A stretch of DNA of 64,000 bases from an uncultured Gammaproteobacteria bacterium. GTDB taxonomy: Bacteria; Pseudomonadota; Gammaproteobacteria; Steroidobacterales; Steroidobacteraceae. Positions 1 through 64,000 of this stretch are shown here, piece by piece. Made by a program: the position numbers and the translations under genes. The stretch is from NCBI GenBank assembly GCA_963837045.1, contig CAWIMA010000009.1, forward strand, positions 1,267-65,266. Reading direction: 5' to 3'. The notes beneath the pieces were generated by a model. The model was not told where the DNA came from, searched no databases, and saw nothing but the letters and a program-made list of their open reading frames with translations. How positions within the stretch are numbered: the first letter of the stretch is position 1; each line of letters starts with the position of its first letter.

Positions 1-160
1 CCAGATCCCTACCGGTTTCGGTATCGAAGTCGAGCTGAGGATCAGTGTGCCGGACTTACCGCGCGAGCAGGTCGAAGCCCTGGTGCAGAAAGCCCACATT
101 GTCTGCCCGTACTCCAATGCAACCCGCGGCAACATCGATGTGAAGTTAGTGGTGGCGTAA
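1..160 (+). CDS. OsmC/Ohr-family peroxiredoxin, C-terminal 52 aa (5' end outside window)
   Basis: Frame 2 reads [52 protein letters not shown]-stop. The AH..CPYS.A.RGNI block is the conserved OsmC C-terminus. It is missing from the ORF track only because no start lies in the window. Confidence 0.75.
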
Positions 161-216
161 GCGCACACCCGCAGCGACCCGTATCTGATGGGATAATCGG
201 ATCGGCCAGGGGGTGA

Positions 217-470
217 GCTTGCGCGCACCGCGCTCAAGTAGCTGAGGACAATCAAGACACTCTTATTGGCCCCGGCGATATGACGGCCCAGGCTCGCCAG
301 GTGTTTGCCAATATCGGGGCTCGCGCTCGCTGCGGCTGGCGCTTCGGACCGCAGCGGACGTCGGTGAAGGTGGGAGTGGGGAGTTTTCTGCGGATCACTC
401 TCACGTCCGGGGAAGGACGGATTTGCGCGCGAGAATGCCTGAATCTCTTGATTTGCGATGACCCGTGACC
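217..470 (+). pseudogene. Decayed RidA/YjgF-family fragment
   Basis: The frame of ORF 280..468, extended upstream, reads EDNQDTLIGPGDMTAQARQVFANIGA, which fits the RidA 'G.l..gD...Q..Q...Ni' block. The expected continuation (LALAAAGAS, then VKVGV) appears only by hopping frames. The N-terminal third is absent. Confidence 0.3.
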
Positions 471-766
471 TGCGTACTGCCTATTGCACCCAGATTCTCA
501 GTTCTCAGCTATGAAATCGCAGCGTCGGAATCAGCCCTCGCATCAACTATAGTAGGGTGCCCAATGCCGCTGATACGGAGGCATTGCGAACAGCCAAGGC
601 CAATCTTGAATCCTCAAACCGGGCGATCAGGGCTGGACTTGACTCCCTGAAAGCGATGTTGAAAAAGCTCAGCGACACCGGCCTGCCAGAGTGGTTGGTT
701 GGACTTAGCTCGCGTCTGCGGAGCGAAATTGTGAAACGCAACTCCCCAACCTGCAGCGCATGCCGC

Positions 767-1510
767 TCACTCATTAAGTGATTGACCGTAGACCAGCGGA
801 AACTCAGGGGCGTCAAATGGCGCCCCGTCCTCAAGCGTCAGATGCGGAAATGGCGGCGATCCCGATGCACCACGCCGCACGAAGCGCGCATCGGAACCGA
901 CCCACCGGGATGAAAAGACACGTCGAGTGACGGGCGACGCATTGGCCGGTGCGCCGTGAATGGTGCGAAAGTCGAATGCGATCGCGTCTCCGGGTGCCAT
1001 GTCCCAGCCACGGATTACGAGCTGATCGCGCTGCGCGTCAATGTCCGGGACGTCCTCGAATTGCTCGTCCGCATAGAGTGGGCTACCGTCGAAGCGCCTC
1101 GGCCGGTAGCCTGCGGTATTCCAGCGATGCGACCCGGCGACACATTCGAGACTGACACTGCGCGAGACAGCGTCTAGAGGCGTCCAAAAGCTAACGGTGC
1201 GATCACCTTCCACGCAGTAATAAGGCTGATCTTGATGCCACGGTGTCACGGTACTGTTACCAGGGCGCTTGACGAGTATATGGTCGTGGAAAAACCGCGA
1301 GGTGGGCGATCCCATCAAGCGAGCGGCGACTTCAGCCGCAGGCGATTCAAAGACAAATGCGCGAAAGTCAGGGACGCGCTGCCAATTGCAGAGGTCCTGG
1401 AAAAACGGCGCCGATCCATCCTTTGGCTGGTATGAGCGCTCCAGTGGGCTGGGATGCGCCATTACCTGCGCCACGCCTTGAGACAGCGGTTCGACCCAGT
1501 CTCGGAACAC
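767..1510 (-). CDS. Phytanoyl-CoA dioxygenase (PhyH) family Fe(II)/2-oxoglutarate oxygenase; N-terminus apparently frameshifted
   Basis: 247-aa ORF with PhyH-like blocks (HDHILVKRPG..TPWHQDQPYY; RTIHGAP). The GTG at 1510 sits just after an in-frame TAA. The natural N-terminus (MNISDSTVTDFQTEGVVL) lies in another frame at 1522-1575. Confidence 0.8.
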   Translation of the reverse strand: MFRDWVEPLSQGVAQVMAHPSPLERSYQPKDGSAPFFQDLCNWQRVPDFRAFVFESPAAEVAARLMGSPTSRFFHDHILVKRPGNSTVTPWHQDQPYYCVEGDRTVSFWTPLDAVSRSVSLECVAGSHRWNTAGYRPRRFDGSPLYADEQFEDVPDIDAQRDQLVIRGWDMAPGDAIAFDFRTIHGAPANASPVTRRVFSSRWVGSDARFVRRGASGSPPFPHLTLEDGAPFDAPEFPLVYGQSLNE

Positions 1511-1620
1511 ACCGCGCAGTTAGCACGACCCCTTCCGTCTGGAAGTCTGTGACCGTCGAATCAGAAATGTTCATTTGTCCTCCAGGTATCGGGCGTGCCG
1601 TTCGATCCAATGCCTGAGTC

Positions 1621-2378
1621 TCACGACCCTTGCGTTCTTATTAGCCTAGGGTAATGGTCCCTCCGCATGGTTGCCTTGCAGATTTCGCGCACCCAGAATC
1701 GCTTGCCGCGCCCGGTCACTACTTCCAGGTCCAGGTCATAAGGTGTCCCGCGCGTCATTGTGGCCGTGAACGCCTCTTTGACGATGCGGCGGCTGGCTTC
1801 TGTGTAGGTCATGTACGACTGCTCAATTGAGGTGGTATGGGCGGAGGCGGGAAGCTCCATGATTCGACACAGCTCGGGAGTCCTCACGAGGAGCCCGGCC
1901 TTCACATCAATTCGCCATGCACCGATTCGTCCGACGCGCTCCGCTTCGTGCAACAAGCAGGTCGTTGTCTCGAGCGCTTCTAGCGTCGCCCTTTCATCAG
2001 TTGCGTCTCGCAAGAAGCGCACACGCATGCCCGGCGCGACGTTCGGAACGTCGCGGACCACAATGTCGACCAGCGATTTATCCCGCCGCCCCATCGCGAG
2101 AAAGGTCCCCGTCGCGTATGCCGGATCGACCGCCGCGGCGCCCGCGCAGGGAACCCATGGTGTCGCACCTTAGCGAGATCTCGCATCCGCTTGCCGATCA
2201 TGGTTGCCAGGGGTAGCTTGAATAGCCGAGACGCCTGTACGTTTGCCTCAATGATTCGGTGCGAGCGATTTAGCAGAATCATCCCATCGAACGAGTTCTC
2301 GAACAGAGCCCGGACGACGGCGTGGATCGGAGGAGTTTCGGTTGGCAAGACCTGCCGCTTTCGTTTGCTGATTACCAC
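1621..2378 (-). pseudogene. Tandem-PAS-domain protein split by a frameshift
   Basis: ORF 1980..2378 starts a PAS fold (ALFENSFDGMILLNRSHRIIEANVQASRLF). After about 2170 the sensible continuation (..VDIVVRDVPNVAPGMRVRFLRDATDE, then a second PAS: RIGAWRIDVKAGLLVRTPELCRIMEL...GRGKRFWVREI) is in the frame of ORF 1621..2094. Confidence 0.6.
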
Positions 2379-2503
2379 GATTTCCTTGCACGAACTAGAT
2401 TGTGATAGAAACGTACCAGTGAGGTCCGCGAGGCGAGTGTATTCACGGTTTGATCGAAACCGGAGCCTCTGACACCTGGTGTCTGAGTCGGGCTTCCTCT
2501 CGC

Positions 2504-2767
2504 CTAACCAACATTGAAGCGGCGGCGTGCCTCTCGATGCAGTGGCCGCAGGTGCTGCAAGACGACCTCGCGCTGGTCGGTTCCATAGTTCAACACTAGG
2601 TCCTCAGACCAGTTGCAGCCGTCGGGTGAGGGCTCTTGGATCTCATATTGAATGATGACCGTCGCGTGCTCGCACCCGGGAAATGCTTGAAGCCTGTCAG
2701 TGATCCAGTCACTGATTTGCTTTGGCGTCTTCAATTCGCGCAAAGGCACTCCTTGGATGCGCGCCAT
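2504..2767 (-). CDS. Hypothetical 87-aa protein, 9 nt downstream of RHH regulator 1
   Basis: Intact ORF with a non-repetitive composition, co-oriented and tightly spaced with the RHH gene. No family recognised. Confidence 0.4.
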   Translation of the reverse strand: MARIQGVPLRELKTPKQISDWITDRLQAFPGCEHATVIIQYEIQEPSPDGCNWSEDLVLNYGTDQREVVLQHLRPLHREARRRFNVG

Positions 2768-2776
2768 CCAGCCAGT

Positions 2777-3016
2777 TCAGCTCCGAGTGCTTCGACGCTT
2801 AGTGCCGCCACGCCCCACCGGATTCTCCTCACCGGGAGTCCAAGGGCGCCCGAGGCGCGTCTCGATATATCCACGAATCATGCGTCGTACCACCTGTGAA
2901 GGGGTGAGGTCCTCCTGAGCACATAGCCGTTCGAACACTGCTTTCTTGCGCGGATCGATCAGGGTCGTAAGCCGCGCTGTGCGCTCTTCGAGATGAACAA
3001 CCTTGGGGAATTTCAT
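2777..3016 (-). CDS. Ribbon-helix-helix (CopG/MetJ-like) transcriptional regulator, copy 1
   Basis: 79 aa: RLTTLIDPRKKAVFERLCAQEDLTPSQVVRRMIRGYIE gives a beta-strand plus two helices, with a basic tail. Divergent from Ehr cluster 1. Close paralog at 13211..13441. Confidence 0.8.
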   Translation of the reverse strand: MKFPKVVHLEERTARLTTLIDPRKKAVFERLCAQEDLTPSQVVRRMIRGYIETRLGRPWTPGEENPVGRGGTKRRSTRS

Positions 3017-3033
3017 TTACATGCGAATTACAT
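3017..3033. promoter_or_regulatory. Direct repeat TTACAT-N5-TTACAT (11-bp register) in the RHH1/Ehr1 divergent promoter region
   Basis: TTACAT occurs at 3017-3022 and 3028-3033, immediately upstream of the RHH1 start, inside an AT-rich patch. One-helical-turn spacing is typical of RHH operators. This is a candidate only. Confidence 0.25.
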
Positions 3034-3205
3034 CGTAGGATAATAAAAGAATAATCCGAGTGGAATCATTGCGCAACATTCTCGCATCGTGGTCCGTCGG
3101 CGGGGTGCCTTGCGACAGCTCGGATCTGATCGACGGATCACAATGCGGCCCTTGCTAGGGCCGCTGCGGGAAAAGCGAAATGAGCCATCCGGTGTACGAT
3201 CGGTG

Positions 3206-5236
3206 ATGTCGCTCGCGAGCCCTGCGTGCTTGAGTCAATTAGCCGCCGGCGGCATTGCACTATTGCTCGTCCTCGCGGCGTGCGGAATCCTCGCTGCACG
3301 CCGTCCGCTTGGAGTGCGGCTGACCTACGCCGCTTGCATGCTAATCTCGTCCGGGCTCGCAGGCGTGGCGCTCATCGCGCTGCTCGCACCGCATTCTCGG
3401 CTCGAATCCATCGAAATTCCGCTCGGACTGCCGCTAAGTCGAACGCTTCTGGGCTTCGATCCACTGAGCGCCGCGTTCGCCGTCATCATCAACTTGGCGA
3501 CCGCAATCGTCAGCGGGTACGCCATCGGCTATGGCGCGCATGCCCACGAGCCGCAGCGGGTCGTGCCGTTTTACCCGGCGTTCATCGCCGGCATGAATCT
3601 AGTGCTGCTCGCCCAAGATGCGTTTTCATTTCTCATCGGCTGGGAATTCATGTCACTCGCCTCTTGGGCGCTCGTGGTCAGCGACCACCATTCCAGTGAA
3701 AACCGACGCGCTGCGCTCCTCTATCTCATCATGGCGACGGGGGGAGCTCTGACGCTGCTGCTGGCGTTCGGGTTGCTCGCTGGCCCCGAAGGCGGATACG
3801 CGTTCGAGACGATCCGACGCTCGAGCGCTTCGGGCGTGGGGGCGATCGTTCTCGTCCTCGCGCTGGTGGGGGCCGGCTCCAAAGCAGGTCTCGTGCCGCT
3901 ACATGCCTGGCTGCCGCTCGCGCACCCGGCCGCGCCGAGTCACGTTTCGGCATTGATGAGTGGGGTCATGACGAAAGTGGCAGTCTACGGCTTTGTGCGG
4001 CTGGTCTTCGACCTCGCGGGGCCTCCCGCGTGGTGGTGGAGCGTTCCGGTGCTGGTCATTGCCGGCATCACGGCACTCCTGGGTGTTCTGTATGCGTTGA
4101 TGGAACACGATTTGAAGCGCCTGCTCGCGTACCACACGGTCGAGAACATCGGCATCATCTTTATCGGTCTGGGACTTGCGCTCGCGTTCGAGGCGACGGG
4201 ACTGCGCGTGGCGGCGGCCCTTGCACTCACGGCAGCAATTTTCCACGTGTTCAATCATTCCCTATTCAAGAGTCTGCTGTTCATGGGTTCCGGCGCGGTA
4301 CTGAATGCCACCGGTGAGCGGGATATGGAACACCTCGGAGGCTTGATTCACCGCATGCCGGTCACCGCACTGGCGTTCCTCGCCGGATGCATCGCCATCT
4401 CCGCGCTGCCACCCTTCAACGGGTTCGTCTCCGAGTGGCTCACGTTTCAGGCCATTCTTGTCAGTCCGCAACTGCCGCAGTGGGTTCCGCGACTCCTGGT
4501 GCCGGCCATCGGTGCAATGCTTGCGTGCTCGGCGGCCCTCGCGGCGGCGTGCTTCGTCAAAGCCTTCGGGATGACGTTTCTGGGCCGGCCACGCTCTGAT
4601 GCTGCAACGAGCGCGCGCGAGACGGATTATTGGTCGCTAAGCGCCATGCTCGCGCTGGCGGCGCTGTGTCTGCTCGCGGGGATTCTGCCGGGCTTCGTGA
4701 TCGACGCGCTAGACCCCCTGACACAGATGCTTGTCGGTGCACGGCTCGCGCCGCAGGCCACACAGCCCTGGTTGCGGATTGTGCCCATCGACCCGTCACG
4801 CAGTGCATACAACGGCGCCCTCGTTTTCGTCATGATCTTGATCGCAGCAGCCGCCACGGCGTTTGCGGTGCGCCGGTTTGCCTCGCATACGCTTCGACGC
4901 TCTCCAGCGTGGGACTGCGGCTTCCCGGACGCGAGCCCCGCGACCCAATATACGGCCGGGAGCTTCGCACAGCCCATCCGGCGTGTGTTTGGAAGCGTCG
5001 TGTTTCGCGCACGGGAGCATGTCGTGATGCCGGCGCCCGGGGATACGTCCGTGGCCAGACTGCGCGTCGATTTGCACGATACGATCTGGGAAGCGCTCTA
5101 TCTACCCGTGATTCGTGCGGTCAACGCAATCGCCGATCGCCTGAACCAGGTGCAGTTCCTCACGATTCGAACCTATCTGACGCTCGTGTTCGCGGCACTG
5201 GTCCTGCTGCTGATTGTCGTCGGAGCGTGGCGATGA
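3206..5236 (+). CDS. Ehr cluster 1: HyfB/NuoL-like antiporter-type membrane subunit
   Basis: Polytopic protein with NuoL/HyfB blocks (WEFMSLASWALV, GSKAGLVPLHAWLPLAHPAAPSHVSALMSGVMTKVA, RLLAYHTVENIGII). Start chosen at ATG 3206 (MSLASPA...); ATG 3143 or GTG 3089 are also possible. Confidence 0.9.
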   Translation: MSLASPACLSQLAAGGIALLLVLAACGILAARRPLGVRLTYAACMLISSGLAGVALIALLAPHSRLESIEIPLGLPLSRTLLGFDPLSAAFAVIINLATAIVSGYAIGYGAHAHEPQRVVPFYPAFIAGMNLVLLAQDAFSFLIGWEFMSLASWALVVSDHHSSENRRAALLYLIMATGGALTLLLAFGLLAGPEGGYAFETIRRSSASGVGAIVLVLALVGAGSKAGLVPLHAWLPLAHPAAPSHVSALMSGVMTKVAVYGFVRLVFDLAGPPAWWWSVPVLVIAGITALLGVLYALMEHDLKRLLAYHTVENIGIIFIGLGLALAFEATGLRVAAALALTAAIFHVFNHSLFKSLLFMGSGAVLNATGERDMEHLGGLIHRMPVTALAFLAGCIAISALPPFNGFVSEWLTFQAILVSPQLPQWVPRLLVPAIGAMLACSAALAAACFVKAFGMTFLGRPRSDAATSARETDYWSLSAMLALAALCLLAGILPGFVIDALDPLTQMLVGARLAPQATQPWLRIVPIDPSRSAYNGALVFVMILIAAAATAFAVRRFASHTLRRSPAWDCGFPDASPATQYTAGSFAQPIRRVFGSVVFRAREHVVMPAPGDTSVARLRVDLHDTIWEALYLPVIRAVNAIADRLNQVQFLTIRTYLTLVFAALVLLLIVVGAWR

Positions 5237-6186
5237 TGCTCACCTGGCTCACACAGCTAGCGCAGGCCGCCCTCGTGCTCACTCTCGCGCCGCTCTTGTC
5301 CGGTGTGACGCGCAAGATCAGAGCGCGCCTCCTGCGCCGACAGGGTCCGTCCATCGTTCAGCCATATCGGGATCTCGCAAAACTGATCCGCAAAGAGGCC
5401 GTCGTCGCCGAGAATGCATCATGGCTGTTTCGTGTCGCCCCCTATGTGGTATTTGCGACGACGTGGGTCGCCGCCGCGTTGGTCCCCACATTTGCAACGG
5501 GGCTTACGTTGAGTGCGTCCGCAGATCTCATCGTGATCGTCGCCCTGCTCGGCACCGCTCGTTTCCTGCTCGCGCTCGCGGGACTGGATGTCGGCACGAG
5601 TTTTGGCGGAATCGGCTCGAGCCGCGAAATGATGTTCGCCTCGCTCGCGGAGCCGGCCATGCTGATGGCGGTTTTCACGCTCTCGCTATTTGCAGGCTCG
5701 ACCGAGCTCTCCTCCATCTCAGCCTACATGCTGGGGCCTAATGCCGGTCTCAGCATCTCACTCGCACTCGCATTCGTGGCGCTCGTCATCGTTTCGCTCG
5801 GAGAAAACGCCCGCATTCCCGTCGACAACCCGGCGACGCATCTCGAGCTGACCATGGTGCACGAGGCCATGATTCTCGAATACTCCGGCCGGCACCTCGC
5901 GGTGATCGAATTCGCTGCCTCGCTGAAGCTTTTGCTGTACCTGTCGTTGATCGCGTGTGTGTTCATCCCGTGGGGAACAACGCTTGCCGGCGATGGCGCC
6001 CTTGCCTACACCATCGCGCTCGGCGCCTATGCGACCAAGCTGACGGTGTTGGCATTCTTTCTGGTTCTCTTCGAGACCGCCATCGCCAAGATGCGCGTGT
6101 TTCGTGTACCAGATTTCCTTGGCGTAGCGCTCATGCTGGGGCTCCTCGGCACCATTATGTTGTTCGTATCCCGGGTGCGCGGATGA
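5233..6186 (+). CDS. Ehr cluster 1: HyfC/HycD/NuoH-like membrane subunit
   Basis: MMLTWLTQLAQAAL...RKIRARLLRRQGPSIVQPYRDLAKL.. and ENARIPVDNPATHLELTMVHEAMILEYSG are NuoH/HycD signatures. ATGA overlap with the upstream stop. The track ORF 4630..6186 was trimmed. Confidence 0.9.
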   Translation: MMLTWLTQLAQAALVLTLAPLLSGVTRKIRARLLRRQGPSIVQPYRDLAKLIRKEAVVAENASWLFRVAPYVVFATTWVAAALVPTFATGLTLSASADLIVIVALLGTARFLLALAGLDVGTSFGGIGSSREMMFASLAEPAMLMAVFTLSLFAGSTELSSISAYMLGPNAGLSISLALAFVALVIVSLGENARIPVDNPATHLELTMVHEAMILEYSGRHLAVIEFAASLKLLLYLSLIACVFIPWGTTLAGDGALAYTIALGAYATKLTVLAFFLVLFETAIAKMRVFRVPDFLGVALMLGLLGTIMLFVSRVRG

Positions 6187-6845
6187 CTACTCTCGACAGC
6201 GATATTGCCCATCTGCTCGCGGGTTCCCTGGTGCTCGTGAGCTTCCTGCTGCTGTATCAGGATCGCATGTTCGCATTACTCAATGTCTTTGCACTCCATG
6301 CGATCGTCCTGGCGCTATCCGTCGCCTGGCAGGCGCATATGCAACACGCGCCGCATCTCTTTATTACGGCGCTGATTGCCTTGCTGTTCAAAGGCGTGAT
6401 GATCCCGGCCGCGCTGCATCGAATCGTCGTACGGCTGCGAATTCACCGCACCATCGAAACCGTAGTGAGCATTGGCCCTACGATGCTATTCGGGATGGGT
6501 CTCGTTGCGCTTTCGGTCGTTGTCATGCTGCCGCTGACACAAGCCGCCGGCGCGTTTGTGAGGGAGGACCTCGCCTTCGCACTGTCAGTCCTGCTCCTCG
6601 GATTCTTGATGATGGTTACGCGCCGCAATGCCGTGAGCCAAGTCATCGGATTCATGTCGCTTGAGAATGGTCTCGTGCTCGCCGCGACCGGCGCCCGCGG
6701 CATGCCATTGGTTGTGGAGATCAGCGTCGGATTCTCCGTGCTCATCGCCTTCCTCGTCATCGGCATTTTCCTGTTCCGAATCCGGGAACGATTCGACACG
6801 GTCGAACTGCAGGCGCTCGACATGTCGCGGGGCGAATCGGAGTGA
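6183..6845 (+). CDS. Ehr cluster 1: HyfE/HycP-like small membrane subunit
   Basis: 220 aa, multi-TM, with the VIGFMSLENGLVLAA motif typical of HyfE-type subunits. ATGA overlap with the upstream gene. Confidence 0.8.
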   Translation: MTTLDSDIAHLLAGSLVLVSFLLLYQDRMFALLNVFALHAIVLALSVAWQAHMQHAPHLFITALIALLFKGVMIPAALHRIVVRLRIHRTIETVVSIGPTMLFGMGLVALSVVVMLPLTQAAGAFVREDLAFALSVLLLGFLMMVTRRNAVSQVIGFMSLENGLVLAATGARGMPLVVEISVGFSVLIAFLVIGIFLFRIRERFDTVELQALDMSRGESE

Positions 6846-8293
6846 CCGTGTCCGTCGGAACGCTGGCGCTCGCAGGACTCCTCGGCACCCCTGCGATTGG
6901 CGCGGTCTTGCTTGCGGCTATTCCGACCTACCGGGTCGCGGCCGTCCTCAACATGATTCTGTGCGCGATTACGCTCGCAAGCGCGGCGCTTCTGTACTCG
7001 CACCGCCCGGAGCCCTCGCTTTATTTGCTCGTCGATGACCTCAATACGGTTTTCCTCATCATCGGTACGCTGGTAGGCTTCACCACGAGCCTGTTCAGTG
7101 CAGGCTACATCGCGCACGAGCTGCAATCGCGCAAGCTCAGATCGCGGGATCTGCGCTTCTATCACGCCCTGTACCAGTTCCTCATGTTCGCGATGGATCT
7201 CGCGCTGGTGTCGAACAACATCGGGCTCATGTGGGTGGCGATCGAGCTCGCGACACTCACGACGGTCGTGATGGTGGGCATCTACCGCACCAACGCGGCG
7301 CTCGAAGCATCATGGAAATATTTCATCCTGGGCTCGGTCGGCATTGGCCTCGCGCTGTTTGGCACGATCTTGGTCTACCTCGCCGCTCAGGAACGTCTGG
7401 GCGAGGGCATGCTGGCCATGGCCTGGGACCGACTCGCGGCCCACTCAGCGGGCTTTGATCCGGCGCTGCTCAACCTGTCGTTTATATTTCTGTTGCTCGG
7501 CTACGGCACCAAGGTCGGCCTTGTGCCGGTGCATGCCTGGCTGCCGGATGCCCACGCGGAGGGCCCGACGCCGATCTCTGCCGTGCTGTCGGGCTTGTTA
7601 CTCAATGTGGCGCTGTTCGCGCTGTTGCGATTCAGGCTGATCATGGCGGGAAACCCGGCGGTCCTCTCCCCCGGCCCGATGATGGTCACGATGGGCGCAC
7701 TCTCGCTGGTCTTCGCGGGCTTCATGATCTACCGCAGGCGTGACATCAAGCGCATGTTTGCATACTCCTCGATCGAGCACATGGGGATCATCACCTTAGC
7801 ATTCGGACTCGGAGGACCACTCGCAAATTTCGCCGGGCTCCTACACATGGCCATGCACAGCCTCACGAAATCGGCCATCTTCTTTGGCGTGGGATACATC
7901 TCCCAGCTGGAGGGGACGCAGCGCATCGCGGACATCCGGGGGCTGACGCAGAGCGAGCCGCTCCTCGGATGGTTGCTGGTCGTCGGGGCCGTCGCGATTG
8001 CGGGGCTCCCACCCTTCGGGATCTTCACGAGTGAGTTTCTGCTTATAACCTCGACCTTTGCCCGCTCGCCATGGCTCGCCATTCTGTTGGTTCTAGGCCT
8101 CATGATTGCCTTCAGCGCGCTCGCACTGCGCCTGCACGGCCTCGCTTTCGGAGAGACGGCCAAGCGCCATGCGCTGCCAGCCTGGCGTCTCGCACCCATG
8201 GCCCTGCACTTGGGCTTGGTCGCAATCGCCGGCATCTATCTGCCGGTGGCCGTTGTCGCATGGTTTCGTCACGTGGCCACACAGCTCGGGTAG
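6842..8293 (+). CDS. Ehr cluster 1: HyfF/HycQ/NuoN-like antiporter-type membrane subunit
   Basis: 483 aa: GYGTKVGLVPVHAWLPDAHAEGPTPISAVLSG, MFAYSSIEHMGII. GTG start overlapping the upstream stop. Confidence 0.9.
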   Translation: MTVSVGTLALAGLLGTPAIGAVLLAAIPTYRVAAVLNMILCAITLASAALLYSHRPEPSLYLLVDDLNTVFLIIGTLVGFTTSLFSAGYIAHELQSRKLRSRDLRFYHALYQFLMFAMDLALVSNNIGLMWVAIELATLTTVVMVGIYRTNAALEASWKYFILGSVGIGLALFGTILVYLAAQERLGEGMLAMAWDRLAAHSAGFDPALLNLSFIFLLLGYGTKVGLVPVHAWLPDAHAEGPTPISAVLSGLLLNVALFALLRFRLIMAGNPAVLSPGPMMVTMGALSLVFAGFMIYRRRDIKRMFAYSSIEHMGIITLAFGLGGPLANFAGLLHMAMHSLTKSAIFFGVGYISQLEGTQRIADIRGLTQSEPLLGWLLVVGAVAIAGLPPFGIFTSEFLLITSTFARSPWLAILLVLGLMIAFSALALRLHGLAFGETAKRHALPAWRLAPMALHLGLVAIAGIYLPVAVVAWFRHVATQLG

Positions 8294-8301
8294 GCGCTCT
8301 A

Positions 8302-9813
8302 ATGCTCAAAGCCCTATTCGGAGATCTCTCAGCCGCGCCAACCCACCACCCGTGGCCGCGTGTCACAGCGGATTCAGAGCGGTGGCGCGGCATCGGTGAG
8401 GCGCTGCGCGAAGGCAAGCTCGACTTGCTCGGCCTCTGGGCTGATTTGGCTTACGTGCATTGCGCCCTGTACGAGCCCGCGACTCGCAACGTAGTGAGCG
8501 CATCGATCAAGGTCAGCGCGGGCAGGGTCCCGTCGCTCGCAGTCTTTCATGCGCCCGCATCTCGCTTGGAGCGGGCGATCGGCGATTTGTTCGGCGTCGA
8601 ATTTGTCGGACTGCCCGATCCACGGCCGTGGATCGATCACGGATGCTGGCCTATCCATACGCCATTGGCTGAACTGCCGGGGCCGGGAGCGCCGTTGCCG
8701 CCCTACCGGTTTCTCGGGGCGCAAGGTCCGAGCCTGCATCAGATTCCGGTCGGTCCGGTGCATGCCGGGATCATCGAACCCGGTCATTTCCGCTTCACGG
8801 CGAGCGGCGAAACCGTTGTCCGACTCGAAGAGCGCCTCGGCTATACCCACAAGGGCATCGACAAACTGCTCGAGGACCAATCGATTGACCAAGCTGCACG
8901 AGTTGCGGCACGCGTGTCGGGGGACAGTACCGTGGCGTATTCGTTTGCCTTCGCTCGCGCCGTGGAGGCCGCTCTCGAAGTTAACCCGCCGCCGCGCGCG
9001 GTGTGGCTACGGGCGGTGATGGCCGAGCTCGAGCGAATCGCGAATCACTTAGGAGACGTCGGCGCCATTTGCAACGACGCTGCGTTCTCGATGATGCACG
9101 CGGAGTGCGCAATCCTGCGCGAAGTGGTATTGCGCGCCTGTGCCGTCGCGTTCGGCCATCGTCTGATGATGGACCGCATTGTCCCGGGCGGCGTCGCCGC
9201 GGATCTTGAACCTGCCGGACAGGAGGCAATCCTCGGCATGACGCGGCGGGTGCGGCGGCAATTCCCCGAGCTGATCGAACTCTACGACAACACGGCCTCA
9301 CTTCAGGACCGTACAGTCGGCACCGGTGTCGTGTCCACAGCGCTCGCTGCACAGTTTGCTGCGCCCGGATACGTCGGGCGCGCGTCCGGACGCGCATTTG
9401 ATGCCCGACTCGCCCTGCCCTACGCCCCGTATGACGCAGCGCCGATCGAAATCGCCGTGCGGACGGAAGGCGACGTCGATGCGCGCGTCTGGGTAAGGAT
9501 TCAGGAGATCCTAAAGAGCATCAGTTGGCTCGAGGCGGCGCTCGCCTCCATTCCACCCGGCCCTTTGCGTTTGCCGGTCAACACTGCGGCCGGTACAAGC
9601 GTCGAGGGCTCGGCTCTGGTCGAAGGGTTTCGGGGAGACATTCTTGGGTACGTGCGCATCGGCCCGAGAGGGCGCATCGATCGCTGCCACTTACGCGATC
9701 CGTCATGGTTTCTGTGGCCGCTCTTGGAAGCTGCCATCGAGGGCAACATCGTTGCGGACTTTCCGTTGTGCAACAAGTCATTCAATTGCTCCTATTCCGG
9801 GCATGATTTGTAG
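8302..9813 (+). CDS. Ehr cluster 1: fused NuoC-NuoD / HycE-like 'large subunit' lacking the NiFe cysteine ligands
   Basis: NuoC-like N-domain (RLERAIGDLFGVEFVGLPDPRPW) plus NuoD/HycE core (VGPVHAGIIEPGHFRF, ERLGYTHKGIDKLLE). RVSGDS (8911-8928) sits where RxCGxC is expected. The C-terminus is PLCNKSFNCSYSGHDL instead of DPCxxC. Confidence 0.9.
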   Translation: MLKALFGDLSAAPTHHPWPRVTADSERWRGIGEALREGKLDLLGLWADLAYVHCALYEPATRNVVSASIKVSAGRVPSLAVFHAPASRLERAIGDLFGVEFVGLPDPRPWIDHGCWPIHTPLAELPGPGAPLPPYRFLGAQGPSLHQIPVGPVHAGIIEPGHFRFTASGETVVRLEERLGYTHKGIDKLLEDQSIDQAARVAARVSGDSTVAYSFAFARAVEAALEVNPPPRAVWLRAVMAELERIANHLGDVGAICNDAAFSMMHAECAILREVVLRACAVAFGHRLMMDRIVPGGVAADLEPAGQEAILGMTRRVRRQFPELIELYDNTASLQDRTVGTGVVSTALAAQFAAPGYVGRASGRAFDARLALPYAPYDAAPIEIAVRTEGDVDARVWVRIQEILKSISWLEAALASIPPGPLRLPVNTAAGTSVEGSALVEGFRGDILGYVRIGPRGRIDRCHLRDPSWFLWPLLEAAIEGNIVADFPLCNKSFNCSYSGHDL

Positions 9814-9839
9814 TTGCGCTCACCCTCGGTAACCTCATC

Positions 9840-10379
9840 ATGCGCAGGCGCCTGTTCAAAAACCTCTTCACCACCCCATGTACCGAGCCCGTGACCGAGG
9901 GGGCAGCGCCGCTGGAGCTCGCGGGCGCGCAGCTTCGAGGCGTGATCGCGCGAAGCCTCGGTCGCAGTCTCGCGATCCGCGAGGTCGATGCGGGTTCCTG
10001 CAACGGCTGCGAGCTTGAAATTCACGCGCTCAGCAATGCCTTTTACGATGTCGAGCGCTTCGGAATCCGCTTCGTGGCCTCCCCGCGCCATGCCGATCTG
10101 CTGCTCGTGACCGGCCCTGTCACGCTCAACATGCGCGAGGCCCTGGAGCGCACCTATGCGGCAACGCCGGCGCCCAAGTGGGTGGTGGCGGTCGGAGACT
10201 GTGGTGCCGGCTGTGGGCTGTTCGCAGACAGCTATGCGTGCGTCGGCGCAGTCTCGAAAGTGATTCCAGTCGACCTCGTGATTCGCGGCTGCCCGCCCAC
10301 CCCTACGGACCTGCTACAGGGATTGCTCGAACTCCTCAACGGCGGCGCCGCGCTCAGCGTGAACACCCAGCACTCCTGA
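9840..10379 (+). CDS. Ehr cluster 1: NuoB/HycG-like small subunit with [4Fe-4S] ligands
   Basis: 179 aa: DAGSCNGCELEI, FVASPRHADLLLVTGPV, VAVGDCG, RGCPP. All four N2-type cluster cysteines are present. Confidence 0.9.
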   Translation: MRRRLFKNLFTTPCTEPVTEGAAPLELAGAQLRGVIARSLGRSLAIREVDAGSCNGCELEIHALSNAFYDVERFGIRFVASPRHADLLLVTGPVTLNMREALERTYAATPAPKWVVAVGDCGAGCGLFADSYACVGAVSKVIPVDLVIRGCPPTPTDLLQGLLELLNGGAALSVNTQHS

Positions 10380-10419
10380 GCGTCTACTGCCCGCTGCGCA
10401 ACCGCGACACGAAGGTTTC

Positions 10420-12204
10420 TCAATATTTTCGTGCCATAGGCGGAATCGTCTGCACATCGGCCGAGAGTGTTGCGAGATGAACCGGTCGATAGTCGAGCCG
10501 CACCGCGCCATGGCCATCCACCCACGCGAGGCTGTGTTTGAGCCAGGCCGCATCGTCACGGTTTGGAAAATCCTCGCGCGCGTGCGCGCCGCGACTCTCC
10601 TTTCGAGCGAGCGCCGAATGCATCGTGGCGATGGCTTGAAGTAGGAGATTTTCGAATTCCAGCGTCTCGATGAGATCGCTGTTCCAGATGAGTGAACGGT
10701 CTTGGACGCGGATATCCGGCAATAACTGCATCGTTCGGAAGAGCCTCGCCGCCCCTTCCGTGAGGGTGGAGGCCGTCCGGAACACGGCGGCATCGGACTG
10801 CATGATCTTCTGCATCTGCAGTCGCAGCTCCGCCGTCGGCCGCGTACCGCTGGCGTGACGCAAGCGATCGAGCCTCGAGATAGCAAGCTCTCCGGCATCT
10901 TTGGACAGCGGCGGCTGCGCCGCACCGGGCCGGATCGAGGCGACACACTGGCGCGCGGCCTCACGGCCGAAGACCACGATGTCAAGGAGCGAGTTGGACC
11001 CCAAGCGATTTGCGCCATGCACGGAGACGCAAGCCGCTTCACCCACTGCCATGAGTCCCGGCACGACCGCATCCGGATTGCCGTCCTTGGGGGCGATGAC
11101 CTCCCCGTGATAGTTGCAGGGGATGCCGCCCATATTGTAGTGCGCGGTGGGCAACACCGGAATCGGTTCGCGCGCGACATCGACTCCGGCAAAAATCCGC
11201 GAGGACTCGGCTATACCGGGCAGGCGCTCACGAATCACCTGCGGCCCGAGATGTTCGAGATGCAGATGCATGTGATCCTTCTGCGGGCCGACACCGCGCC
11301 CCTCGCGAATCTCAATCGTCATCGCACGGCTGACGACATCGCGCGAGGCCAAGTCCTTCGCATTCGGCGCGTAACGTTCCATGAACCGTTCACCGCTTGC
11401 ATTGGTCAGAAACCCGCCCTCGCCGCGCACGCCTTCGGTGATCAGGCATCCGGCGCCGTAGATGCCGGTGGGATGAAACTGTACGAACTCCATGTCCTGC
11501 AACGGCAAGCCTGCACGCAGTACCATGCCGCCACCGTCACCGGTGCATGTGTGCGCCGAGGTGCACGAGAAATAGGTCCGTCCGTAGCCGCCGGTCGCGA
11601 GGATTGTCGTGTGCGCACGGAAGCGGTGGAGCCGGCCTTCGGTCATGTCGAGCGCCACCACGCCGCGGCACGCGCCGTTTTCCATGATGAGATCGATCGC
11701 GAAGTACTCGACAAAGAAGATCGCACGATGTTGGATTGCCTGCTGATACAGGGTGTGCAGCATGGCATGGCCGGTGCGGTCGGCCGCGGCACATGTGCGC
11801 TGCGCCACCCCCTTGCCGAAGTGCGTGGTCATGCCACCGAAGGGACGCTGATAGATGCGTCCATCCTCCGTGCGGGAGAACGGCACGCCGTAGTGTTCGA
11901 GCTCGATGACCGCGCTCGGAGCCTCCTTGCACATGAACTCGATGGCATCCTGATCGCCGAGCCAGTCGGAGCCCTTGATCGTGTCGTAGAAATGAAAGCG
12001 CCAGTCATCCTCCCCCATGTTACCGAGAGCTGCGCTGATCCCGCCCTGTGCCGCGACGGTGTGGCTGCGCGTCGGAAATACTTTGCTGAGACAGGCGGTC
12101 GCGAGGCCTGCTTCCGCAAGCCCAAGCGTGGCGCGCAGGCCCGCTCCCCCCGCCCCTACGACAATTACGTCGTACGTGTGATCGGCTATCGGATAGGCGC
12201 TCAT
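10420..12204 (-). CDS. sdhA: Succinate dehydrogenase flavoprotein subunit
   Basis: 594 aa, full length: [32 protein letters not shown] (covalent-FAD His), ...PPMARKY end. No sdhB follows; the next gene is 40 bp away and convergent. Confidence 0.95.
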
Positions 12205-12625
12205 GCCAAAGCTCCGAACGCTACTTCCAAGACGGCGAACACGGCCGCCGCGGCCACGAGCACATGTACAAAGCCCAGCAGGAGCAGTAAGCCGATCCGC
12301 GCGAGAGGGTCATGCAGGTAGTCTTCCACCACCACGCGAAGCCCCAAATAGGAGTGTTGCGCGACGGCGAGGATGAGCACAACGAGCGGCACCGCATTCC
12401 AGCCACGACTCATCCACTCCCGCACCATCGCGTAATTGATCGATGAGAATCGACAACAAAGACACGACAAACCACACCCCGGGCAATCGCCGTAATCCAA
12501 TAGGCGAGCAGGAGAAAGCCGCCGGATAGGATGATTCCGCTCGCCCGATGCAGGATCGATAGCGTGTTCGTGTACTGCCACCGGTAGTGAAGATACGGTG
12601 ATAGCGGTCTTGAGGGTCCAAGCAT
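12201..12625 (-). pseudogene. sdhC 5' stump joined out of frame to sdhD 3' part (deleted membrane-anchor genes)
   Basis: 12476-12625 encodes MLGPSRPLSPYLHYRWQYTNTLSILHRASGIILSGGFLLLAYWITAIARG (SdhC N-terminus). 12201-12428, in another frame, encodes ..[46 protein letters not shown] (SdhD C-terminus). Together they span about 140 codons, where two genes of about 125 codons each are expected. Confidence 0.65.
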
Positions 12626-12631
12626 GTGACT

Positions 12632-13198
12632 TCACTCCTTAAACAGGCTGCGAGTAGCGAGCCTAAATCGGAATTCCGCTGATCCCGACGAGCGCAGCAC
12701 AAAGAGAGCCGCTTTGCCTTCGATTAAGGGTAGCCCCGCGCGTGGCCCGATGTTTCCGAGTCGCAGAATGGCCGACCCATCGGTCACGATCGCCACCGCC
12801 CGACCGAGGTAGGTGAAATCGAACACCTTCTCCGGGGCCGCACGGATCGCCAGACACACGCGCGCTACCCCCGGGGTATAGATGTCGCGCAGAATCTGCT
12901 GTGTAGAGATCGCAACGCGCGAGCGCATCTCGATTTTGCCGCCGCGGTGATGATCGAAGGCGCGATCCGACCACCCAATGAAGCGCGCCGTCGGCAGCGC
13001 GTTTAACCGATCGACGAGCCCCGCATGCGCCGCGGTGTCGATCTCAACGGTGATCTCCCACAGGGTGCGGTCCTGGTCGCGCCGCACGCTACTCACGTGT
13101 TCGAGAACGAGTCCGGCCTCTGCGATCACATTGAGCACGCTCGCCAGAGCGCCCGGGGAATGCGGCGTCTCGACCTTCAGAATCTCGGGAATCTTCAC
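12632..13198 (-). pseudogene. 3'-truncated ACT-domain malic enzyme gene
   Basis: ACT-like N-terminus followed by the malic-enzyme N-domain: DIYTPGVARVCLAI, VAIVTDGSAILRLGNIGPRAGLPLIEGKAALF. Similarity stops there, the ORF ends about 20 codons later, and the NAD-binding half is missing. Confidence 0.7.
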
Positions 13199-13210
13199 CG
13201 GGGTCGCGCG

Positions 13211-13441
13211 TCACGCGCGTCCGCCACGCCGTACCCCGCCCCGGACCGCCGGCTTCGACGCTTGGTCGGGGGGTGTCCAGGGCTGCCCGGTCCGCTCCTC
13301 GATATAGCGGCGAATCAAGCGCCGCACCACCTGGGAGGGGGTGGCGTCCTCTTCCGCACACAAGCGTTCGAACAACGCCTTTTTGCGCGGATCGACGAGG
13401 ATCGTCAGTCGTGCGGTCCGATCTTCGAGTGCCACGGCCAT
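13211..13441 (-). CDS. Ribbon-helix-helix (CopG-like) transcriptional regulator, copy 2
   Basis: 76 aa: RLTILVDPRKKALFERLCAEEDATPSQVVRRLIRRYIE. About four-fifths identical by eye to copy 1 over the 52-aa core. Divergent from Ehr cluster 2. Confidence 0.8.
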   Translation of the reverse strand: MAVALEDRTARLTILVDPRKKALFERLCAEEDATPSQVVRRLIRRYIEERTGQPWTPPDQASKPAVRGGVRRGGRA

Positions 13442-13455
13442 CCTTAAGAGCTAGC

Positions 13456-13470
13456 GACAGGGTACCTGTC
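13456..13470. promoter_or_regulatory. Inverted repeat GACAG-GGTAC-CTGTC in the RHH2/Ehr2 divergent promoter region
   Basis: 5-bp arms around a GTAC-containing centre, 15 bp from the RHH2 start and 43 bp from the hyfB-like start. Candidate operator only; it does not resemble the copy-1 repeat. Confidence 0.2.
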
Positions 13471-13512
13471 TGTCATTATAATCGAACACGAATCCGCATA
13501 ACACCCATTGTG

Positions 13513-15516
13513 ATGCCACTTATCCATTCATCGCTCAGCGCGTGCCTCGTGCTGATCGCTCTCTGGGGCCTCCTCGGCCTCGCCGGACTTCTGCGCCCCA
13601 TGAGCGTGGGTTTTGTGGGGCGGACGCTCTTTCCGCTGGGGGCCCTGTGTGGCGCGGCCCTTGCGATCGTGGCGGCCGTGAGCCTCGCGGCACCTGCCGA
13701 GCAGCTGACGCTTACCGTCGGACTGCCCGACCTGCCGATGCACATGCGGCGCGATGCGCTGACGAGCCTCTTTCTTCTTTTGCTCGGGGCCGCTTCGGCG
13801 GGCATCTCGGTCTTCGCTGCGGGGTACTTTCGACGTGGTCACGGCACCGCGCCCGGCCTGTTATGCCTGCAATACCATGTATTCCTGGCCAGCATGGGTT
13901 TGGTGCTGCTGGCCAATGATGCCTACGCGTTCATGGTGGCGTGGGAAACGATGGCGCTCTCGTCCTACTTTCTGGTCACCACGCAACACGGTCTCGCGGA
14001 GATCCGTCGCGCGGGCTTTCTCTATCTGCTGATCGCGCACGTCGGGGCGATCGCAATCCTGTTGAGCTTCGGCGTGATGCAGGGTGGCAGTTGGCAGTTC
14101 ACCTTCGATGCCATGCGCGGCGCGCACCTTGCGCCACAATGGGCGGCGACCGCCTTCCTGCTCGCACTCTTCGGCTTCGGGGCGAAAGCCGGGCTCGTGC
14201 CCCTGCACGTGTGGCTACCTGAGGCGCACCCGGCCGCCCCCTCGCCCGTTTCGGCGCTCATGAGCGGTGTGATGCTGAAAACCGCCGTCTACGGCGTGCT
14301 GCGCGTGACCTTCGATCTGCTGGGGCATGCCCAATGGTGGTGGGGCCTCGTGCCGCTCGCCTTCGGGCTTTTCAGCGCGCTGTACGGAGTGGTATTCGCC
14401 GCGGCCCAAACCGACATGAAACGACTGCTCGCGTACTCTTCGATCGAGAACATGGGCATCATCTTCACCGGCTTCGGGCTTGCGATCGTATTCCTCGGCG
14501 TCGGCATGCCCTCCCTCGGAGCGCTCGCCCTGATCGCGCTGCTGTATCACAGCCTCAATCACGCGTTCATGAAGAGCTTGCTGTTTCTCGGTACCGGGGC
14601 GGTTTTGCATTCGACCGGTGAACGCAACCTCGGGCGCCTGGGCGGACTGATCCATCGGATGCCGTGGGTCGCGTGGCTGACCCTCATCGGTGCGCTCGCC
14701 ATGGCCGGGCTCCCGCCACTGAACGGTTTCGTCTCCGAGTGGCTCCTTCTACAGTCGTTTCTCTTTTCGAACGAAGTGCCCCGGCCTTTCATCAACATGC
14801 TGCTTCCCTTGGGCGCGGCGCTTATCGCACTCGCCGCCGCGCTCGCCGCCTATGTCATGGTCAAGTTCTTTGGAGTCATCTTCCTGGGCCAGCCGCGCGA
14901 GGAGAGCTTGAACCGCGCGCACGATGCGGGCGTGCTCGAGCGCATCGGCCTTATCTGGCTCGCGCTCGGCTGCTTCGCATTGGGCCTCCTGCCGACGCAT
15001 GTGATCGGCGCGCTGCGCAGCGTGGTCGAGCAATTGAGTGGCGCCGAACTGCCGAGCGCGCACGCTCCCTGGTGGCTCCTCGTACCGTTGCCGGAACGGC
15101 GCGCCTCCTATTCCCCGCTCGTCTTCTTCCTTGCGATCGCCGCAGTCGTCGTGGTCACGATGTTCGCCGTGCGGCTCTTCTATCACCGTCGGGTGCGTCG
15201 CGCGCCGCCGTGGGATTGCGGATTCGGAGGCTTAAATTCGCGGATGCAGGACAGCGCGGAAGGCTTCGGTCAGCCGATTCGCCACATTTTCGGGTCTTTC
15301 TTTGCGATGAAGCGCGAACTGCCCTCCCCGTTTGATCACGCACCGCGCTACCGTGTCACGGCAGGGGACCGGATCTGGCTGGCGCTGTACCTGCCGCTTG
15401 GCACCCTCGTGCGGCGCGTGGCGGATACCGTCGTGTGGTTGCAGCAGGGGCGCATCTCCACCTACCTGCTCTACAGTTTCGTGACCCTCGTTGTGTTGCT
15501 GGCGCTCGTCGTATGA
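13513..15516 (+). CDS. Ehr cluster 2: HyfB/NuoL-like membrane subunit
   Basis: MPLIHSSLSACLVLIAL...; WETMALSSYFLV, GAKAGLVPLHVWLPEAHPAAPSPVSALMSGVMLKTA, RLLAYSSIENMGII. Track ORF 13273..15516 trimmed to ATG 13513. Confidence 0.9.
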   Translation: MPLIHSSLSACLVLIALWGLLGLAGLLRPMSVGFVGRTLFPLGALCGAALAIVAAVSLAAPAEQLTLTVGLPDLPMHMRRDALTSLFLLLLGAASAGISVFAAGYFRRGHGTAPGLLCLQYHVFLASMGLVLLANDAYAFMVAWETMALSSYFLVTTQHGLAEIRRAGFLYLLIAHVGAIAILLSFGVMQGGSWQFTFDAMRGAHLAPQWAATAFLLALFGFGAKAGLVPLHVWLPEAHPAAPSPVSALMSGVMLKTAVYGVLRVTFDLLGHAQWWWGLVPLAFGLFSALYGVVFAAAQTDMKRLLAYSSIENMGIIFTGFGLAIVFLGVGMPSLGALALIALLYHSLNHAFMKSLLFLGTGAVLHSTGERNLGRLGGLIHRMPWVAWLTLIGALAMAGLPPLNGFVSEWLLLQSFLFSNEVPRPFINMLLPLGAALIALAAALAAYVMVKFFGVIFLGQPREESLNRAHDAGVLERIGLIWLALGCFALGLLPTHVIGALRSVVEQLSGAELPSAHAPWWLLVPLPERRASYSPLVFFLAIAAVVVVTMFAVRLFYHRRVRRAPPWDCGFGGLNSRMQDSAEGFGQPIRHIFGSFFAMKRELPSPFDHAPRYRVTAGDRIWLALYLPLGTLVRRVADTVVWLQQGRISTYLLYSFVTLVVLLALVV

Positions 15517-16463
15517 AGCCAATCGAGATTATCACCCAGGTGCTCGAGCTGATCGCGGCGCTCGCCGCGGCGCCACTCTTTCTCGGCTGGATCAACCAGT
15601 GTCGCGCGCAACTGCAAAACCGTCGCCCACCGAGCCTGTGGCTGCCCTACCGAGGCATTCGCAAACTCTTTCATAAGGATGCCGTGATCGCCGAACGCGC
15701 ATCCCCCCTGTTTCGCGTGGCGCCCTACATCGTGTTCAGCGCGATGGTCCTCGCCGCCGCGATCATTCCCTCGATGGGCACGGAGCTGCCATTCACCAAG
15801 GCGGCGGATGCAATCGCGCTCGTGGGGCTGCTCGCCACGGCACGAGTCTTTTTATCGCTCGCAGCGATGGACATCGGCACCGCCTTCGGCACGCTCGGAG
15901 CGCGCCGCGAGATGATGGTGGGATTCCTCGCCGAGCCCGCCCTGCTGATGGTTATCTTCGTCGCCTCCCTCATTTCGGCAACCACCGCGCTGCCCGCCAT
16001 CACCGAGAATCTGGCTACGCAGCATCTGGGGATCTATCCGAGTCTCGCCTTCACGGCGGTCGCCTTCACGATGGTGTTGCTCGCCGAAAATGCGCGCATT
16101 CCCATCGACAATCCGGCGACGCATCTCGAACTCACGATGATTCATGAGGCCATGATGCTCGAGTACTCGGCACGCCACCTTGCGCTCATGGAGTGGGCGG
16201 CCGCTCTCAAGCTCTTCAACTACGCGTGCATCGGGTTTGCGCTCTTTATCCCATGGGGAGTCTCGACCGGCGAGGGCGGTCCTCTCGCACTTCTCGCCTC
16301 GATTCCGCTGCTCGCCCTGAAGCTTGCGGTGGCCGGAGTCGCCCTCGCCCTGATCGAGACGCTCTCGGCGAAGCTGCGGGTGTTTCGTGCACCGGAGTTT
16401 CTCGCCGTTGCGTTCCTATTTGCGGTGCTGGGCCTGCTCGTGCACCTGCTATTGGCAGCTTAG
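15513..16463 (+). CDS. Ehr cluster 2: HyfC/HycD/NuoH-like membrane subunit
   Basis: ENARIPIDNPATHLELTMIHEAMMLEYSARH. ATGA overlap with the upstream gene. Same length class as copy 1. Confidence 0.9.
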   Translation: MKPIEIITQVLELIAALAAAPLFLGWINQCRAQLQNRRPPSLWLPYRGIRKLFHKDAVIAERASPLFRVAPYIVFSAMVLAAAIIPSMGTELPFTKAADAIALVGLLATARVFLSLAAMDIGTAFGTLGARREMMVGFLAEPALLMVIFVASLISATTALPAITENLATQHLGIYPSLAFTAVAFTMVLLAENARIPIDNPATHLELTMIHEAMMLEYSARHLALMEWAAALKLFNYACIGFALFIPWGVSTGEGGPLALLASIPLLALKLAVAGVALALIETLSAKLRVFRAPEFLAVAFLFAVLGLLVHLLLAA

Positions 16464-16468
16464 AAGCG

Positions 16469-17173
16469 ATGGCCGGCGTCCCCTTCGATCTGCAACTGCT
16501 GAACCTCTGTGCGGCGCTGCTCCTGTTGCTTTCCTTTGCGATGCTCGCGCAGCGGCGCATCGTGAACCTGGTGAACCTCCTCGCCGTACAGGGCACGGTG
16601 CTCCTGGTCGCCACACTTCTGCTCGCGTGGCGCACCGGCCAGCATCATCTTTATGTGTCTGCGGCGCTCACCCTCGCGCTCAAGGTGGTACTGCTGCCCT
16701 GGATTTTGCACCGGCTCATTCGCCGCCTGCAGGTCTATTGGGATACCGAGCCGCTGCTCAACATCCCGGGCACCATGCTCGTGGGCGTCCTGGTCGTCGT
16801 GTTCGCCTTTGGCCTGGCGCAGCCGATCTCAGCGCTAGCCAGTACCGCGACGCGCAACTCGATCGGCATCGCGGTCGCTGTGGTGCTGCTGTCATTCGTC
16901 ACAATGATCACGCGGCGCAAGGCGATGTCGCAGGTGGTTGGATTTCTCTCGATGGAGAACGGGCTTTTTTTTGGGGCCATGAGCGCCACCTACGGCATGC
17001 CGATGATCGTCGAGTTCGGGGTGGCGCTCGATGTCCTAGTCGCCGTGCTGGTACTCGGCATTTTCTTCTTCCAGATCCGCGAGCAGTTCGACAGTCTGGA
17101 TCTGCATCATCTCGAGTCGCTCAAAGAGAGCCATTCACTCGAGGAAACTCAGTCCCTCGAGGAGGATGATTAA
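16469..17173 (+). CDS. Ehr cluster 2: HyfE/HycP-like small membrane subunit with acidic tail
   Basis: VVGFLSMENGLFFGAM motif. An extra C-terminal HHLESLKESHSLEETQSLEEDD is absent from copy 1. Confidence 0.8.
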   Translation: MAGVPFDLQLLNLCAALLLLLSFAMLAQRRIVNLVNLLAVQGTVLLVATLLLAWRTGQHHLYVSAALTLALKVVLLPWILHRLIRRLQVYWDTEPLLNIPGTMLVGVLVVVFAFGLAQPISALASTATRNSIGIAVAVVLLSFVTMITRRKAMSQVVGFLSMENGLFFGAMSATYGMPMIVEFGVALDVLVAVLVLGIFFFQIREQFDSLDLHHLESLKESHSLEETQSLEEDD

Positions 17174-18632
17174 CGTGGAGTTCCTGCTCCTGCTCGCAAG
17201 CCCCCTCGCCGGCGCACTCCTCCTGGGCGTCTTCGGCGCGCGGCGCTGGGCGCCTGAGCTCAATGTGGCCATGAGCCTCGCGACATTCCTCGCCGCTTGT
17301 GCGCTCACGGCACGCGTCGTGGGCGAAGGGAATCTCCTTGTAGCACGTGAGCAATTCTTCATCGATCCGTTCAACGTCTTTCTCGTCACACTCACCGCCT
17401 TTGTTGGACTCACGACGTCGTTGTTTTCGCGTCCCTACATGCGCGTGGAGCTCGAGCACGGGCGCGTGAGCGCGCCTCGGCTGCGTCTGTATCACAGCAT
17501 GTTTCAGCTCTTCATGACGACTATGTTAATTGCGCTCACGACCAACAACATGGGACTTCTGTGGGTCGCCATGGAAGCTGCAACGCTTTCCACCGTGCTG
17601 CTCGTCACGCTCTACCGGACGGCGGCGAGTCTCGAGGCCGGCTGGAAATATTTCATCCTCTGCGGCGTCGGTATTGCCCAGGCACTGTTCGGCACGATTC
17701 TGCTGTACTTCGCCGCCGAGAAGATTCTCGGTGCGCAAGGAGTGACTGCGCTCCTGTGGACGCACTTGAATGCGGTGAAGGGGCAGCTCGAGCCCGCCGT
17801 GTTGAGTCTCGCGTGGGTCTTTCTGCTCGTCGGCTACGGCACGAAGGTGGGCCTCGCGCCGCTCCACAACTGGCTCCCCGATGCGCATGCGGAAGGCCCC
17901 ACGCCGATCTCGGCCGTACTCTCGGGGCTGCTGCTCAATGTGGCCATCTACGCGATCGTGCGCTGCAAGGTGCTCGTCGAAGGTTCGCTGCACTCGCAAC
18001 TCCCCTCGCGAATGTTGATGGGTTTCGGTCTGCTCTCGGTCGTGCTCGCGGCGTTTTTTCTGTGGCGTCAGCGCGATGTCAAGCGGCTCTTCGCCTACTC
18101 CTCGATTGAACACATGGGGATCATCACCTTCGCCTTCGGCATGGGGGGGCCGGTCGCCAATTTCGCCGCGCTCCTGCATATGACGGTGCACTCGCTCACC
18201 AAGTCGGCGATCTTCTTTGCCGTCGGGCACGCCGCGCAGAAAGCCGGCTCGCAGCTGATAGAGAACATCCGGGGGCTCATCACCTTGAGCCCGACAATCG
18301 GTTGGGGCCTGATGCTGGGGTCGCTCGCGATCCTCGGTATGCCCCCCTTCGGCGTCTTTGCGAGCGAATTTCTGATCCTCACTACCGCGATGCGAGATCA
18401 GCCCTGGGCGACGCCCATTCTGCTCACCGCGCTCGGCGTCGCCTTCGCCGCCATCTTCGGACGCGTGCAGCCCATGGTATTCGGTGAAACGACGGCTCGG
18501 CGTTTACCGCACCCGCCGTCCCTGGTGCCGGTCTTTGCGCACCTCGCCATCGTGCTGGCGCTCGGCTTGTATATACCGCCCTATCTGGCGGACTGGTATC
18601 GCGCGGCGGCGCGCCTGATCGGGGGCGGCTGA
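17166..18632 (+). CDS. Ehr cluster 2: HyfF/HycQ/NuoN-like membrane subunit
   Basis: 488 aa: GYGTKVGLAPLHNWLPDAHAEGPTPISAVLSG, LFAYSSIEHMGII. Confidence 0.9.
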   Translation: MINVEFLLLLASPLAGALLLGVFGARRWAPELNVAMSLATFLAACALTARVVGEGNLLVAREQFFIDPFNVFLVTLTAFVGLTTSLFSRPYMRVELEHGRVSAPRLRLYHSMFQLFMTTMLIALTTNNMGLLWVAMEAATLSTVLLVTLYRTAASLEAGWKYFILCGVGIAQALFGTILLYFAAEKILGAQGVTALLWTHLNAVKGQLEPAVLSLAWVFLLVGYGTKVGLAPLHNWLPDAHAEGPTPISAVLSGLLLNVAIYAIVRCKVLVEGSLHSQLPSRMLMGFGLLSVVLAAFFLWRQRDVKRLFAYSSIEHMGIITFAFGMGGPVANFAALLHMTVHSLTKSAIFFAVGHAAQKAGSQLIENIRGLITLSPTIGWGLMLGSLAILGMPPFGVFASEFLILTTAMRDQPWATPILLTALGVAFAAIFGRVQPMVFGETTARRLPHPPSLVPVFAHLAIVLALGLYIPPYLADWYRAAARLIGGG

Positions 18633-18633
18633 G

Positions 18634-20172
18634 ATGGCGCTGCGAGCCTGGTTCGCTCGAAGCGGCGCCCAACCGGGCGCCCCGGGTCTGCGCGCACTGA
18701 GCGTCTCACGCGAGGAGTGGCGCCAGGTGGCCGAGGATTCGGCGGCCGCAGGCGGCAGACTCATCGCCCTCTGGGCGAGCGAGGACGAGCGTGCCGCGCC
18801 CATCCTTCGCGCCGTGTTTCTCGCCGAAAAAAGCGGCCTTGTGCTCAGCCTCCCGGTCACCGATCCGCAAGTGCCGTACCCCGGACTCGAAGATCTCTTT
18901 CCGGCCGCAGAGCGCATGCAGCGCGCGCTGGCGGACCTCTCGGGATTGCGTTCTACAGATTCGGATACGCGTCCCTGGCTGCGCCACGCGGCATGGCCCC
19001 CAAGCTATCGGCCGCTGATCGATCCGCAACTGTTGCCGACGGCCGCTATACCGGACCTCGACACCTATGAATTCGTGCGTGTCGAGGGCGAGGGCGTACA
19101 CGAGATCCCCGTCGGTCCCGTGCACGCCGGCATCATCGAGCCGGGGCACTTCCGATTCTCGGTCGTGGGCGAGAAGGTATTAAGGCTCGAGGAGCGCCTG
19201 GGTTACGTGCACAAGGGCATTGAACGGCGATTTACCGAGCTATCTCTACTCGAAGGCCACCGTCTGGCCGCGCGGGTATCCGGGGATTCCGCCGTCGCGT
19301 TCTCCTGGGCCTACTGCCAGGCACTTGAGGGCATCGCGGGTACGCAGATTCCGCCGCGTGCCGCATGGCTGCGGGCACTGTGCCTGGAACTCGAACGGAT
19401 TGCGAACCACCTCGGGGACCTCGGCGCACTTGGCAACGATGCCGGTTTCGCATTCGGTCTGACGCAGTTCTCGCGCCTGAAGGAACACCTCCTGCGGGCC
19501 ACTCACGAAGCGCTCGGGGAGCGCTATCTGATGGGCGCCATCGTGCCCGGCGGGACACGCGCAGATCTCGCCGATTCCGGCGCAAGGCGGCTCGCCGTGT
19601 GTGTGCACGAACTCGCAGACGAAGCATTGACGTTGCGTGCGATCTACGACGAGCACGAGGGCGTGCGCGACCGGTTCACCGGGGCCGGTGTCGTCGCTCC
19701 GGAGCTCGCCGCGCGCTTGGGGCTCACCGGGCTCGCGGGTCGCGCAAGCGCCCAGGCGTTCGATCTGCGCGTCGACCTGCCATGCGAGCCGTACACAGAG
19801 CTTGCGCCGGTGAAAATCGGATTGATGGAGGGAGATGTGGCGGCACGTGTCGCAGTGCGCTTTGATGAGTTGAGCGAATCCTGCCGTCTCATCCGGCATA
19901 TTCTGCACGGGCTCCCGGTTGGGCCACACCGGGCTCCAGTACGCATGCCCGCCGATCGCGCTGTGGGAGCAGGACTGATCGAAGGCTGGCGCGGTCCCGT
20001 GTTCGTTGCGCTCGAAGCGGGAGCGGCAGGCGCAATCCGCCGCTGTCATCCGCACGATCCGTCGTGGCAGAACTGGCCCGTGATTGAGCACGCCATCATC
20101 GACAACATCGTCCCGGATTATCCGCTCATCAATAAGTCCTTCAATCTCTCCTACAGTGGCCATGATCTGTAG
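18634..20172 (+). CDS. Ehr cluster 2: fused NuoC-NuoD / HycE-like 'large subunit' without any NiFe cysteine ligand
   Basis: VGPVHAGIIEPGHFRF, ERLGYVHKGIERRF. RVSGDS at 19273-19290. The C-terminus is PLINKSFNLSYSGHDL, with no Cys at all in this motif. Confidence 0.9.
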   Translation: MALRAWFARSGAQPGAPGLRALSVSREEWRQVAEDSAAAGGRLIALWASEDERAAPILRAVFLAEKSGLVLSLPVTDPQVPYPGLEDLFPAAERMQRALADLSGLRSTDSDTRPWLRHAAWPPSYRPLIDPQLLPTAAIPDLDTYEFVRVEGEGVHEIPVGPVHAGIIEPGHFRFSVVGEKVLRLEERLGYVHKGIERRFTELSLLEGHRLAARVSGDSAVAFSWAYCQALEGIAGTQIPPRAAWLRALCLELERIANHLGDLGALGNDAGFAFGLTQFSRLKEHLLRATHEALGERYLMGAIVPGGTRADLADSGARRLAVCVHELADEALTLRAIYDEHEGVRDRFTGAGVVAPELAARLGLTGLAGRASAQAFDLRVDLPCEPYTELAPVKIGLMEGDVAARVAVRFDELSESCRLIRHILHGLPVGPHRAPVRMPADRAVGAGLIEGWRGPVFVALEAGAAGAIRRCHPHDPSWQNWPVIEHAIIDNIVPDYPLINKSFNLSYSGHDL

Positions 20173-20181
20173 CTCCCCCTC

Positions 20182-20721
20182 ATGATAAAAACACTGCGTC
20201 AAATTGCATCGATCGGCATCGCCACCGAACCAACGCCGCAGGCGGACGAGAGCTTGCGCATTCGCGACGTCCTGCGGGATCGCATTCGTGACGCGCTCGG
20301 TCGGGCGCTCTGCATCCGGCACATCGACGCTGGCTCCTGCAACGGCTGCGAGCTCGAAATACACGCCCTCAACAACCCTCTCTACAACTTGGAAGGGCTT
20401 GGGATTCGGTTCGTCGCCAGCCCCCGTCACGCCGACCTGCTGCTGATCACAGGACCGGTGTCTAAACACATGGAAGTGGCCCTGCGCCGAACCTATGAGG
20501 CGACACCCGACCCCAAGCTCGTGGTCGCGCTTGGTGACTGTGGCTGCACCGGCGGCATTTTCGGCGAGAGCTACGCCAGTTGCGGGCGCGTTTCAAACGT
20601 CATCCCCGTCGATGTCGCGGTCCCTGGTTGCCCGCCGAGCCCAACGCGAATACTGCAGGGCATTCTTGCTGCCATTTCACGCTCTGCCCCAACGACAGTA
20701 GACACCCAAGTTCACTCATGA
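20182..20721 (+). CDS. Ehr cluster 2: NuoB/HycG-like small subunit with [4Fe-4S] ligands
   Basis: DAGSCNGCELEI, FVASPRHADLLLITGPV, ALGDCG, PGCPP. Confidence 0.9.
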   Translation: MIKTLRQIASIGIATEPTPQADESLRIRDVLRDRIRDALGRALCIRHIDAGSCNGCELEIHALNNPLYNLEGLGIRFVASPRHADLLLITGPVSKHMEVALRRTYEATPDPKLVVALGDCGCTGGIFGESYASCGRVSNVIPVDVAVPGCPPSPTRILQGILAAISRSAPTTVDTQVHS

Positions 20722-20757
20722 ACCACGTAGCGATCCCTCCTTGCGAGGTCAGAGAGA

Positions 20758-21624
20758 ATGACACAGGGCAAGGGTAAGCTGCGCGAGATTCCGAGTCCTT
20801 TTCCGCTACAGGGCCGGCTATTGCTGCTGGAGCCCGCCGGCAGGCGCGCACCCACGCTGTGCAAGCGCCTCCTGGAGGGCACGTATCAGAAGCCCTTTAT
20901 CCTGGACCACGGAACGCTGCGCTATCTGCACTTCGGCATCGATAGGGTCGAGAGTCTGATGCATCGCGATGATCCTGATGCGCTGTGTCTGTCCTATACC
21001 CGCAAGATGATGAGCTTTCTGCTGTTCAAGCCGCGGCCGCGTCGCATACTCCTCCTTGGACTCGGTGGCGGCTCATTGGCCAAGTTCTGCTATCGGCGCC
21101 TCCCAACTTCAATAATCACCGTTCTTGAAATTGATCCGAATGTGATGGCGTTGCGCGAGGAATTCTGGGTGCCGTCGGACGATGAACGTTTCCGTGTCCT
21201 CCAAGGTGACGGAGTCAAGTACGTCGCGGACCAGGGTGCGCGCAAAGACGTCATCCTCGTCGATGCCTACGACCGCAGTGGTGCGGCGCCCGAACTCGCC
21301 ACTGCGCACTTCTATCACGAAGTTTGGCGGCGCTTGAGCGTGCGCGGGGTGCTCGTCGTCAATGTCTTCGGCAATGCCTACCAGCGGCTCGCGCACGCCG
21401 CGATGATACGCGGCGTATTCGGCGAACGGGTGATGTTGCTGCCTGTTCGCGAATACGAGAATCTCATCGTCCTCGCGTTTCGTACCGATGCCCCGGTACA
21501 CGATTGGGAACGCCTCGAACGCCGGGCAAGCACCCTCAAGGGACGCTTTGGACTCGATTTTCCGTTCTATCTACGCACGATGCTACATTCCTTCGCAGAG
21601 ACTGCGCCGTGCGGTCCGACGTGA
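20758..21624 (+). CDS. Spermidine-synthase-like SAM-fold protein, paralog 1
   Basis: 288 aa: RILLLGLGGGSLAKF (GxGxG), VLEIDPNVMALREEF, DVILVDAYD. 36 nt after the Ehr2 small subunit, with no hairpin in between. Confidence 0.75.
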   Translation: MTQGKGKLREIPSPFPLQGRLLLLEPAGRRAPTLCKRLLEGTYQKPFILDHGTLRYLHFGIDRVESLMHRDDPDALCLSYTRKMMSFLLFKPRPRRILLLGLGGGSLAKFCYRRLPTSIITVLEIDPNVMALREEFWVPSDDERFRVLQGDGVKYVADQGARKDVILVDAYDRSGAAPELATAHFYHEVWRRLSVRGVLVVNVFGNAYQRLAHAAMIRGVFGERVMLLPVREYENLIVLAFRTDAPVHDWERLERRASTLKGRFGLDFPFYLRTMLHSFAETAPCGPT

Positions 21625-22490
21625 AACGTCTGCCCACTGATCGACCGCGACTCTTTGCAATCGAAGGCCCGTTCCCCAAGGAACGCAGCGTGCTGCGTCT
21701 CCTCGAGCCGCCCGGCAGTTGTCCACAGACACTGTGGCAGCGCGTGTTCGATGGCAGTTATGACAAGCCGTTCATTGTTGATAGCGGGTTGTTGCGATTT
21801 TTGCACTTTGACCTGCAATGCGTGCAAAGTGCCATGCATTTGGAGGATCCGGATACACTGAACCTTGCCTACACGCGCAAGATGATGGCGTTCCTGCTCT
21901 TCAATCATGCACCTCGGCGCATCCTGCTGCTCGGCCTCGGCGGCGGCTCACTCGCGAAATTTTGCTACCGGCGTCTGCCATGCACCGCGGTCACCGCGGT
22001 CGAAGTCAATCCCGATGTCATTGCGCTGCGCGAGGAATTTCGGATTCCCCAAGACGATGATCGCTTTCGCGTGATCCGCGCGGACGGCGCAATGTATGTG
22101 GCGCGACTACCACCTTGCAAAGATGTGATCCTCGCGGATGCCTGTGATCGCGAAGGCGTCGCCCCACAGCTCGACGCAATCGAGTTCTACGAGAACGCCC
22201 GTCGTTGCCTCTCGCGTGGAGGTGTGTTCGTCACGAATTTGTGTGGTGATTTGTATGACCACGCGGCACACTTTCTGAAGATTCGCGATGTGTTTGGCGA
22301 TGAGTTCATGACGTTGCGGGTAAAACCGGACGGCAACATCATCGTGCTTGCGTTCAAAGAACGCCGGCCCGAAATCGATTGGGCACAGCTGGAGGCAGCT
22401 GCCGAAGAACTCAAACGCAGATTGGGCCTCGATTTCCCGAGATACGTGCACGACTGGAAGCTGGGTCGGTGGCAGCAGGTACCCAATTGA
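21621..22490 (+). CDS. Spermidine-synthase-like SAM-fold protein, paralog 2
   Basis: GTG 21621 overlaps the upstream stop (GTGA). RILLLGLGGGSLAKF, AVEVNPDVIALREEF, DVILADACD. Colinear with paralog 1 along its whole length. Track ORF 21324..22490 trimmed. Confidence 0.75.
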   Translation: MKRLPTDRPRLFAIEGPFPKERSVLRLLEPPGSCPQTLWQRVFDGSYDKPFIVDSGLLRFLHFDLQCVQSAMHLEDPDTLNLAYTRKMMAFLLFNHAPRRILLLGLGGGSLAKFCYRRLPCTAVTAVEVNPDVIALREEFRIPQDDDRFRVIRADGAMYVARLPPCKDVILADACDREGVAPQLDAIEFYENARRCLSRGGVFVTNLCGDLYDHAAHFLKIRDVFGDEFMTLRVKPDGNIIVLAFKERRPEIDWAQLEAAAEELKRRLGLDFPRYVHDWKLGRWQQVPN

Positions 22491-22496
22491 GAGCTC

Positions 22497-22620
22497 TGTC
22501 GCGCTCCTTGAGCAAGCGGTTTTCTTCCTGCAGATACTTGATCACCTCAAGCTGACGGCGGTCGACCCAACCGGCGCACATCAGGAGGAGCATTTGAAGA
22601 GGAAGACGCAGTGGAGACAT
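22497..22620 (-). mobile_element. Transposase/integrase N-terminal stump (IS scar)
   Basis: ORF 22411..22620 begins MSPLRLPLQMLLLMCAGWVDRRQLEVIKYLQEENRLLKERD. This is the hydrophobic leader plus 'Y/L-L-x-EEN-R-L-L-KE' coiled segment seen at the N-terminus of several DDE transposases. It then runs into the antisense of the neighbouring gene, and no catalytic domain follows. Confidence 0.3.
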
Positions 22621-22744
22621 TGGAGCCGAGTAATAGCAACGCGCAAATGCAAATTGTCTTTGTTAACGCTTCATTTGGCTGACAACCAAGGTTTCATTTG
22701 GCCGGTGCCGAGGCTTACAATTGGCCGATAGTTTCTATGTGCGA

Positions 22745-23416
22745 CTAAGCGTGCTGCACGACGTTCCGCGCGCGCCAGCTACAAAAATTATTGTCGAGGC
22801 GCATCGCCGCTGCCAGGCGCTTGAGTCTTTTCAAGTCCAACTCGCCAAGATCAAGATCCAAGGGCGGAGTCGACATGCGACTTCGCGACGAGCCCGACAG
22901 ATACAGCCAGTGCAGCAGCGCCGCCTCCGGTGTCGCGCGCCGATAGTCGACTCCGGTGACTAAGCGATCATTCTCGGCTCCGGCTTCGAGCACGCGCTCT
23001 GGCACACCGCGGAATACGAATGTGCCTCCCTGAGTCTCGAGTCGACCAAGTGACGGCGTCGTGTATCGCGAAGATAGAGGAACGACAGCCGTCACCCAAT
23101 CGGTGTAGTTGTTCCACACGCCGGAATCACCGAGCACCGTCTGCAGGGAGATCACTGCGCCCGGACGCAGCCAAACAGCGGCCTCGCAGAGCTGGGGCGG
23201 TGGCACGATCAACCGATTGAGAAACAACCCTCGCACGACTCGCTGTAGACGGTTGGCGGCCACTGCTTCCTGGATCCAGCGCTCCACGCTGGGCTTAGAG
23301 ATGTCGCGTCGCACATTTTCGGCCACTTGTATGATCGACGCAGTATCGAGCACGCGCAGCGCAGTCGGCTCGGCGAGCACGAGTTCCAGGCGAGTTGACC
23401 ACTGAGGAGTTCTCAC
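22745..23416 (-). CDS. AbiEi-like antitoxin / transcriptional regulator domain protein
   Basis: 223 aa: ..NRLQRVVRGLFLN.. (the 'l.rv.RGlY' block), AVISLQTVLGDSGV, TPEAALLHWLYL. 4-nt overlap with the upstream AbiEii gene. Confidence 0.6.
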   Translation of the reverse strand: MRTPQWSTRLELVLAEPTALRVLDTASIIQVAENVRRDISKPSVERWIQEAVAANRLQRVVRGLFLNRLIVPPPQLCEAAVWLRPGAVISLQTVLGDSGVWNNYTDWVTAVVPLSSRYTTPSLGRLETQGGTFVFRGVPERVLEAGAENDRLVTGVDYRRATPEAALLHWLYLSGSSRSRMSTPPLDLDLGELDLKRLKRLAAAMRLDNNFCSWRARNVVQHA

Positions 23417-24189
23417 GGCGAGCCCGCATCGCGCGCGCTATTTGCCAAACTTCGCTCCAGCGTCTCCAGAAGTCGCAGCTTAATCGCGAGATACTCGTCC
23501 TCGTCAACGTGCGAGTGAATCTCTACCGGCAATGTTGGTAGTACCTCATCTCGGAAAAGTGCCCAGCTCATCAAATCCAGCTTGTCGGCGACACGCTTCA
23601 TCAGCGTCGCCTGACCTCCTAGATTTTCAATGGCTGCAGCGCTCGGGATTGCGCCGCGCGCCAGCAGCAGCTCCAAGTCGTAGATGTCGCGTGGAGCTGT
23701 CCGCCGATCATCGACCAGTGCTGCAAGCTTGTTGTCGGCAAGTGCCTGCTCGTCATAGACGCTCACGTAGACACGCGGCAATGTCCGGTCCGCGATCTGA
23801 ACAGGAATTTTGAGTACATGGCTTGGATCCGGCGTTTGGCGCCGTGATACCTCTACCGCGAGATGCAGATTCTCCCCGGTGCTAGTTCGACCGGAGATCT
23901 TCCAACGAGCGACTGTGTCGGTCTGCTTGGATTCGGAAATCGAGGCGCCGACCAGCCCACTTCCATGAATGGCGCGATCGATCGCCGTCCGTACGGTATG
24001 TTGAAGACTTGCCAAGGAGCGATGTGGATCGTGATCGAAATCTAGATCCTGGGTAAAACGCGCACTCTCGGTAAGAACCCGCATGGCCGCACCACCCTTC
24101 AACACGAGGCTCGAGCTTGTGGAACCGCGATATAGGAATGTCAGCAGCCGCAGCTGAAATGCGTCGCGAGCTTGGGAGAGGGTGGTCAT
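23413..24189 (-). CDS. Nucleotidyltransferase AbiEii/AbiGii-family toxin (DUF1814)
   Basis: From ATG 24189: MTTLSQARDAFQLRLLTFLY..LVLKGGAAMRV...RFTQDLDFD...APRDIYDLELL. Track ORF trimmed by 20 codons. Confidence 0.75.
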   Translation of the reverse strand: MTTLSQARDAFQLRLLTFLYRGSTSSSLVLKGGAAMRVLTESARFTQDLDFDHDPHRSLASLQHTVRTAIDRAIHGSGLVGASISESKQTDTVARWKISGRTSTGENLHLAVEVSRRQTPDPSHVLKIPVQIADRTLPRVYVSVYDEQALADNKLAALVDDRRTAPRDIYDLELLLARGAIPSAAAIENLGGQATLMKRVADKLDLMSWALFRDEVLPTLPVEIHSHVDEDEYLAIKLRLLETLERSLANSARDAGSP

Positions 24190-24201
24190 TGAGGATACAT
24201 T

Positions 24202-24238
24202 AAGGTTATATCCATCATTATATGATGTTTGTAACCTT
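24202..24238. promoter_or_regulatory. Nested palindromes in the AT-rich AbiE promoter region
   Basis: AAGGTTA (24202-08) pairs with TAACCTT (24232-38), enclosing ATCAT-TAT-ATGAT (24214-26), directly upstream of the AbiEii start. AbiE modules are classically autoregulated at inverted repeats. Confidence 0.35.
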
Positions 24239-24526
24239 AATAAAACCATTCTTAGTCATGGACTAAAGCAACACTATAGAAATCGTAACTATCTGTTTTT
24301 ATTAATTTTTCAAATCCTTACCCCAACCATTGATTTCCTAAGAATTTTTCCATCATCAACCGCCTGCAGTTCCAGGAATTTCTCGCTCATGGTTCCAGTA
24401 ACGGTTCCTCTTTCGGCGCGGGAAAATCGCTGAACGATCCGGCTGTTCTTGGACATCGACATAATCACGTTTTGGCCGGACGCTGTTAGCGTCAAAATTA
24501 GTGTTGGGGTTTTCTAGGACGGAACG

Positions 24527-25126
24527 ATGGGCATGTTCGACGAAGTCTACTGTTATGCGCCGCTCCCGGACGGTCGCGACCCCCGTGGTACGTGTTTTCA
24601 AACGAAGTCATTTCCTGATCCCTGCATGTGCCGCTATCGGATCACCAGCGCTGGGCGACTGATCGACTCTGCTGGCAATGATCTAGAGCCGGACGGGTAC
24701 ATCACGTTTTATACAGTCGATCGGGATGACGGCGACATCGAGGCGCCGGGAAGAATTCGGGGGTTGCGCGAGTATCGCGCTCGATTTCTGTCCGGACAGC
24801 TGGAGAATATCGTACGAGTTAGTGAAAACAGTGCGGATCGCGTCCGATACGGCTTACAACGCACTACCCATTTCGTCATGAATGTGCATGCCCGTTGGCG
24901 CGAAGTCGGGATGGACAACGCCTGTGTCAGCTGGGCGAAGGCGCTTTTCTCCGCAGCCGCGCCTTATGCGAGCGGCACGGCCTATGTCAACTTCATGCCG
25001 TACGACGAACCCGAAAGAGTGGAAGCGGCCTATGGCGCGAACTATCGCCGGCTGTCAGATATCAAGCGGCGCTACGATCCCCAAAACTTCTTTCGCATGA
25101 ACCAGAACGTGCGGCCAGCCGCTTAG
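24527..25126 (+). pseudogene. Chimeric ORF: small phage-like hypothetical protein fused to the C-terminal fragment of a BBE/FAD-linked oxidase
   Basis: The first ~110 aa (MGMFDEVYCYAPLPDG..CFQTKSF..YRITSAGRL..) look like a complete small protein. From about 24860 the frame reads ..GTAYVNFMPYDEPERVEAAYGANYRRLSDIKRRYDPQNFFRMNQNVRP, the berberine-bridge C-terminal domain. No FAD-binding domain is present. Confidence 0.55.
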
Positions 25127-25258
25127 TTTAGCGAGACCGCGTCTCGGCGGGTCGGCGTCGAACGCGGCGGACACTGGAGCACCGGCGTACCAGCCCTCTC
25201 GTGCGCCTATTCGGACAAACTCGGCTACGAATTGAGGCGTCGCAACTGCCGCAGCAAG

Positions 25259-26407
25259 CTACTTCGCGGCGATAGAGGCTTTGCCGATAAAAGTGGTCGC
25301 CGCCGGGTCCGGATGCTTGCTGTTCAGTTTGATGTTCAGACGCAGCTCGTTCTGCGAGTCGGCGTTGAGGATCGCCTCCTCATAGGTAATGACGCCATTG
25401 TCATACAGCTCGAACAGCGACGAATCGAAGGTGCGCATGCCGAGTTCCCGCGACTTGCCCATGATCTCCTTCAACTCGTGAAATTCGCCCTTCAGAAGTT
25501 TGTCCGCGACGATCGGCGTATTGAGCAGAATTTCGATGGCGGCTATGCGTCCCTTTCCGTCCGCCGTGCGCACCAGGCGCTGCGAAATGATGGCTTTCAG
25601 ATTGCTGGACAAATCCATCAGCAATTGAGCGCGGCGTAGATCTGGGAAGAAATTGACGATGCGGTCGAGCGTCTGGCTGGCACTGTTGGAATGCAAAGTG
25701 CTCAGGCACAGGTGCCCGGTCTCGGCAAATGTGATCGCAAGCTCCATGGTTTCGGCGTCGCGGATTTCCCCGATCAGGATGACATCCGGAGCTTGGCGAA
25801 ATGTGTTTTTGAGCGCGCCGCGCCAGGTATGCGTGTCGATGCCGACGTCGCGATGCGTGACCAGCGACATCTGCGATTGATGCACGAATTCGACCGGATC
25901 TTCGACGGTGATGATGTGGCCCGCCGAGGAGCGGTTGCGGTGATTGATCATGGCCGCAAGCGATGTTGACTTGCCGCAGCCGGTGGCGCCGACCATGAGC
26001 ACCATGCCTCGTTTGGTCATCACAATGTCCTTGAATGTCTCGGGAAGTCCGAACTGTTCGATGGTCGGAATCTCCGTAGGAATCGATCTGATGACCATGC
26101 CGACGTTGTGCTGCTGTACGAACACATTGGCGCGGTAGCGCGCCACACTGGGTATCTCGATGGCGAAATTGCATTCGAGTTCCTTGGCAAACTCCTCGCG
26201 TTGACTCTCGTTCATGATCGAGTGCGCCAATTCCCGAGTAATTTCTGCGCTTAGCTTTTGTGTGGCAAGTGGGTGCATATTGCCCTGGGATTTCATGCTC
26301 GGCGGAAAATCCTTCGAAATGAAAAGATCCGAGCCGCCCGCCCGAGTCATCGCGGTGAGCAGCTTGGTCATATAATTCTTCGCTTGTTCTTCACTCAGCG
26401 TCGCCAT
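25259..26407 (-). CDS. pilU: Type IV pilus retraction ATPase PilU/PilT family
   Basis: From ATG 26407 (382 aa): GMVLMVGATGCGKSTSLAAM (Walker A), ITVEDPVEF, DVILIGEIRD, GHLCLSTLHSNSA. Confidence 0.85.
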   Translation of the reverse strand: MATLSEEQAKNYMTKLLTAMTRAGGSDLFISKDFPPSMKSQGNMHPLATQKLSAEITRELAHSIMNESQREEFAKELECNFAIEIPSVARYRANVFVQQHNVGMVIRSIPTEIPTIEQFGLPETFKDIVMTKRGMVLMVGATGCGKSTSLAAMINHRNRSSAGHIITVEDPVEFVHQSQMSLVTHRDVGIDTHTWRGALKNTFRQAPDVILIGEIRDAETMELAITFAETGHLCLSTLHSNSASQTLDRIVNFFPDLRRAQLLMDLSSNLKAIISQRLVRTADGKGRIAAIEILLNTPIVADKLLKGEFHELKEIMGKSRELGMRTFDSSLFELYDNGVITYEEAILNADSQNELRLNIKLNSKHPDPAATTFIGKASIAAK

Positions 26408-26624
26408 TTTCGCATCCTTAACATAAGCTGCCCGCCGCTGAATATATCCGCGCAGCTCTTGGCTGTCCGCGACAGAGTTAACAAGTCTCGGTGCGGCTGT
26501 AAGGCCCTGCTCGACGCCCGACAACGTACGTTGTCGGCATCCTTTTCATTGAGTCCGACCCAATTTCCGGCTTTTCCTCGCGTTCCAGAGTCAAGCCTCT
26601 CAATGGGGTCGCGACTCGATGGGC

Positions 26625-28103
26625 CTAGTCGGGCTGCGGTGCTGTTGCCGACTTGAGAGCTGCGGGCGCGATGGAGATCCGGGGCACCAGCAAGGCGAGA
26701 AGCACGGCGCCAAGCGACAGCACCAGCACGGCCCAAAAGGTCCGGTTTAATGCTTGTTCCAAGGCGGCCCGGATTAGGGCATCACCGGTTGTGAGATCGT
26801 GCCTGTCCAGCAGTTGACGGAGCTGATCGGACGTGACCGGTGCCATGCCCGAACGGCTCAGGCCAAGGTTGAACACCGCCCCCAGCAAGGTTGCGCCGAG
26901 TGTACTGCCCAAGTTTCGAGAGAACACATTCGACGCAGTGACGCTGCCGCGCTGTTTGAAATCGGCAATTTCTTGTACGAGCACGAGTGAGGGTAGGCTG
27001 ATCAGTCCCATGCCGAAACCCATCACGAGGGATCCCGTCGCGGCAAAGAGCGCTGACATATTCGGTGTTAGCGCGACAAAGAATCCAGCACCGAGCGGCT
27101 GGAGCAGCGTGCCGGTCAACAGCAGGCGCCGCAGCTCAAACCGGTGGAAGAGACGGGCCGCTATGGTTGCGCCGGCCGGCCATCCGATGAGCATAGTCGT
27201 CAGCGTGAGTCCCGCCGTGGTCGGGGAGCGTTGCATGACGATTTGCACATAGATTGGCAGGAAGGTTGTGAGACCAATGAGAGCCATGCCGGCCAGCACC
27301 CCAACGCCATTGGTCGCCGCGATGGATCGATGGCTCCATAGCTCGAACGATACGATCGGATCAGTAACGCGCCGCTCCAGCAACACAAAGACCACCGCCG
27401 CGATGCAGAAGAGTCCGGCCGCCGCCACAAGTCGCGTTGGTTGGTGGGCGCCGAGTTCGGTGAGCGCGATCAACAGAGACGTCACGGCAACCGTGAAAGA
27501 GGCAGCCCCGCCCACGTCGATAGAGCGACGCTCATGCTTCGAATGTTCCTTAAGGAACAAAACGAATCCAGCCGCGGCGGCGATGCCGACGGGAATATTG
27601 ATCCAAAAGATCCAGGCCCATGACACCGAGCGGATGATGAGTCCGCCGACTACGGGTCCGAGCACCGCGGCGATGGCCCAAACACTTGCAAGATACCCTT
27701 GCACCTTGCCGCGTTCGCGCGCCGGATATAGGTCGGCCACGATGGTCAACGCGACAGGCTGCATGGCTCCTGCGCCGACGCCTTGTATGAGGCGACAGCC
27801 AATCATGGCCGGCATCGACCACGCGAATCCTGCCAACAGCGATCCGAGCAGAAAAATCCCGATTCCCACGAGCATGACCGGCTTGCGGCCGTACACATCT
27901 GCGAGATTCCCGAACACCACTGTCATTGCCGTTTGCGCCAGAAGGAACGACGAGAACACCCAGCTGTAGAGGCGCAATCCACCCAGATCTGAGACGATCT
28001 GCGGCATCGCAGTGGAGACGATGGTCGCTTCAATGGCGATCATGGCCATTGTCGTCATTATCGAGGCAATGATGAGCGCGCGGGGATTTTTCAGGATCGA
28101 CAA
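26625..28103 (-). CDS. MFS transporter, DHA2 (EmrB/QacA-like, 14-TMS) family
   Basis: 492 aa, TTG start: MIAIEATIVSTAMPQIVSDLGG, GNLADVYGRKPV. Length and hydropathy fit the 14-TMS drug/H+ antiporters. Confidence 0.8.
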   Translation of the reverse strand: MSILKNPRALIIASIMTTMAMIAIEATIVSTAMPQIVSDLGGLRLYSWVFSSFLLAQTAMTVVFGNLADVYGRKPVMLVGIGIFLLGSLLAGFAWSMPAMIGCRLIQGVGAGAMQPVALTIVADLYPARERGKVQGYLASVWAIAAVLGPVVGGLIIRSVSWAWIFWINIPVGIAAAAGFVLFLKEHSKHERRSIDVGGAASFTVAVTSLLIALTELGAHQPTRLVAAAGLFCIAAVVFVLLERRVTDPIVSFELWSHRSIAATNGVGVLAGMALIGLTTFLPIYVQIVMQRSPTTAGLTLTTMLIGWPAGATIAARLFHRFELRRLLLTGTLLQPLGAGFFVALTPNMSALFAATGSLVMGFGMGLISLPSLVLVQEIADFKQRGSVTASNVFSRNLGSTLGATLLGAVFNLGLSRSGMAPVTSDQLRQLLDRHDLTTGDALIRAALEQALNRTFWAVLVLSLGAVLLALLVPRISIAPAALKSATAPQPD

Positions 28104-28194
28104 TTAAGCGGATCCAAGATGGCGATACACCTAATCTACCCCGCAGCCGCGGGTTAAGCTACCCGGGGCGCGCCGCTTGGGTACATTAGGATGA

Positions 28195-29007
28195 ATGCAT
28201 ATGGGCAATACGGCTCCGGGGGCGATTCGAATCGGCATCGGCGGTTGGAGCTACGAGCCCTGGCGTGGCACGTTCTACCCTGACCCACTTCCGCACAAAC
28301 GCGAGCTCGAATATGTCAGCCGCCAACTCACCTCGATCGAGATAAACGGAACTTATTACGGTTCGCAGAAACCTGCAAGCTTCGCCAAATGGCGCGATGA
28401 TACACCGGACGGTTTCGTCTTTTCCGTGAAGGCTCCGCGCTTTGTCATGAATCGCACAGTGCTTGCCGGCGCAGAGAGCACCATCACACGATTCTTCGCG
28501 AGCGGTGTCATGGAGCTAAAAGACAAGCTCGGTCCAATCAATTGGCAGTTCATGCCCACGAAGATATTTGATCCTGCCGACTTCACGGCATTCCTGAAGC
28601 TTCTGCCAAAAGAGGTGGCAGGCCGCGAGCTGCGACACGTCGTCGAGGTTCGACACGACAGCTTCCGCTCTCCCGATTTCGTCGCGTTGCTGCGCAAGTA
28701 TGGCGTTGCAGTCGTGGTCGCGGCTGATTCCGATTACCCGCAAATCGCCGATGCCACCGCCCCCTTCGTCTACGCCCGTATCATGGGAACACAGGCGAAG
28801 CACGAATTCGGTTATTCGAACGCCGCGCTAAATCTTTGGGCCGCGCGAGCGCGCGCCTGGGCCGCAGGCGCCGCTCCCGATGGACTCGACTACATCGAGC
28901 CGCCGCGCGCGTACGGCAAACCCCGCGACGTCTATTTATATGTGATAGGCGGCGACAAGGTGCGCAACCCGGCCACAGCGCAGTCCCTGATCCGGCGCCT
29001 CGGGTGA
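28195..29007 (+). CDS. DUF72 (YecE/UPF0759) family protein
   Basis: IRIGIGGWSYEPWRGTFYP..LEYVSRQLTSIEINGTYY..FVFSVKAPR. Confidence 0.8.
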   Translation: MHMGNTAPGAIRIGIGGWSYEPWRGTFYPDPLPHKRELEYVSRQLTSIEINGTYYGSQKPASFAKWRDDTPDGFVFSVKAPRFVMNRTVLAGAESTITRFFASGVMELKDKLGPINWQFMPTKIFDPADFTAFLKLLPKEVAGRELRHVVEVRHDSFRSPDFVALLRKYGVAVVVAADSDYPQIADATAPFVYARIMGTQAKHEFGYSNAALNLWAARARAWAAGAAPDGLDYIEPPRAYGKPRDVYLYVIGGDKVRNPATAQSLIRRLG

Positions 29008-29034
29008 CGCCCCTGCGATTGCCTCAACCGGCCG

Positions 29035-30438
29035 TTAATGCAGCGCCAGCGTGTCCCGTCGCCACGCAACGTCCTGCCATCGGCCGAAGTCCCGCAAGAT
29101 CTCGGGGCTGCCCGCCTGCCGCACCAAGGCGAGGTCATCGAGCCGCAGCTCCTCGAAGCTCCGCCGGAATCGCCCGCGATCCTTTACTTCTCTCGCGATG
29201 AGCAGGCGCCTGGTGCCCGGTGCGTAGCCCGCAAAATCCACGTAGCCTTCCTCGGGATTGTCGAGCCCGGGCGAGAGCACATCGATCGTCCAGCTTCCAG
29301 CGCTTTCATGAAATACCCAGAGCTCGCGCCAGCTCTCGAGTGGCTGCACCGCCAGCACCAATGCCGGACCTTGAGGGATGATCTGTATCGAGGCCATCCT
29401 CACCATCCCGTACGTACAGCGCCGTATGATTGCGGCCGCGCGCGGCCGGCGTGCATCCCCCAGGGCAACACACGTTTCGCCCGGATCTCCGGGCGCCGCG
29501 CTGAGAGTCAGTGGTCCCGGCTGCGGTGCGGCCAGCGCTCCGGCCCAGCGGATGGCACTGACCCGCAGCACGGCGTCCACGTATTCCAGCTGCCGGTCAT
29601 CACCCAGATCATCGGGATGCACGGCAATAAGCTCCGCGAGTGCATTCTCCGCCGCGGCGCCGGCGGGTTCGCGGCGGCGGTCTTGCTCATAGGCAAGCGA
29701 GGCCCAAACCCCAGCACGCCGCGCATGCAGGCGGCTTCGCATCATCGCGCTCAATTCGCCGTCTTTGATCTGCTCGAGTAGTTGGGAGCGTTCAGTGTCG
29801 ACCGATGCGCGCGGGACGGGGCCCAAATCCGGATCGATGCAATCGGGCCGCGTGAGGCCGAGGACTGCGCGCGCGCGCTCCTCCGGCTGCGCCCCGGGGA
29901 GAGTCAGAACGCGATGAAACAATTCGCCGTCGTAGCAGACTCGCATCCGACCGTTGCGCTCGAAACTGCGCATGTGAACGCCGAACTGTTCTACGACTTC
30001 CAAGTGTGGAGCGAGATCGGCGAGATGGTCCGCGCTGCCTGAGGCCTGATCGGCGAGCCGCTCGGCCATTTGGGCTATGGCGTCGAAGGGCTCGGCAGTA
30101 ATGGCTCGCGGCGGTACGGCCCTGAGATACGCCGCGCCGTAACTGATTCCGAGCGCCTCGGATCCCGGGCTCGCGCGCAGGAAGCGCAGCACGGCGAGAA
30201 GGTCGGGGGCAGCGGTCTCGGAGAGCTCGACCGGCCGGGCCGCGTCCCCTCGCAAGTATCCGCCCCGCTCGCGACGATAGTCGTAGACTTTCAGGTATCC
30301 GGCATGTTCGCCGCGGATCTCGAGCACATCACCTTGCCATAGCCGCGTGAGCTCGGTGGCGCTCGAGCGCGGCGCTGCGCGCAGCGCGGCGTGATCCTGG
30401 ACCACGATGGCGAGCGTCGCTGTGAGGGCGAGAATCAC
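29035..30438 (-). CDS. Hypothetical 467-aa protein (SH3b-like N-terminal segment), translationally coupled to the SPFH gene
   Basis: Long intact ORF with a GTGA overlap with the upstream gene. The N-terminus LWQGDVLEIRGEHAGYLKV resembles bacterial SH3. No catalytic family recognised. Confidence 0.55.
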   Translation of the reverse strand: MILALTATLAIVVQDHAALRAAPRSSATELTRLWQGDVLEIRGEHAGYLKVYDYRRERGGYLRGDAARPVELSETAAPDLLAVLRFLRASPGSEALGISYGAAYLRAVPPRAITAEPFDAIAQMAERLADQASGSADHLADLAPHLEVVEQFGVHMRSFERNGRMRVCYDGELFHRVLTLPGAQPEERARAVLGLTRPDCIDPDLGPVPRASVDTERSQLLEQIKDGELSAMMRSRLHARRAGVWASLAYEQDRRREPAGAAAENALAELIAVHPDDLGDDRQLEYVDAVLRVSAIRWAGALAAPQPGPLTLSAAPGDPGETCVALGDARRPRAAAIIRRCTYGMVRMASIQIIPQGPALVLAVQPLESWRELWVFHESAGSWTIDVLSPGLDNPEEGYVDFAGYAPGTRRLLIAREVKDRGRFRRSFEELRLDDLALVRQAGSPEILRDFGRWQDVAWRRDTLALH

Positions 30439-31718
30439 CGGGAGCCTCCCACCTGAGAGGTCAAGGTGGCTGCCGCGTCGCCGACGGGGCTCACCGGGCT
30501 CTGGTCGCCGCCGAGGAGGCTCGAGCCGATGAACTTACCCGCTGCAGGGAGCGGCGCGATGATGACCTGTACCTTATCGGACAGCTTGTCCGCCAGCGTC
30601 TTCTGGATCAGAAGCGGATACCGCGCCACCAGCGCGCCCTCGCGCTCCATCTGGCCGGCACTCGCCTTGCCCACGAGATCAAGTCGATAGGCCTCCGCAT
30701 CCGCGAGTTTTTGCCGCGAATCGGCTTCGCCCTTGGCCTCGATGCGGCGCGCCTCTGCGGCGCCCTCCGCGGTGCGAATACGCGCGACCTTTTCGGCTTC
30801 AGCCTCGAGCTGCCGTTGCTCGATCTGCTTCTGCTTGAAGGGCAGGATATGCTTCATGGTTTCCTCCTGCGCGCGCGCTGCGATGACTTGCTCTTGGCCG
30901 GCGGCTTCCGCGGCCGTTTGCCGCCGCACCTTGTCGGCCTCGGCCTCGAGCTGCTGCTGTTTGACCTGCGCCTCCTTGAGCTGCAGGGTGTAATGAATCT
31001 TCTCGGTCTCGAGTTCTTCGGAGAGGAGCGTCTCCATGCCGGCTCGATAGTCGGGAGGCAGATCGACCTTCCCCATATCGACATCGCGCAGGACGAGCCC
31101 CATGGCGGTGAATTTTGGCTTGAGCTCCGCGATGAGCTCCCGCTGTATTTCAGTCCGCCGTTGCGAGAAAATTTCCCGCACGGAGTATCGGGCAAAGGTG
31201 GGATAGGCGATTCCCTGAACGGCGGGCGCGACCAGATCCGCGCCGATGTCGTCCGGAAATTCCTTTGACATCTGGGCGAGGCGAGCACGGTCCACGGTCC
31301 AGCGAACCGCGAGATCGACGCCGATCGACAGACCCTCGACCGACTGGAAGGGGGCCGGGCCGGTGGCGCTCGCACTTTCGGTCGGCCGATACACCTGATC
31401 GCGAATCGAGTAGCGCCGCACCTGGTAGATTCCGGGCAGTACGAATATCGTGCCTGCGGTGTAGACGCTCACCGTTCCGTCGAGCGCGTTGGTGCGCGCC
31501 AGAACCTCGCCGCGGCGTACCGAATCAAATGGCGGATGGGTGCACAGACTGTAGATGATCAAAACCAGGACGGCGGTAATCACAGCGCGCCAACGAAAGC
31601 GCCAGAGGCCCGCGGTGAGGGGTAGGAGGGCTGCGACCGCTGGACCACCGAGCCGGCCCAGAGGCTCGATGAGCGCCCGTCGCACGAACTCGAACAAGGC
31701 ATCCAAGCGACCAGACAT
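30435..31718 (-). CDS. SPFH/Band-7 (prohibitin/HflK-like) membrane protein with long coiled-coil
   Basis: From ATG 31718: N-terminal TM, SPFH core (GLSIGVDLAVRWTVD, VREIFSQRRTEIQ), then an E/A/Q/K-rich coiled region. Confidence 0.8.
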   Translation of the reverse strand: MSGRLDALFEFVRRALIEPLGRLGGPAVAALLPLTAGLWRFRWRAVITAVLVLIIYSLCTHPPFDSVRRGEVLARTNALDGTVSVYTAGTIFVLPGIYQVRRYSIRDQVYRPTESASATGPAPFQSVEGLSIGVDLAVRWTVDRARLAQMSKEFPDDIGADLVAPAVQGIAYPTFARYSVREIFSQRRTEIQRELIAELKPKFTAMGLVLRDVDMGKVDLPPDYRAGMETLLSEELETEKIHYTLQLKEAQVKQQQLEAEADKVRRQTAAEAAGQEQVIAARAQEETMKHILPFKQKQIEQRQLEAEAEKVARIRTAEGAAEARRIEAKGEADSRQKLADAEAYRLDLVGKASAGQMEREGALVARYPLLIQKTLADKLSDKVQVIIAPLPAAGKFIGSSLLGGDQSPVSPVGDAAATLTSQVGGSR

Positions 31719-31875
31719 TTTTGCCACTCTCCCGTTGCAGAGCCGGACCGGCTCGACCGGAAGAGTTTCGCAATCCTTTGTGGCGAGGCCGTGGAGCAAC
31801 TGTGGCGGAGTGTGGCAGTGAGGAGCTCTCCGAAGGAATTTGCTCTACTTCAAGACCCGGCGTATAAGTCGCGTC

Positions 31876-32220
31876 ATGACCGAACACAAAATCTTTTGCG
31901 CGGTCGCCCGGCTCGATGACGATGCGGCGATGCACTCGCTTCTCGAACCCATTGGGGATGCGATGAACGTGCGGACGGTGCTGCGCATGGTGCGCACATC
32001 CATCCTGTGCCCCCTCTACGATGAGAAGATGCGGATTGCGAGATACATCGTGCTCGATATTGATAATCACGTCGTTGGGTGCCACTCCGTCACCGACATA
32101 TCCCGGCAACAGGCGAAAGAGATCACTGCCGGATGTGTCAGCGTGTCGCGCTGGAGCCCTGCAGCATTCGACGCGGTGGTTGAACGGGTTCTCGGCGGCG
32201 CAACGCAGCAAATGCACTAG
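31876..32220 (+). CDS. Hypothetical 114-aa protein
   Basis: The frame has strongly G/C-biased third positions and a normal composition. The overlapping antisense ORF 31525..32217 is Arg/Pro/His-rich. No family recognised. Confidence 0.4.
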   Translation: MTEHKIFCAVARLDDDAAMHSLLEPIGDAMNVRTVLRMVRTSILCPLYDEKMRIARYIVLDIDNHVVGCHSVTDISRQQAKEITAGCVSVSRWSPAAFDAVVERVLGGATQQMH

Positions 32221-32264
32221 AGACGTTTTCGCCGATCTTGTGCGTCGGCGCCCTGCCAGGTTCG

Positions 32265-32663
32265 CTACACAAACAGCAAAAATCCGCGGGAATCGTGTGT
32301 GACAGCAACACTGATTATGAAGCTGTAAACAATCAGGGCCGCAACAAAGCAGGCAAGTCGTATCGGCCGAGTTTTACCGAGTCGCAGCGCGAACAAGCCC
32401 AATGCGATGTACGCCAGCAGAAGTAGAACTTTCGTCGTCAACCAGGATTGAACGAATGGCCACTGATGGATGATGCTCGCCAACAACAAGGCGGCCGCGA
32501 GCAGGGTGGTATCGATTGCGTAGGACAGGCGGCGCAACATTGCGTGGTTCGCGTAGGCTGAGCCCGTTACCGCAAATACTGCCCGCAACGCAAACAGACC
32601 CCCGGACAAGACGACGCAGGAGACGTGTGCCCACTTGATCTGCGGATAGAGTTCGCCAATCAA
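32265..32663 (-). CDS. SirB2/YchQ-family inner-membrane protein
   Basis: ..IHQWPFVQSWLTTKVLLLLAYIALGLFALRLGKTRPIR.. is the SirB2 signature. Proposed TTG start at 32663, preceded by GGAGAA. The track ORF 32265..32939 runs on in frame into the nsrR stump. Confidence 0.7.
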   Translation of the reverse strand: MIGELYPQIKWAHVSCVVLSGGLFALRAVFAVTGSAYANHAMLRRLSYAIDTTLLAAALLLASIIHQWPFVQSWLTTKVLLLLAYIALGLFALRLGKTRPIRLACFVAALIVYSFIISVAVTHDSRGFLLFV

Positions 32664-32777
32664 GATCTTCTCCAACGGATGCGTCTGCCCGTCCTTGATG
32701 GTCGCACGCTGGTCCTGTTCATTTGCCAAAAATATCAACACGCGCAAAGCGTAATCGGTGAAGCGTGTGAGTTGCAT
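32664..32777 (-). pseudogene. Rrf2/NsrR N-terminal stump (about 29 codons)
   Basis: MQLTRFTDYALRVLIFLANEQDQRATIKD is near-identical to the N-termini of the intact nsrR genes at 49241 and 60108. The wHTH remainder and the Cys cluster are deleted. In frame with sirB2. Confidence 0.65.
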
Positions 32778-32812
32778 AGCGCCTACGTAGAACCCACATG
32801 AATCGGCTTCTA

Positions 32813-32835
32813 AAGATGTATATATAATACCCCTT
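32813..32835. promoter_or_regulatory. NsrR-like 11-1-11 box upstream of nnrS
   Basis: AAGATGTATAT-A-TAATACCCCTT versus the proteobacterial NsrR consensus AAGATGCATTT-n-AAATGCATCTT: 9/11 and 7/11 matches. Lies between the nsrR stump and nnrS. Confidence 0.5.
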
Positions 32836-32855
32836 ATGAAGCCGGCGAGATATGC

Positions 32856-34070
32856 ATGCTCCAGAAGAATATCCGAAGAGTACCCGCAGCGGATTCCATC
32901 ATGATGCCGAATGTCTTTGCCTATGGCTTTCGGCCTCATTTTCTCCTGGCGGGGCTGGCGGCGCTCATCCTGGTACCCCTGTGGGCTCTGAGCTTTGTCG
33001 CTGGCACGCCGCTCGGTTCAGGGTGGCCACCCACGTTGTGGCATGGCCATGAAATGCTCTTCGGCTTCATCACTTGTGCGATCGCGGGATTTTTGCTCAC
33101 GGCGGTGCCCAGTTGGACGGGTCAGAAAGGATACGCGGGCGCGCCGCTCGTGGCGTTGGCGCTCGTGTGGTTGACCGCTCGGATCATGATCTTGAGTTCC
33201 TCGTTGTGGCCGCCCGTTCTCACGGCAGCGGCCGACTTGGCGTTTTTGCCCTTGCTGGCCGTGCTCGTCGTGGTTCCCCTTGCGCGGCAACGAAATCGAA
33301 ACACGCCGCTTTTGCTCGTTCTCGGGTTGCTGTGGCTCACCAATTGCGCGTTTCACTTTGCGGTGATTCGTAGCAATCCGCCGCTGGCACGACACGCACT
33401 GATCCTCGGAATCGACATTGTATTGATCCTGGTGACGATCATCGGAGGTCGCATCGTACCGGCGTTCACGACGTCGGCCCTGCGGCAACGAGGCATCCAA
33501 GATGCAGTGAAATCGCGGCTTGTGCTGACCGTCATGGCGGTTGCGATCATGGTGTTGATCGCGGTGGGCGATGTGCTTTGGCCAGAAACGCGAATCGCGG
33601 GCATGCTCGCGGGTATTGCCGCCGTCGTCCAAGGCCTACGCCTGCTGCAGTGGAGATCGCTTCAGACGCTGCGCCAACCGATTGTTTGGATATTGCATTT
33701 GGCCTATGCGTGGCTGCCGGTAGGTCTCGCTCTCAAGGCGGCGGCGCTGTTGGGTGAATATGCGATCGGAGCCTTCTGGCTCCACGCGCTGACGATCGGA
33801 GCGCTTGCGACGATGATAACGGCCGTCATGACCCGCGCCTCGTTGGGGCACACCGGCCGCGCGTTGATTGTTCATCCACTGACTACAGTCGGCTATGTGA
33901 TGTTGACGGCGGCGGCACTCGTCAGGGTGTTCGGCCTGACGGCGCTTAGGCTGAGTTATCCGCAGGTCGTTATTCTGACCGCATCGTTTTGGACTGCGTC
34001 GTTTGCGCTTTTCGTCGGCGTGTATGCACCGATTCTTTGGGGACCGCGCGCAGACGGCAAGCCCGGATAG
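32856..34070 (+). CDS. nnrS: NnrS family haem-copper membrane protein (NO-stress response)
   Basis: FAYGFRPHFLLAG, WHGHEMLFGFITCAIAGFLLTAVPSWTG, about 12 TMS. Alternative start at ATG 32901. Confidence 0.88.
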   Translation: MLQKNIRRVPAADSIMMPNVFAYGFRPHFLLAGLAALILVPLWALSFVAGTPLGSGWPPTLWHGHEMLFGFITCAIAGFLLTAVPSWTGQKGYAGAPLVALALVWLTARIMILSSSLWPPVLTAAADLAFLPLLAVLVVVPLARQRNRNTPLLLVLGLLWLTNCAFHFAVIRSNPPLARHALILGIDIVLILVTIIGGRIVPAFTTSALRQRGIQDAVKSRLVLTVMAVAIMVLIAVGDVLWPETRIAGMLAGIAAVVQGLRLLQWRSLQTLRQPIVWILHLAYAWLPVGLALKAAALLGEYAIGAFWLHALTIGALATMITAVMTRASLGHTGRALIVHPLTTVGYVMLTAAALVRVFGLTALRLSYPQVVILTASFWTASFALFVGVYAPILWGPRADGKPG

Positions 34071-34090
34071 GCCTGCGGGAGTCGCAGTTG

Positions 34091-35497
34091 ATGATGATGG
34101 ATACGAACGCGCACTCGGCTAAGGGTCGGCTACTCACCGTCTGGACGCCCGAGGACAAGAGGTTCTGGGAAACCCAGGGCAACGCGATCGCCGACCAGAA
34201 CCTGTGGCTGTCAATTCCCGCGCTGTTCCTGGCCTTTGCGGTATGGATGGTGTGGAGCGCCGTGGTCACGCAGCTGCCCGCGGTTGGCTTCAAATACAGC
34301 ACCAATCAGCTCTTCTGGCTCACCGCTGTGCCGGCATTCGCCGGCGCCACATTGCGCATCTTCTACAGCTTTATGGTACCCATCGTCGGTGGCCGGCGCT
34401 GGACTGTCCTCTCAACACTGTCATTGCTGATTCCCTCGGTGGGCATTGGCCTGGCGGTGCAAAGCACGGCAACGCCCTATTGGGTAATGCTCCTGATGGC
34501 AGCTTTGTGCGGCCTGGGCGGCGGTAATTTCAGCTCGAGCATGGCCAATATCAGCTTCTTCTTCCCGATGGAGCGCAAGGGCTCGGCCCTGGGCCTGAAC
34601 GCCGGCCTCGGTAACCTTGGCGTGTCCTCGGTCCAGTTCATGGTGCCGCTCGTCATCTCGGCAGGCATTTTTGGCTGGTTCGGCGGCGAGCCGCAAAAGG
34701 TGCTGCTGCCGGGCGGCGCCACTAAAGAGCTCTGGCTGCAAAATGCTGCCTTCGTGTGGGTGGTACCCATCTTGGTGTCGGCGCTTCTCGCGTTCCTGAT
34801 GATGAATGACATCGCCGATGCCAGGGCGTCGTTCCGCGAACAAGCGGTGATCTTCCGGAACCGCCACACCTGGATCATGTGCTGGCTGTACCTCGGCACC
34901 TTCGGCTCTTTCATCGGCTTCTCGGCCGGCTTCCCGCTGTTGATCAAGAGTCAGTTCCCCGGCGTCAATCCGCTGGAGTTCGCCTGGATGGGGCCATTTG
35001 TCGGCGCGCTGATCCGGCCCGTCGGCGGCTGGCTCGCGGACAAGGTGGGTGGTGCCCGCGTGACCCTTTGGAACTTCATCGTGATGATCGCCGGGGTGTT
35101 CGGTGTCCTTCACTTTCTTCCGCTCGGCGGACAGGGTGGCAATCTCACGGGCTTCTTCGTGAGTTTCATGATTCTGTTCGTTACCTCAGGGATCGGTAAC
35201 GGCTCGACGTTCCGCATGATTCCGGTGATCTTCATGAGCGAGGCCCGGGACGCTGCACGCGGTGCCGACCCACAGGCCGTCGTCAAGAATGGCAACAAGC
35301 AGGCCGCCGCCGTGCTCGGCTTCAGCGCTGCCCTGGGCGCCTACGGCGGGTTTTTCATCCCGAAGAGCTACGGCACGTCGATCACTCTGACCGGCAGTCC
35401 GCACGCAGCGCTCTGGCTATTCATCGTCTTCTATGTCACGTGCATCGTGATCACCTGGTGGTTCTATGCCCGCCGCAACGCCCTCCGTACCTGCTGA
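34091..35497 (+). CDS. narK: Nitrate/nitrite transporter NarK (MFS NNP family)
   Basis: MMMDTNAH..; FWLTAVPAFAGATLRIFYSFMV, GLGGGNFSSSMANISFFFP, GLNAGLGNLG (nitrate signature motifs). Track ORF trimmed. Confidence 0.92.
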   Translation: MMMDTNAHSAKGRLLTVWTPEDKRFWETQGNAIADQNLWLSIPALFLAFAVWMVWSAVVTQLPAVGFKYSTNQLFWLTAVPAFAGATLRIFYSFMVPIVGGRRWTVLSTLSLLIPSVGIGLAVQSTATPYWVMLLMAALCGLGGGNFSSSMANISFFFPMERKGSALGLNAGLGNLGVSSVQFMVPLVISAGIFGWFGGEPQKVLLPGGATKELWLQNAAFVWVVPILVSALLAFLMMNDIADARASFREQAVIFRNRHTWIMCWLYLGTFGSFIGFSAGFPLLIKSQFPGVNPLEFAWMGPFVGALIRPVGGWLADKVGGARVTLWNFIVMIAGVFGVLHFLPLGGQGGNLTGFFVSFMILFVTSGIGNGSTFRMIPVIFMSEARDAARGADPQAVVKNGNKQAAAVLGFSAALGAYGGFFIPKSYGTSITLTGSPHAALWLFIVFYVTCIVITWWFYARRNALRTC

Positions 35498-35531
35498 GTC
35501 CGAGACCTAGCATCATGAGCAGAGTCATCCC

Positions 35532-38500
35532 ATGAGTTACTTCCTGGATCGCCTACAGTTCTTCAGGCGCCGTCCGGATGGCTTTTCCGGCGGGCACGGA
35601 GTTACGCGCAGCGAAAGTCGCGATTGGGAAGACGGTTATCGCGCCCGCTGGCAGCACGACAAGATCGTGCGTTCCACGCACGGCGTGAACTGCACCGGCT
35701 CGTGCAGCTGGAAGATTTACGTGAAGAACGGCCTCGTGACGTGGGAGACCCAGCAGACCGACTACCCGCGCACACGCCCCGACCTTCCCAACCATGAGCC
35801 ACGCGGCTGCCCGCGTGGCGCGAGCTACTCCTGGTACCTATACAGCGCCAACCGATTGAAATATCCGTTGGTGCGAGGCGTACTGTTGCGGATGTGGCGC
35901 GAGGCCCGGAAGACCATGACACCGGTCGATGCGTGGGCCAGCATCGTCGACGATCCGGCGAAGACGAAGGCCTACAAATGCATGCGCGGCATGGGCGGTT
36001 TCGTGCGCACGCGTTGGGACGAGGCCAACGAAATCATTGCCGCGTCCAACTTGTACACGGTTAAGAGGTATGGTCCCGACCGCGTGGTCGGCTTCTCGCC
36101 GATACCAGCGATGTCCATGGTGTCATACGCGGCGGGTGCACGGTACCTGTCGCTGCTGGGCGGCGTGTGCCTGTCGTTCTACGACTGGTACTGCGACCTG
36201 CCGCCGGCTTCACCGCAGGTGTGGGGCGAGCAAACCGACGTGCCGGAATCTGCAGACTGGTACAACAGCCGCTACATCATCGCCTGGGGCTCCAACGTCC
36301 CCCAGACACGCACGCCCGATGCGCACTTCTTCACCGAAGCGCGTTACAACGGCACCAAGACCGTTGCGATTTGCCCGGACTATTCCGAGGTTGCCAAGCT
36401 CACGGATCACTGGCTGCACCCCAAGCAGGGTACCGATGCGGCATTGGCGTTCGCCTTCGGACACGTAATCCTGAAGGAATTTCATGTTGACAGCCCCTCA
36501 CAGTACTTCACCGATTACTGTCGTCAGTACTCCGACATGCCGATGCTGGTCCGCCTTGAGCAGCGCGCCGACGGGCGCCTGGTGCCGGAGCGCTTCCTGC
36601 GCGCCAGCGACTTGAACGGACTCGGGGAGGCGAACAACCCTGAGTGGAAAACCCTCGCCTACGACGAGGGCACCGGTGAGATCATGGTCCCCAACGGCTC
36701 TATTGGCTTTCGCTGGGGCGAAAAGGGCAAATGGAACCTTGAAGAGAAGGACGGCACCGGGCGCGCGGTGCGCCTGCGCCTGAGCCTCGCGGACTTCAAC
36801 GACGGCATCGAGCCGGTCAGCTTCCCTTACTTCGGCGGCGTCGAACACGACAAGTGGACCGCCTCGAAGTTTAGCGACGTGCTCGAGCGCGATGTGCCCG
36901 TGCGCAAACTGCAGTTATCCGACGGCACGGCATGGGCCGTCGCCACGGTGTACGACTTGATGCTGGCGCAGTACGGCGTGAATCGTGGGTTCGGCGGCGA
37001 CAACGTCGCCCGGAGCTACGACGACAATGTGCCGGGTACACCGGCATGGCAGGAGAAGATCACCGGGGTTCCACGCGCCGATGTCATCCGGATTGCGCGC
37101 GAGTTCGCGCGAACCGCGGACAAGACCCGTGGTCGCAGCATGATCATCGTCGGCGCGGCGATGAATCACTGGTTCCACAACGACATGAACTACCGCGGTC
37201 TGATCAATATGTTGATCATGTGCGGTTGCGTCGGCCAGACCGGTGGCGGCTGGGCGCACTACGTGGGACAGGAGAAGCTGCGTCCGCAGACTGGCTGGCT
37301 GCCGCTCGCGTTCGCACTCGACTGGAGCCGCCCGCCGCGCCAGATGAACGGCACGTCGTTCTTCTACTTCAATTCCGATCAATGGCGCTATGAGAAGCTC
37401 GAGGTGAAGGAAATTCTCTCGCCGCTCGCCGACCCCGGCAAGTACGGCGGTACGCTCGTTGATTTCAACCTCCGTGCCGTGAGAATGGGGTGGCTGCCGA
37501 GCGCCCCGCAGCTCAATCGCAACCCCTTTGAGGTGGTGCGTGCGGCCGAACAGGCAGGCCAGGCGCCGGCGGACTATGCCGTCGCGCAGCTCAAGCAAGG
37601 GGGCCTTGATTTTGCGTTCGCCGATCCGGATGCGCCGCAGAATTTCCCACGCGTCCTGTTCATCTGGCGATCAAACCTGCTCGGGTCCTCTGGCAAGGGC
37701 CACGAGTACATGCTGCGCCATTTGCTCGGTACGCGCCATGGCTTGCAGGGCAAAGATCTGGGCGAGAGCGGTTCGCTGAAGCCCGAGGACGTGAAGTGGC
37801 GGGATCCGGCGCCTGAGGGGAAGCTCGACCTGTTGGTGACACTAGATTTCCGCATGTGCACATCGGCCCTCTACTCGGACGTCGTGCTGCCGACGGCCAC
37901 GTGGTACGAAAAAAACGACCTCAATACGTCCGACATGCACCCGTTCATCCACCCGTTGTCCAAGGCCGTGGATCCGGCATGGGAATCGCGCAGCGACTGG
38001 GACATCTTCAAGGGAATCGCGCACGCAGTGAGCGATATGGCGCCCGGCGTGCTCGAGGTGGAGCGGGATCTGGTGCTTGTTCCCACCCTGCACGACACAC
38101 CCGGTGAGTTGGCCATGCCGTTTGATGTTCGCGACTGGAAACGGGGCGAGTGCGAGCCCATCCCGGGTAGGACCATGCCGTCCGTGGTTGTCGTCGAGCG
38201 TGACTACCCGAACCTTTACAAGAAGTTCACATCGCTCGGTCCACTCCTCGACAAGCTCGGCAACGGCGGCAAGGGCGTCAACTGGGATACCAAGGACGAG
38301 GTGCAGTTCCTCGGCGACCTCAATCGTCGCGTGGGCGAGGCGGGAATCAGCCAGGGCCGCCCGCGGATCGAGAGCGCCATCGACGCCTGCGAGGTGATCC
38401 TGCACCTGGCGCCCGAGACCAACGGTCACGTTGCGGTCAAGGCCTGGAGGTCCCTGGGTACGTTCACCGGCCGCGAGCACACGCATCTTGCGGTCGGCAA

Positions 38501-39278
38501 GGCGCACGAGGCTATCCGCTTCCGCGACATACAGGCCCAGCCGCGTAAGATCATCTCGTCGCCCATCTGGTCGGGCCTGGAGGACGAGCATGTCAGCTAC
38601 AACGCCGGATACACCAACGTGCATGAGCTGATCCCGTGGCGCACGATCACCGGCAGACAACAGTTCTACCAGGACCACGAGTGGATGGTGGCCTTCGGCG
38701 AGGGCTTCATGGGCTACCGCCCGCCAGTCGACACCCGGACCATCGCGCCAGTGCTCGGCAAGAAGCCAAACGGTCACAAGGAGATTGTCCTTAACTGGAT
38801 CACGCCGCATCAAAAGTGGGGCATACACAGCACCTACAGCGACAATCTGATCATGCAGACGCTGTCACGTGGCGGACCGATCGTCTGGCTCAGCGAGGAC
38901 GACGCGCGCGGGGCCGGCATCGAGGACAATGACTGGATCGAATTGTTCAACGTGAACGGCGCGATTGCCGCGCGTGCGGTGGTCAGCCAGCGCGTGATGC
39001 CGGGAATGGCAATGATGTACCACGCGCAGGAGCGCATCATCAACACTCCGGGCTCCGAGGTCACCGGCACGCGCGGCGGCATCCACAATTCCGTGACCCG
39101 CGTCGTGGTCAAACCAACCCACATGATCGGCGGTTACGCCCAGCTCGCTTACGGCTTCAACTACTACGGCACCACCGGCACCAACCGCGACGAGTTTGTC
39201 ATCGTGCGCAAGATGGACAAGATCGACTGGCTGGATGGCGAGGACGGGCCGGCGGTTGTCAAGGAGGCGGTACGATGA
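35532..39278 (+). CDS. narG: Respiratory nitrate reductase alpha subunit
   Basis: 1248 aa. N-terminal HGVNCTGSCSWKIYVKNG (H/C FS0 motif). Colinear NarG blocks throughout. Confidence 0.97.
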   Translation: MSYFLDRLQFFRRRPDGFSGGHGVTRSESRDWEDGYRARWQHDKIVRSTHGVNCTGSCSWKIYVKNGLVTWETQQTDYPRTRPDLPNHEPRGCPRGASYSWYLYSANRLKYPLVRGVLLRMWREARKTMTPVDAWASIVDDPAKTKAYKCMRGMGGFVRTRWDEANEIIAASNLYTVKRYGPDRVVGFSPIPAMSMVSYAAGARYLSLLGGVCLSFYDWYCDLPPASPQVWGEQTDVPESADWYNSRYIIAWGSNVPQTRTPDAHFFTEARYNGTKTVAICPDYSEVAKLTDHWLHPKQGTDAALAFAFGHVILKEFHVDSPSQYFTDYCRQYSDMPMLVRLEQRADGRLVPERFLRASDLNGLGEANNPEWKTLAYDEGTGEIMVPNGSIGFRWGEKGKWNLEEKDGTGRAVRLRLSLADFNDGIEPVSFPYFGGVEHDKWTASKFSDVLERDVPVRKLQLSDGTAWAVATVYDLMLAQYGVNRGFGGDNVARSYDDNVPGTPAWQEKITGVPRADVIRIAREFARTADKTRGRSMIIVGAAMNHWFHNDMNYRGLINMLIMCGCVGQTGGGWAHYVGQEKLRPQTGWLPLAFALDWSRPPRQMNGTSFFYFNSDQWRYEKLEVKEILSPLADPGKYGGTLVDFNLRAVRMGWLPSAPQLNRNPFEVVRAAEQAGQAPADYAVAQLKQGGLDFAFADPDAPQNFPRVLFIWRSNLLGSSGKGHEYMLRHLLGTRHGLQGKDLGESGSLKPEDVKWRDPAPEGKLDLLVTLDFRMCTSALYSDVVLPTATWYEKNDLNTSDMHPFIHPLSKAVDPAWESRSDWDIFKGIAHAVSDMAPGVLEVERDLVLVPTLHDTPGELAMPFDVRDWKRGECEPIPGRTMPSVVVVERDYPNLYKKFTSLGPLLDKLGNGGKGVNWDTKDEVQFLGDLNRRVGEAGISQGRPRIESAIDACEVILHLAPETNGHVAVKAWRSLGTFTGREHTHLAVGKAHEAIRFRDIQAQPRKIISSPIWSGLEDEHVSYNAGYTNVHELIPWRTITGRQQFYQDHEWMVAFGEGFMGYRPPVDTRTIAPVLGKKPNGHKEIVLNWITPHQKWGIHSTYSDNLIMQTLSRGGPIVWLSEDDARGAGIEDNDWIELFNVNGAIAARAVVSQRVMPGMAMMYHAQERIINTPGSEVTGTRGGIHNSVTRVVVKPTHMIGGYAQLAYGFNYYGTTGTNRDEFVIVRKMDKIDWLDGEDGPAVVKEAVR

Positions 39279-40819
39279 AGGTCCGCGCACAGATCGCGAT
39301 GGTGCTGAATCTCGACAAGTGCATCGGGTGCCACACCTGCTCCATCACCTGCAAAAACGTCTGGACATCGCGCGAGGGCGTGGAATACGCCTGGTTCAAC
39401 AATGTTGAGACGAAACCCGGTGTCGGCTATCCCAAGGAGTGGGAGAACCAGGACAAATGGAACGGCGGCTGGGTGCGCACCGAGAGCGGCAAGTTGATAC
39501 CACGGGCTGGGGGGCGCTGGCGCCTGCTGTCGAAAATCTTCGCCAATCCCGATTTGCCTCAGATCGACGACTACTACGAGCCTTTTGACTTCGACTATCA
39601 GCATCTCCATGAGGCGGTCGGGGGGAAACACCAGCCCACCGCCCGCCCACGCTCGCTGATCAGTGGCGAGCGCATGCAGAAGATTCTGTGGGGCCCGAAC
39701 TGGGAGGAACTCCTGGGTACGGAGTTTGCCAAGCGCGCGAAGGATCAAAATTTCGACGCGGTCCAGAAGGAAATCTACGGCGCGTTCGAGAAGACCTTCA
39801 TGATGTACCTGCCGCGCCTGTGCGAGCACTGCCTCAACCCGGCGTGCGTGTCGGCGTGCCCTTCAGGGGCGATATACAAGCGCGAGGAGGACGGCATTGT
39901 CCTGATCGATCAGGACAAGTGCCGCGGCTGGCGTATGTGCGTGTCTGCTTGCCCATACAAGAAGATCTACTACAACTGGAAGAGCGGCAAGTCTGAGAAG
40001 TGCATCTTCTGCTACCCGCGCATCGAAATGGGCGAGCCAACGGTTTGTTCGGAAACCTGCGTCGGCCGCATTCGCTACCTCGGTGTGATGCTCTACGATG
40101 CCGACCGCATTGCGAGCGCCGCCTCGGTGCCGGGGGAGACGGATCTGTACCAGACCCACCTCGATATCTTTCTGGATCCGCGGGATCCGGCGGTAATCGA
40201 AGCGGCGCACAAGGAAGGCATTCCCCAAACCTGGCTGGAAGCGGCCCGTGCCTCCCCCGTCTACAAGCTGGCAATTAACTGGCGGCTGGCGCTGCCGCTG
40301 CATCCCGAATACCGGACCCTTCCGATGGTGTGGTACGTCCCGCCGCTATCGCCTATCCAGTCCGCCGCGGAACGCGGCCGCCTGGACATGAACGGCGAAC
40401 TGCCGGACGTGGCCTCGCTGCGCATTCCGGTGCGCTATCTGGCCAATATGCTCACCGCCGGCGACGAGCGCCCGGTGGTACGTGCTCTGGAGCGCTTGAT
40501 GGCCATGCGGGCTTGGCGTCGTGCGAAGAACGTTGATGGCGTTGAGGACGACGCAGTGCTGCAGCAGGCCGGTCTCAGCGTCGCTCAGGCAGAGGACATG
40601 TACCGCTACCTCGCCATCGCAAACTACGAAGACCGCTTCGTCGTTCCGAGCGGGCATCGCGAATACGCCAACGACGCCTTCGGCGAGCGTGGCGGCTGCG
40701 GCTTCACGTTCGGAAACGGCTGCAGTGGTGCAACCCCAGCGGATCTGTTCGGTGGTCGCAAAAGCACGACCTACACCGTGCATCCAAACCGGCAGGAAAA
40801 GCAGGAGGAAGACACATGA
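39275..40819 (+). CDS. narH: Respiratory nitrate reductase beta subunit
   Basis: 514 aa: LDKCIGCHTCSITCKNVW, LCEHCLNPACVSACPSGAIYKREEDGIV, KCRGWRMCVSACPYKK. ATGA overlap with narG. Confidence 0.97.
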   Translation: MKVRAQIAMVLNLDKCIGCHTCSITCKNVWTSREGVEYAWFNNVETKPGVGYPKEWENQDKWNGGWVRTESGKLIPRAGGRWRLLSKIFANPDLPQIDDYYEPFDFDYQHLHEAVGGKHQPTARPRSLISGERMQKILWGPNWEELLGTEFAKRAKDQNFDAVQKEIYGAFEKTFMMYLPRLCEHCLNPACVSACPSGAIYKREEDGIVLIDQDKCRGWRMCVSACPYKKIYYNWKSGKSEKCIFCYPRIEMGEPTVCSETCVGRIRYLGVMLYDADRIASAASVPGETDLYQTHLDIFLDPRDPAVIEAAHKEGIPQTWLEAARASPVYKLAINWRLALPLHPEYRTLPMVWYVPPLSPIQSAAERGRLDMNGELPDVASLRIPVRYLANMLTAGDERPVVRALERLMAMRAWRRAKNVDGVEDDAVLQQAGLSVAQAEDMYRYLAIANYEDRFVVPSGHREYANDAFGERGGCGFTFGNGCSGATPADLFGGRKSTTYTVHPNRQEKQEEDT

Positions 40820-41499
40820 GGCTGCTGAAGCTGATCGGCGTTCTGATGGACTATCCGCAGGAGGAGCTGTGGCAGCATCGCGAGGAATTGCTCGCAGGGG
40901 CGGACGATCCGCGGCTGTCGAAGCAGCGCCAGGCGGAGCTGCGTGACTTCGTCGGCATCCTGCTCGACACCGATCCGCTCGCGGCGCAGGACGCTTGGCT
41001 GTCGACGTTCGAGCGCGGCCGCTCGATGAGCCTGTTGCTGTTCGAGCACATCCATGGCGAGTCGCGCGACCGCGGCCAGGCGATGGTCGACCTGATCGAT
41101 GCATACCGGAACAACGGCTTCGAATTGGCCGCGAAGGAACTCCCGGACTACCTGCCCCTGCTGCTCGAGTATCTGTCCCATCGCCCACCGGACGAGGCGC
41201 GCGACTGGCTGGGCCACGTCAAACACATCGTCGGCATGCTGGCCGCTCGCGCTGCCGAGCGCCGTAGCGCGTACACGATCCTATTTGCGATCCTGGTGGA
41301 ACTGGCTGCAGGCAATCTTGACGTCAGCGTGCTGCGCCGGCGCGCAAGGGAAGAGCCGCGCGACGACACTGCCGAAGTCATGGATCGCCTGTGGGAGGAA
41401 GAGACCGTCCGTTTCGGTGCCGAAGCGCGTGCCGAAGACTGCTCGCCAGCCGGTCATTCGCCTGCACCCACTACTGCTCCCAGACAGGTGCCGCCATGA
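40816..41499 (+). CDS. narJ: Nitrate reductase molybdenum cofactor assembly chaperone
   Basis: LLKLIGVLMDYPQEELW..., ELPDYLPLLLEYLS. Position between narH and narI. Confidence 0.85.
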   Translation: MRLLKLIGVLMDYPQEELWQHREELLAGADDPRLSKQRQAELRDFVGILLDTDPLAAQDAWLSTFERGRSMSLLLFEHIHGESRDRGQAMVDLIDAYRNNGFELAAKELPDYLPLLLEYLSHRPPDEARDWLGHVKHIVGMLAARAAERRSAYTILFAILVELAAGNLDVSVLRRRAREEPRDDTAEVMDRLWEEETVRFGAEARAEDCSPAGHSPAPTTAPRQVPP

Positions 41500-42206
41500 A
41501 CTCGCTCGACCAGGTCATGTTCCAGATCTACCCCTACGTCGCGCTGTCGGTGTTGCTCGTCGGCAGCTGGGCACGCTTCGATCGCTCCATGTACACCTGG
41601 CGCACCGGCTCGAGCCAGCTGTTGTCGGATCGAGGCATGCGTGTGGGCAGCAACCTGTTCCATATCGGCGTGCTCGCGATACTCGGCGGCCATGTGATCG
41701 GCCTGTTGACCCCGCACTCGGTCTATTCACACGTGATTTCCGCTCCGCACAAGCAGCTGCTGGCGATGGCTGCTGGCGGCGTTTTCGGCACCGTCTGCCT
41801 TGTCGGCCTGTGCGTCCTGCTGGTGCGGCGGCTGGCCAATCCGCGCGTGCGCGCCACCGGTTCCTTCGGCGACACCCTGGTACTGATACTTTTGTTTGTA
41901 CAGCTCGTGTTGGGGATGTACAGCATCGTGATTTCCACGCACCACATGGATGGCAGCGTGATGCTCGCGCTGAGCGAGTGGGCGCAGCGCATCGCCACGT
42001 TTCGATGGGGTGCCGCCGCCTTCATTACGGATGTGCCATGGGTCTACAAGGCGCACGTGTTGCTCGGCATGACACTGCTCCTGATCGCGCCGTTCACCCG
42101 ACTGGTGCACGTGTGGAGCATCCCGGTCAGCTACCTGTGGCGGCCATACCAGGTCGTGCGCCGCCGTCAGGCGCCACTGCGCTACGGCACGAGGGCGAGC
42201 CCATGA
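41496..42206 (+). CDS. narI: Respiratory nitrate reductase gamma subunit (dihaem cytochrome b)
   Basis: MNSLDQVMFQIYPYVALSVLLVGSWARFDRSMYTWRTGSSQLL, LFHIGVLAILGGH, HVWS. ATGA overlap with narJ. Confidence 0.92.
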   Translation: MNSLDQVMFQIYPYVALSVLLVGSWARFDRSMYTWRTGSSQLLSDRGMRVGSNLFHIGVLAILGGHVIGLLTPHSVYSHVISAPHKQLLAMAAGGVFGTVCLVGLCVLLVRRLANPRVRATGSFGDTLVLILLFVQLVLGMYSIVISTHHMDGSVMLALSEWAQRIATFRWGAAAFITDVPWVYKAHVLLGMTLLLIAPFTRLVHVWSIPVSYLWRPYQVVRRRQAPLRYGTRASP

Positions 42207-42311
42207 ATTCGTGTATTTGCAGGCGCGGCAGTGCCAGCTGCAGCAGTACCTGCGCGGCCTTGAGCAGCGCTACGGGGTGCGCGGCTTGGGAGAGATAGAA
42301 GCCCAGGCGAA

Positions 42312-43451
42312 TTGAGCTTGCCATGGGGAGTCGATAAAGTGGCGAGACGCAGTCATGCACCCACGATAGCAACGCTCGCAGGCGGCCGCGCGCGGCGCAC
42401 GAGGCGGGCATGGGTGGATCTGTCCAAGCTGTCGCCTGCCAGCTTCGCGATGGTCATGGCGACCGGCATCCTCTCGATCGGCTTGCACCAACGTGGCTGG
42501 GCCTGGCCCGCGCGTGCCTTGTTCGGACTGAATGTCCTCGCTTGGGTCGTGTTGTGGATCCTGACGATACTGCGGTTGCTGCGCCATACGCGACAATTCG
42601 TCGAGGACTTGATCGATCACTTGCGCGGTCCGGGGTTCTTTACGGCCGTCGCGGCCACCGCTGTGCTCGGCTGCCAGCTGATCTTGCTTGCCTCAGAATT
42701 CCATTACGCGATGTTGCTGTGGGCGATGTCGATCGTGCTCTGGGTGGGCCTCACCTACACCATCTTCACCGCATTCACCATCAAGGAGAATAAGCCCACG
42801 TTGGACAGAGGCATCACCGGCGGCTGGCTGCTCGCCGTGGTGGCGACCCAATCGCTTGCCGTGCTCAGCGCGCTGGTAGCCGCACGCTTCGCCCAGCCGT
42901 GGAGGCTAGAACTGAACTTCTTCGCCCTGTCGATGTGGCTGTGGGGCGGCATGCTGTACATATGGATGATGTCGCTGATTTTCTACCGCTATACGTTCTT
43001 TAATTTCTCGCCAAGCGACCTGGCGCCTCCGTACTGGATCAATATGGGCGCGATGGCAATCTCGACCCTGGCGGGCTCCTTGTTGATCGCCAACGCGCCC
43101 GATGCACCATTCTTAAATTCCCTGCTACCGTTCCTCAAAGGCTTCACGGTATTCTACTGGGCCACCGGCACCTGGTGGATACCCATGTTGCTGGTGCTGG
43201 CCGCTTGGCGCTACGTGTACAAGCGTTTCCCGCTGAGGTATGACCCGCAGTACTGGGGCGCAGTGTTTCCGCTGGGCATGTACGCGGTCGGTACACAGGA
43301 GATGTCGCGTGTACTTGGGCTGGGCTTTCTCGACTGGCTGGCGCCGCTGTTTCTTGGGATCGCGGCCGTAGCCTGGACGGCGGCTTTCGTCGGTTTGCTG
43401 CGCAGCCTCTCGCGCTACTTGCGCGCCCAGGGAGCGCCGGTTGTTCTTTGA
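42312..43451 (+). CDS. TDT-family (TehA/Mae1/SLAC1-like) anion channel/transporter
   Basis: 10-TMS protein: FAMVMATGILSIG, GGWLLAVVATQSLAV, PPYWINMGAMAIST, GTWWIPMLLVL. TTG 42312 or GTG 42414 start. Confidence 0.7.
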   Translation: MSLPWGVDKVARRSHAPTIATLAGGRARRTRRAWVDLSKLSPASFAMVMATGILSIGLHQRGWAWPARALFGLNVLAWVVLWILTILRLLRHTRQFVEDLIDHLRGPGFFTAVAATAVLGCQLILLASEFHYAMLLWAMSIVLWVGLTYTIFTAFTIKENKPTLDRGITGGWLLAVVATQSLAVLSALVAARFAQPWRLELNFFALSMWLWGGMLYIWMMSLIFYRYTFFNFSPSDLAPPYWINMGAMAISTLAGSLLIANAPDAPFLNSLLPFLKGFTVFYWATGTWWIPMLLVLAAWRYVYKRFPLRYDPQYWGAVFPLGMYAVGTQEMSRVLGLGFLDWLAPLFLGIAAVAWTAAFVGLLRSLSRYLRAQGAPVVL

Positions 43452-43473
43452 CCAACGTACAACTCGGGTAGCC

Positions 43474-44019
43474 TCACTCCTTTCGCGGTATTGGGCCGGC
43501 GTCCCGGGGAAGCAGCGATATCACGGCATTGGCGAGATCCTGCTCGGTCAGACCATTCTTGGTGGGTAGGAGTCTCGCGCGAATGATGCCATCCGGACCA
43601 ATGATATAGGTGATTGGTAACGCTCTCGGAGTACCGAAACCGTTGGTCTTGGCATCGACCAGCAGAGCCGCCGGGTAGCTGATGCCTTGCATTGCCCGGC
43701 TTACCGCCTTGCGTTCGTGGGGATCGTCGGCGCTCAAACCAATGACCGTCACACCTTCCGACTCGTGCTTTCGGTAGAACGCCTCGAGCATCGGCATCTC
43801 GGCACGGCACGGCGGGCACCAGGTCGCCCAAAAATTCAACACAATGACCTTGCCGCGCAGTGCGGCGAGGTCGAGCTCACGTCCATCCAGTTGCTTGACG
43901 ATCACGGGCGGCGCCGGCTGGCCGACATCGTCGGATGCAGCGACCGACCGCTCCGCATACAACAATGGCGCGAGTACGCTGAAGGTCAACCACAGAGCGC
44001 GATAATTTTGAGTGATCAC
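43474..44019 (-). CDS. TlpA-family periplasmic thiol:disulfide oxidoreductase
   Basis: Signal/anchor then KVIVLNFWATWCPPCRAEMP (thioredoxin WCPPC). Confidence 0.85.
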   Translation of the reverse strand: MITQNYRALWLTFSVLAPLLYAERSVAASDDVGQPAPPVIVKQLDGRELDLAALRGKVIVLNFWATWCPPCRAEMPMLEAFYRKHESEGVTVIGLSADDPHERKAVSRAMQGISYPAALLVDAKTNGFGTPRALPITYIIGPDGIIRARLLPTKNGLTEQDLANAVISLLPRDAGPIPRKE

Positions 44020-44062
44020 CGAGTGTGCTCCTCTGGCGCAGATAAAGGTCCAGGGCCGAGCA

Positions 44063-45043
44063 TCAAAAGCTGTAGCCCACGATGAACTTCAACAGCACGG
44101 GTGCGACGAGCTGGCCCTGCGTGCCTTCCGTCGCCACCGACGGTGCGGCATTCGCATAGTGGTAGACGCGAAACTCAGCGTCTGCGTAGAACTTCCATTT
44201 GCCAACGTCCGCTTCGAGCCCGGGCGACACCAGCACTCGATGGTATCCACTGTTGGGAGGGTCCGCATTGACGCCGCTGTCGTGCAGACGATCGGAGCCG
44301 AGCAATTGCAGCAGGGCAGTCAACTTGCCGTTGTTTGCCAGCTGGAATCCATCGTACATGACTCCGGCCGCAGCGTCCGTCTCGTTGCCCGGCCGATATC
44401 CTTCGCGCGTGTTAAACGCCCGCTCGAACAGGGCTTCAACGAACCATTTCAGATGATGATCGGCGCTGATGTTGCCGAGATGGTAGCCACCCAACAAAAG
44501 GTCCGTGGTTCCCGTACCGATTGAGGTGTCGCGGTCGAAATAGGGGTACGTCCAATCACCCGTCGCCAGCTTCAGGCCGGCCGAGAGTCCCGTCGACATG
44601 TCGGGCGAGAAACCCGTGTAGTTGGCGAGGACGCGCACGTCGCCGATCGCATTGTGGCGGTAGGACTGGATATCCGGCGCTCCTGGAGACCCGATATCCG
44701 TACGAAAGGTCCGCAACCAGTACGGGATCTTCACCGACATGCCCCATTTGCGATTGAAATTGTAATCGAGGCCCACCGCGCCGAAATTGGTCTCGATCTC
44801 CTTGTCGGTGTTGTTGGAGTCCGGTGCGGCGTGCGAGCCGACCCAATTTTGATCCTGATCCTGGTAGTCATCCTCGACATAGAACATGCCGCCAGGGTGC
44901 GTCAGAATCATGGTTGCGGTGCCGACGTCGAAGACGCCGCAACCGCAGGCGCAGGCGAGAGCAAAGCCCGGCATCAGTGCGCCGAGCGCGGTGAAGGAAA
45001 GCAACCGCGTCCTGCCGCCAGCCGAGAAAGGAAGGAGCGGCAT
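44063..45043 (-). CDS. Outer-membrane beta-barrel protein (MetA-pathway/'transporter' family-like)
   Basis: Signal peptide, alternating beta-strand pattern, terminal ..KFIVGYSF (aromatic C-terminus). Cys-rich CACGCG just after the signal. Start chosen at ATG 45043. Confidence 0.6.
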   Translation of the reverse strand: MPLLPFSAGGRTRLLSFTALGALMPGFALACACGCGVFDVGTATMILTHPGGMFYVEDDYQDQDQNWVGSHAAPDSNNTDKEIETNFGAVGLDYNFNRKWGMSVKIPYWLRTFRTDIGSPGAPDIQSYRHNAIGDVRVLANYTGFSPDMSTGLSAGLKLATGDWTYPYFDRDTSIGTGTTDLLLGGYHLGNISADHHLKWFVEALFERAFNTREGYRPGNETDAAAGVMYDGFQLANNGKLTALLQLLGSDRLHDSGVNADPPNSGYHRVLVSPGLEADVGKWKFYADAEFRVYHYANAAPSVATEGTQGQLVAPVLLKFIVGYSF

Positions 45044-45166
45044 AGTCGAGCCGTGCGCCCCAGAGGATGGATCCATAATGCCCTCGAAAAGAATCCCGAA
45101 TAATGAAGAGCAATGCGCGAGGCAAGCCCGCGGCTTGCATCACGCACTGCGCAGAGATTCAAAGGG

Positions 45167-45562
45167 TCAGGCTAGGGAAGGCGGTCCGCGGGGCGTTTGT
45201 TGGCGAGCGGGTCCGAACTTCAAGAGCGTTTGCGTAACCGCAGCCGGCGCCATCAACTGATCGATGTTTGCAGCACCCGCGAGCACCGGCAATGTCGGCA
45301 ACGGGGCTGGCCCAGCGCTTTGCGCGTAGGGGCATGTCGGATCGCCGTGCGCGCCCTCGTGACGCGCGGCATGATCGTGACCGGGATGATGGTGATGGTG
45401 TTCACCCACCGACGTCTCTGCATCGCACAAGACGATCGCGAGACTTCCACCGGTTGGCGCCAGCATGAAGCCCGCCGGAATGAGCGCCCGAAGGAACAGC
45501 AGCCCGACGAAGAGCAGCGTTGCCCATCCGGGTTTGTCAATGTGCCGTATCCCTTTCGTCAC
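45167..45562 (-). CDS. DUF2946-like small periplasmic protein with His-rich metal-binding stretch
   Basis: 131 aa: N-terminal TM (LLFVGLLFLRALIPAGFM), LCD..GEHHHHHPGHDHAARHEGAHGDPTCPY. Confidence 0.55.
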   Translation of the reverse strand: MTKGIRHIDKPGWATLLFVGLLFLRALIPAGFMLAPTGGSLAIVLCDAETSVGEHHHHHPGHDHAARHEGAHGDPTCPYAQSAGPAPLPTLPVLAGAANIDQLMAPAAVTQTLLKFGPARQQTPRGPPSLA

Positions 45563-45607
45563 ACTCGGTCGCTAAAGAGTCGAAGCCACGGAAGCCCCGC
45601 AAGAGCG

Positions 45608-45628
45608 TCTGCCGCCCGTGGCGGCAGA
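45608..45628 (-). terminator. GC-rich hairpin between nirK and the downstream copper-handling genes
   Basis: TCTGCCGCC-CGT-GGCGGCAGA, perfect 9-bp stem, 100 nt after the nirK stop. No U-tract follows on the minus strand, so it may be an attenuator or stabiliser rather than a full terminator. Confidence 0.3.
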
Positions 45629-45727
45629 ACGCACCTGTGCTATCCGGTAAACGAGAGCAATGACGGACACAGAGGCTATCAATTGTCCACTGAAACCGGG
45701 CACATCCAATTTCCCTCCGAGAGACGC

Positions 45728-46675
45728 TTATTGGAGGATGAGTTGGTCGCCGCGACCCTTCTTCGGATCCGCGTCCGGTTTATTCATCAGGACGGTAATT
45801 GCTCCGCGGAGCGCCGCGCCCATGGTGTGGTCAACGATCGCGTTATTAGTGGGTCGGTCACTGGGCGAGACCAAATCGAAGGCATCGCCCTCGGCCACAG
45901 CTACGTTATAGGTTTGGATGCCGTACAGGGTATTCTTCGGGTTGCCGTTGATGTAGACACGGTCCCAGATCCCGGCGATCGGGTGGAAGGCCACCGGCAT
46001 GTTGATGTTGGCATTCACGAAATAGATTCTAACGAGCTCGCCCGGCTTGGCTTCGAGCACCTGGGATGCATTAGGGTCATGCACCGGATCGTAGTGCAGG
46101 ATCTTGCCGTTGATGAGCGAACCGGCCCATCCGTTATTCTCAAGCATCGCCTTGTAGTTCTCGGCATCCGGGAAGTATTGACCTTGAATCAGCACGTACT
46201 CTCGGTCCGGCTTGGGAAAGTGCTTGTTGTAGCCTTCCTTGGGGTCAACGAGGATCACGCCGTACATGCCGCGAGCGATGTGCTGGACCATCGGGCTGGC
46301 ACCGCAGTGGTACATAAACACCCCCGGGTTCTTCGCCTCGAACTTGAAGTGCTTCCTTTCGCCGGGCTTGATCTGCGCGAATTCTCCCAGGACGTCGGCT
46401 TGCGCGGCATGAAAATCCATTGCATGCGAATTCTTGTTCTCCGGCGGATTGATCAAAGTAAAATCAACCGTGTCTCCTTCGGTCACGCGCACAAATTTTC
46501 CCGGTATGGCGCCATCAAATGTCCATGCCGGGTATTTTGTCCCCTTGTTGTCGATTGGAACGTCCACTTCTTTGGCCGTCATGGTCACTTCAACGGTCTT
46601 GGCGAAGGCGTGCTGGGCGGTGAATAGCGCACCGGCACAAATCACAGGTATGGCGATTATCTTAAATGCTTGCAT
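45728..46675 (-). CDS. nirK: Copper-containing nitrite reductase
   Basis: 315 aa with signal peptide. NSHAMDFHAA (T1/T2 His) and FMYHCGASPMVQHIARGMYG (Cys-His-Met T1 ligands). Same short class as Nitrosomonas NirK. Confidence 0.92.
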   Translation of the reverse strand: MQAFKIIAIPVICAGALFTAQHAFAKTVEVTMTAKEVDVPIDNKGTKYPAWTFDGAIPGKFVRVTEGDTVDFTLINPPENKNSHAMDFHAAQADVLGEFAQIKPGERKHFKFEAKNPGVFMYHCGASPMVQHIARGMYGVILVDPKEGYNKHFPKPDREYVLIQGQYFPDAENYKAMLENNGWAGSLINGKILHYDPVHDPNASQVLEAKPGELVRIYFVNANINMPVAFHPIAGIWDRVYINGNPKNTLYGIQTYNVAVAEGDAFDLVSPSDRPTNNAIVDHTMGAALRGAITVLMNKPDADPKKGRGDQLILQ

Positions 46676-46806
46676 TGTCTAGGCCCCCATCGTTAACGGT
46701 AGTTGATTCAGATTCGAGCGAACGTTCCCCTTTTAATGCGTAAATTGCTTCTCCTTGCTGCGTGTGACTACCCACTTTCCTTGCGCGCATGCCCCGCGAA
46801 CTCGCC

Positions 46807-47184
46807 TCATGATCCGGTCGTGCATTTACATAACTTTCGCAGATACTGAACCATGTCATGGATCTCATCGTCGCTTAAGGTATCGCCCCAAGGCGGCATC
46901 AGTACAGACTTGTCGATCGAAAGACCGCCTTCTTTGATAACCTTGAACAAATCGGCGTCGGTCCGTGTGGACATCGATTTTGCATCGGTGTGGTCTCGCG
47001 GCTGTACGGACATGTCACGTACGTTGATCCCCTGGCCGTTGCCTTGCATGCCGTGGCATTGCACGCAATACGTCTTGTAGTTGTCGGCGGCAACTTCCTT
47101 GCTTTGTGCGGATGCGGCCAGAGTCATTGCCGCCACGGTTACAGCCATCGTCGCCAGTAGTAAAGCGATTTTGCTATTTGTCAT
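46807..47184 (-). CDS. ncgC: Monohaem cytochrome c (NcgC-like)
   Basis: Signal peptide, single CVQCH, distal Met (LMPPWG). Start at ATG 47184. Confidence 0.8.
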   Translation of the reverse strand: MTNSKIALLLATMAVTVAAMTLAASAQSKEVAADNYKTYCVQCHGMQGNGQGINVRDMSVQPRDHTDAKSMSTRTDADLFKVIKEGGLSIDKSVLMPPWGDTLSDDEIHDMVQYLRKLCKCTTGS

Positions 47185-47887
47185 TGCCGCTGTCCTTGGA
47201 AAGCAATTCCAGGTAATGCACAAGCTTCTGGATGTTTGCGTCCGTCACATGCTTGTTCGGCATCCAGATGAGCGGATCCCAGGCCTGTGGGCTGCGAATG
47301 TAGCTCGCGATGAATTCGGGTTGCAGGCGCTTTCCCGCCGTATAAAGTTCGGGGCCGGATAAGCCACCGTAGTCCGGCTCGATTCGATGACAGGCGATGC
47401 AGCCCAAAAATTTGTCGAATGCCATCTCGCCCATTTGCTTCGAGATCGTGCCGGGTTCAATCTTCTCCCTGGCAATCAGGTCATCGTGCGCCTTCAGTTT
47501 CATCAACTCGGCGGCGACCGCTACCGCATCCGCTTTGGAGAGCGCAACATGATCCTTAAGCGTTGCGGCATCAACCTCGTCGTGCTTTGCTCCCGGCTTA
47601 ATGTGATTCTCGTAAAACTCTCCTGCAGGCCGTATCCGCGTTGGCTTTTGCAACCACTCCACCAGCCACTCCTCGCGGTATTTGTTACCCGCGTAGAACA
47701 AGTCGGGCCCCTTTCTGTCCCATAGCGCCTTGAGGGTTTGCGGCGCCGGTCCGGTGATGCTGTGGCAATCGACGCAACCCGCTTTCAGCACCGCCATCCC
47801 ATCTGCCGCCATCACTCCGAACGGCAGAGCTAGAAGCGTCGCTGCCAGCACCAGACGGCAAGCAACCCATTCACCCGATTTCTTCAC
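47174..47887 (-). CDS. ncgB: Dihaem cytochrome c (NcgB-like)
   Basis: Signal peptide and two haem sites, CVDCH and CIACH. Confidence 0.8.
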   Translation of the reverse strand: MKKSGEWVACRLVLAATLLALPFGVMAADGMAVLKAGCVDCHSITGPAPQTLKALWDRKGPDLFYAGNKYREEWLVEWLQKPTRIRPAGEFYENHIKPGAKHDEVDAATLKDHVALSKADAVAVAAELMKLKAHDDLIAREKIEPGTISKQMGEMAFDKFLGCIACHRIEPDYGGLSGPELYTAGKRLQPEFIASYIRSPQAWDPLIWMPNKHVTDANIQKLVHYLELLSKDSGNDK

Positions 47888-47889
47888 GG

Positions 47890-48954
47890 TTAGTTCCTGT
47901 GCCGCTCTTGCGCAACCGGATGTCCTTGGAAACCCGGGCTGTTGAAGATGCCGTAACCTTGTTTCATCGATTCGCTATAGAAGAAATTGGGGTCGTAGGA
48001 GCCTGTCGAATCCTTGTCCTTCCAGAGATACCAATCTTCCATTGGAATACCGTCGTATTCGATGACCGTGATCGGCCCCCCGGGGAATTTGCCCCCTGCC
48101 GTCACATGATCATCAATATGGTCGTGGAATATGAAGCGGCCCGGATTGTTCATCTTGATGATCGCGTCATATCGCTCCCCCGATCCAACCAGGATGGTGT
48201 CCACAGAATAGGGATTGGGTAGAGGCAAGCCGTCCTTATGCGTGATAAGCATGTCGTGTCCGTGCGAGTGCATCTCATGCAACACACCGCCTGCACCGAT
48301 GAATCGCACGCGCACCACATCGCCCTTCTTGACCCGGATCGGCTGGGTCAGCGGAAACGATTTGCCGTTGACGGAGAAGTAGTCCTCGACTTCATATGGG
48401 GTGCCGCCCTCGCCATACTTTTGGGCGTTCTTGCTCTCCCAACTTGAGAGCATCATGATCACGTCCTTCGTGACGGTTTTCTCGATCGGCAGCGGATCCT
48501 TGGGGTCGACAATCATCGGCCCCCACATGCCACGGATTCCCACATGTTCATTGACATTGACATGGCAGTGGTACCAGAGCGTGCCCGGTCGGTCGGCATT
48601 GAACTTGTAAGTGAACGTGTCTCCGGGCTGTATTGGTTCCTGCGTGATTCCGGGCACGCCGTCACTTTGCCAACTGCCGATCTGATGGGTTCCATGCCAG
48701 TGGATGGTATGGGCCAGCGAAGTGTTGTTGGTGACATGCACCGTAAGATCATCACCTTGTCTGACATGAATCAGCGGGCCGGGCACCTGGCCGTTAAAGG
48801 CGAAAACCTTGTAATCGAGATCAGGGGCCACGTGTATGACGACCTCCTCGATCGTCATGTTGAATTCTCTTGGCTCGGCCCGCGATGTGCCGGGCAGCAT
48901 CGCCAGAGTCGCAATGAACACCGCTGACGCCGCCGCAGACCAATTCATAGGCAT
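47890..48954 (-). CDS. ncgA: Two-domain multicopper oxidase (NcgA-like)
   Basis: Signal peptide; HTIHWHG, WYHCHVNVNEH, HEMHSHGH copper-ligand blocks. Confidence 0.85.
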   Translation of the reverse strand: MPMNWSAAASAVFIATLAMLPGTSRAEPREFNMTIEEVVIHVAPDLDYKVFAFNGQVPGPLIHVRQGDDLTVHVTNNTSLAHTIHWHGTHQIGSWQSDGVPGITQEPIQPGDTFTYKFNADRPGTLWYHCHVNVNEHVGIRGMWGPMIVDPKDPLPIEKTVTKDVIMMLSSWESKNAQKYGEGGTPYEVEDYFSVNGKSFPLTQPIRVKKGDVVRVRFIGAGGVLHEMHSHGHDMLITHKDGLPLPNPYSVDTILVGSGERYDAIIKMNNPGRFIFHDHIDDHVTAGGKFPGGPITVIEYDGIPMEDWYLWKDKDSTGSYDPNFFYSESMKQGYGIFNSPGFQGHPVAQERHRN

Positions 48955-49069
48955 ACTCCCAATGACGCAACCACTTTGTATCTTTCAACCCAAAGAGCAG
49001 GCCGTCCCTTTGCAAAGTCAGCTATATGCGGCACCGCACTAAGTACCTATTCCGATGAATTCGCCCTTA

Positions 49070-49092
49070 AAGATATATTTCGTATGCATGTT
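49070..49092. promoter_or_regulatory. NsrR-like 11-1-11 box in the ncgA/nsrR divergent region
   Basis: AAGATATATTT-C-GTATGCATGTT: 9/11 and 8/11 matches to AAGATGCATTT-n-AAATGCATCTT. Its reverse complement shares 16/23 positions with the box at 60208-60230. Confidence 0.6.
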
Positions 49093-49240
49093 AAGAGGCA
49101 AAGCAGGGCGTTGTCAAGTACTCCGACTTTAGAGCACTCGGACTGAAAGCGGCGGCAGATATGCTTGAATTGCCAAAAATGCGCGGCGCCAGTAGCATTC
49201 CGGGCATGCCATACAGTCCTGGTTGGGCGGGCTTCTCGTC

Positions 49241-49690
49241 ATGCAGCTGACCCGATTTACCGACTATTCGCTACGCACGCTGATTTTTCTGGGCGCGCAT
49301 CCGGAACGTCGGTGCACGATATCGGAAATCGCCCTCGCGTACGCCATTCCGCAAAACCACTTGCCGAAGGTCGTCAATCGGCTTTCTTCGGTCGGATACA
49401 TCGAAACGATTCGCGGCAAGGGCGGCGGGATGCACCTGTCGAGAGCACCCAGGCTAATAAATGTCGGCGAAGTCGTGCGTGACACGGAAGGCGGTTTCAA
49501 CATCGTCGAGTGTTTCAACGTGAAGCATCAGGACTGTCCGCTGCTTCCTGCGTGTACGCTTAGGTCCGTTCTGATGGATGCGCGCCGCAACTTCTTGGCG
49601 GTGCTTGACCGCCATACGCTCCAGGACTTACTTGGAAGCGACGTACGCGGCATGCTTGCGCGCGCCAAGCGCGGATCGATTTCCGATTAG
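49241..49690 (+). CDS. nsrR: Rrf2-family NO/nitrite-sensing repressor NsrR
   Basis: MQLTRFTDYSLRTLIFLG..ISEIA..NHLPKVVNRLSSVGYIETIRGKGGG, with three cluster Cys in ECFNVKHQDCPLLPAC. Divergent from ncgABC-nirK, as in Nitrosomonas. Confidence 0.88.
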   Translation: MQLTRFTDYSLRTLIFLGAHPERRCTISEIALAYAIPQNHLPKVVNRLSSVGYIETIRGKGGGMHLSRAPRLINVGEVVRDTEGGFNIVECFNVKHQDCPLLPACTLRSVLMDARRNFLAVLDRHTLQDLLGSDVRGMLARAKRGSISD

Positions 49691-49869
49691 AGCGGATGAT
49701 TAAGATGCGAGTGGACTCGGCGCTGGTGCGGATAATACGCACATCATGGCAATCCGAGGAACACCCTGTACCGACGGCATTTCAAGCCTGACGCGGAACC
49801 GAAGAAGGGCCACTTGTCGTCCAATTAACAATGACCGTCTCCGTGCCCTCGTCTCAGGGGCCGGCCTTG

Positions 49870-49911
49870 GGCGCATCCGAGAGGTTCGTGCCGCTCGGAT
49901 GCGCCATTTTT
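49870..49911 (+). terminator. Rho-independent terminator
   Basis: GGCGCATCCGAG (49870-81) pairs perfectly with CTCGGATGCGCC (49894-905). It is followed by A-TTTTT (49907-11). Confidence 0.65.
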
Positions 49912-50044
49912 CACTGTCGTGCACAGCTTTCGATGGGCGCCGCCGCTCCGACAGGGATACCTTATATCGCGACCATCGTTTGCGACGCCGCGCCACTTGC
50001 GCCGGCGTCGAACCTCGTCCCAGTCGGCGGACGGCGTCAGTGCA

Positions 50045-50440
50045 TCACCTAGGATCGGCATAGCCTCGCTCTACTGTTGTTCGCGTCCGAAGGGCCTCCT
50101 CGACGACGGCCGCGTGGTTCATTTTCTTGTCCCTGGCGGCGTATAGCAGCGTCACGCGCTGCCTGGTTGCGCGCTCCCGAAGTGCATCGAGGAGGGTTGC
50201 GTGCGAGCGCAGTTCCTCGAGATATCGATCGCGGAAAGCGGACCAGCGCTGCGGCTCGTGCGCGAACCATTCTCGAAGCTCCGTACTTGGCGCGATATCG
50301 CGCATCCACTCGTCGAGCGCCGCAAGCTCCTTTTTGATACCGCGCGGCCAAAGACGGTCGACGAGTACGCGGTAGCCGTCCCGCCGAGCGGGCTTCTCGT
50401 AGATTCGTTTGATGCGGACGTCGAGATCAACTGCATGCAC
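50045..50440 (-). CDS. DUF488 (YeaO-like) family protein
   Basis: IKRIYEKPARRDGYRVLVDRLWPRGIKKE..LDEWMRDIAPSTELREWF..RVTLLYAARD. Confidence 0.85.
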   Translation of the reverse strand: MHAVDLDVRIKRIYEKPARRDGYRVLVDRLWPRGIKKELAALDEWMRDIAPSTELREWFAHEPQRWSAFRDRYLEELRSHATLLDALRERATRQRVTLLYAARDKKMNHAAVVEEALRTRTTVERGYADPR

Positions 50441-50457
50441 GAACTTCGGCCTCTAAG

Positions 50458-50607
50458 TCATGCATGAAAGCAGCCGTTGAGCCTGTCTATGTTGATCTCA
50501 TGTGCTGATCGCGCAACGCCTCCCATCCCGGCGAGAACTATGGGGACATCGCATCCCAGTAGCGTGCAGATGGGTGTCTGGAGGGTCGAGATCACGGGGG
50601 CGGGCAT
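50458..50607 (-). pseudogene. Nitronate monooxygenase (NMO) N-terminal stump
   Basis: MPAPVISTLQTPICTLLGCDVPIVLAGMGGVA matches the NMO start ('..l.llgi..PIi.apMggva'). The ORF stops 17 codons later and the TIM barrel is missing. Confidence 0.5.
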
Positions 50608-50635
50608 TGCGTTGCTGGAAGCGGCTTTCCGCCGT

Positions 50636-51751
50636 TCACGCAGCTGAGGCAAGCCGTGTCAACGCGGTATCCACGCCGGCCGCAATCCCGCCGATACTTT
50701 CACGCTCCAAGTGCGTACTCAAGCGGTCAAGCTCGATCCCCAATGCCTCGAGGTCACCGAACAGCCCGAGCACCTCCTGCAGATTGCGCTCGAGCGTGGG
50801 CGCCGCAGCACCGTGATCGAGATACGCGTCCAATGTACTCAGCGTCATTGCAGTGACAGTGTCGCGACCGATGAGTCTATTCACGTATTTCACGTCGCCG
50901 GGATGCGAATTTGTGATCTCCGTGCCCGCCCAAAGCAGGCGCTGCGTCTGTGCATGGCGTGCCGCCAGGCGTTGCCACCGCGGTGAAGCAATCACACTTT
51001 TGTATTGTTGGTACACAAATTGTGCGACCGCGATCGCTGCTCTGCCGCGCAGGCCCTTTGCGCGAGCGGCCCTTGCAGGCTGCTGAATCGAGTCCAGCAA
51101 TCTATCGACCTCACTGTCGATACGACTTACGAAAACACTTGCCACGGACGCAATGCGCTCAAGCGGCAAGCCCTTGGCGACGCGATCCTCCAACCCACAT
51201 AAATACGCTTCCGTCACCTCTCGGTAGCGACGCGCACCGCAAATTAACGTCGCATTGACATTCAGACCCGCCGCAATCAATCGTCGCATGGCAATCAAAC
51301 CGGCATCAGTCGCCGGCACCTTGATCATGACGTTGGGTCTATCGATCACGCTCAACAGCCGCCGAGCTTCGGACTCGGTGCCTTCCGCATCCTCGGCCAT
51401 GGCGGGTGAAAGATCGACGCTCGCGTAGCCATCGCGGCCGTTCGTACTGTCATAGACACGCCGCAGACGATCAACCGCGCCGCGTATATCCTTTATGCTC
51501 AGGCGCTCGTAAATTTGTCGCGTCGTGGCACCAGCCGCCCGCAGCTCGGCGACGGGCTCGCGATAGGCCAATTCTTCGGCATAGGCCGTGGCAAGACCGA
51601 CCGGATTCGAATCGATGCCCGAGATGCCGTCTCTGATAAGGCGAGCAAATTGCGAGCCGGCCAACGTGCGGGGGTGATTACAATCGAGCCAGGCGCTTTG
51701 ACCAATTCTCTGCAAATCGTAAAGGTGATTTCCTCCCACTTCGATACGCAT
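50636..51751 (-). CDS. tal: Transaldolase
   Basis: From ATG 51751 (371 aa): GQSAWLD, GYASVDLSP, NVMIKVPAT (active-site Lys block), LNVNATLI. Confidence 0.85.
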   Translation of the reverse strand: MRIEVGGNHLYDLQRIGQSAWLDCNHPRTLAGSQFARLIRDGISGIDSNPVGLATAYAEELAYREPVAELRAAGATTRQIYERLSIKDIRGAVDRLRRVYDSTNGRDGYASVDLSPAMAEDAEGTESEARRLLSVIDRPNVMIKVPATDAGLIAMRRLIAAGLNVNATLICGARRYREVTEAYLCGLEDRVAKGLPLERIASVASVFVSRIDSEVDRLLDSIQQPARAARAKGLRGRAAIAVAQFVYQQYKSVIASPRWQRLAARHAQTQRLLWAGTEITNSHPGDVKYVNRLIGRDTVTAMTLSTLDAYLDHGAAAPTLERNLQEVLGLFGDLEALGIELDRLSTHLERESIGGIAAGVDTALTRLASAA

Positions 51752-51791
51752 GGCTGCTGCTCCTGTGTTACGCGTGGAATTGCGCAATCAA

Positions 51792-52325
51792 TCAATGCTT
51801 GCCGCGCTCTTGCTTCGTTCGTTTCGGCGGTTGACAGAACCGCATGGGCCCTAAGTCGGGCGACCGTCGAGGCGCGGCGATTGCCGATGGCTCATTCAAC
51901 AGAGAAATTCCAATCGGATGCTGTGATATGGTCGCCACGGATCCTGCGGATTCGCGATACAGATGACGCCGCGTCAGTGGCAGCCTTGCAGCGGACTCGC
52001 CACGCTTGCTCACCAATACTTGATAAATGCCAAGCTGTCCGGTTTCAAATTCTAGTGCACACGCCGCCATATACAACCGCCACACTCGGTAGGTCGATTC
52101 GCTGACGTATTCGAGTGCTCGGGCGTGGCTCCATAATCGAACTGCGAGAGAGTCGGGAAAGCGCTGAAACGCCCGACTCAACAAGATGGCCGCAAGCTCT
52201 CCGCCACGGTAGGGAACGACATCCGCAGCCTCTCGGAGTATTTCGCCGTTACTGACGTGGCGTGCCGGCCATCTCGACTGTTTAACTGATCCGGTAAACG
52301 TCGCATCGCGCATACACTTCACCAA
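51792..52325 (-). pseudogene. Cyclopropane-fatty-acyl-phospholipid synthase-like C-terminal fragment
   Basis: ..STYRVWRLYMAACALEFETGQLGIYQVLVSKRG.. is the CFA-synthase/mycolic MT C-terminal block. The SAM-binding N-terminal two-thirds are absent. Confidence 0.45.
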
Positions 52326-52339
52326 CGCGCGGCACTGGA

Positions 52340-52732
52340 CTATTGCGCAGGCGCGCCGGGCGCATGCCTCTGCTCAGAAATCGAGGCGCCGCCGCTGCGG
52401 ATTGCGAGCACGGCTATGAGGACACCAAGGATCACGTTGTCCCTGACGGCGTCCGCGTTCGCAGCGTAACCGTACACCCAGGGTGAGGCGATGGTGCAAA
52501 GCGCCAAAAACAGGTTGAGCCAACTAAAGGGCGCAGTGTCGCGCCAAGAGGCAAGGCGGACGGCGGCGATTATCACGATAAAGACTCCGACGATCAGGCC
52601 GCTCCACAGGGCTGGCGGCATCGCGCTGTAATGGAACACCCACGGGGAGACAACAAGCCAGATGCCGAGCAGAATATTGATGCCGCTCGCGGTGCGAGCC
52701 AGTGCCGCATAGTTACGTGTCGACGTTAACAT
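52340..52732 (-). CDS. SPW-repeat membrane protein
   Basis: Two halves each carry the SPW motif (LVVSPWVF, IASPWVY) in a 4-TMS layout. Confidence 0.75.
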   Translation of the reverse strand: MLTSTRNYAALARTASGINILLGIWLVVSPWVFHYSAMPPALWSGLIVGVFIVIIAAVRLASWRDTAPFSWLNLFLALCTIASPWVYGYAANADAVRDNVILGVLIAVLAIRSGGASISEQRHAPGAPAQ

Positions 52733-53005
52733 GACGTACTACTCCTCAAATCCAAATTAATTCGAAGATGCCTTTTTAGACGCCCGAAGTACACAAAGAT
52801 TCCATCACGTTGGCCGATCACGACGGTCCGATTGATCGGCCGGCGAAGGGGGAAGACCTGGGGCTTGCAACGGACTTGGTTCGCGATTATCTTAGCGGCG
52901 ACGGCCGCGCTGACGGCGCGTTGGCGCTTGTCCGTAGCGACGGTGCAGACCGACGGACGGCCATCGAGAGATGCCAAAGGCCCCGCCGGGCGCGCGCACG
53001 GATCG

Positions 53006-54661
53006 TTATATGTCGCCGCGCTTGGCAAATTGACCGATGAGATCCGCGGCGCGAAACGCCAACGCCTGAATGGTCATGGTCGGTTGGCCCCTTCCGGAGG
53101 TCACGAAACTCGAGCCGTCGCACAAGAACAAGTTCGGCACATCGTGCGCGCGATGGTACTTGTCGACCACCGAGGTCGACGGATCATTCCCCATGCGCGC
53201 AGTGCCCAACAAATGCACGCCGAAGATATTCTCGGCAATTTCGTTGCGCCAGATTTTCTTCGCGCCGGCAGCCTCAAGGATCTCGTACGAACGATCTTGA
53301 AAGAACTTCGCAGTCGCCAGATCGTCCGGATGATCTTTGTAGGTGACCCGAATGGCGGGAATGCCCCATGCGTCCTTCAGTCTGGGGTCGATACTCACGC
53401 TGTTCGATTCCAGCGGCAGCGATGTGGTATGGCCTGTTGAGGCCATGGTGCGCGTAAATCCTTCCAGCCGTTCTTTGAATTCCGCGCCCCAGCGCGGAAG
53501 ATCGCCGCCGGAATCCATGGCCCACAAGGCTGGCTGTGGATTGATGCGCGCATCGATGCCGCCGCCGCCGTAGAAGCCCCTCTTCGGATCGGAGTTGTAA
53601 AAATCGTGCAGGATGCGGGTCACCTGCACGCTCTTGTATTCGTTCAACTCGTGTTCGAACACGCCCTGGACGCTGGATCCCTGGTTGAACATCAGGTGCT
53701 TGCCGACCATGCCGCTCGAGTTGGCGAGCCCCTGCGGGAATCGATTGCTGGTGGAATTGAGCAGCAGACGCGCGGTCTCGGCGCCGTTGGCCGACAGCAC
53801 CACAGCCCGGGCAGGCTGGAAATGCTCTCGCTTGGCGTCGTCAAAATAATGGACGCCGGTGGTGCGCCCCGCCGCGTTCGTGTCCACATGAAACACGTAG
53901 CTCGCCGATCTGATCTCGCAAAGGCCCGTCGCTTCGGCTTCCGGAATCGAGGTGTACAACGAAGAGGACTTGGCGCGTGCCTCACAGCCAAAGCCCATGC
54001 AAAACCCGCAATTCACGCAGGCCGGGCGGCCCCGATAAGGCTGCGATGCGATTGCCATCGGCGCGGGGAACGGGTGCAAACCCAGCTTACGGGCGCCCCG
54101 CTCCAGCAGCACGCCGGAGGATTTCACCGGCAGCGGCGGCATGGGATACGGCTTGGAGCGCGGCGGATCGAACGGACTGGCGTTGGCAAGGCCTGATACA
54201 CCCACTTCCCACTCGACCTTGGTGTAGTACGGCTCAAGCTCCTGATAGGTGATGGGCCAATCGGCAAACGCGGTCCCCGGGATCCTGCCGATCGCGCTGC
54301 GCTCGTTGAAATCTATTTCATGGAAGCGCCAATAATTCGCGGTGTAGTGCACGCTGCTGCCGCCCACCAGACGCGCATAAGTGGCGGGGAGAGGACCACC
54401 GGTGGGTTGCTGCGCCGTCTCGGTCGGCAATTTGCGAAACGTCTGCGGACTGAGCTTCGGTGAGTTGGTTATGCCGTTGAGAAAGAAATACTTAAGTTCG
54501 TCGTGCTCGAAGTCCGCGGCGCCCAGACGCGGTCCCTGCTCGAATACCAACACGGTGAAGCCGGCGCGAGACAACTCGCGCGCCACGACCCCGCCGGCCG
54601 ACCCCGAGCCAACCACCACAAAATCCACCATCTCATCGGGTTTGAAGGTGCGAGCGCTCAA
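53006..54661 (-). CDS. GMC-family flavoprotein dehydrogenase (gluconate 2-dehydrogenase alpha-like)
   Basis: DFVVVGSGSAGGVVARELS (FAD fold), ..HLLGTARMG..VVD..HDVPNLFLCDGSSF. TTG 54661 overlaps the upstream stop (TTGA). Alternative start at ATG 54631. Confidence 0.85.
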   Translation of the reverse strand: MSARTFKPDEMVDFVVVGSGSAGGVVARELSRAGFTVLVFEQGPRLGAADFEHDELKYFFLNGITNSPKLSPQTFRKLPTETAQQPTGGPLPATYARLVGGSSVHYTANYWRFHEIDFNERSAIGRIPGTAFADWPITYQELEPYYTKVEWEVGVSGLANASPFDPPRSKPYPMPPLPVKSSGVLLERGARKLGLHPFPAPMAIASQPYRGRPACVNCGFCMGFGCEARAKSSSLYTSIPEAEATGLCEIRSASYVFHVDTNAAGRTTGVHYFDDAKREHFQPARAVVLSANGAETARLLLNSTSNRFPQGLANSSGMVGKHLMFNQGSSVQGVFEHELNEYKSVQVTRILHDFYNSDPKRGFYGGGGIDARINPQPALWAMDSGGDLPRWGAEFKERLEGFTRTMASTGHTTSLPLESNSVSIDPRLKDAWGIPAIRVTYKDHPDDLATAKFFQDRSYEILEAAGAKKIWRNEIAENIFGVHLLGTARMGNDPSTSVVDKYHRAHDVPNLFLCDGSSFVTSGRGQPTMTIQALAFRAADLIGQFAKRGDI

Positions 54662-55284
54662 GCGTGCTTCTCCGTCGAATAGGACACAAAACCCTGGTAT
54701 TCGGCATCGTAGAAGCCGAACGGCGGCGCGAACACGTGCTGATCGACGAAGCCCAGCAACTTCCAACCCAATCCTCGATAGTTGCCGCCGTACTTCGCCG
54801 AAGTGAACATGCCGAGGACCGTCAGCATCCGCGTCACGTCGAAGAACGGCGTGCTGTCTGCTGTTTTCAAGAAAGCCCGTTGGCCATCGGCGGTCGCGGC
54901 GCCGAACGAGGAAACCGCCGGGTTGGCGGCGCGAAATTTTGTCTGAAATTCTATGAGTCCCCGACGGTAATCCGAAGCGAATGCAGCGAAGAACGTGGCG
55001 AGTGAGCGGTCGATGAAATAGACCGCGCGCGCCTCGCGGGCGCCGGGCGTTGCGCCGCTGGGTACGATCTGCGCGCAGATCGCCTCCACATCAGCGCCAT
55101 CACCCGCACTGAAGAATTCGAAATGGGGAGGCGCCGTATCCGAGTATGCCTCGTCGGCGTGATGGGCCGCTGCCGCGATCGACGGCCAGTGCGCCGCAAC
55201 CCACATGCCGGTGACAAGACCGCCGCTCGATGCCAGGAACGAACGCCTTGAGATATCGTCTTGATCGCCGTCGGGTGATTTCAT
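54658..55284 (-). CDS. Gluconate 2-dehydrogenase subunit-3-family protein (Tat-exported small subunit)
   Basis: Twin-arginine leader SRRSFLASSGG. Its size and its position directly upstream of the GMC flavoprotein fit this family. Confidence 0.7.
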   Translation of the reverse strand: MKSPDGDQDDISRRSFLASSGGLVTGMWVAAHWPSIAAAAHHADEAYSDTAPPHFEFFSAGDGADVEAICAQIVPSGATPGAREARAVYFIDRSLATFFAAFASDYRRGLIEFQTKFRAANPAVSSFGAATADGQRAFLKTADSTPFFDVTRMLTVLGMFTSAKYGGNYRGLGWKLLGFVDQHVFAPPFGFYDAEYQGFVSYSTEKHA

Positions 55285-55662
55285 TCGCCGCCTCGCCGCT
55301 CTTATGTACGTGACGCTTCCATGGATCGTGCGCCCCGGGCAAATGCCCAGTCAAGGGAGCCGGCGAAGCAGAGTCGTAGGTTCAAGCAACCGGGTACCAA
55401 GGCGGAAGCTCTCTTTCAAATCATGAGTGCTTGCCGCTCAATCGCCAGTTGTGGGACCGCATCGGCCGGATCCGCAACATCGCATGCGCGAGTTTCAGGT
55501 ATCTCAGCACCCCGGGTCTCCTTTTTTGGCGTGAGATAGCGCGCGCCGGGAACCCGCGGCGGCGGCGGAAGTCGAACGCTGAGATTGCCAGGTCTTACGA
55601 TTGCGCGAGTGCAGCAGTCATAGGCCCGGTGACGCTCAGCCACATCGTTCGAGGGAAGCCGC

Positions 55663-56292
55663 ATGGCCAGTTATACTTTGCCGGAGCTCGAATTCGATTA
55701 CGGCGCGCTCGAGCCCCACGTCTCGGGGCGAATCATCGAGCTGCATCACGGGAAACACCACGCCGCCTATGTGAAGAACGCCAATCAGACCCTCGCGCAG
55801 CTCGAGGAGGCTCGCGGCAAGGGGAGCTACGACCGCATCGCCTATCTGGAGCGCTCATTGGCGTTCAATTTATCCGGGCACATACTCCACTCCGTCTTCT
55901 GGCAATGCCTGACGCCCAAGGGCGGCGGGCGTCCTGAAGGGACGTTGGCCCGTCGGATCGACGCTGACTTTGGCTCCTTCGACTCCTTCAAGAGTCAGAT
56001 GACGGCGGTCGCAGGGTCGATCATGGGGTCAGGCTGGGCGGCTCTCGTATGGGAGCCGATCGCGGCGCGACTTCTGGTGACGCAGGTTTATGATCACCAG
56101 TCCAATGTTACACAGGCGGGGATACCTCTCATGGTGATCGATGCATGGGAGCATGCCTATTACCTTCAGTACGAGAACCGCAAGGCGGAATTCTTCGACG
56201 CGCTATGGAATGTGTGGAATTGGAGCGACATCGCCGCGCGCTTCGATGCCGCAACCACGGCGAAATTCTCGCTGCGCGGATCGGCTCGGTGA
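55663..56292 (+). CDS. Fe/Mn superoxide dismutase
   Basis: YTLPELEFDYGALEPH.S..IIELHHGKHH..Y, DAWEHAYYLQYENRK. Confidence 0.93.
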   Translation: MASYTLPELEFDYGALEPHVSGRIIELHHGKHHAAYVKNANQTLAQLEEARGKGSYDRIAYLERSLAFNLSGHILHSVFWQCLTPKGGGRPEGTLARRIDADFGSFDSFKSQMTAVAGSIMGSGWAALVWEPIAARLLVTQVYDHQSNVTQAGIPLMVIDAWEHAYYLQYENRKAEFFDALWNVWNWSDIAARFDAATTAKFSLRGSAR

Positions 56293-56503
56293 GGCGAGCC
56301 GGCGTTCACGGCCGTACAATCGTCATGACGTAATCGACGATGGCATTGACCATGGCCGTAGTCGCTGGCAGATGGCCGAACAACGCTCGAAAATAAAAAG
56401 GGCCGGTGAGCGCGCGGGTGTAAAATGGCGGCCCACCGTTGCTGCTTTCAAACGGCGACCGCAATGCTGGGGGTTTGCTAACTCAATCCTAAGGAGCAGA
56501 ACA

Positions 56504-56962
56504 ATGAGAATGCCGATATCTAGCCGACTTGTCGTCCCGGTGATCTGTGCGTTGGGCATCGCCCTTTGGGCGGGCCCGTCGCAGGCCGCGACCGTGTCCT
56601 TCAAGGTGCAGCTGTCCGGCGCGCAGCAGGTGCCGCCGGTACAAACTGCCGCCACGGGAACCGCCGACATCACCTTTGACCCGGCTACGCGCATGCTCAG
56701 CTGGACGATCATGACCAGCGGGCTGTCGGGGCCGGTCACCATGGCGCATCTGCACGGACCGGCAGCGGCAGGCAAGAACGCCTCCGCGCAGATCTGGCTG
56801 ACCAAGAAGGGCAGCCCGGTCGAGAATCCGATAAAGGGACAGGCGACGCTGACACCTGAGCAGGTGAAGCAGTTCGAGGCCGGCGAGTGGTACATCAATG
56901 TGCACACGGAATCCCATCCGGGAGGCGAGATCCGTGGTCAGGTGATGCCGCCCAAGAGCTGA
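56504..56962 (+). CDS. CHRD-domain periplasmic protein
   Basis: AAGGAG RBS, signal peptide, ..LSGAQQVPPV.TAATG.A..TFD......MAHLHGPA..G......YINVHT..HPGGEIRGQV. Track ORF 56141..56962 trimmed. Confidence 0.8.
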   Translation: MRMPISSRLVVPVICALGIALWAGPSQAATVSFKVQLSGAQQVPPVQTAATGTADITFDPATRMLSWTIMTSGLSGPVTMAHLHGPAAAGKNASAQIWLTKKGSPVENPIKGQATLTPEQVKQFEAGEWYINVHTESHPGGEIRGQVMPPKS

Positions 56963-56968
56963 CCGCGG

Positions 56969-57637
56969 CTATAGAAAATTAGCGAGAACGGCTGCGGCGA
57001 GGGCGCTGCAGCTGAGGAGCACGGCTGCGCGTGCCGGACCCGCGATGCGCGGTTGCGGTATGCCGGCCGGCAAGGTCTTCCATCCGGTGATCATCGGCAG
57101 CAGCAGGTTGTGTCCCTTGATGACCCAGTAGAGGAATATCGCCAACAGGTGCAGCGCGACCGCAGCCAGCAGCGCATCCCAAAGAATCCAGTGAAGTGCA
57201 GTGATCGTGTTCGCTACGGGTGCCGGGATCAGTTCGGTGAATGGTCCCTCGTCCGCCACATCGTTATTGACGTAAACCCCGCTCAACGTCTCCCCGAACA
57301 GCAGCAGCAGGAGAAGCAGCACCATCCATCCGCCGGCCGGATTGTGCCCGACCTGACGGTCGGGCTCGCGGCGCAACGCGTGCGCCAAGTGTCGTGCAGC
57401 GGCGCGTGGAGCAGCGAGAAAGGTCGAGAACCGCGTCGTCTCGCTGCCGAAGAACCCCCACAGGATCCGGAAAATCACCACCGTGAGCAAGGCGTATCCG
57501 GTCTTGGCGTGCCAGTCCATCCAGTTCAGCCGCCACGTGACGTAGGCGGCCACTACCAGCGTCACGGCGACCCAATGAAACAGGCGCGTGGGGCCGTCCC
57601 AGACGAGCATCTTGAGATCGGAGCCGCTCATGCCCAT
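56969..57637 (-). CDS. Cytochrome b561 / Ni-Fe-hydrogenase-type b-cytochrome family membrane protein
   Basis: VWDGPTRLFHWV, 4 TMS, GHNPAGGWMVLLLL, conserved His positions. Confidence 0.75.
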   Translation of the reverse strand: MGMSGSDLKMLVWDGPTRLFHWVAVTLVVAAYVTWRLNWMDWHAKTGYALLTVVIFRILWGFFGSETTRFSTFLAAPRAAARHLAHALRREPDRQVGHNPAGGWMVLLLLLLLFGETLSGVYVNNDVADEGPFTELIPAPVANTITALHWILWDALLAAVALHLLAIFLYWVIKGHNLLLPMITGWKTLPAGIPQPRIAGPARAAVLLSCSALAAAVLANFL

Positions 57638-57653
57638 CGTTCAATCACGGCGA

Positions 57654-59012
57654 TTATGGCGTCGAGCCCACGAGCGATTGCGCCATCGCCGAGTCGAAGG
57701 TCCTCGAATCGACCTTCAGATAAGCGATCTGCTCCTCGGCGATCACCGCGGCCTCGGCCACGCCCGGCACGCGGCGCAGCTTGGCTGCGAGCTCCTCCGC
57801 ATCGACGGGCCGGCCATCTGGGATCCGTATCAGCCGCGTCGTGAGGTAGCTCGGCTGCTTCATCGTTGCGGCAACCAGCAACCATAGCAGCGCGATGGCT
57901 CCCGTCATGGCAAAAACGCTGCCGCTGCCCGCGATTTGGTGCACCCAACCGCCCACGACGCCGCCGAAGAAAATACCGAGAAACTGCAAACTCGAATAGA
58001 TGCCGGTGGCGGTTCCCTTGGCCGCCGGCGGCGCGGTTTTCGTGATGAGCGAGGGCAGGCTCGCCTCCATCACATTGAAGCCGGCAAAGAAGAGCGTGAC
58101 CGCGGCGAGCAGCACGTACACATCGTCCTTGCCCACTGCGAGCATGAACTGGCTCGCCGCGAGCGCCGCAACGGCCCCGACGAACACGGTTTTCATCCGG
58201 CGATACTTCTCGGCGATGATGATCGCCGGCACCATCACCACGACGGAGAGCAGCAGGACCGGCAGATAGATCATCCACTGATTGTGGCTGTTCACATTCA
58301 ATCTGGCGTGCAGCAGCGAAGGCACCACCAGGAAGCTGGCGGTCAGCATGGCATGCAGCGCGAAGATGCCGAAATCCAGCCGCAGCAGCTCCGGGTTCTT
58401 CAGGATCGCTCCCAGCATGGCCGGCACCGTTTCCGCGTCGCGGTGCACGTGTAAAGTCAGCGGGCGGGGTACGATGAATTCGGTGATCGCAATGCCGAGC
58501 AGCGCCAGGCCGACCATGATCCAGAAGATGCCCGACACGCCGACCAGGCCGGCGAGGATTGGTCCCGCCACCAGCGCCACCATGAAGGACAATCCGATCG
58601 TGATCCCCACCATCGCCATTGCTTGGGTGCGGCTCTCCTCGGCGGTCAGATCCGCCACCAGCGCCAGGATCACGGAGCCGACCGCACCCGCACCCTGCAA
58701 TACCCGGCCGACGATGACTCCGTCGATCGAACTCGACGCGGCAGCCACGGCGCTGCCGACCCCGAATATGACCAGCCCCAGAACGATGATGCGCTTGCGC
58801 CCGACTTTATCGGACAGGAGCCCGAATGGGATCTGCAGCAGACCCTGGCTCAGACCATAAATTCCCAGTGCCAGACCGATCTTGTACGGCGTCGCACCCG
58901 ACAGGTGGCCGGCATACTCCGCAAACACCGGATAGATCATGAACAAACCCAAAAGTCTCACCGAGAAGACGGCGGCAAGAGAGCTGGCTGCCCGAAATTC
59001 CTGTTTTTCCAT
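57654..59012 (-). CDS. MFS transporter, YajR-like (12 TMS plus C-terminal soluble domain)
   Basis: GLLSDKVGRKRII, then a ~65-aa non-membrane C-terminal extension (RLIRIPDGRPVDAEELAAKLRRVPGVAEAAVIAEE..), as in E. coli YajR. Confidence 0.75.
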   Translation of the reverse strand: MEKQEFRAASSLAAVFSVRLLGLFMIYPVFAEYAGHLSGATPYKIGLALGIYGLSQGLLQIPFGLLSDKVGRKRIIVLGLVIFGVGSAVAAASSSIDGVIVGRVLQGAGAVGSVILALVADLTAEESRTQAMAMVGITIGLSFMVALVAGPILAGLVGVSGIFWIMVGLALLGIAITEFIVPRPLTLHVHRDAETVPAMLGAILKNPELLRLDFGIFALHAMLTASFLVVPSLLHARLNVNSHNQWMIYLPVLLLSVVVMVPAIIIAEKYRRMKTVFVGAVAALAASQFMLAVGKDDVYVLLAAVTLFFAGFNVMEASLPSLITKTAPPAAKGTATGIYSSLQFLGIFFGGVVGGWVHQIAGSGSVFAMTGAIALLWLLVAATMKQPSYLTTRLIRIPDGRPVDAEELAAKLRRVPGVAEAAVIAEEQIAYLKVDSRTFDSAMAQSLVGSTP

Positions 59013-59080
59013 AGCACGCGCAGACTAGCATGGCGGCACCGCCAGTCGAGCCGCGCGGTGCAGCCTGCGGTCGACACAGC

Positions 59081-59557
59081 CTAAGGCGGTGGGCTCGGTT
59101 CCGCGTCCGCCTGCTGGAATATGACGGAAGTAATGCGTGCAGCCACCAGTACTGCAAGCAGGGCGGTGAGCGCCAGGATGTCAGGCCACTCGATGTTGTG
59201 GTTGTACAGGCCGATGAAAATTTCCCGCAGAATGAAGGCAATGCCCACTTCCGACAACACCCGCAAACGAATGCGGTGAAATTCCAGATAATCCGTGAAC
59301 GTGCGGAAGAGTTCGATCAGCACGAACACGGACAGCACATCGATCACCAGGTCCCGCGCCACGCTGTCGATCAATCCGTGCGAGAGGGTGTGGGTGGGGA
59401 TGCCTTCGCGCACCGCATGGACGGCTCCAATGATGTCGAAGATCAGGCCGACGACGGCGCCGAGCAGGGTCAATACCATGATGAAGACCAGGACGCAACG
59501 ATGCTGTCCAGAATCCTTCGATACATCAGCAATGATTTGGATTTCATGAAACCGCAC
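59081..59557 (-). CDS. PsiE-family (phosphate-starvation-inducible) membrane protein
   Basis: VFVLIELFRTFTDYLEFHRIRLRVLSEVGIAFILREIFIG. Confidence 0.65.
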   Translation of the reverse strand: MRFHEIQIIADVSKDSGQHRCVLVFIMVLTLLGAVVGLIFDIIGAVHAVREGIPTHTLSHGLIDSVARDLVIDVLSVFVLIELFRTFTDYLEFHRIRLRVLSEVGIAFILREIFIGLYNHNIEWPDILALTALLAVLVAARITSVIFQQADAEPSPPP

Positions 59558-59628
59558 CCTCCCTGTGCGAACAATAGCTTATCCGTGCGGTTCGATATAG
59601 CCGCCCGGCGCCGCGCCGAGCCGGGCCG

Positions 59629-60108
59629 CTACCGGCCGGGACGCTCCCTGGGGACCGATTTGATGGATATTTGCGCGCCTCTGGCGAGCGCGAACCGGGT
59701 AGTGACCCCGCGTCCCAGGACATCCTGCAGTGTGTGCCGATCCAGCGTCGCCATGAAATTGCGGCGCGCATCGACGAGAATCGACTTGAGCGTACACGCG
59801 GGAAGCAAAGGACAGTCCCGCCTCCCTGCACTGAGGCATTCGACGAAGTCGAAGCTGTCTTCCATGTGCCGCACGACATCACCGATGTTGATCATCTTCG
59901 GCGCACGTGAAAGCCGCATGCCGCCGCCCTTGCCCCGAACGGTCTCGATGTAGCCGACCGAGGAAAGACGGTTGACGACCTTCATCAAGTGGTTGACCGA
60001 AATCCCGTACGCGTCGGCGGTTTCAGAGATGGTGCACAATCGATCGGGATGCGCGCCGAGATAGACGAGCACGCGCAAAGAGTAGTCGGTAAACAGAGTG
60101 AGCTGCAT
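59629..60108 (-). CDS. nsrR: Rrf2-family NsrR paralog
   Basis: MQLTLFTDYSLRVLVYLG..NHLMKVVNRLSSVGYIETVRGKGGG, cluster Cys in ECLSAGRRDCPLLPAC. Confidence 0.85.
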   Translation of the reverse strand: MQLTLFTDYSLRVLVYLGAHPDRLCTISETADAYGISVNHLMKVVNRLSSVGYIETVRGKGGGMRLSRAPKMINIGDVVRHMEDSFDFVECLSAGRRDCPLLPACTLKSILVDARRNFMATLDRHTLQDVLGRGVTTRFALARGAQISIKSVPRERPGR

Positions 60109-60207
60109 GGATTACGGACAAACCATAACACATATGCCCGTACGGAATAACTTGCGCACAATCATCGGCTTTTGGTCTTATTCGCTCAAACTAGATCCGC
60201 GTATTAT

Positions 60208-60230
60208 AACATGCATTATGAATGCCTCTT
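60208..60230. promoter_or_regulatory. NsrR-like 11-1-11 box between nsrR paralog 2 and nrtS
   Basis: The reverse complement reads AAGAGGCATTC-A-TAATGCATGTT: 9/11 and 9/11 matches to AAGATGCATTT-n-AAATGCATCTT. Confidence 0.65.
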
Positions 60231-60256
60231 AAAAAGGCCCGGTAGGAGAAACAGAT

Positions 60257-60547
60257 ATGCCGACGGACGAGGATGACGGAAGACAGACGTGCGCAGCTGC
60301 CGCGGCGTGCCGGCGTCCCGGCATGCTGCGCCTGATATTGCAGCCCGGTATTGTGCGATCTGCGCTGAAGGTATCGCTCGTGGTCGGCACACTGCTCAAT
60401 GTCATCAACAACGGCGCACAGTTCTGGACGGGCCACAGCGTCAGTGTTTGGCGCGTGGCTCTGAACTTCGTCGTGCCCTTCTGCGTGTCGAGCTACAGCG
60501 CCGCGCGCAATGAGGCGCAGCGCTTGGAACGAGACGCGACGCCATGA
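60257..60547 (+). CDS. nrtS: NrtS-like small membrane protein (putative nitrate/nitrite transporter family)
   Basis: ..IVRSALKVSLVVGTLLNVINNGAQFW...VALNFVVPFCVSSYSAA matches my recollection of the NrtS family. ATG 60323 (MLRLIL..) is the more likely start. Confidence 0.5.
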   Translation: MPTDEDDGRQTCAAAAACRRPGMLRLILQPGIVRSALKVSLVVGTLLNVINNGAQFWTGHSVSVWRVALNFVVPFCVSSYSAARNEAQRLERDATP

Positions 60548-60563
60548 CCCCGGTCGCCGCCGA

Positions 60564-61559
60564 TCACTGCAGACTGGGCACCGGCGCCGCCTCGGTGCCC
60601 GACGGCAGAAACGGATCGGCGAGGATCTCCGAGCTGCCGGCTCCGGCCAAAAAGGTCTGCATGCGCGCCGCCTCGACCATCTGCGGGTTGCCGCACAGAT
60701 AGACCCGCCACCCGGTCAGGTCCGGGCTGTCTTCGAGCGCGACTCCATGCGGCGTTCCGGCGCAGTACCCGTCGGCCGACGGCCCCTCGGAGATGCACGG
60801 ACGATAGCGAAAGTTCGGGTGGATCGCGGCGAGCGCGCTCAATTGCTCGTTGAGGTACAGTCCGCAGATGTCGCGGCTGCCGTGGTACAGGTGGATCCGA
60901 CCGCGGTGCCCATGGTTCAGCGCATCGCGCACGATTCCATATAGCGGCGCCAGGCCGCACCCGGTGCCGAGCAGCAGGATGTTCTGTTCAGGCCGTCCGG
61001 GAACGTAGAAGCAGTCGCCGAACGGCTCTGAGATCGTCACAGTGTCACCGCGCTGTAGATGCTCGAAGATCCAGCCGCTGACCCGCCCGCCCGGAACCCG
61101 GCGCACATGCATGATCAGCTCCTCGTCAAGCGCCGGAACGCTGGCAAGCGAGTAGTTGCGCGAGGTCCGGGCATCCATGAAAAGGCGCACGAACTGGCCG
61201 GAGCGATACTCGAACCGGCCCGGCGGCCGGATGTGCACGGCGCGGATTTCGTCGTTCAGGCCCTCGATCGCACAAACGTTTGCCTCGATGCGTTCGATCA
61301 CATCGTCGGCCAGAGCAACCTCGAGATCCTGCGTCGGGAAGCACTGACACGCGAGGAACAGCTTGCGCGCCACCATCGTGGGCGTCAGTCCCTTCTGCGC
61401 TGGTTCGGGCACGACGCCCCGTACCGCGCGCATGAGGCATGACTGGCAGACGCCTGCGCGACAGGAACTGGGGACCGTATGCCCGCGGGCCGCCAGGCAG
61501 TCGAGCACCGACTGCCCGCCGGCCTCGTACGACGATCCTTGAAACGCGACCCGCGACAT
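60564..61559 (-). CDS. [2Fe-2S] ferredoxin - FNR-type (FAD/NAD(P)H) oxidoreductase
   Basis: N-terminal plant-type Fdx (SCRAGVCQSC...LACQC), RNYSLAS (FAD) and LLLGTGCGLAPL (NAD(P)H). 11 nt downstream of the trHbN gene. Confidence 0.85.
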   Translation of the reverse strand: MSRVAFQGSSYEAGGQSVLDCLAARGHTVPSSCRAGVCQSCLMRAVRGVVPEPAQKGLTPTMVARKLFLACQCFPTQDLEVALADDVIERIEANVCAIEGLNDEIRAVHIRPPGRFEYRSGQFVRLFMDARTSRNYSLASVPALDEELIMHVRRVPGGRVSGWIFEHLQRGDTVTISEPFGDCFYVPGRPEQNILLLGTGCGLAPLYGIVRDALNHGHRGRIHLYHGSRDICGLYLNEQLSALAAIHPNFRYRPCISEGPSADGYCAGTPHGVALEDSPDLTGWRVYLCGNPQMVEAARMQTFLAGAGSSEILADPFLPSGTEAAPVPSLQ

Positions 61560-61570
61560 TCGTGCAAGCG

Positions 61571-61933
61571 TTACCGGCCGAGGACGTCCGCGCGGGTGGT
61601 TTCGGCGACCGCGGCCACCTTGGAGATGAGGTGATCGGGCACCTTCAGCTCCTTGAGCGTCGCCCCGAGATCTTCGACCACGGCATTGAAGTGCGAATCG
61701 TTGAGCCCCTTCTCGACCAGGTGCGCGTGGGCCTTTCTCATGTCCAGGCCGGTGTAATTGTTCGGACCGCCGAAGGCCATGGTCAGAAAGGATTTTTGCT
61801 TCGCCGCCTGATGGACCATGTCCACGCCGGTGAAGAACCGGCTGATGCGGTCGTCCTTCAGCACCTTGCGGTAGAAGATGTCCACCGCGGCATTGACGGC
61901 GGCTTCGCCGCCCAGATCCTCGTAAAGTCCCAT
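61571..61933 (-). CDS. glbN: Group I truncated haemoglobin (trHbN)
   Basis: From ATG 61933, preceded by AGGAGA: MGLYEDLGGEAAVNAAVDIFYRKVLKDDRISRFF.GVDM..QAAKQKSFLTMAFGGPNNYTG.DMRKAHAHL. Track ORF trimmed by 49 codons. Confidence 0.88.
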   Translation of the reverse strand: MGLYEDLGGEAAVNAAVDIFYRKVLKDDRISRFFTGVDMVHQAAKQKSFLTMAFGGPNNYTGLDMRKAHAHLVEKGLNDSHFNAVVEDLGATLKELKVPDHLISKVAAVAETTRADVLGR

Positions 61934-61967
61934 GATGCTGTCTCCTGTGTCAAAGTGGGGTCGTCTC

Positions 61968-62005
61968 GAGATGCATGCCTCGAACATGTATCTTCCGTGC
62001 ATCTT
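61968..62005. promoter_or_regulatory. Cluster of NsrR-like half-sites upstream of trHbN
   Basis: GAGATGCAT (61968-76), ATGTATCTT (61986-94) and GTGCATCTT (61997-62005). AACATGTATCT-T-CCGTGCATCTT scores 8/11 and 8/11, but the halves are direct rather than inverted. Confidence 0.3.
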
Positions 62006-62222
62006 ATTAAAGCGCAGATCATGCGTCTGTAAGTAGTTTCCGCAGATTTCTGCCGCCGCGCTCACCCGCGGCACATCCATTAAAAATCGCTAATGGTGCG
62101 CAGACTTGAATGATGGTGATGATTGGTCTAGCCTAAATCGTGCGATGCGGCAGGCTGGGCTGCACGCAGAGCTGAATTTTGTCGCCAATAACAAGCAAGA
62201 CGGAGCGCACTGGTCACGCGTC

Positions 62223-62873
62223 ATGGCTCAGGTGTTTCGACCCGGGCAGATTTTTGCGCTGAAATTCGGCGCGAGCATCGTTTTGATTGTGTGCGTTGCC
62301 GGCATCTTCATCTGGCGCGCCGTCATCGCCGAGTCGCCGTCCGTCGATTCCCCGGTCGCGCAGGTTCCCCCCTTCAGCCACAAACATCACGTCAGCGACG
62401 TTGGTCTCGATTGCCGCTTTTGCCATGTATCCGTGGAAACCGGGGCCTTTGCCGGCATACCGCCGACCTCGACCTGCATGACCTGTCATTCGCAGCTGTT
62501 CAAGGGACAACCGATGCTCGCTCCGGTTGCCGAGAGTCTTCGCGAGGGCCTCCCGCTGCACTGGATCCGCGTCCACCGCCTGCCCGACTTCGTCTATTTT
62601 CACCACGACATACACATCTCCAAGGGGATCGGCTGCTCGACCTGTCACGGGCGGGTGGACCAGATGCCCCTCTTGTGGCGTACCCAGTCGCTGGACATGT
62701 CGTGGTGCCTGGATTGCCACCGCGCACCGGAAAAATACCTGCGTCCGCGCAGCCGGGTGTTCGACATGACCTGGCAGCCTCCGCCCGATCAGCTGGAGCA
62801 GGGCCGCCTGCTGTCGGCGGCCTATCGGATCGATCGCCGCCGCTTGACGGGCTGCTCCAACTGCCATCGTTAG
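62223..62873 (+). CDS. actA: Alternative complex III pentahaem cytochrome c subunit
   Basis: MAQVFRPGQIFALKFG.. TM anchor, then five CxxCH motifs (CRFCH, CMTCH, CSTCH, CLDCH, CSNCH). Track ORF (TTG 62106) trimmed. Confidence 0.8.
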   Translation: MAQVFRPGQIFALKFGASIVLIVCVAGIFIWRAVIAESPSVDSPVAQVPPFSHKHHVSDVGLDCRFCHVSVETGAFAGIPPTSTCMTCHSQLFKGQPMLAPVAESLREGLPLHWIRVHRLPDFVYFHHDIHISKGIGCSTCHGRVDQMPLLWRTQSLDMSWCLDCHRAPEKYLRPRSRVFDMTWQPPPDQLEQGRLLSAAYRIDRRRLTGCSNCHR

Positions 62874-62882
62874 AAAAATAAG

Positions 62883-64000
62883 ATGCCTCCCACCGACCAC
62901 CGTGAGTTTCCGCCGTACCAAGAAGCGATTGGCGAGCCCCCGCCGCTGTGGAGAAGTCTGGAGCCACCCGCCTCGCCCACCGACGTCCCCACGCTCGATC
63001 GGCGCCATTTTCTGCGCCTCACGGCGGCGTCCTTGTCCTTGGCCGGCGCCGGCGCCTGCAGCCGCGCACCCCAGCAAACGATCGTGCCCTATGTGCACGC
63101 GCCTCCGCAGCTGGTGGCCGGCGATCCGCTGTATTTCGCGACCTCCGCCGACCTGTGCGGAACCGCGCTCGGGCTGCTGGTCAAAAGCAATTACGGGCGT
63201 CCGACCAAAATCGAAGGCAATCCCTCGCACCCGGGCAGCCTGGGCGCGACCGACATCTTCGCCCAGGCGGCGGTGCTCGATCTGTGGGACCCGGACCGCG
63301 CCCAAGCGGTACTGCACCACGGTCAGGTGAGCACCTGGGACAGCTTCGCTGCTGCGCTGAGCGCGCGCATCAGCGGCCTGTCTGCCAATGCCGGGAACGG
63401 ACTGCGCATCCTGACGGAAAGCGTCGCTTCGCCGACCCTCGCCGGCCAGCTGCAAGCGCTGCTCGAGCGCTTCCCCGGCGCACGCTGGCACCAATATCAG
63501 CCGATCAATCGTGATCACGCCTACGAAGGCAGCCGCCTCGCGTTTGGCGAAGTTCTCGAAGCACGATATCACTACGACCAGGCGCGCGTGGTGGTGAGCC
63601 TGGACGGCGATTTTCTTGGGCTCCCCGGTGTACGCTACGCGCGCGACTATGTCAGCGCGCGCCGCGCCGGCGACGGCCAGCCCGATCCGGGCCGGCTCTA
63701 CGTCTTCGAATGCACCCCGACGCTCACCGGCAGCTTTGCCGATCATCGATACGCAGCACGATTCGGCCAGATCGAGGCGATCGCCCGCGCCCTGGCGCAG
63801 GCGCTGGGTCTGCCCGTCGCCGGCACACTCGATGCGGCGATATTGCCCGGCGGCGCCCTGGCCGCCTGCGCGCGCGACCTGAAGCAGAACGCCGGGCGCG
63901 CCTTGGTGGTCGTCGGCGATGCGCAACCGCCCGTGGTGCATGCGCTGGCGCACGCGATCAATGAGGCGCTGGGCAACGTCGGCCGCACCGTGAGCTATAC
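62883..64000 (+). CDS. actB: Alternative complex III molybdopterin-oxidoreductase-like subunit (3' end outside window)
   Basis: Open frame from ATG 62883 to the window edge, not in the track because it has no stop. Tat leader DRRHFLRLTAASLSLAGAGAC, then ..YFATS....G.ALGLLVKSNYGRPTKIEGNPSHPGSLGATD. Confidence 0.8.
   Translation, partial: MPPTDHREFPPYQEAIGEPPPLWRSLEPPASPTDVPTLDRRHFLRLTAASLSLAGAGACSRAPQQTIVPYVHAPPQLVAGDPLYFATSADLCGTALGLLVKSNYGRPTKIEGNPSHPGSLGATDIFAQAAVLDLWDPDRAQAVLHHGQVSTWDSFAAALSARISGLSANAGNGLRILTESVASPTLAGQLQALLERFPGARWHQYQPINRDHAYEGSRLAFGEVLEARYHYDQARVVVSLDGDFLGLPGVRYARDYVSARRAGDGQPDPGRLYVFECTPTLTGSFADHRYAARFGQIEAIARALAQALGLPVAGTLDAAILPGGALAACARDLKQNAGRALVVVGDAQPPVVHALAHAINEALGNVGRTVSY

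Follow-up and report, generated by a model that had tools for sequence, protein, structure and literature searches.

The locus examined here raises the question of what is encoded by two neighboring hydrogenase-like gene units without NiFe ligands and how these units are related to each other. In the 64-kb window (the whole stretch of 64,000 nucleotides that was analyzed), ORF calling and Pfam/NCBIfam scans located two co-oriented units, unit 1 at 2777-10379 and unit 2 at 13211-20721, with a register offset of 10.28-10.44 kb. In each, an RHH_9 gene is divergent from HyfB-, NuoH-, HyfE-, HyfF-, NuoCD/HycE-, and NuoB-like genes, which follow one another in the tightly coupled order B-C-E-F-G-I. 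The original prediction of the same unit occurring twice, in the same orientation and approximately 10 kb apart, was therefore borne out, and the Pfam/NCBIfam matches support a six-gene hydrogenase-like composition with a dedicated divergent RHH gene for each copy. Subunit sizes were near-identical between the copies, and an ATGA stop/start overlap was present at the B/C junction of both, as had been claimed.

The large subunits, hyqG1 (8302-9813, plus strand; a NuoC-NuoD fusion/HycE-like subunit of 503 aa) and G2 (18634-20172, plus strand; NuoCD/HycE-like, 512 aa), both contain Complex1_30kDa and 49kDa domains, with the 30-kDa (NuoC) match of G2 falling below the Pfam cut-off. The best solved relatives of the complexes were HycE and HycG of FHL (7Z0S) together with MbhL and MbhJ; for G1 the best solved relative was HycE (7Z0S_E, E=5.5e-55), which was also the top solved match of G2 (E=2.5e-48). 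In HMMER alignments to E. coli HycE (PDB 7Z0S), the four NiFe cysteine positions were occupied by Ser, Ser, Ser, and Gly in both G1 and G2, and the same replacement was observed family-wide in 159 relatives. Neither unit carries the L1 (RxCGxCxxxH) and L2 (DPCxxCxxR) hydrogenase motifs that supply the four NiFe cysteines; the sequences instead contain RVSGDS and, in place of DPCxxC, NKSFNxSYSG. The predicted loss of the NiFe ligands from both catalytic subunits was thus confirmed, and the possibility that ligand cysteines are present but misaligned was ruled out by the alignments to 7Z0S and the family-wide columns. A complex-I-type quinone site in G was also rejected, since Ile and Gly stand where E. 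coli NuoCD has the canonical His and Tyr (H228 and Y273), in G1 and G2 as well as in the R. johnstonii homolog. Scores of G on the NuoD NCBIfam models were far below the cut-offs.

The unit is already a described operon, hyqBCEFGI; the predicted Ehr-type assignment stands, the large subunits being group-4-related without Ni/Fe-coordinating residues and the membrane subunits being Mrp/Nuo antiporter-like. The hyqBCEFGI operon was described in Azorhizobium caulinodans and also in R. leguminosarum, Bradyrhizobium, R. palustris, Azospirillum, and Xanthobacter (PMC2650096, PMC3357923). HyqG, of 504 aa, was noted already in 2012 to be without CxxC motifs, and its Cys 258, 491, and 497 are completely conserved (PMC3357923). 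G1 has these three signature cysteines at 257, 490, and 496, and they were conserved in 80-81 of 82 unit-1/Hyq-type sequences. At the same positions G2 has Gly, Ile, and Leu, as do 74-76 of 77 unit-2-type sequences. The presence of the three cysteines in unit 1 and of none in unit 2 therefore marks unit 1 as a Hyq member and unit 2 as a sister type. G1 was 59.7% identical to the homolog on R. johnstonii pRL11, and no exact match to the G1 protein was on record. In a simple neighbor-joining (NJ) tree with only three outgroups, the G family was sister to HycE/HyfG, with bootstraps out of 100 of 100 for the whole family, 100 for the unit-2 clade, and 82 for unit 1 with Hyq. By sequence, unit 1 is assigned as an ortholog of the rhizobial hyqBCEFGI, and unit 2 is placed in a separate sister clade of Hyq without the three HyqG cysteines. 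In both clades the residues of the G pocket scarcely vary.

The small subunits, hyqI1 (9840-10379, plus strand; NuoB/HycG-like; PF01058, E=6.8e-31) and I2 (20182-20721, plus strand; NuoB-like), are both of 179 aa. The [4Fe-4S] cysteines of I1 at 54, 57, 121, and 151 correspond to the cluster cysteines 53, 56, 120, and 150 of I2, which line up with the residues that hold the cluster in MbhJ and HycG. No NuoI/HycF-type ferredoxin subunit or linked electron-donor module was found in the window or among conserved neighbors.

The membrane subunits are all encoded on the plus strand. The HyfB/NuoL-like subunits are hyqB1 (3206-5236, antiporter-type, 676 aa; PF00361), which matched NCBIfam NF005086, "hydrogenase 4 subunit B," above its cut-off at 845 bits, and B2 (13513-15516, 667 aa; PF00361, E=6e-51). 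The HyfF/NuoN-like subunits are hyqF1 (6842-8293, antiporter-type, 483 aa), which matched NF005043, "hydrogenase 4 subunit F," above cut-off at 763 bits, and F2 (17166-18632, 488 aa; PF00361, E=7e-53). PF00361 was matched in B and F with TM5 Glu, TM7 Lys, and TM12 Glu conserved. B1 in addition retains TM8 Lys, the key transmembrane residues of B2 are likewise kept, and the charged transmembrane residues of F1 follow the HyfF pattern, so that ion-translocation residues are retained in B1, B2, F1, and F2. The B genes overlap hyqC1 (5233-6186; NuoH/HyfC-like, 317 aa; PF00146, E=1e-40), which has the family-specific motif IPVDNPATHLELTMVHEA, and C2 (15513-16463; NuoH-like, 316 aa; PF00146, E=1e-28). 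The HyfE-like subunits are hyqE1 (6183-6845, 220 aa), with no Pfam match and a below-cut-off match to NCBIfam NF008556 (E=2.6e-20), and E2 (16469-17173, 234 aa; NF008556, E=1.4e-27).

Both regulators, RHH1 (2777-3016, minus strand, 79 aa; PF19839, E=1.9e-22) and RHH2 (13211-13441, minus strand, 76 aa; E=7.2e-23), matched Pfam RHH_9 with bit scores of 79.3 and 80.7 against a gathering cut-off of 23.4, and they were 73% identical to each other. RHH1 gave a dN/dS of 0.075 against the locus L086, and those of the 3731 homologs of RHH2 with a source name were named as CopG family regulators. Almost every unit-2-type locus having upstream sequence (about 30) has a divergent RHH gene there. Promoter-like sites numbered 4 in 20 kb, all of them inside the two divergent spacers. 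In the unit 1 control region (3017-3205), whose first ~60 bp hardly differ among 7 orthologous loci, a sigma-70-like site, TTTACA-17-GATAAT, lies at 3016-3044. The unit 2 control region (13442-13512) has a promoter-like site at 13454-13482, a near-palindrome GACAGGGTACCTGTC at 13456-13470, and a palindromic ATTATAAT at 13475-13482 with a perfect -10 box inside it; about 30 related loci have ATTATAAT or a one-off variant in the spacer between the RHH and B genes. Neither spacer contained a sigma-54/NifA-type promoter or an FNR box. Judging by the usual action of small RHH proteins, each operon is probably under repression by its RHH_9 dimer bound at the divergent spacer, with indirect support from the conserved ATTATAAT and the spacer palindromes.

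The reading favored here, which we consider reasonably probable, is that the region comprises two RHH-repressed operons for six-subunit, complex-I-like Hyq/Ehr complexes performing redox-linked ion translocation. Electrons would travel between the membrane and a partner or substrate on the cytoplasmic side by way of the single [4Fe-4S] cluster in I. Substrate binding would occur in the remodeled G pocket, lined by the invariant S-G-D-S and N-K-S-F-N-x-S-Y-S-G-H-D, and, on the model of formate hydrogenlyase and complex I, electron transfer would be coupled to proton or cation movement via B and F. Each operon would be transcribed from a sigma-70-type promoter in its short divergent spacer, and the two complexes would likely be specialized for different substrates or conditions. 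Because neither the hydrogenase site nor the complex-I quinone site is conserved, it is only from the cluster retained in I that a redox reaction at G is inferred.

A bolder version can be put forward tentatively, namely that the unit-2 clade is an undescribed, Cys-free sister family of Hyq, forming a functional pair with Hyq in Steroidobacteraceae, in whose pocket some chemistry other than H2 turnover or complex-I-type quinone reduction would take place. Such a family would be served by an RHH_9 regulator of its own and, at roughly one locus in four, by a spermidine-synthase-like methyltransferase as partner, and the reaction site would be the invariant Ser/Asp/Asn/Tyr/His pocket beside the single [4Fe-4S] cluster. 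Were this the case, Hyq and unit 2 might, for example, run one energy-converting step in opposite directions or at high and low potential.

It appears unlikely that unit 1, at least, is a true hydrogenase of non-canonical type, the "Hyq endo-hydrogenase," acting as an H2:quinone oxidoreductase that recycles or evolves H2 at an active site made of residues other than the four classical cysteines. Orthology with hyqBCEFGI and retention of the three HyqG signature cysteines speak for this in unit 1, but none of the four NiFe ligands is present, the His and Tyr of the complex-I quinone site are missing as well, and the Hyq authors themselves described a NiFe site as "uncertain, if not unlikely" (PMC3357923). 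Also in favor, deletion of hyq in A. caulinodans led to slower diazotrophic growth and the authors, on physiological evidence, credited Hyq with bidirectional H2 uptake and evolution in vivo (PMC2650096, PMC3357923). Against this reading, the window and the conserved neighbors contained no hyp or nif genes and no hydrogenase maturation genes (hyp, endopeptidase), the spacers are without a promoter of the NifA/sigma-54 type, and unit 2 is without even the three Hyq cysteines.

It is improbable that the complexes perform no redox chemistry, serving instead for Mrp-like cation/proton transport or some other function outside redox, with a purely structural Fe-S cluster. The two Mrp/Nuo antiporter-type subunits with intact charged residues, the loss of both known catalytic sites, and the lack of a linked electron-input module would all be consistent with such a role; however, both units, like all HyqI orthologs (PMC3357923), retain the four small-subunit cysteines of the cluster, and the near invariance of the G pocket across both clades argues for a working site.

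That unit 2 arose by recent tandem duplication, or that one or both units are decaying hydrogenase remnants, is scarcely credible despite the shared orientation and gene order and near-identical sizes, given that the amino acid identities between the units are only 40-58% (B 44%, C 50%, E 40%, F 49%, G 44%, and I 58%), that unit 1 is nearer to rhizobial Hyq than to unit 2 in the NJ tree, that all ORFs are intact with dN/dS of 0.04-0.17 across all 14 genes, that each unit type has >8000 homologs (E <= 1e-10; the best 120 of each >= 74% identical), and that most unit-2-type loci, which are common in soil metagenomes, occur alone. Both units are under strong purifying selection. DNA identity between them was only 65-76% and patchy, and the comparison indicates that two old lineages have been juxtaposed rather than locally duplicated. 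Of the description as tandem, old paralogs, the age stands, with a best core of ~60% consistent with these identities, but tandem duplication does not, as unit 1 groups with rhizobial Hyq. Nor is the side-by-side arrangement unique to this genome: related Steroidobacteraceae-like contigs carried the unit 1 and unit 2 pair in tandem in five cases and convergently in two. The order B-C-E-F-G-I was found on R. johnstonii pRL11, with the layout HTH-hyfB-...-NuoB, and in at least 80 proteobacterial genome loci, a set that leaves out the closest genomes, close relatives having been drawn from contigs encoding homologs. Of the 80 listed Hyq-type genome loci, 49 have an XRE/HTH_3 gene upstream, as does the pRL11 locus.

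The genes of the inter-unit spacer (10420-13198, minus strand) are outside the complexes. They are a full-length but orphan sdhA (10420-12204), a 144-aa ORF with a weak Sdh_cyt match (12201-12635), and a truncated ACT/malic-enzyme gene (12632-13198), as identified with Pfam. They are missing in L085 and L086, only a 74-aa SdhA tail is left in L081, and L172 carries an intact version, RHH-malic enzyme-LMWPc-sdhA. Succinate dehydrogenase/malic enzyme genes as a general partner were rejected, since the linkage was found only in close relatives. Downstream of unit 2, at 20758-22490 on the plus strand, are two tandem spermidine-synthase-like genes (PF01564, class I methyltransferase fold; the second starting near 21624), 53% identical to one another. 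Of 44 unit-2-type loci, 11 have a homolog directly after the small-subunit gene, as does L171, and the two genes are possibly an accessory partner of unit 2.

The evidence that the block was acquired as an island is weak. Homology to relatives ends exactly at the block edges, but the search revealed no tRNA, no flanking direct or inverted repeats, and no Pfam or NCBIfam transposase or integrase match in the flanks. The predicted pseudogene on the left was supported by a PAS gene that appears frameshifted. The "transposase scar" on the right was not, the ORF at 22411-22620 being without a match in NCBIfam or the plasmid collection. This ORF contains LEVIKYLQEENRLLKE, which we take to be reminiscent of transposase N-termini.

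With the region read as encoding two redox-linked ion-translocating complexes, its interest lies in Ehr/Hyq complexes being intermediate between membrane hydrogenases and complex I, with putative H2 turnover by Hyq, which is without NiFe ligands, as the sole functional claim. The locus offers a natural contrast in one genome: a Hyq ortholog with three cysteines adjoins a sister complex without them, both under selection and each with a simple, putatively RHH-controlled promoter. This makes testable the need for the cysteines, the involvement of H2, and the inducer of each operon. The family abounds in Steroidobacteraceae-like soil bacteria, a group not known to fix nitrogen, and a nitrogenase-only role is thereby weakened.

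Both units resemble Hyq in having the same six structural genes in the same order, a large subunit that is a ~504-aa NuoC::D fusion without CxxC motifs, and a small subunit with four conserved cysteines; unit 1 alone shares the three signature cysteines and ~60% identity to the R. johnstonii homolog. They differ in having a divergent RHH_9 gene rather than a co-directional XRE-type HyqR as first gene, a sigma-70-like rather than a NifA/sigma-54 promoter, and a host that is a Steroidobacteraceae-like denitrifier and not a known diazotroph. In addition, unit 2 forms a separate clade without the signature cysteines, and here the two units adjoin. Ehr complexes are group-4-related complexes without NiFe ligands (PMC6349859, PMC10284858), and Rv0081-87 of Mycobacterium tuberculosis has been named Ehr-like (PMC6728331). 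The likeness extends to group-4-hydrogenase-like membrane complexes with a ligand-free large subunit and, for M. tuberculosis, compared here by description and not by sequence, to a six-gene operon with a small dedicated regulator upstream (Rv0081), although the regulator type differs. The M. tuberculosis operon also has a different gene order, in which the small-subunit gene leads. Linkage to formate dehydrogenase genes occurs at some other Ehr loci but not at the present one. E. coli hydrogenase 4 and FHL (HyfABCDEFGHIJ, HycBCDEFG; 7Z0S) provide the closest solved structures and share the EPGHFR loop and the small-subunit cluster ligands, with B and F above the NCBIfam HyfB and HyfF cut-offs. 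Unlike these systems, the units have no NiFe cysteines, no HyfA, HyfH, or HycF ferredoxin-type subunits, no HyfD, and no formate dehydrogenase or nearby hyp/hycI maturation genes. With complex I they share the homologous core fold, the NuoC-NuoD fusion as in E. coli, the N2-type cluster ligands, and the antiporter-type residues. They differ from it in the replacement of the quinone His and Tyr by Ile and Gly and in being without NuoA, E, F, G, and I, and a single HyfE-like subunit stands in place of NuoJ and NuoK.

The ORF listing and family scans agreed on two co-oriented units with limits exactly as given in the original prediction. In unit 1, an RHH_9 regulator gene (R; 2777-3016, minus strand) faces away from six plus-strand genes, B (3206-5236; Proton_antipo_M), C (5233-6186; NADHdh, NuoH-like), E (6183-6845), F (6842-8293; Proton_antipo_M), G (8302-9813; Complex1_30kDa and Complex1_49kDa), and I (9840-10379; Oxidored_q6, NuoB-like). 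Unit 2 has the same order, strands, and Pfam matches, with the RHH_9 gene at 13211-13441 and B, C, E, F, G, and I at 13513-15516, 15513-16463, 16469-17173, 17166-18632, 18634-20172, and 20182-20721, respectively, giving a register offset of ~10.3 kb. The NCBIfam HyfB and HyfF models scored above cut-off for B and F, these scores covering unit 1 only and the unit 2 proteins being assigned by Pfam. E was HyfE-like below cut-off in both units, with no Pfam match, and G is a NuoC-NuoD fusion, as in HycE. Subunit sizes were equal between the units to within a few residues, and the B/C junction was an ATGA overlap in both. Protein identity was 73% for R, 44% for B, 50% for C, 40% for E, 49% for F, 44% for G, and 58% for I, and the DNA was 65-76% similar in a patchy manner.

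HMMER alignment to E. coli HycE (7Z0S_E) placed Ser/Ser at the N-terminal and Ser/Gly at the C-terminal CxxC of the NiFe site in both large subunits (G1 and G2), upholding the predicted loss of the NiFe ligands. Misaligned cysteines were considered and rejected, with no NiFe Cys seen in these alignments or in the columns of 159 relatives. Across the same relatives, R-x-S-G-D-S and N-K-S-F-N-x-S-Y-S-G-H-D were nearly invariant in both clades, and in alignment with E. coli NuoCD the columns of the quinone-binding His and Tyr held Ile and Gly. With both the NiFe cysteines and the quinone His/Tyr replaced, the G site is neither hydrogenase-like nor complex-I-like.

The B-C-E-F-G-I cluster was found in at least 80 loci of a genome scan, from Alpha-, Beta-, and Gammaproteobacteria and a few other phyla. 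The 80 listed loci, which include Mesorhizobium, Bradyrhizobium, Rhodopseudomonas palustris, Azospirillum, and Rhizobium, all carried the cluster in single copy, with large subunits 55-63% identical to G1. On pRL11 of Rhizobium johnstonii 3841, an HTH regulator, hyfB, NuoH-like, HyfE, HyfF, "NuoC," and NuoB-family genes occur in that layout, the large subunit being 59.7% identical to G1. The six-gene unit is of the known hyqRBCEFGI operon type, described in Azorhizobium caulinodans and reported also from R. leguminosarum, B. japonicum, R. palustris, Azospirillum, and Xanthobacter (PMC2650096, PMC3357923). Three alphaproteobacterial Hyq-type loci (L036, L056, and L062; ~2870-6820 in each) have a seven-gene operon variant, with two successive HyfB-like genes before C-E-F-G-I.

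The absence of both CxxC motifs from HyqG (504 aa) was stated in 2012, together with family-wide conservation of Cys 258, 491, and 497 and four conserved Cys in HyqI (PMC3357923). In G1 this trio lies at 257, 490, and 496 and is kept in 80-81 of 82 unit-1/Hyq-type sequences; G2-type proteins have Gly, Ile, and Leu there (74-76 of 77). Each large subunit had >8000 database homologues at E <= 1e-10 (a lower bound), the best 120 of which were at least 74% identical; some, from Steroidobacteraceae MAGs, are named "NADH-quinone oxidoreductase subunit C" or "Ni,Fe-hydrogenase III large subunit." For unit 1, the chief competing explanation is the published claim of a hydrogenase, but with the NiFe cysteines replaced it is unlikely, and a NiFe site in Hyq was called "uncertain, if not unlikely" by the 2012 authors themselves (PMC3357923).

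In the small subunits, four Cys are retained that align with the MbhJ and HycG ligands of the [4Fe-4S] cluster. B and F retain the antiporter-type TM5 Glu, TM7 Lys, TM8 Lys, and TM12 Glu, with Asn for the TM8 Lys in F, as in HyfF, and in C a family-specific loop, IP(V/I)DNPATHLELTM(V/I)HEA, replaces the EAEQEL of NuoH and HycD. For a purely transporting, non-redox role speak the antiporter-type residues, and against it the retained cluster ligands; it was given a low probability, below that of a hydrogenase. A NuoI/HycF-type subunit or linked donor was absent. The six-subunit core, the retained cluster ligands and transport residues, and a remodelled but invariant G pocket are consistent with a redox-linked ion-translocating complex, which would be repressed by its own RHH protein.

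With E. coli NuoCD as the root, the NJ tree showed the Hyq-like family as a whole to be monophyletic (bootstrap 100/100) and sister to HycE/HyfG. Unit 1 clustered with Hyq of rhizobia and further proteobacteria (82/100), and the unit-2 clade was supported at 100/100. The Cys pattern and the tree together indicate that unit 1 is a Hyq orthologue and unit 2 a sister family, so that the pair did not arise by local duplication. Of the predicted tandem, anciently diverged copies, the old divergence therefore stood (40-73% identity), and local duplication did not, the units belonging to separate lineages. Both units consist of functional genes, with all ORFs full length and dN/dS of 0.04-0.17 for 14/14 genes against orthologues in related contigs. 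Recent duplication or decay of these similarly sized, co-oriented units can, against such divergence and dN/dS values, be excluded with near certainty.

A metagenome scan with G2 returned at least 80 loci, 63-85% identical. A divergent RHH_9 gene lay beside B in nearly all of the ~30 listed unit-2-type loci with upstream sequence, and loci with long flanks mostly carried one unit only. The tandem pair of unit-1-type and unit-2-type clusters was found in the window and in contigs L081, L085, L086, and L087; in two Steroidobacteraceae contigs (L082 and L083) the pair is convergent, each unit keeping its own divergent RHH gene, and L084 has RHH and unit 1 without unit 2. Co-location of the two clades recurs in at least two arrangements, and the pairing is shared by Steroidobacteraceae-like relatives of the window. 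Each unit carries its RHH gene across arrangements, and RHH plus six genes is therefore the conserved module of this lineage in both clades. RHH_9 homologues numbered 3731, the few source-named ones being CopG family regulators or ribbon-helix-helix proteins. Two of their loci were inspected: in L171 the RHH gene again faces a unit-2-type operon, with a Spermine_synth gene coming next after it, and in L172 the N-terminal part of a B gene. L172 (GCA_035605075.1, contig DATNHG010000542.1, 3.1 kb) is labelled Candidatus Binataceae and may be mis-binned, as its DNA is 82-87% identical to that of the window, whose other matches are to Steroidobacteraceae MAGs.

Four sigma-70-like sites were found in 20 kb, two of them inside the divergent spacers (TTTACA-17-GATAAT at 3016-3044 in unit 1 and GCGACA-17-TATAAT at 13454-13482 in unit 2). 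Some 30 unit-2-type spacers share the palindromic octamer ATTATAAT or a close variant of it, in many cases with a short palindrome before it (GACAGGGTACCTGTC at 13456-13470 in the window). The first 60 bp of the unit 1 spacer were nearly invariant in seven loci. No FNR box or sigma-54 motif was found in the two spacers. Transcription would start at divergent sigma-70 promoters overlapped by RHH operators.

DNA homology with close relatives covered 2745/2777-10381/10587 and 13199-20696/20798 and ended there, the flanks outside differing in every close relative. The left flank holds a PhyH gene, an 87-aa ORF without family match, and a PAS gene as two overlapping ORFs (1621-2378, minus strand; 157 and 132 aa, each with part of the PAS domain), probably one frameshifted sensor gene, in support of the predicted pseudogene on this side. 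On the right, two SpeE-like genes are followed by a type IV toxin-antitoxin pair (22745-24249, minus strand) of an AbiEii nucleotidyltransferase toxin (PF08843, E=1e-20) and a weakly matching AbiEi-like antitoxin (NCBIfam, E=0.004). GC falls to 0.51 at 24000-25200, and the match of a 199-aa ORF (24527-25126), probably a gene fragment, to FAD-dependent (BBE-type) oxygenases is confined to their C-terminal ~55 residues. A 69-aa ORF (22411-22620, minus strand) contains "RRQLEVIKYLQEENRLLKE," which we take to resemble the N-terminus of some transposases; a match that would confirm the proposed transposase scar was found neither in NCBIfam nor in the plasmid collection. No tRNA, flanking repeats, or transposase matches were found around the block. 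The proposed island is thus favored by the homology limits and variable flanks but not by these searches, and the block behaves as a cassette in variable context, any mobility being putative.

The 2.6-kb inter-unit stretch was absent in L085 and L086 and almost wholly deleted in L081, where a 74-aa SdhA tail alone is left. In L172, RHH2 is followed by intact genes for an ACT-domain malic enzyme and an LMW phosphatase and by sdhA, of which the window stretch is the remnant. It contains (10420-13198) an apparently intact orphan sdhA (594 aa, no sdhB or sdhC; 83% identical to the sdhCDAB copy of L082, dN/dS 0.045), a 144-aa ORF with a weak Sdh_cyt match, and a truncated ACT/malic-enzyme gene. A complete sdhCDAB operon just upstream of unit 1 in L082/L083 (1-3000) is a second, different sdh linkage in the lineage; none was found outside the close relatives.

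Directly after the unit 2 small-subunit gene lie two tandem spermidine-synthase-like genes of the class I methyltransferase fold (20758-22490; 53% identical). Such a gene occupied this place in 11 of 44 unit-2-type loci and also in L171 (1920-2792), and a more distant methyltransferase did so in 10 of the Hyq-type loci from the genome scan. The SpeE-like gene could encode a factor for modification or another accessory role, given that an arginine methyltransferase serves as an assembly factor of complex I. Elsewhere in the window lies a cluster related to nitrate respiration and denitrification, with nnrS, an MFS (narK-like) gene, narG (1248 aa), narH, narJ, narI, a SLAC1-type anion channel gene, and a gene for a multicopper oxidase that may be a nirK-type nitrite reductase (32856-43451 and 47890-48954). 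The nnrS, narK-like, narGHJI, and multicopper oxidase genes point to a host capable of nitrate respiration at the least. Neither hyp nor nif genes were found within the 64-kb window.

The Hyq operon type is already known, and the pairing is a recurrent trait of the Steroidobacteraceae-like lineage. New are the cysteine-free sister clade (unit 2), the replacement of the regulator by RHH_9, the pairing of a unit-1-type with a unit-2-type cluster, and the recurrent SpeE-like neighbor. The Ehr-type reading of the original prediction is correct, fitting group-4-like large subunits without NiFe ligands, and Hyq has been grouped with Ehr among group-4 subtypes in which the canonical Ni-Fe ligands are missing (PMC4758237); a definition and discussion of Ehr complexes are given elsewhere (PMC6349859, PMC10284858). 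Homology to Ehr complexes is reported for the M. tuberculosis Rv0081-87 genes (PMC6728331), of which Rv0082-87 form a six-gene operon under the adjacent regulator Rv0081 (PMC6901956). In Hyq loci, an XRE/HTH_3 gene (~100 aa, directly upstream in 49 of the 80 listed genome loci) or an HTH regulator (pRL11) precedes the cluster, whereas RHH_9 is the regulator in the window.

Follow-up and report, generated by a model that had tools for sequence, protein, structure and literature searches.

Two neighbouring operons of the cysteine-less Ehr/Hyq family carry a conserved Gly-Asp signature in place of the NiFe-ligand motif

Results

Two six-gene operons and their regulators

The window, by which we mean the whole 64-kb stretch of DNA analysed here, carries two neighbouring six-gene operons, each encoding a NuoL-like, a HycD-like, a HyfE-like and a NuoM/N-like subunit, a large subunit that is a NuoC-NuoD fusion, and a NuoB-like small subunit. 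The first operon and its regulator comprise:

2777..3016, minus strand: RHH regulator, 79 aa, divergent from operon 1 (Pfam RHH_9, E = 1.9e-22)
3206..5236, plus strand: EhrA1, HyqB-like antiporter-like subunit of the NuoL/HyfB type (Pfam Proton_antipo_M, 3.4e-53)
5233..6186, plus strand: EhrB1, HyqC-like subunit of the HycD/NuoH type (Pfam NADHdh, 5.6e-40)
6183..6845, plus strand: EhrC1, HyqE-like small membrane subunit of the HyfE type (NCBIfam 'hydrogenase 4 membrane subunit', 7e-20, below cut-off)
6842..8293, plus strand: EhrD1, HyqF-like antiporter-like subunit of the NuoM/N/HyfF type (Pfam Proton_antipo_M, 4.2e-56)
8302..9813, plus strand: EhrL1, HyqG-type large subunit (copy 1), 503 aa, NuoC-NuoD fusion lacking the NiFe cysteines (Pfam domains)
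9840..10379, plus strand: EhrS1, HyqI-like small subunit of the NuoB/HycG type (CxxC...C...C for one [4Fe-4S] cluster)

The second operon is organised in the same way:

13211..13441, minus strand: second RHH_9-type regulator, 76 aa, divergent from operon 2 (the gene at the same place in a close relative is called RHH_9)
13513..15516, plus strand: EhrA2, antiporter-like subunit, 667 aa (Pfam Proton_antipo_M; gene model agrees with a close relative)
15513..16463, plus strand: EhrB2, HycD-like subunit, 316 aa (Pfam NADHdh)
16469..17173, plus strand: EhrC2, HyfE-like subunit, 234 aa (NCBIfam, 4.1e-27)
17166..18632, plus strand: EhrD2, antiporter-like subunit, 488 aa
18634..20172, plus strand: EhrL2, large subunit (copy 2), 512 aa, of the beta/gammaproteobacterial type (Pfam domains, PDB alignment)
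20182..20721, plus strand: EhrS2, small subunit with the four [4Fe-4S] cysteines C53, C56, C120 and C150

The start of EhrA1 was set at an in-frame ATG, the ATG of EhrB1 overlaps the stop codon of the upstream gene, and the 503-aa model of EhrL1 is also called in a 92%-identical relative. Both EhrA1 (NCBIfam 'hydrogenase 4 subunit B', 845 bits) and EhrD1 ('hydrogenase 4 subunit F', 763 bits) score above the respective cut-off. The best PDB match of EhrB2 is HycD (7z0s_D, 4.7e-35), and complex I NuoH gave no match to it at E <= 1e-5. Homologs of the 79-aa RHH regulator lie directly upstream of the operon in 17 genome loci. Denitrification genes, with nar, nirK and nnrS adjacent, are found near the operons, and the window contains no nif genes.

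Both operons belong to the Ehr/Hyq family, cysteine-less relatives of the group-4 membrane-bound [NiFe] hydrogenases, and represent an already described rather than a new kind of enzyme. Six-gene Cys-less complexes have been reported as Ehr and Hyq (PMC7894505, PMC10284858, PMC6349859, PMC3357923), and their lack of both CxxC motifs has been published (PMC3357923, PMC10284858, PMC6349859, PMC4758237). The two copies share with this family a group-4/NuoD-like large subunit, the absence of both the L1 and the L2 CxxC, a four-Cys small subunit and the six-gene operon. The family occurs in at least 591 species, and the clade spans Proteobacteria, Acidobacteriota, Nitrospirota, Actinomycetota, Melainabacteria, Binatia and one Thermoplasmatota archaeon.

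The same six-gene core was found in 80 genome loci and in distant members. All-versus-all clustering of the ORFs from these 80 loci and the window's first 30 kb revealed no electron-input module or conserved partner gene that recurs beside the operon in the 80 genomes, and no recurring dehydrogenase or ferredoxin partner among the clustered ORFs. The two largest clusters of non-operon ORFs proved to be antisense artefacts of GC-rich genes. A lone sdhA between the operons was also rejected as a general electron-input partner, being present only in the window and its 95% relative.

A conserved replacement at the L1 position

The sequence-only reading had placed the hexapeptide RVSGDS in both large subunits, at the L1 position of the NiFe ligands, and translation bears this out:

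8911..8928, plus strand: RVSGDS, L1-equivalent of copy 1 (translation, alignment, codon comparison)
19273..19290, plus strand: R214-V-S-G-D218-S, L1-equivalent of copy 2 (translation, alignment, codon and representative counts)

In frame, positions 8911-8946 translate to RVSGDSTVAYSF and positions 19273-19308 to RVSGDSAVAFSW, and both sites lie inside long ORFs with Complex1_49kDa, Complex1_30kDa and NiFeSe_Hases domains. In phmmer searches against the PDB, 'laaRVSGDSavafS' aligned gap-free with 'lsdRVCGICgfaHS' of HycE (7z0s_E, E = 2.5e-48), with 'RMCGICsfsH' of Pyrococcus furiosus MbhL and with 'RMDYLHsfaH' (R84-H89) of Thermus Nqo4. The motif thus corresponds column for column to RxCGxC of HycE and MbhL and to RMDYLH of Nqo4, and the Nqo4 alignment confirms that it differs from the R-x-D-Y solution of NuoD. 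The L1 Asp is the 'x' of CGxC, and Asp208 of copy 1 occupies the same column as Asp218 of copy 2.

The large subunits are old paralogs with 43% identity, and five of the six RVSGDS codons differ between them (CGC GTG TCG GGG GAC AGT in copy 1; CGG GTA TCC GGG GAT TCC in copy 2), so that the shared hexapeptide reflects more than chance. Among 70 L1 instances tallied from the genome loci and the window, the Asp was present in every one (GAC 38, GAT 32), Ser was encoded by both the TCN and AGY codon families, and the exact RVSGDS peptide occurred 47 times. Conservation across the clade was counted over 65 Cys-less cluster representatives at 50% identity or less. The L1 Asp (D218) is present in 63 of these, the L2 Gly at former Cys4 (G509) in 64 and the L2 Ser506 in 59, while the first L1 'Ser' (former Cys1) is S49/A11/C5 and the second (former Cys2) S29/T19/E8/N6/A2. 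As the Asp is nearly constant and both 'Ser' positions vary, x-G-D-x rather than the hexapeptide is the conserved unit. RVSGDS therefore fails as the clade marker that had been envisaged; the clade is marked by Gly-Asp together with Ser and Gly at the L2 Cys positions. What has replaced the cysteines is a signature under selection, reading [S/A/C]-G-D-[S/T/E/N] at L1 and N-x-S-Y-[S/A]-G at L2, and the Gly-Asp kept throughout the clade despite synonymous codon turnover points to purifying selection and not decay, as had been proposed. Of the suggested 'new, non-NiFe site', selection and the absence of the NiFe cysteines hold up; novelty does not, the Ehr/Hyq loss of both CxxC motifs having been published before.

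L2 and the surrounding pocket

L2 is replaced as well, DPCYSC having become N-x-S-Y-S-G (N[CL]SYSG in the two copies, with 'sLDPCYSC' of HycE aligned to 'sFNLSYSG'). The sequence-only reading did not mention this loss. Aligned to RVCGIC and DPCYSC of HycE, all four NiFe-ligand positions are non-Cys in both copies, so the canonical NiFe(CN)2CO centre cannot be held. The following features surround the former site:

9769..9810, plus strand: L2-equivalent C-terminus of copy 1, CNKSFNCSYSGHDL, with former Cys3 = Ser and former Cys4 = Gly, carrying C490 and C496
20128..20169, plus strand: L2-equivalent C-terminus of copy 2, INKSFNLSYSGHDL (translation, alignment)
9070..9078, plus strand: C257-N-D259 of copy 1, with a Cys kept in the Hyq subclade and an Asp in the column of Thermus Nqo4 Asp139
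19438..19440, plus strand: Asp269 of copy 2, in the Nqo4 Asp139 column
19990..19992, plus strand: Arg453 in EGWRG of copy 2, aligned to the EAPRG active-site Arg of hydrogenases and invariant

No C-terminal extension is present on the large subunits, and the end of the copy 1 protein coincides with that of mature HycE. The AF2 model of EhrL2 (pLDDT 87.5, with the beta1-beta2 loop and the C-terminus below 50) has HycE 7z0s_E as its best fold match (TM 0.92). Conservation of this head is strong and includes His164, Glu169 and His172 of the beta1-beta2 loop as well as Asp269 and Arg453, and in the HxGxE block the proton-transfer Glu is either kept or exchanged for the likewise acidic Asp. The Asp269 column holds Asp in 59 of the 65 Cys-less representatives and Gly in 13 of 16 Cys-bearing relatives. 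Asp269 was also considered as a trait specific to complex I, a view weakened because MbhL carries Asp in the same column. At the columns of the complex I quinone ligands (Thermus numbering), copy 2 has Gly217 for Tyr87 and Ile168 for His38.

Val74 of the Desulfovibrio fructosovorans hydrogenase is flanked by Cys72 and Cys75, and the Arg of its APRG motif is residue 476. Gas access passes through bottlenecks that Val74 makes with Leu122 and residue 476 (PMC11134402). By homology, the invariant Asp of the Cys-less clade would take the position of this gas-channel gate of standard hydrogenases, beside the invariant active-site Arg, and we infer that Asp218 and Arg453 are close to each other.

The sequence-only reading had treated the two copies alike, but they are not equivalent. 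Copy 1, which is 56-60% identical to alphaproteobacterial loci (Rhizobium, Azospirillum), carries near the site three cysteines conserved in the Hyq subclade, C257, C490 and C496 (in GAICND and CNKSFNCSYSG), whereas copy 2 has Gly267, Ile499 and Leu505 at those positions, and the trio is missing from most of the Cys-less clade too. In a neighbour-joining tree, which is crude, midpoint-rooted and serves for clustering and not for ancestry, the copies fell into different subclades and the Cys-bearing sequences grouped together.

Small subunit and membrane arm

Both EhrS copies contain GSCNGCE...GDCG...GCPP with the hydrogenase-type C-N-G-C, and the four cysteines are 97% conserved among 39 orthologs. 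The tandem-Cys ligation of cluster N2 described for complex I NuoB (PMC4758237) is absent from both window small subunits. In distant Cys-less members and the Cys-bearing sister enzyme, with the same six-gene core, the small subunit is fused to a 2x[4Fe-4S] ferredoxin-like domain; this domain is absent from both EhrS copies of the window, which hold a single cluster. The antiporter-like subunits are the best-conserved parts of the complex. In EhrD, Glu137 of TM5, Lys227 of TM7 and Glu401 of TM12 (EhrD2 numbering) are invariant along with other charged residues, and the TM8 Lys position is Asn258 in 23 of 23 orthologs. EhrB is HycD-like rather than NuoH-like, with changes in part of its acidic TM5-6 loop.

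Discussion

Since EhrS keeps its [4Fe-4S] cysteines and the antiporter-like subunits their key charged residues, the complex is probably still a redox-coupled ion translocator. The explanation we favour, to which we would give slightly better than an even chance, is a Cys-less Ehr/Hyq translocator of this kind, whose former NiFe pocket binds a substrate and in which Asp218, Arg453 and Asp269 form a coupling group. The substrate would sit in the former NiFe pocket, where EhrL, EhrS and EhrB meet, and would exchange electrons through the EhrS cluster. The three residues would handle protons and charge, coupling this chemistry to the membrane arm, and would not act as a set of metal ligands. The proton-motive force could also drive the complex in the opposite direction. 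The leading proposal for the substrates would pair a membrane quinone with a low-potential couple of the cytoplasm; the site may, as the sequence-only reading suggested, contact a quinone or another substrate.

The identity of such a complex is supported by the domain content, the operon layout, and HycE and HycD as the closest solved relatives, its redox function by the conservation of the EhrS cysteines and the ferredoxin-like fusions in other branches, and ion translocation by the invariant charged residues of EhrD. Against it stand the absence of an input module or partner gene beside the operon in the 80 genomes, the window EhrS without a ferredoxin-like domain, the missing complex I quinone ligands, the HycD-like EhrB and the Asn at the central TM8 Lys position of EhrD. 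Moreover, some Ehr-bearing lineages lack quinone synthesis (PMC6349859), and in vivo data from Azorhizobium caulinodans argue that Hyq turns over H2 (PMC3357923), which would need a catalytic centre that is absent from the favoured model.

These data support an unorthodox 'endo-hydrogenase', an H2:quinone oxidoreductase that would activate or evolve H2 at a non-canonical centre of the large subunit, which in copy 1 could use C257, C490 and C496 together with Asp208. A. caulinodans deleted for hyqRBCEFGI grows more slowly as a diazotroph; in a hupSL mutant, whose microaerobic H2 evolution is very high, the deletion abolishes about 80% of that evolution, and H2 output persists in a nifK mutant (PMC2650096, PMC3357923). 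Copy 1 has the HyqG Cys trio and is close to the alphaproteobacterial orthologs, and the active-site Arg and the acidic residue at the proton-transfer position of HxGxE are kept. We nevertheless regard this reading as unlikely. The H2 reports are in vivo, and the mutant effect could be indirect; the Cys trio is absent from copy 2 and most of the clade, and the clade-wide Asp, Ser and Gly cannot hold a NiFe or Fe centre. Furthermore, no hyp maturation genes and no maturation endopeptidase were found among the scanned ORFs of the 64-kb window, whose neighbourhood is one of denitrification without nif genes, Ehr expression is not H2-induced in Nitrospira moscoviensis (PMC12342949), and Mycobacterium tuberculosis has an Ehr-type locus and lacks NiFe maturation genes (PMC6728331). 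The in vivo Azorhizobium data hint at a NiFe-free catalytic centre. That the Gly-Asp opposite the retained Arg, Asp269 and, in copy 1, the three Cys would form a new centre turning over H2 or another small molecule without NiFe, in a minimal six-subunit complex-I-like pump, appears distinctly unlikely.

The membrane subunits might alternatively work as an Mrp-like cation/proton antiporter independent of redox chemistry, the EhrL/EhrS head being a structural or regulatory cap in which the Asp218-Arg453 pair fills and stabilises the empty pocket. An Asp beside the conserved Arg fits a cavity-filling salt bridge, no input module or partner gene was found beside the operon in the 80 genomes, the window EhrS holds one cluster and lacks a ferredoxin-like domain, and the antiporter-like subunits are best conserved; yet the four [4Fe-4S] cysteines persist in 97% of orthologs, other branches carry small-subunit fusions with ferredoxin-like Fe-S domains, and the conservation of His164, Glu169, His172, Asp269 and Arg453 is hard to square with a cap, which makes this explanation improbable.

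Ser is a poor metal ligand. A mononuclear metal site with Ser and Asp ligands in place of NiFe, as the sequence-only reading suggested, is very improbable, even though Asp218 and Ser506 are nearly invariant at or beside former ligand positions and some sequences have Glu or Asn as the second L1 residue. Of the 65 representatives, 64 carry Gly at former Cys4 and 11 carry Ala at former Cys1, former Cys2 varies among S, T, E, N and A, and the adjacent Arg453 would repel a cation. With both L1 'Ser' positions variable, at most one carboxylate and one hydroxyl are constant, too few ligands for a stable metal site. Finally, decaying pseudo-hydrogenase genes, with ligands lost at random after loss of function, might explain four lost Cys and the lack of hyp genes nearby, but this is refuted by ORFs intact in two paralogs and at least 591 species, by replacement residues that are invariant under synonymous codon turnover and by the conservation of all six subunits.

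Implications

Ehr/Hyq complexes occur in hundreds of species, among them soil Proteobacteria, Acidobacteriota, nitrifiers, oxidisers of iron and sulfur, Melainabacteria and archaea; the literature adds M. tuberculosis. Views on them are divided: one group claims H2 turnover without NiFe ligands, while others assume that they are non-hydrogenases. Our analysis narrows the selected residues to the L1 Gly-Asp, the L2 Ser and Gly, Asp269 and the active-site Arg; the two L1 Ser are not selected. The Cys-trio (Hyq-type) and Cys-free paralogs side by side in one genome represent a natural pair for comparison. Automated annotation labels Ehr/Hyq genes as 'hydrogenase 4 subunit B/F' or 'Ni,Fe-hydrogenase III large subunit', which can inflate the H2 metabolism inferred from metagenomes. 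A NiFe-free catalytic centre, if true, would mean an oxygen-compatible, maturation-independent hydrogenase chemistry that is widespread in aerobic soil bacteria and present in relatives of M. tuberculosis.

Comparison with known systems

The Hyq complex of A. caulinodans (hyqRBCEFGI, AZC_4355-4360; PMC2650096, PMC3357923) has, like the window operons, six structural genes in the order B, C, E, F, G, I. [quoted passage not shown] HyqI has the CxxC...C...C for one [4Fe-4S] cluster that is also seen in the window EhrS. The two systems differ in regulator and context: a small regulator gene, hyqR, precedes the structural genes in A. caulinodans and a co-directional HTH-type protein accompanies the alphaproteobacterial loci, whereas the window operons have a divergent RHH_9 instead, and the nif context of Hyq contrasts with denitrification genes without nif in the window. 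Neither window operon has the hyqR-type first gene in a nif context that is typical of the Hyq subfamily, for which control by NifA and sigma-54 within the nif regulon is a further mark. Copy 2, unlike Hyq, lacks the Cys trio and belongs to the beta/gammaproteobacterial branch.

The Ehr complexes of Geobacter sulfurreducens (GSU0739-45), Nitrospira, Melainabacteria and ammonia-oxidising archaea and the M. tuberculosis locus (Rv0082-87) likewise have a group-4-like large subunit without the NiFe CxxC; the likeness to G. sulfurreducens and M. tuberculosis is drawn from published descriptions (PMC12342949, PMC10284858, PMC6349859, PMC6728331). The NuoL-like, HyfE-like, large and small subunits of Ehr have been named (PMC7894505), and the same x-x-D-x / NLSYSG signature is found in P0206, a Melainabacteria representative. 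In other Ehr branches the regulator is of the ArsR type and the small subunit is fused to a ferredoxin-like domain; the window operons have neither.

HycE of the Escherichia coli formate hydrogenlyase (PDB 7Z0S) is the best match in both sequence and fold (E = 2.5e-48, TM 0.92, 29% identity). HycE and EhrL have in common the NuoC-NuoD fusion, the beta1-beta2 loop GPxH...EPGHFR, the HxGxE block and the EAPRG-type Arg; EhrS is, like HycG, a CxxC-type small subunit, and EhrB is closest to HycD. They differ at C241/C244/C531/C534 of HycE, which are S/S/S/G in EhrL, and in the cleaved C-terminal extension of HycE, EhrL ending where the mature HycE chain ends. The HycF (NuoI-like), HycB and formate dehydrogenase partners of formate hydrogenlyase are absent from the Ehr operon.

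Both window copies lack the L1 RxCGxCxxxH and L2 [DE][PL]CxxCxx[HR] cysteines of group 4 [NiFe] hydrogenases. Cys-bearing six-subunit sister hydrogenases, such as those of Planctomycetota (P0187/P0301), probably the 'group 4f' named in PMC10284858, have the same six-gene core with the same subunit sizes (674/312/221/491/530/263 aa), a shared C-terminal DFPLxNKSF block and 35-40% identity. They keep CG[VA]C and ELCY[SA]C...DR, with Gly where the Cys-less clade has Asp269.

Complex I, finally, has the quinone ligands Tyr87 and His38, the tandem-Cys N2 and NuoI/E/F/G, all of which are absent from the Ehr operons. The fold of its NuoD/Nqo4 subunit is homologous to that of EhrL, the NiFe cysteines have likewise been lost, the Arg of E-x-P-R/K-G is likewise kept, and its Asp139 column is occupied by Asp269 in copy 2 and Asp259 in copy 1.

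Replacement of both NiFe-ligand motifs

The sequence-only reading that RVSGDS replaces the N-terminal NiFe-ligand motif RxCGxC (L1) in two paralogous large subunits, copies 1 and 2, is confirmed. Window positions 8911-8946 translate to RVSGDSTVAYSF (copy 1) and 19273-19308 to RVSGDSAVAFSW (copy 2), both inside long ORFs. The large-subunit gene is the fifth of six tightly packed, co-directional genes in each of two operons with the same gene types and order, and neither operon contains a NuoI/HycF-like gene.

Genes of the two operons (EhrA, B, C, D, L, S: NuoL-, HycD-, HyfE-, NuoM/N-like, large and small subunits; suffix, operon)
3206-5236, +, operon 1 NuoL/HyfB-like
5233-6186, +, operon 1 HycD-like
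6183-6845, +, operon 1 HyfE-like
6842-8293, +, operon 1 NuoM/N/HyfF-like (EhrD1)
8302-9813, +, copy 1 large subunit, 503 aa, start corrected
9840-10379, +, operon 1 NuoB/HycG-like small subunit, sixth gene
13513-15516, +, operon 2 NuoL/HyfB-like
15513-16463, +, operon 2 HycD-like (EhrB2)
16469-17173, +, operon 2 HyfE-like
17166-18632, +, operon 2 NuoM/N/HyfF-like (EhrD2)
18634-20172, +, copy 2 large subunit, 512 aa, start corrected
20182-20721, +, operon 2 small subunit, sixth gene

Both copies contain a Complex1_49kDa domain, and copy 1 also Complex1_30kDa and a weak NiFeSe_Hases match. The top solved-structure match by phmmer was E. coli formate hydrogenlyase HycE (7z0s_E, E = 2.5e-48). 'laaRVSGDSavafS' aligned without gaps to HycE 'lsdRVCGICgfaHS', P. 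furiosus MbhL 'RMCGICsfsH' and Thermus Nqo4 'RMDYLHsfaH' (Arg84-His89, counted directly), so the hexapeptide occupies the L1 position. As had been proposed, it also differs from the NuoD solution, the Nqo4 column reading RMDYLH. The C-terminal CxxC motif (L2), which the earlier reading did not mention, is lost as well: in the phmmer alignment HycE 'LDPCYSC' faces 'FNLSYSG', with Cys3 replaced by Ser and Cys4 by Gly. The protein stops two residues past FNLSYSG, in the HycE Arg537 column, where C-terminal maturation cleavage of HycE takes place, and thus lacks a maturation extension.

Selection on the motif and the clade signature

The two large subunits share only 43% identity and fall into different subclades, and their identical hexapeptides differ in codon at five of six positions. 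Among 70 L1 instances (fetched genome loci plus the window), the Asp is present in all 70, encoded by GAC in 38 and GAT in 32, TCN and AGY codons both occur at each Ser position, and the exact RVSGDS peptide occurs in 47. Because codons differ between the copies and the Asp is kept through codon turnover, the pattern reflects purifying selection, as had been argued against decay, and not recent copying.

When 1.84 billion cluster representatives were searched exhaustively with a profile, 961 clusters matched at E <= 1e-30, and 81 full-length representatives of these were aligned, 65 without the Cys pair and 16 Cys-bearing. The latter carry CGxC together with [E/N]LC[Y/H]x[C/A/D], mostly ELCYxC.

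Residues at the former ligand motifs (copy-2 numbering; counts over the 65 Cys-less sequences)
216, former Cys1: S49 / A11 / C5
217, Gly of CGxC: Gly, nearly invariant
218, 'x' of CGxC: D63
219, former Cys2: S29 / T19 / E8 / N6 / A2
506, former Cys3: S59
509, former Cys4: G64

By these counts, x-G-D-x plus N-x-S-Y-x-G, and not RVSGDS, is the signature of the clade, and within the motif the two Ser emphasized in the sequence-only reading are the positions under least constraint. Column 269 is Asp in 59 of 65 Cys-less sequences and Gly in 13 of 16 Cys-bearing relatives; it corresponds to Asp139 of Thermus Nqo4 and is Asp in MbhL and Phe in HycE. Invariant in both groups are the beta1-beta2 loop GPVHAGIIEPGHFRF, the His and Gly of the HxGxE block, and the EGWRG Arg, which aligns to HycE EAPRG.

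Distribution and relation to Cys-bearing hydrogenases

Relatives occur in at least 591 species in a scan of one genome per species. The best 80 of these at least 591 include Steroidobacteraceae, Burkholderiales, Gallionella, Thiobacillus, Acidithiobacillus, Rhodanobacter, Acidobacteriaceae, Nitrospirota, Rhizobium, Azospirillum and others; the nearest relatives of the window are Steroidobacteraceae MAGs, at 95% identity. Further away, Cys-less representatives are found in Acidobacteriota, Candidatus Aquicultor (Actinomycetota), Thermodesulfovibrio, Melainabacteria, Deltaproteobacteria, Binatia and a Thermoplasmatota archaeon. ORF clustering across the best 80 loci recovered the six-gene core in every locus and no conserved dehydrogenase or ferredoxin partner.

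In distant Cys-less members and the Cys-bearing sister hydrogenase (loci L081-L085 and L088), a 2x[4Fe-4S] ferredoxin-like domain is fused N-terminally to the NuoB-like small subunit; in L084, an 'SSDT' member, only one Cys is left of the first CxxC in the NuoB-like domain. A Cys-bearing relative from Planctomycetota shares this fusion and has an identical six-gene core. The Cys-less clade therefore probably stands as sister to, or derives from, a real six-subunit hydrogenase, with the catalytic pocket alone rebuilt, and the proteobacterial branch of the window additionally lost, or never had, the ferredoxin-like domain.

Regulators and genomic neighbourhood

Each operon is accompanied by a divergent gene for a small ribbon-helix-helix protein (Pfam RHH_9; 2777-3016 and 13211-13441, both -), with homologs directly upstream of the operon in 17 gamma/betaproteobacterial loci. 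In alphaproteobacterial loci its place is taken by another small protein, of HTH-like type, and distant members encode an ArsR-type regulator. The transcriptional hub Rv0081 reportedly controls the M. tuberculosis locus (PMC6728331).

Directly 3' of operon 2 lie two tandem spermidine-synthase-like genes (20758-21624 and ~21640-22490, +; NCBIfam PRK04457-like, below cut-off). In 12 of 80 unrelated genome loci a homolog adjoins the Ehr operon on either its upstream or its downstream side, which suggests a functional link. Between the operons, at 10420-13198 (-), is a bona fide sdhA (TIGR01816, 952 bits) without sdhB or sdhC; an sdhD-like fragment and a truncated ACT/malic-enzyme N-terminal ORF come before it. 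In the 95%-identical relative (L086/L087) sdhA stands alone, directly 3' of the RHH_9 gene; the arrangement is specific to this lineage and looks rearranged. Just past the Ehr region, an AbiEii-type nucleotidyltransferase toxin gene and its upstream partner ORF (22745-24249, -) form a type IV toxin-antitoxin pair. Denitrification and NO-response genes at 32856-42298 and 47174-49690 comprise nnrS, an MFS (narK-like) transporter, narGHJ(I), a TehA/SLAC1 channel, a two-domain multicopper (nirK-like) protein with cytochrome c, and an Rrf2 (NsrR-like) regulator; this setting hints at a place for the Ehr operons in low-oxygen physiology.

The rebuilt pocket and possible function

The copy 2 AF2 model (pLDDT 87.5, pTM 0.91; beta1-beta2 loop and C-terminus of low confidence) matches HycE best (TM 0.92). 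The conserved Asp aligns with the 'x' of CGxC, which in the D. fructosovorans enzyme is Val74, between Cys72 and Cys75; residue 476 of that enzyme is the Arg of the APRG motif. Directly at the active site, Val74 pairs with Leu122 and with residue 476 to form the bottlenecks for gas access (PMC11134402). On grounds of homology, Asp218 would be expected to line the old NiFe pocket beside the invariant Arg453.

Both small subunits retain CxxC...C...C for one [4Fe-4S] cluster, with all four Cys conserved in 97% of 39 orthologs. Across 23 EhrD orthologs, Glu in TM5, Lys in TM7 and Glu in TM12 never vary, while Asn replaces in 23/23 the central TM8 Lys known from complex I and Mrp antiporter subunits. 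A search against solved structures matched EhrB to HycD (4.7e-35) and MbhM, with no complex I NuoH match at E <= 1e-5. The TM5-6 loop, which is central to coupling in complex I, reads PFDLAEAEQELQEG in HycD and PIDNPATHLELTMIHEA in EhrB2 (15513-16463), with two acidic residues gone and three residues inserted.

NiFe ligands are absent and a replacement signature is selected, and the proximal Fe-S ligands, active-site Arg and antiporter-subunit charges are kept. We lean towards a non-metal, redox-coupled pump, in which electron transfer via the EhrS cluster would still be coupled to ion translocation, chemistry would occur in the rebuilt pocket, and Asp218 with Arg453 and Asp269 might handle protons and charge. 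Against a plain complex-I-type quinone site stand Gly in the Tyr87 column and Ile in the His38 column, the HycD-like EhrB, and the report that some Ehr-bearing lineages lack quinone synthesis (PMC6349859).

An unorthodox hydrogenase appears unlikely. Its one basis is in vivo mutant data from a single organism, Azorhizobium caulinodans, where hyq deletion slowed diazotrophic growth and, in microaerobic cultures of a hupSL mutant, lowered the very high H2 evolution by ~80% (PMC2650096, PMC3357923). HyqG of this organism (504 aa) has neither CxxC motif, and its Cys 258, 491 and 497 are family-conserved (PMC2650096, PMC3357923). They are matched in copy 1 near the former active site:

9070-9072, +, copy 1 C257
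9769-9771, +, copy 1 C490
9787-9789, +, copy 1 C496

The trio is conserved in the alphaproteobacterial Hyq subclade, and CNKSFNCSYSG occurs in 13 of 93 C-termini. With the trio and 56-60% identity to alphaproteobacterial orthologs, copy 1 is Hyq-type; copy 2 (43-47%) has Gly, Ile and Leu in these columns and represents the beta/gammaproteobacterial type. The trio is thus unusable for hydrogenase chemistry in copy 2 and most of the clade. A redox-independent transporter seems improbable to us, and the Ser/Asp metal site once proposed is very improbable, since three of the four former ligand positions are variable.

Comparison with Ehr and Hyq

The window complexes belong to the Ehr ('Ech-hydrogenase-related') and Hyq 'endo-hydrogenase' family. 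EhrA, EhrC, EhrL and EhrS were named in Geobacter (PMC7894505), and Ehr complexes have been described as group-4-like, without CxxC motifs and of unassigned function (PMC10284858, PMC6349859, PMC12342949, PMC10432482); the M. tuberculosis Rv0081-87 locus is counted among them (PMC6728331). A. caulinodans Hyq is encoded by hyqRBCEFGI, and HyqI has four Cys for an N2-type cluster (PMC2650096, PMC3357923). In public sources the large subunit is called 'Ni,Fe-hydrogenase III large subunit', and the membrane subunits (3206-5236, 6842-8293 and homologs) exceed the NCBIfam curated cut-offs for 'hydrogenase 4 subunit B' and 'F'; automated annotation therefore calls a hydrogenase where a NiFe site is impossible.

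Since the absence of CxxC motifs, and hence NiFe-ligand loss, is already published, the feature is not the new site that had been suggested, and is a paralog pair within a known family. The sequence-only reading thus holds for the L1 position, purifying selection and the difference from NuoD, and fails for novelty and RVSGDS as signature, with Ser/Asp improbable as metal ligands. We found no earlier description of the invariant Gly-Asp in a literature search that did not include the defining Ehr paper (Marreiros 2013). Compared with the published accounts, our analysis adds a residue-level view of what selection keeps, namely Gly-Asp, Ser/Gly, Asp269 and Arg453, and shows a Hyq-type Cys-trio copy coexisting side by side with a Cys-free copy.

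Follow-up and report, generated by a model that had tools for sequence, protein, structure and literature searches.

The shared ending of the two large subunits encoded in the window (the whole 64,000-nucleotide stretch that was analysed) is, judging from domain content and homologue alignments, the C-terminus of a large subunit, a NuoC::NuoD fusion, that belongs to a complex-I-like Hyq/Ehr membrane complex of six subunits. Hyq and Ehr complexes are Cys-less relatives of the group 4 [NiFe]-hydrogenases, and both copies are ordinary members of this known family. Their common tail is a degenerate, Cys-less L2 motif of a [NiFe]-hydrogenase; both this motif and the cysteine pair of copy 1 are already known for Hyq/Ehr, the pair being the one published for HyqG. 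We hold with good confidence the overall reading of a Hyq/Ehr complex with a degenerate L2 tail; redox-coupled ion translocation with no H2 catalysis is a more tentative part of it.

Translation of the two genes bore out the initial annotation in that both proteins end identically and in register, in D[FY]PL.NKSFN.SYSGHDL followed by a stop codon, with both variable cysteines in copy 1 only. By translation and homologue alignments, the copy 2 tail, DYPLINKSFNLSYSGHDL, occupies positions 20116 to 20172 of the forward strand, and the copy 1 tail, DFPLCNKSFNCSYSGHDL, positions 9757 to 9813 of the same strand. The 18-residue peptides had been assigned to 20122-20172 and 9763-9813, but the true starts lie 6 nt upstream; the shorter spans, of which the copy 2 span begins at Pro, translate to PLINKSFNLSYSGHDL and PLCNKSFNCSYSGHDL, each with its stop. 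The copy 1 cysteines, described as C-x6-C, are in fact C-x5-C, at residues 490 and 496 of the 503-aa protein read from the Met codon at 8302. Their codons start at 9769 and 9787, and they stand at positions -14 and -8 relative to the C-terminus.

Each large-subunit gene belongs to a cluster of six structural genes in the order B-C-E-F-G-I, as on R. johnstonii pRL11, and the two clusters stand in tandem, directly abutting in a close relative (L059). Cluster 1 comprises, on the forward strand, genes for a hyqB/hyfB-like antiporter-like subunit (NuoL-like; 3206-5236, start uncertain between 3143 and 3206; 64% identity to R. johnstonii HyfB), a hyqC-like (NuoH-like) membrane subunit (5233-6186; 69% identity to the R. 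johnstonii homologue, homologues in 63 of 80 loci), a hyqE/hyfE-like membrane subunit (6183-6845; 73% identity to R. johnstonii 'hydrogenase-4 component E'), a hyqF/hyfF-like antiporter-like subunit (NuoM/N-like; 6842-8293; 68% identity to R. johnstonii hydrogenase 4 subunit F), the large subunit (8302-9813; Pfam Complex1_30kDa and Complex1_49kDa) and a NuoB-like small subunit, HyqI (9840-10379; Pfam Oxidored_q6). Cluster 2, also on the forward strand, encodes a hyfB-like antiporter-like subunit (13513-15516; 872 bits with NCBIfam 'hydrogenase 4 subunit B', cutoff 667), a NuoH/HyfC-like subunit (15513-16463; Pfam NADHdh), a HyfE-like subunit with an inferred start (16469-17173; 39% identity to R. 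johnstonii component E, homologues in 69 of 80 loci), a hyfF-like antiporter-like subunit (17166-18632; 864 bits with NCBIfam 'hydrogenase 4 subunit F', cutoff 543), the 512-aa large subunit (18634-20172) and a NuoB-like small subunit (20182-20721). The membrane subunits thus pass the curated HyfB and HyfF models. Pfam matches and alignment identify four [4Fe-4S] ligands in each small subunit, C54, C57, C121 and C151 in cluster 1 and C53, C56, C120 and C150 in cluster 2, which are invariant between the copies.

Upstream of each cluster lies a divergent gene for a ribbon-helix-helix protein on the reverse strand, a putative regulator, at 2777-3016 (Pfam RHH_9 E = 1.9e-22; 73% identity to its cluster 2 counterpart) and 13211-13441 (Pfam RHH_9 E = 7e-23). 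A gene of this type was present in 28 of the 32 loci with sufficient upstream sequence. The upstream similarity of the two clusters is explained by these genes, and an Rfam scan of positions 1-22000 for a leader RNA behind the shared stretch gave 0 matches. Around the 80 loci, the recurrent elements were the six structural genes and the RHH gene, occasionally joined by a spermidine-synthase-like gene; no formate dehydrogenase, hyp or ferredoxin partner gene recurred. Denitrification genes lie near the clusters, and no nif context is visible in the window.

The residues that hold the Ni-Fe centre in group 4 hydrogenases are missing from both the N-terminal and the C-terminal motif. The L1 motif RxCGxCxxxH is absent, with RVSGDS aligned in its place in both copies (8911-8928 in copy 1 and 19273-19290 in copy 2, forward strand). 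The L2 motif CxxCxx[HR] is absent as well; Ser(-7) and Gly(-4) stand where the ligands would be, and both proteins finish with Leu, not Arg. As the initial annotation had proposed, the tail occupies the site of the second hydrogenase ligand pair: the E. coli HycE segment DAPLIIGSLDPCYSC aligns with DYPLINKSFNLSYSG. It is likewise in register with a four-Cys sister clade, mostly Chloroflexota, whose proteins end in ...DFPLINKSFELCY[SA]CxDR, and comparison with these proteins shows that the C-terminal ligands are now Ser and Gly and the N-terminal ones Ser and Ser. The ancestral sites are therefore -7 and -4, in agreement with the earlier view that the copy 1 cysteines at -14 and -8 are not the ancestral NiFe ligands. 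With these residues, canonical binding of a Ni-Fe centre is not possible in either copy.

The four-Cys relatives also correct two further points. The signature had been thought to replace a motif beginning with DP, but the nearest Cys-containing relatives already read ...NKSF[EN]L-C-Y-[SA]-C-x-D-R, and the changes that define the Cys-less state relative to them are solely C to S, C to G and R to L. The expectation that HycI-type processing does not occur holds, because the stop codon falls three residues after the second ligand position and leaves no cleavable extension. However, the missing extension is ancestral and independent of the metal-site loss: each of the 117 four-Cys tails matching the pattern (from 119 sequences) ends at DR with no extension. 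The term 'sister' for these relatives derives from a rough neighbour-joining tree built without HydDB references, in which they stand apart from the Cys-less clades.

Ni-Fe ligand loss goes with loss of the ferredoxin-like relay, and the small subunit retains its [4Fe-4S] ligands. A relay, as a Fer4 gene or a Fer4::NuoB fusion, was present in 4 of 4 four-Cys operons, and a HyfH-like relay subunit was found in none of 77 Cys-less loci, where the gap between the G and I genes spans 3-186 nt. The window contains no NuoI/HyfH/HycF-type 2x[4Fe-4S] subunit, and its G-I gaps are 26 nt in cluster 1 and 9 nt in cluster 2. Neither hyp genes nor a HycI protease were detected among the window ORFs scanned, which included some of the small ones.

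An AlphaFold2 model of the copy 1 large subunit (pTM 0.82) had a confident core, with pLDDT < 50 for residues 105-185 and 483-504, and its top Foldseek match was HycE (7Z0S_E; TM 0.80, probability 1.00). Because the tail itself falls below pLDDT 50, its placement in the active-site cavity rests on homology to HycE and NuoD, not on the model of copy 1. When the C-terminal 68 residues alone were compared with the PDB, HycE was the sole alignment (E = 0.73), with none to the Mbh, MBS or NuoD tails.

The tail is widespread. In homology searches returning at least 8000 candidates each, the signature occurred in hundreds of species and thousands of database proteins. The pattern search that had been proposed, with [FY]PL.NKSFN.SYSGHD, matched 117 of 120 copy-2 homologues, all with Ile or Leu at the variable positions, and 95 of 120 copy-1 homologues, 94 of these with Cys at both. 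Copy-2-type genes were found in at least 576 species-representative genomes. Among 80 copy-2-type loci from such genomes (58-86% identity), 75 had a tail that is identical or departs by no more than two residues; 57 matched the 20-residue consensus exactly, 2 differed at three or more positions and 3 were unreadable. Homologues from Gamma- and Betaproteobacteria with as little as 58% overall identity still have the copy 2 tail unchanged. The signature is thus largely a common feature of a characterised family, Hyq/Ehr, the outcome that the initial annotation had named as refuting its proposal.

Conservation also extends between the paralogues, whose large subunits are approximately 43-44% identical overall. 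When 20-residue segments are ranked by their conservation between the two paralogue clades, the last 20 residues come second, after the VGPVHAGIIEPGHFRF loop; the consensus is identical at 17 of their 20 positions. Strong conservation is seen in the tail and the RVSGDS segment, in the EPGHFRF loop and at each of the four small-subunit [4Fe-4S] ligands.

By its gene order and subunit identities, cluster 1 is the orthologue of hyqBCEFGI of Azorhizobium and Rhizobium, which are alphaproteobacterial diazotrophs. All six of its proteins are approximately 60-73% identical to the products of the R. johnstonii 3841 pRL11 genes. With Rhizobium and Azospirillum proteins copy 1 shares 59-60% identity, compared to 44% with copy 2, and all six cluster 1 subunits behave alike. 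The last 22 residues of copy 1 are identical to those of the R. johnstonii 3841 protein. Copy 1 has cysteines at residues 54, 115, 257, 269, 280, 462, 490 and 496; the triad 257, 490 and 496 corresponds to Cys 259, 491 and 497 of the R. johnstonii protein and is replaced by Gly, Ile and Leu in copy 2. The tail pair is therefore not peculiar to the genome described here: it equals HyqG Cys-491 and Cys-497, described in 2012 by Sprecher (PMC3357923), and is conserved from Alphaproteobacteria to the present gammaproteobacterium.

These comparisons bear on whether the signature is novel to the present genome, with the Cys pair a recent neofunctionalisation after local tandem duplication. The tandem, in L059 abutting, arrangement of the clusters would fit such an origin, but a recent tandem duplication is ruled out by the 43% identity of the copies and by the closer orthologues that each has elsewhere, each copy being closer to orthologues in other taxonomic classes than to its own paralogue. 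Together with the many genomes that share the signature and the earlier publication of the pair (PMC3357923), this makes a genome-specific origin scarcely credible. The divergence of the paralogues proposed in the initial annotation is upheld by the same 43% identity and by the retention of each Cys state within its own clade.

Cluster 2 represents, by its subunit content, a second, Ehr-type lineage that is 43% identical and has Ile and Leu at the tail Cys positions. Homologues of its large subunit with 58-95% identity occur in Steroidobacteraceae, Accumulibacter, Ramlibacter and Burkholderiales, and the cluster 2 lineage was seen in Steroidobacteraceae, Accumulibacter and Burkholderiales. It combines a ligand-less group-4-like large subunit with NuoB-, NuoH-, HyfE- and antiporter-like subunits, as in the definition of Ehr (PMC6349859, PMC12342949, PMC7894505), and the assignment is based on these defining features, not on a reference phylogeny with Geobacter and Nitrospira sequences. 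Ehr (Ech/energy-converting hydrogenase-related) complexes (Coppi 2005; Marreiros 2013) are recorded from Geobacter, Nitrospira and candidate phyla, according to later reports (PMC7894505, PMC12342949, PMC10284858, PMC6349859).

We considered whether Hyq could be a real, non-canonical hydrogenase in which Cys 257, 490 and 496 of copy 1, near the [4Fe-4S] cluster, form a new H2-activating or metal site. The Hyq 'endo-hydrogenase' (hyqRBCEFGI) was described in Azorhizobium caulinodans by Ng in 2009 (PMC2650096) and Sprecher in 2012 (PMC3357923), and genetics in that organism ascribed both the recycling and the evolution of H2 to hyq: a deletion mutant is impaired in diazotrophic growth, and hyq-dependent H2 evolution at < 1 uM O2 was reported (PMC2650096, PMC3357923). 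If direct, these effects would contradict the absence of H2 catalysis in our reading. They could be indirect, however, since hyq is in the nif regulon and nitrogenase evolves H2, and the authors themselves judged a Ni-Fe site in HyqG uncertain or even unlikely (PMC3357923). The relay ferredoxin subunit is absent, no hyp genes were seen among the window ORFs scanned, and the related Ehr is not H2-induced in Nitrospira (PMC10284858, PMC12342949).

The distribution of the cysteines is similarly divided. All three are conserved from Alpha- to Gammaproteobacteria, including Rhizobium and Azospirillum; each is kept in at least 119 of 120, or in 38 of 38, homologues, and each of the two tail cysteines, Cys(-14) and Cys(-8), is found in 119 of the 120 copy-1 homologues. 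Cys(-14) occurs in 33 of 76 Cys-less representatives versus 0 of 17 four-Cys representatives, and in a second clade it is accompanied by Cys(-5). Against this, the Cys(-14) and Cys(-8) pair is missing from the copy 2 lineage and from most of the family, with the rest of the pocket equally conserved. Cys-258 is ancestral, since 8 of 17 four-Cys relatives also have Cys there, and its association with Cys(-14) is weak (odds ratio 4.1, p = 0.007 over 93 representatives, without phylogenetic correction). We rejected this co-variation as an argument for a site, since Cys-258 is also frequent in the four-Cys relatives. Taken together, a non-canonical hydrogenase seems quite unlikely. Very unlikely is the specific proposal that Cys 257, 490 and 496 make up a thiol-based redox or metal site beside the N2-type cluster, a Ni-Fe-free catalytic centre acting on H2 or on a disulfide or persulfide substrate; the Cys(-14) and Cys(-5) combination might then be an independent second version of it. 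If such a site exists, the Hyq cluster with its Cys and the tandem Ehr cluster without them would provide a natural plus/minus pair. We take the three cysteines to be a clade-specific addition to the cavity.

In the Hyq/Ehr complex as we read it, the tail would form part of the wall of what was once the active-site cavity, where the large subunit meets the NuoB-like subunit with its N2-type cluster. What happens there is probably coupled to the NuoH-like and antiporter-like subunits, by analogy with complex I, FHL and Mbh. As to the chemistry, we tentatively suggest that the single [4Fe-4S] cluster could exchange electrons with membrane quinone on one side and with a directly docking soluble low-potential carrier (ferredoxin or flavodoxin) on the other, in an ion-coupled, reversible manner and with no H2 catalysis; this is plausible, if somewhat short of probable, and the lack of a conserved electron-donor gene next to the cluster among 80 loci counts against it, as does the loss of the quinone-binding Tyr of NuoD.

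The same lack of a conserved redox partner gene, together with the loss of all four Ni-Fe ligands and of the 2x[4Fe-4S] relay, would suit a redox-silent, Mrp-like cation/proton transporter whose peripheral arm and tail serve as a structural or regulatory plug left by a hydrogenase ancestor. A Methylocystis cluster, 'group 4f' according to its authors, is induced at pH 5 (log2FC 4.2-4.5), and its catalytic-subunit motif is quoted as ending in AARVS, matching the Cys-less proteins here (10.1101/2025.08.29.672306). Yet the four N2-type Cys ligands are kept in both small subunits and were reported conserved in all HyqI orthologues (PMC3357923), and, although the paralogues are only 43% identical, the tail, the PRG-type Arg and the Glu/His loop EPGHFRF hardly vary between them, which exceeds the needs of a passive plug. 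We regard such a transporter as unlikely.

Hyq/Ehr complexes are very common, and the window holds no new kind of system; it places both lineages side by side. In databases they usually go under the names 'Ni,Fe-hydrogenase III large subunit', 'hydrogenase 4' and 'NADH-quinone oxidoreductase subunit C', and even 'HypE' is used, and a preprint counts the set with the ...AARVS motif among group 4f [NiFe]-hydrogenases (10.1101/2025.08.29.672306). The state of the tail, ...L-S-Y-[SA]-G-x-D-L versus ...L-C-Y-[SA]-C-x-D-R, offers a sequence-level guard against over-calling H2 metabolism in genomes and metagenomes, and whether or not a Fer4 module lies between the G and I genes, or is fused to them, offers a second.

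Among known systems, E. coli HycE (7Z0S chain E) is the best match in both sequence (E = 2.5e-48) and fold; it is likewise a NuoC::NuoD fusion, has the same EPGHFR loop, and the alignment continues to its L2 motif. Unlike the proteins here, HycE has four Cys ligands and DPCYSC, and the deposited chain extends 35 residues past the second Cys, comprising TDR and the 32 residues that HycI cleaves off. FHL further differs in having the Fe-S subunits HycB and HycF. The Chloroflexota four-Cys large subunits ('HyfG', 'formate hydrogenlyase'), probably HydDB group 4f, share the operon backbone B-C-E-F-G...I, the C-terminal context DFPLINKSF[EN]L...Y...D and the same end position with no extension, but retain R[ITV]CG[AV]C, C-Y-[SA]-C-x-D-R and a Fer4 gene or fusion, and have no Cys at -14.

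NuoD (49-kDa) of complex I has the same fold, lacks Ni-Fe ligands and partners a NuoB with cluster N2. Nevertheless, neither copy passes the curated NuoD models (194.5 bits for copy 1 and 164 bits for copy 2 against a cutoff of 360). Alignment to 2FUG_4 places r-m-d-Y-l-h opposite r-v-s-G-d-s, so that the quinone-binding Tyr, T. thermophilus Nqo4 Tyr87, corresponds to Gly and a complex-I-type quinone site is not conserved. The clusters here also stand without NuoA, E, F, G, I and K partners.

The closest relatives are Hyq and Ehr themselves. Hyq has the order B-C-E-F-G-I, a HyqG that is an approximately 504-aa NuoC::NuoD fusion without both CxxC motifs, and a HyqI with four Cys for an N2-type cluster, as found in both small subunits here. 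It differs in its setting: the present host is a Steroidobacteraceae-like gammaproteobacterium with denitrification genes nearby and no visible nif context, and the upstream gene is a divergent RHH_9 gene, compared to a co-directional HTH gene in Rhizobium, for which the R. johnstonii version has no match within the window. Copy 2, without the Cys triad, is not a Hyq orthologue. Its counterpart is Ehr, which is reported to lack the CxxC motifs and to branch beside group 4f (PMC10284858, PMC12342949); it shares a group-4-like architecture of NuoL-like, HyfE-like, large and small subunits, with a large subunit free of Ni-Fe ligands; a Nitrospirota member (Thermodesulfovibrio) carries ...DFPLCNKSFNQSYSGHDL.

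Copy 1 and copy 2, the large subunits of clusters 1 and 2, are encoded on the forward strand at 8302-9813 (503 aa) and 18634-20172 (512 aa), each in fifth place in a cluster of six genes ordered HyfB-like antiporter-like, NuoH-like, HyfE-like, HyfF-like antiporter-like, large subunit and small subunit. In both clusters, the large subunit is a NuoC::NuoD fusion and the small subunit a NuoB-like protein of 179 aa, with 43% identity between the large and 56% between the small subunits. The membrane subunits passed the NCBI curated models 'hydrogenase 4 subunit B' and 'subunit F', and the large subunits scored only far under the cutoffs of NuoD models. Each small subunit has retained, as CxxC...C...CPP, the cysteines that bind an N2-type [4Fe-4S] cluster. 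The nearest solved structure was E. coli HycE (7Z0S_E), both by sequence (E = 2.5e-48) and by fold (TM 0.80 to an AlphaFold2 model of copy 1, pTM 0.82). Translation of 9763-9813 gives PLCNKSFNCSYSGHDL-stop (copy 1), and 20122-20172 gives PLINKSFNLSYSGHDL-stop (copy 2). Both endings described in the initial annotation are thus real, but its 18-residue peptides begin two codons earlier, at 9757 and 20116, and five residues, not the six implied by C-x6-C, separate the two cysteines of copy 1. Its observation is correct, and most of its structural reading is sound.

The tail is a degenerate form of L2, the C-terminal Ni-Fe ligand motif of group-4 [NiFe]-hydrogenases. As had been proposed, it occupies the L2 place: HMMER aligned DAPLIIGSLDPCYSC of the tail in register with DYPLINKSFNLSYSG of the HycE L2 motif, while at L1, the N-terminal ligand motif, RVCGIC of HycE lies opposite RVSGDS in the window copies. 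When 1.84 billion cluster representatives were searched, 6424 relatives emerged at E <= 1e-3; among the best 150, which were inspected, were proteins with all four ligand cysteines and the same tail context (e.g., ...VPDFPLINKSFELCYSCLDR with RICGVC). Using one such four-Cys sequence as the query recovered 119 proteins, mostly from Chloroflexota, of which 117 end FP[LV]INKSF[EN]LCY[SA]CxDR, with nothing beyond the Arg. Because the four-Cys relatives share the tail context, the DFPL.NKSF[EN]L...Y...D block descends from a lineage of real hydrogenases. The state of the Cys-less proteins is set by just three changes, numbered back from the C-terminus: Ser for Cys(-7), Gly for Cys(-4) and Leu for Arg(-1). 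The lack of a protease-cleaved tail, noted in the initial annotation, is ancestral to the lineage and not a result of metal-site loss, since these four-Cys relatives have no such tail either; HycE (7Z0S chain), unlike them, runs 35 residues past its second Cys. The Cys-less proteins P0240, P0245, P0248, P0251, P0350 and P0372, one of them inside the Hyq clade, keep the first L1 Cys (R.CGDS) and may be intermediates or reversions in Ni-Fe site loss.

Both 'ehr' and 'hyq' have been listed as group-4 subtypes without Ni-Fe ligands (Degli Esposti, PMC4758237), and the tail is characteristic of Hyq/Ehr large subunits as a family. The proposed pattern search recovered 117/120 copy-2 relatives (I/L) and 95/120 copy-1 relatives (94 with C/C); it matched 0 of 118 four-Cys relatives. 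Of the 120 database relatives nearest to copy 2, 115 share its tail VPDFPLINKSFNLSYSGHDL unchanged. Among 80 loci from species-representative genomes, including Steroidobacteraceae, Accumulibacter, Ramlibacter, Caldimonas and other Burkholderiales, 75 have the same tail or at most two substitutions, at 58-86% overall identity. When the paralogue clades are compared in 20-residue windows, conservation of the tail (17/20) is exceeded only by that of H.I.VGPVHAGIIEPGHFRF.

Of 120 copy-1 relatives, 119 have Cys(-14) and 119 have Cys(-8). We aligned 93 representatives (76 Cys-less, 17 four-Cys) and counted residues at the cysteine positions. Cys(-14) occurred in 33/76 Cys-less proteins from several clades and in 0/17 four-Cys proteins, and Cys(-8) only in the Hyq clade. 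In a separate clade including Hydrogenedentota, Cys(-14) is accompanied by Cys(-5) (NLSYCG), which may reflect a second, independent acquisition of Cys; the Cys-less P0345, P0357, P0376, P0378, P0387 and P0406 (Hydrogenedentota and others) end ...DFPLCNKSFNLSYCG.DL, with Cys at -5, not -8. Cys-258, the family position of copy 1 Cys 257, is Cys in 8/17 four-Cys relatives, lies opposite a Cys in HycE and is probably ancestral; across the 93 representatives it was weakly associated with Cys(-14). Further Hyq-clade-specific cysteines lie at positions 55, 270 and 281. The AlphaFold model of copy 1 has pLDDT < 50 over residues 483-504, which include the tail, and is uninformative there. The distribution of the tail cysteines does not demonstrate that the two act as a pair.

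Downstream of the large subunit, each of the four four-Cys sister operons inspected (Chloroflexota) encodes a 2x[4Fe-4S] ferredoxin-like module, as a separate gene in L083 (11623-11988) or fused to the NuoB-like subunit (292-317 aa) in L085 (8617-9504), L086 (8622-9575) and L087 (8509-9387). The gap between large- and small-subunit genes is 26 nt and 9 nt in the window and 3-186 nt in 77 Cys-less loci, and no HyfH-like sequence was found in the window clusters or those 77 loci. Cys-less complexes retain one Fe-S cluster and the tail, together with the PRG-type Arg and an intact Glu/His loop; lost are the Ni-Fe ligands as well as the electron wire supplying hydrogenases. A Fer4-type module after the large subunit is a simple diagnostic of real versus degenerate group-4 hydrogenases.

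Each cluster has a divergent RHH_9 ribbon-helix-helix gene on the reverse strand (2777-3016 and 13211-13441), whose products are 73% identical, far above the structural genes (43-56%). A divergent RHH gene was present in 28/32 copy-2-type loci with enough upstream sequence and is probably a dedicated regulator. No other recurring neighbour was found around 80 loci. Between the clusters, a 2.8-kb reverse-strand segment (10382-13198) holds sdhA in full, an sdhD-like gene and an ACT-malic-enzyme gene that is truncated, with no adjoining sdhB or sdhC; its GC content is in line with the flanks, no junction repeats were seen, and it is missing from an 87.5%-identical relative (L059), whose two clusters abut. 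Directly downstream of cluster 2 are two tandem spermidine-synthase-like paralogues (Spermine_synth domain; 20758-21624 and 21624-22490); similar genes were found in 7-8 of 80 related loci, mostly just 3' of the cluster. On the reverse strand, an AbiEii-family nucleotidyltransferase toxin gene (23413-24249) and an overlapping, immediately downstream 223-aa ORF with no Pfam match (22745-23416) probably form a pair of the type IV toxin-antitoxin or abortive-infection kind. A denitrification/respiration block at 32856-48954 encodes NnrS (32856-34070), an MFS transporter (33989-35497), narG (35532-39278), narH (39275-40819), a SLAC1-type anion channel (42312-43451), a cytochrome c (47174-47887) and a nirK-like multicopper oxidase (47890-48954); the host appears to respire nitrate facultatively.

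These data establish what the motif is and show that the pocket and the ligands of the N2-type cluster are under purifying selection; canonical Ni-Fe ligation is impossible. By homology to HycE, Mbh and complex I, the tail would line a cavity between the large and small subunits, where events would be coupled to the NuoH-like and antiporter-like subunits. The chemistry we prefer is speculative and judged less likely than not: the single cluster might pass electrons, in either direction, between quinone and a low-potential carrier that docks directly, with ion translocation coupled to this exchange. Such chemistry could explain the nif-linked Azorhizobium phenotype without H2 catalysis; against it, Gly replaces the quinone-binding Tyr of NuoD, and no conserved partner gene was found beside the cluster in 80 loci. 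Published functional data are few and indirect. Hyq-dependent H2 phenotypes are reported in A. caulinodans (PMC2650096, PMC3357923). Ehr subunits are more abundant in formate-grown Geobacter, and H2 gives no induction of Ehr in Nitrospira (PMC10284858, PMC12342949). A Methylocystis set with a motif ending AARVS, like the Cys-less proteins, was classed as group 4f [NiFe]-hydrogenases, and induction at pH 5 was 16-23-fold in the Methylocystis whose 'group 4f' subunit has this Cys-less motif (preprint 10.1101/2025.08.29.672306). Public annotations of the family also include 'Ni,Fe-hydrogenase III large subunit', 'NADH-quinone oxidoreductase subunit C', 'nickel-dependent hydrogenase large subunit' and 'hydrogenase expression protein HypE'. 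The lasting interest lies in the family's chemistry and in both lineages standing side by side in one genome.

A. caulinodans HyqG is a 504-residue NuoC::NuoD fusion (Sprecher et al. 2012, PMC3357923), and copy 1 has Cys 257, 490 and 496 in 503 residues. Its tail cysteines, which the initial annotation took as a paralog-specific feature, are the already published HyqG Cys-491/Cys-497 (PMC3357923). Plasmid sequences searched by tblastn gave full-length matches (57-62% identical) in Rhizobium, Sinorhizobium, Azospirillum and Bradyrhizobium. On pRL11 of R. johnstonii 3841, the genes are annotated in order as hyfB, NuoH, hydrogenase-4 component E, hydrogenase 4 subunit F, 'NADH-quinone oxidoreductase subunit C' and NuoB-family. 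Across the six subunits, identity to the Rhizobium proteins is 60-73% for cluster 1 versus 39-66% for cluster 2; cluster 1 is nearer in all six and is therefore a hyq orthologue, and cluster 2 is a separate Ehr-type lineage. The Rhizobium cluster has an HTH gene upstream, unlike the RHH_9 genes of the window. The large subunit of R. johnstonii 3841 carries Cys 259, 491 and 497 and ends in the same 22 residues as copy 1.
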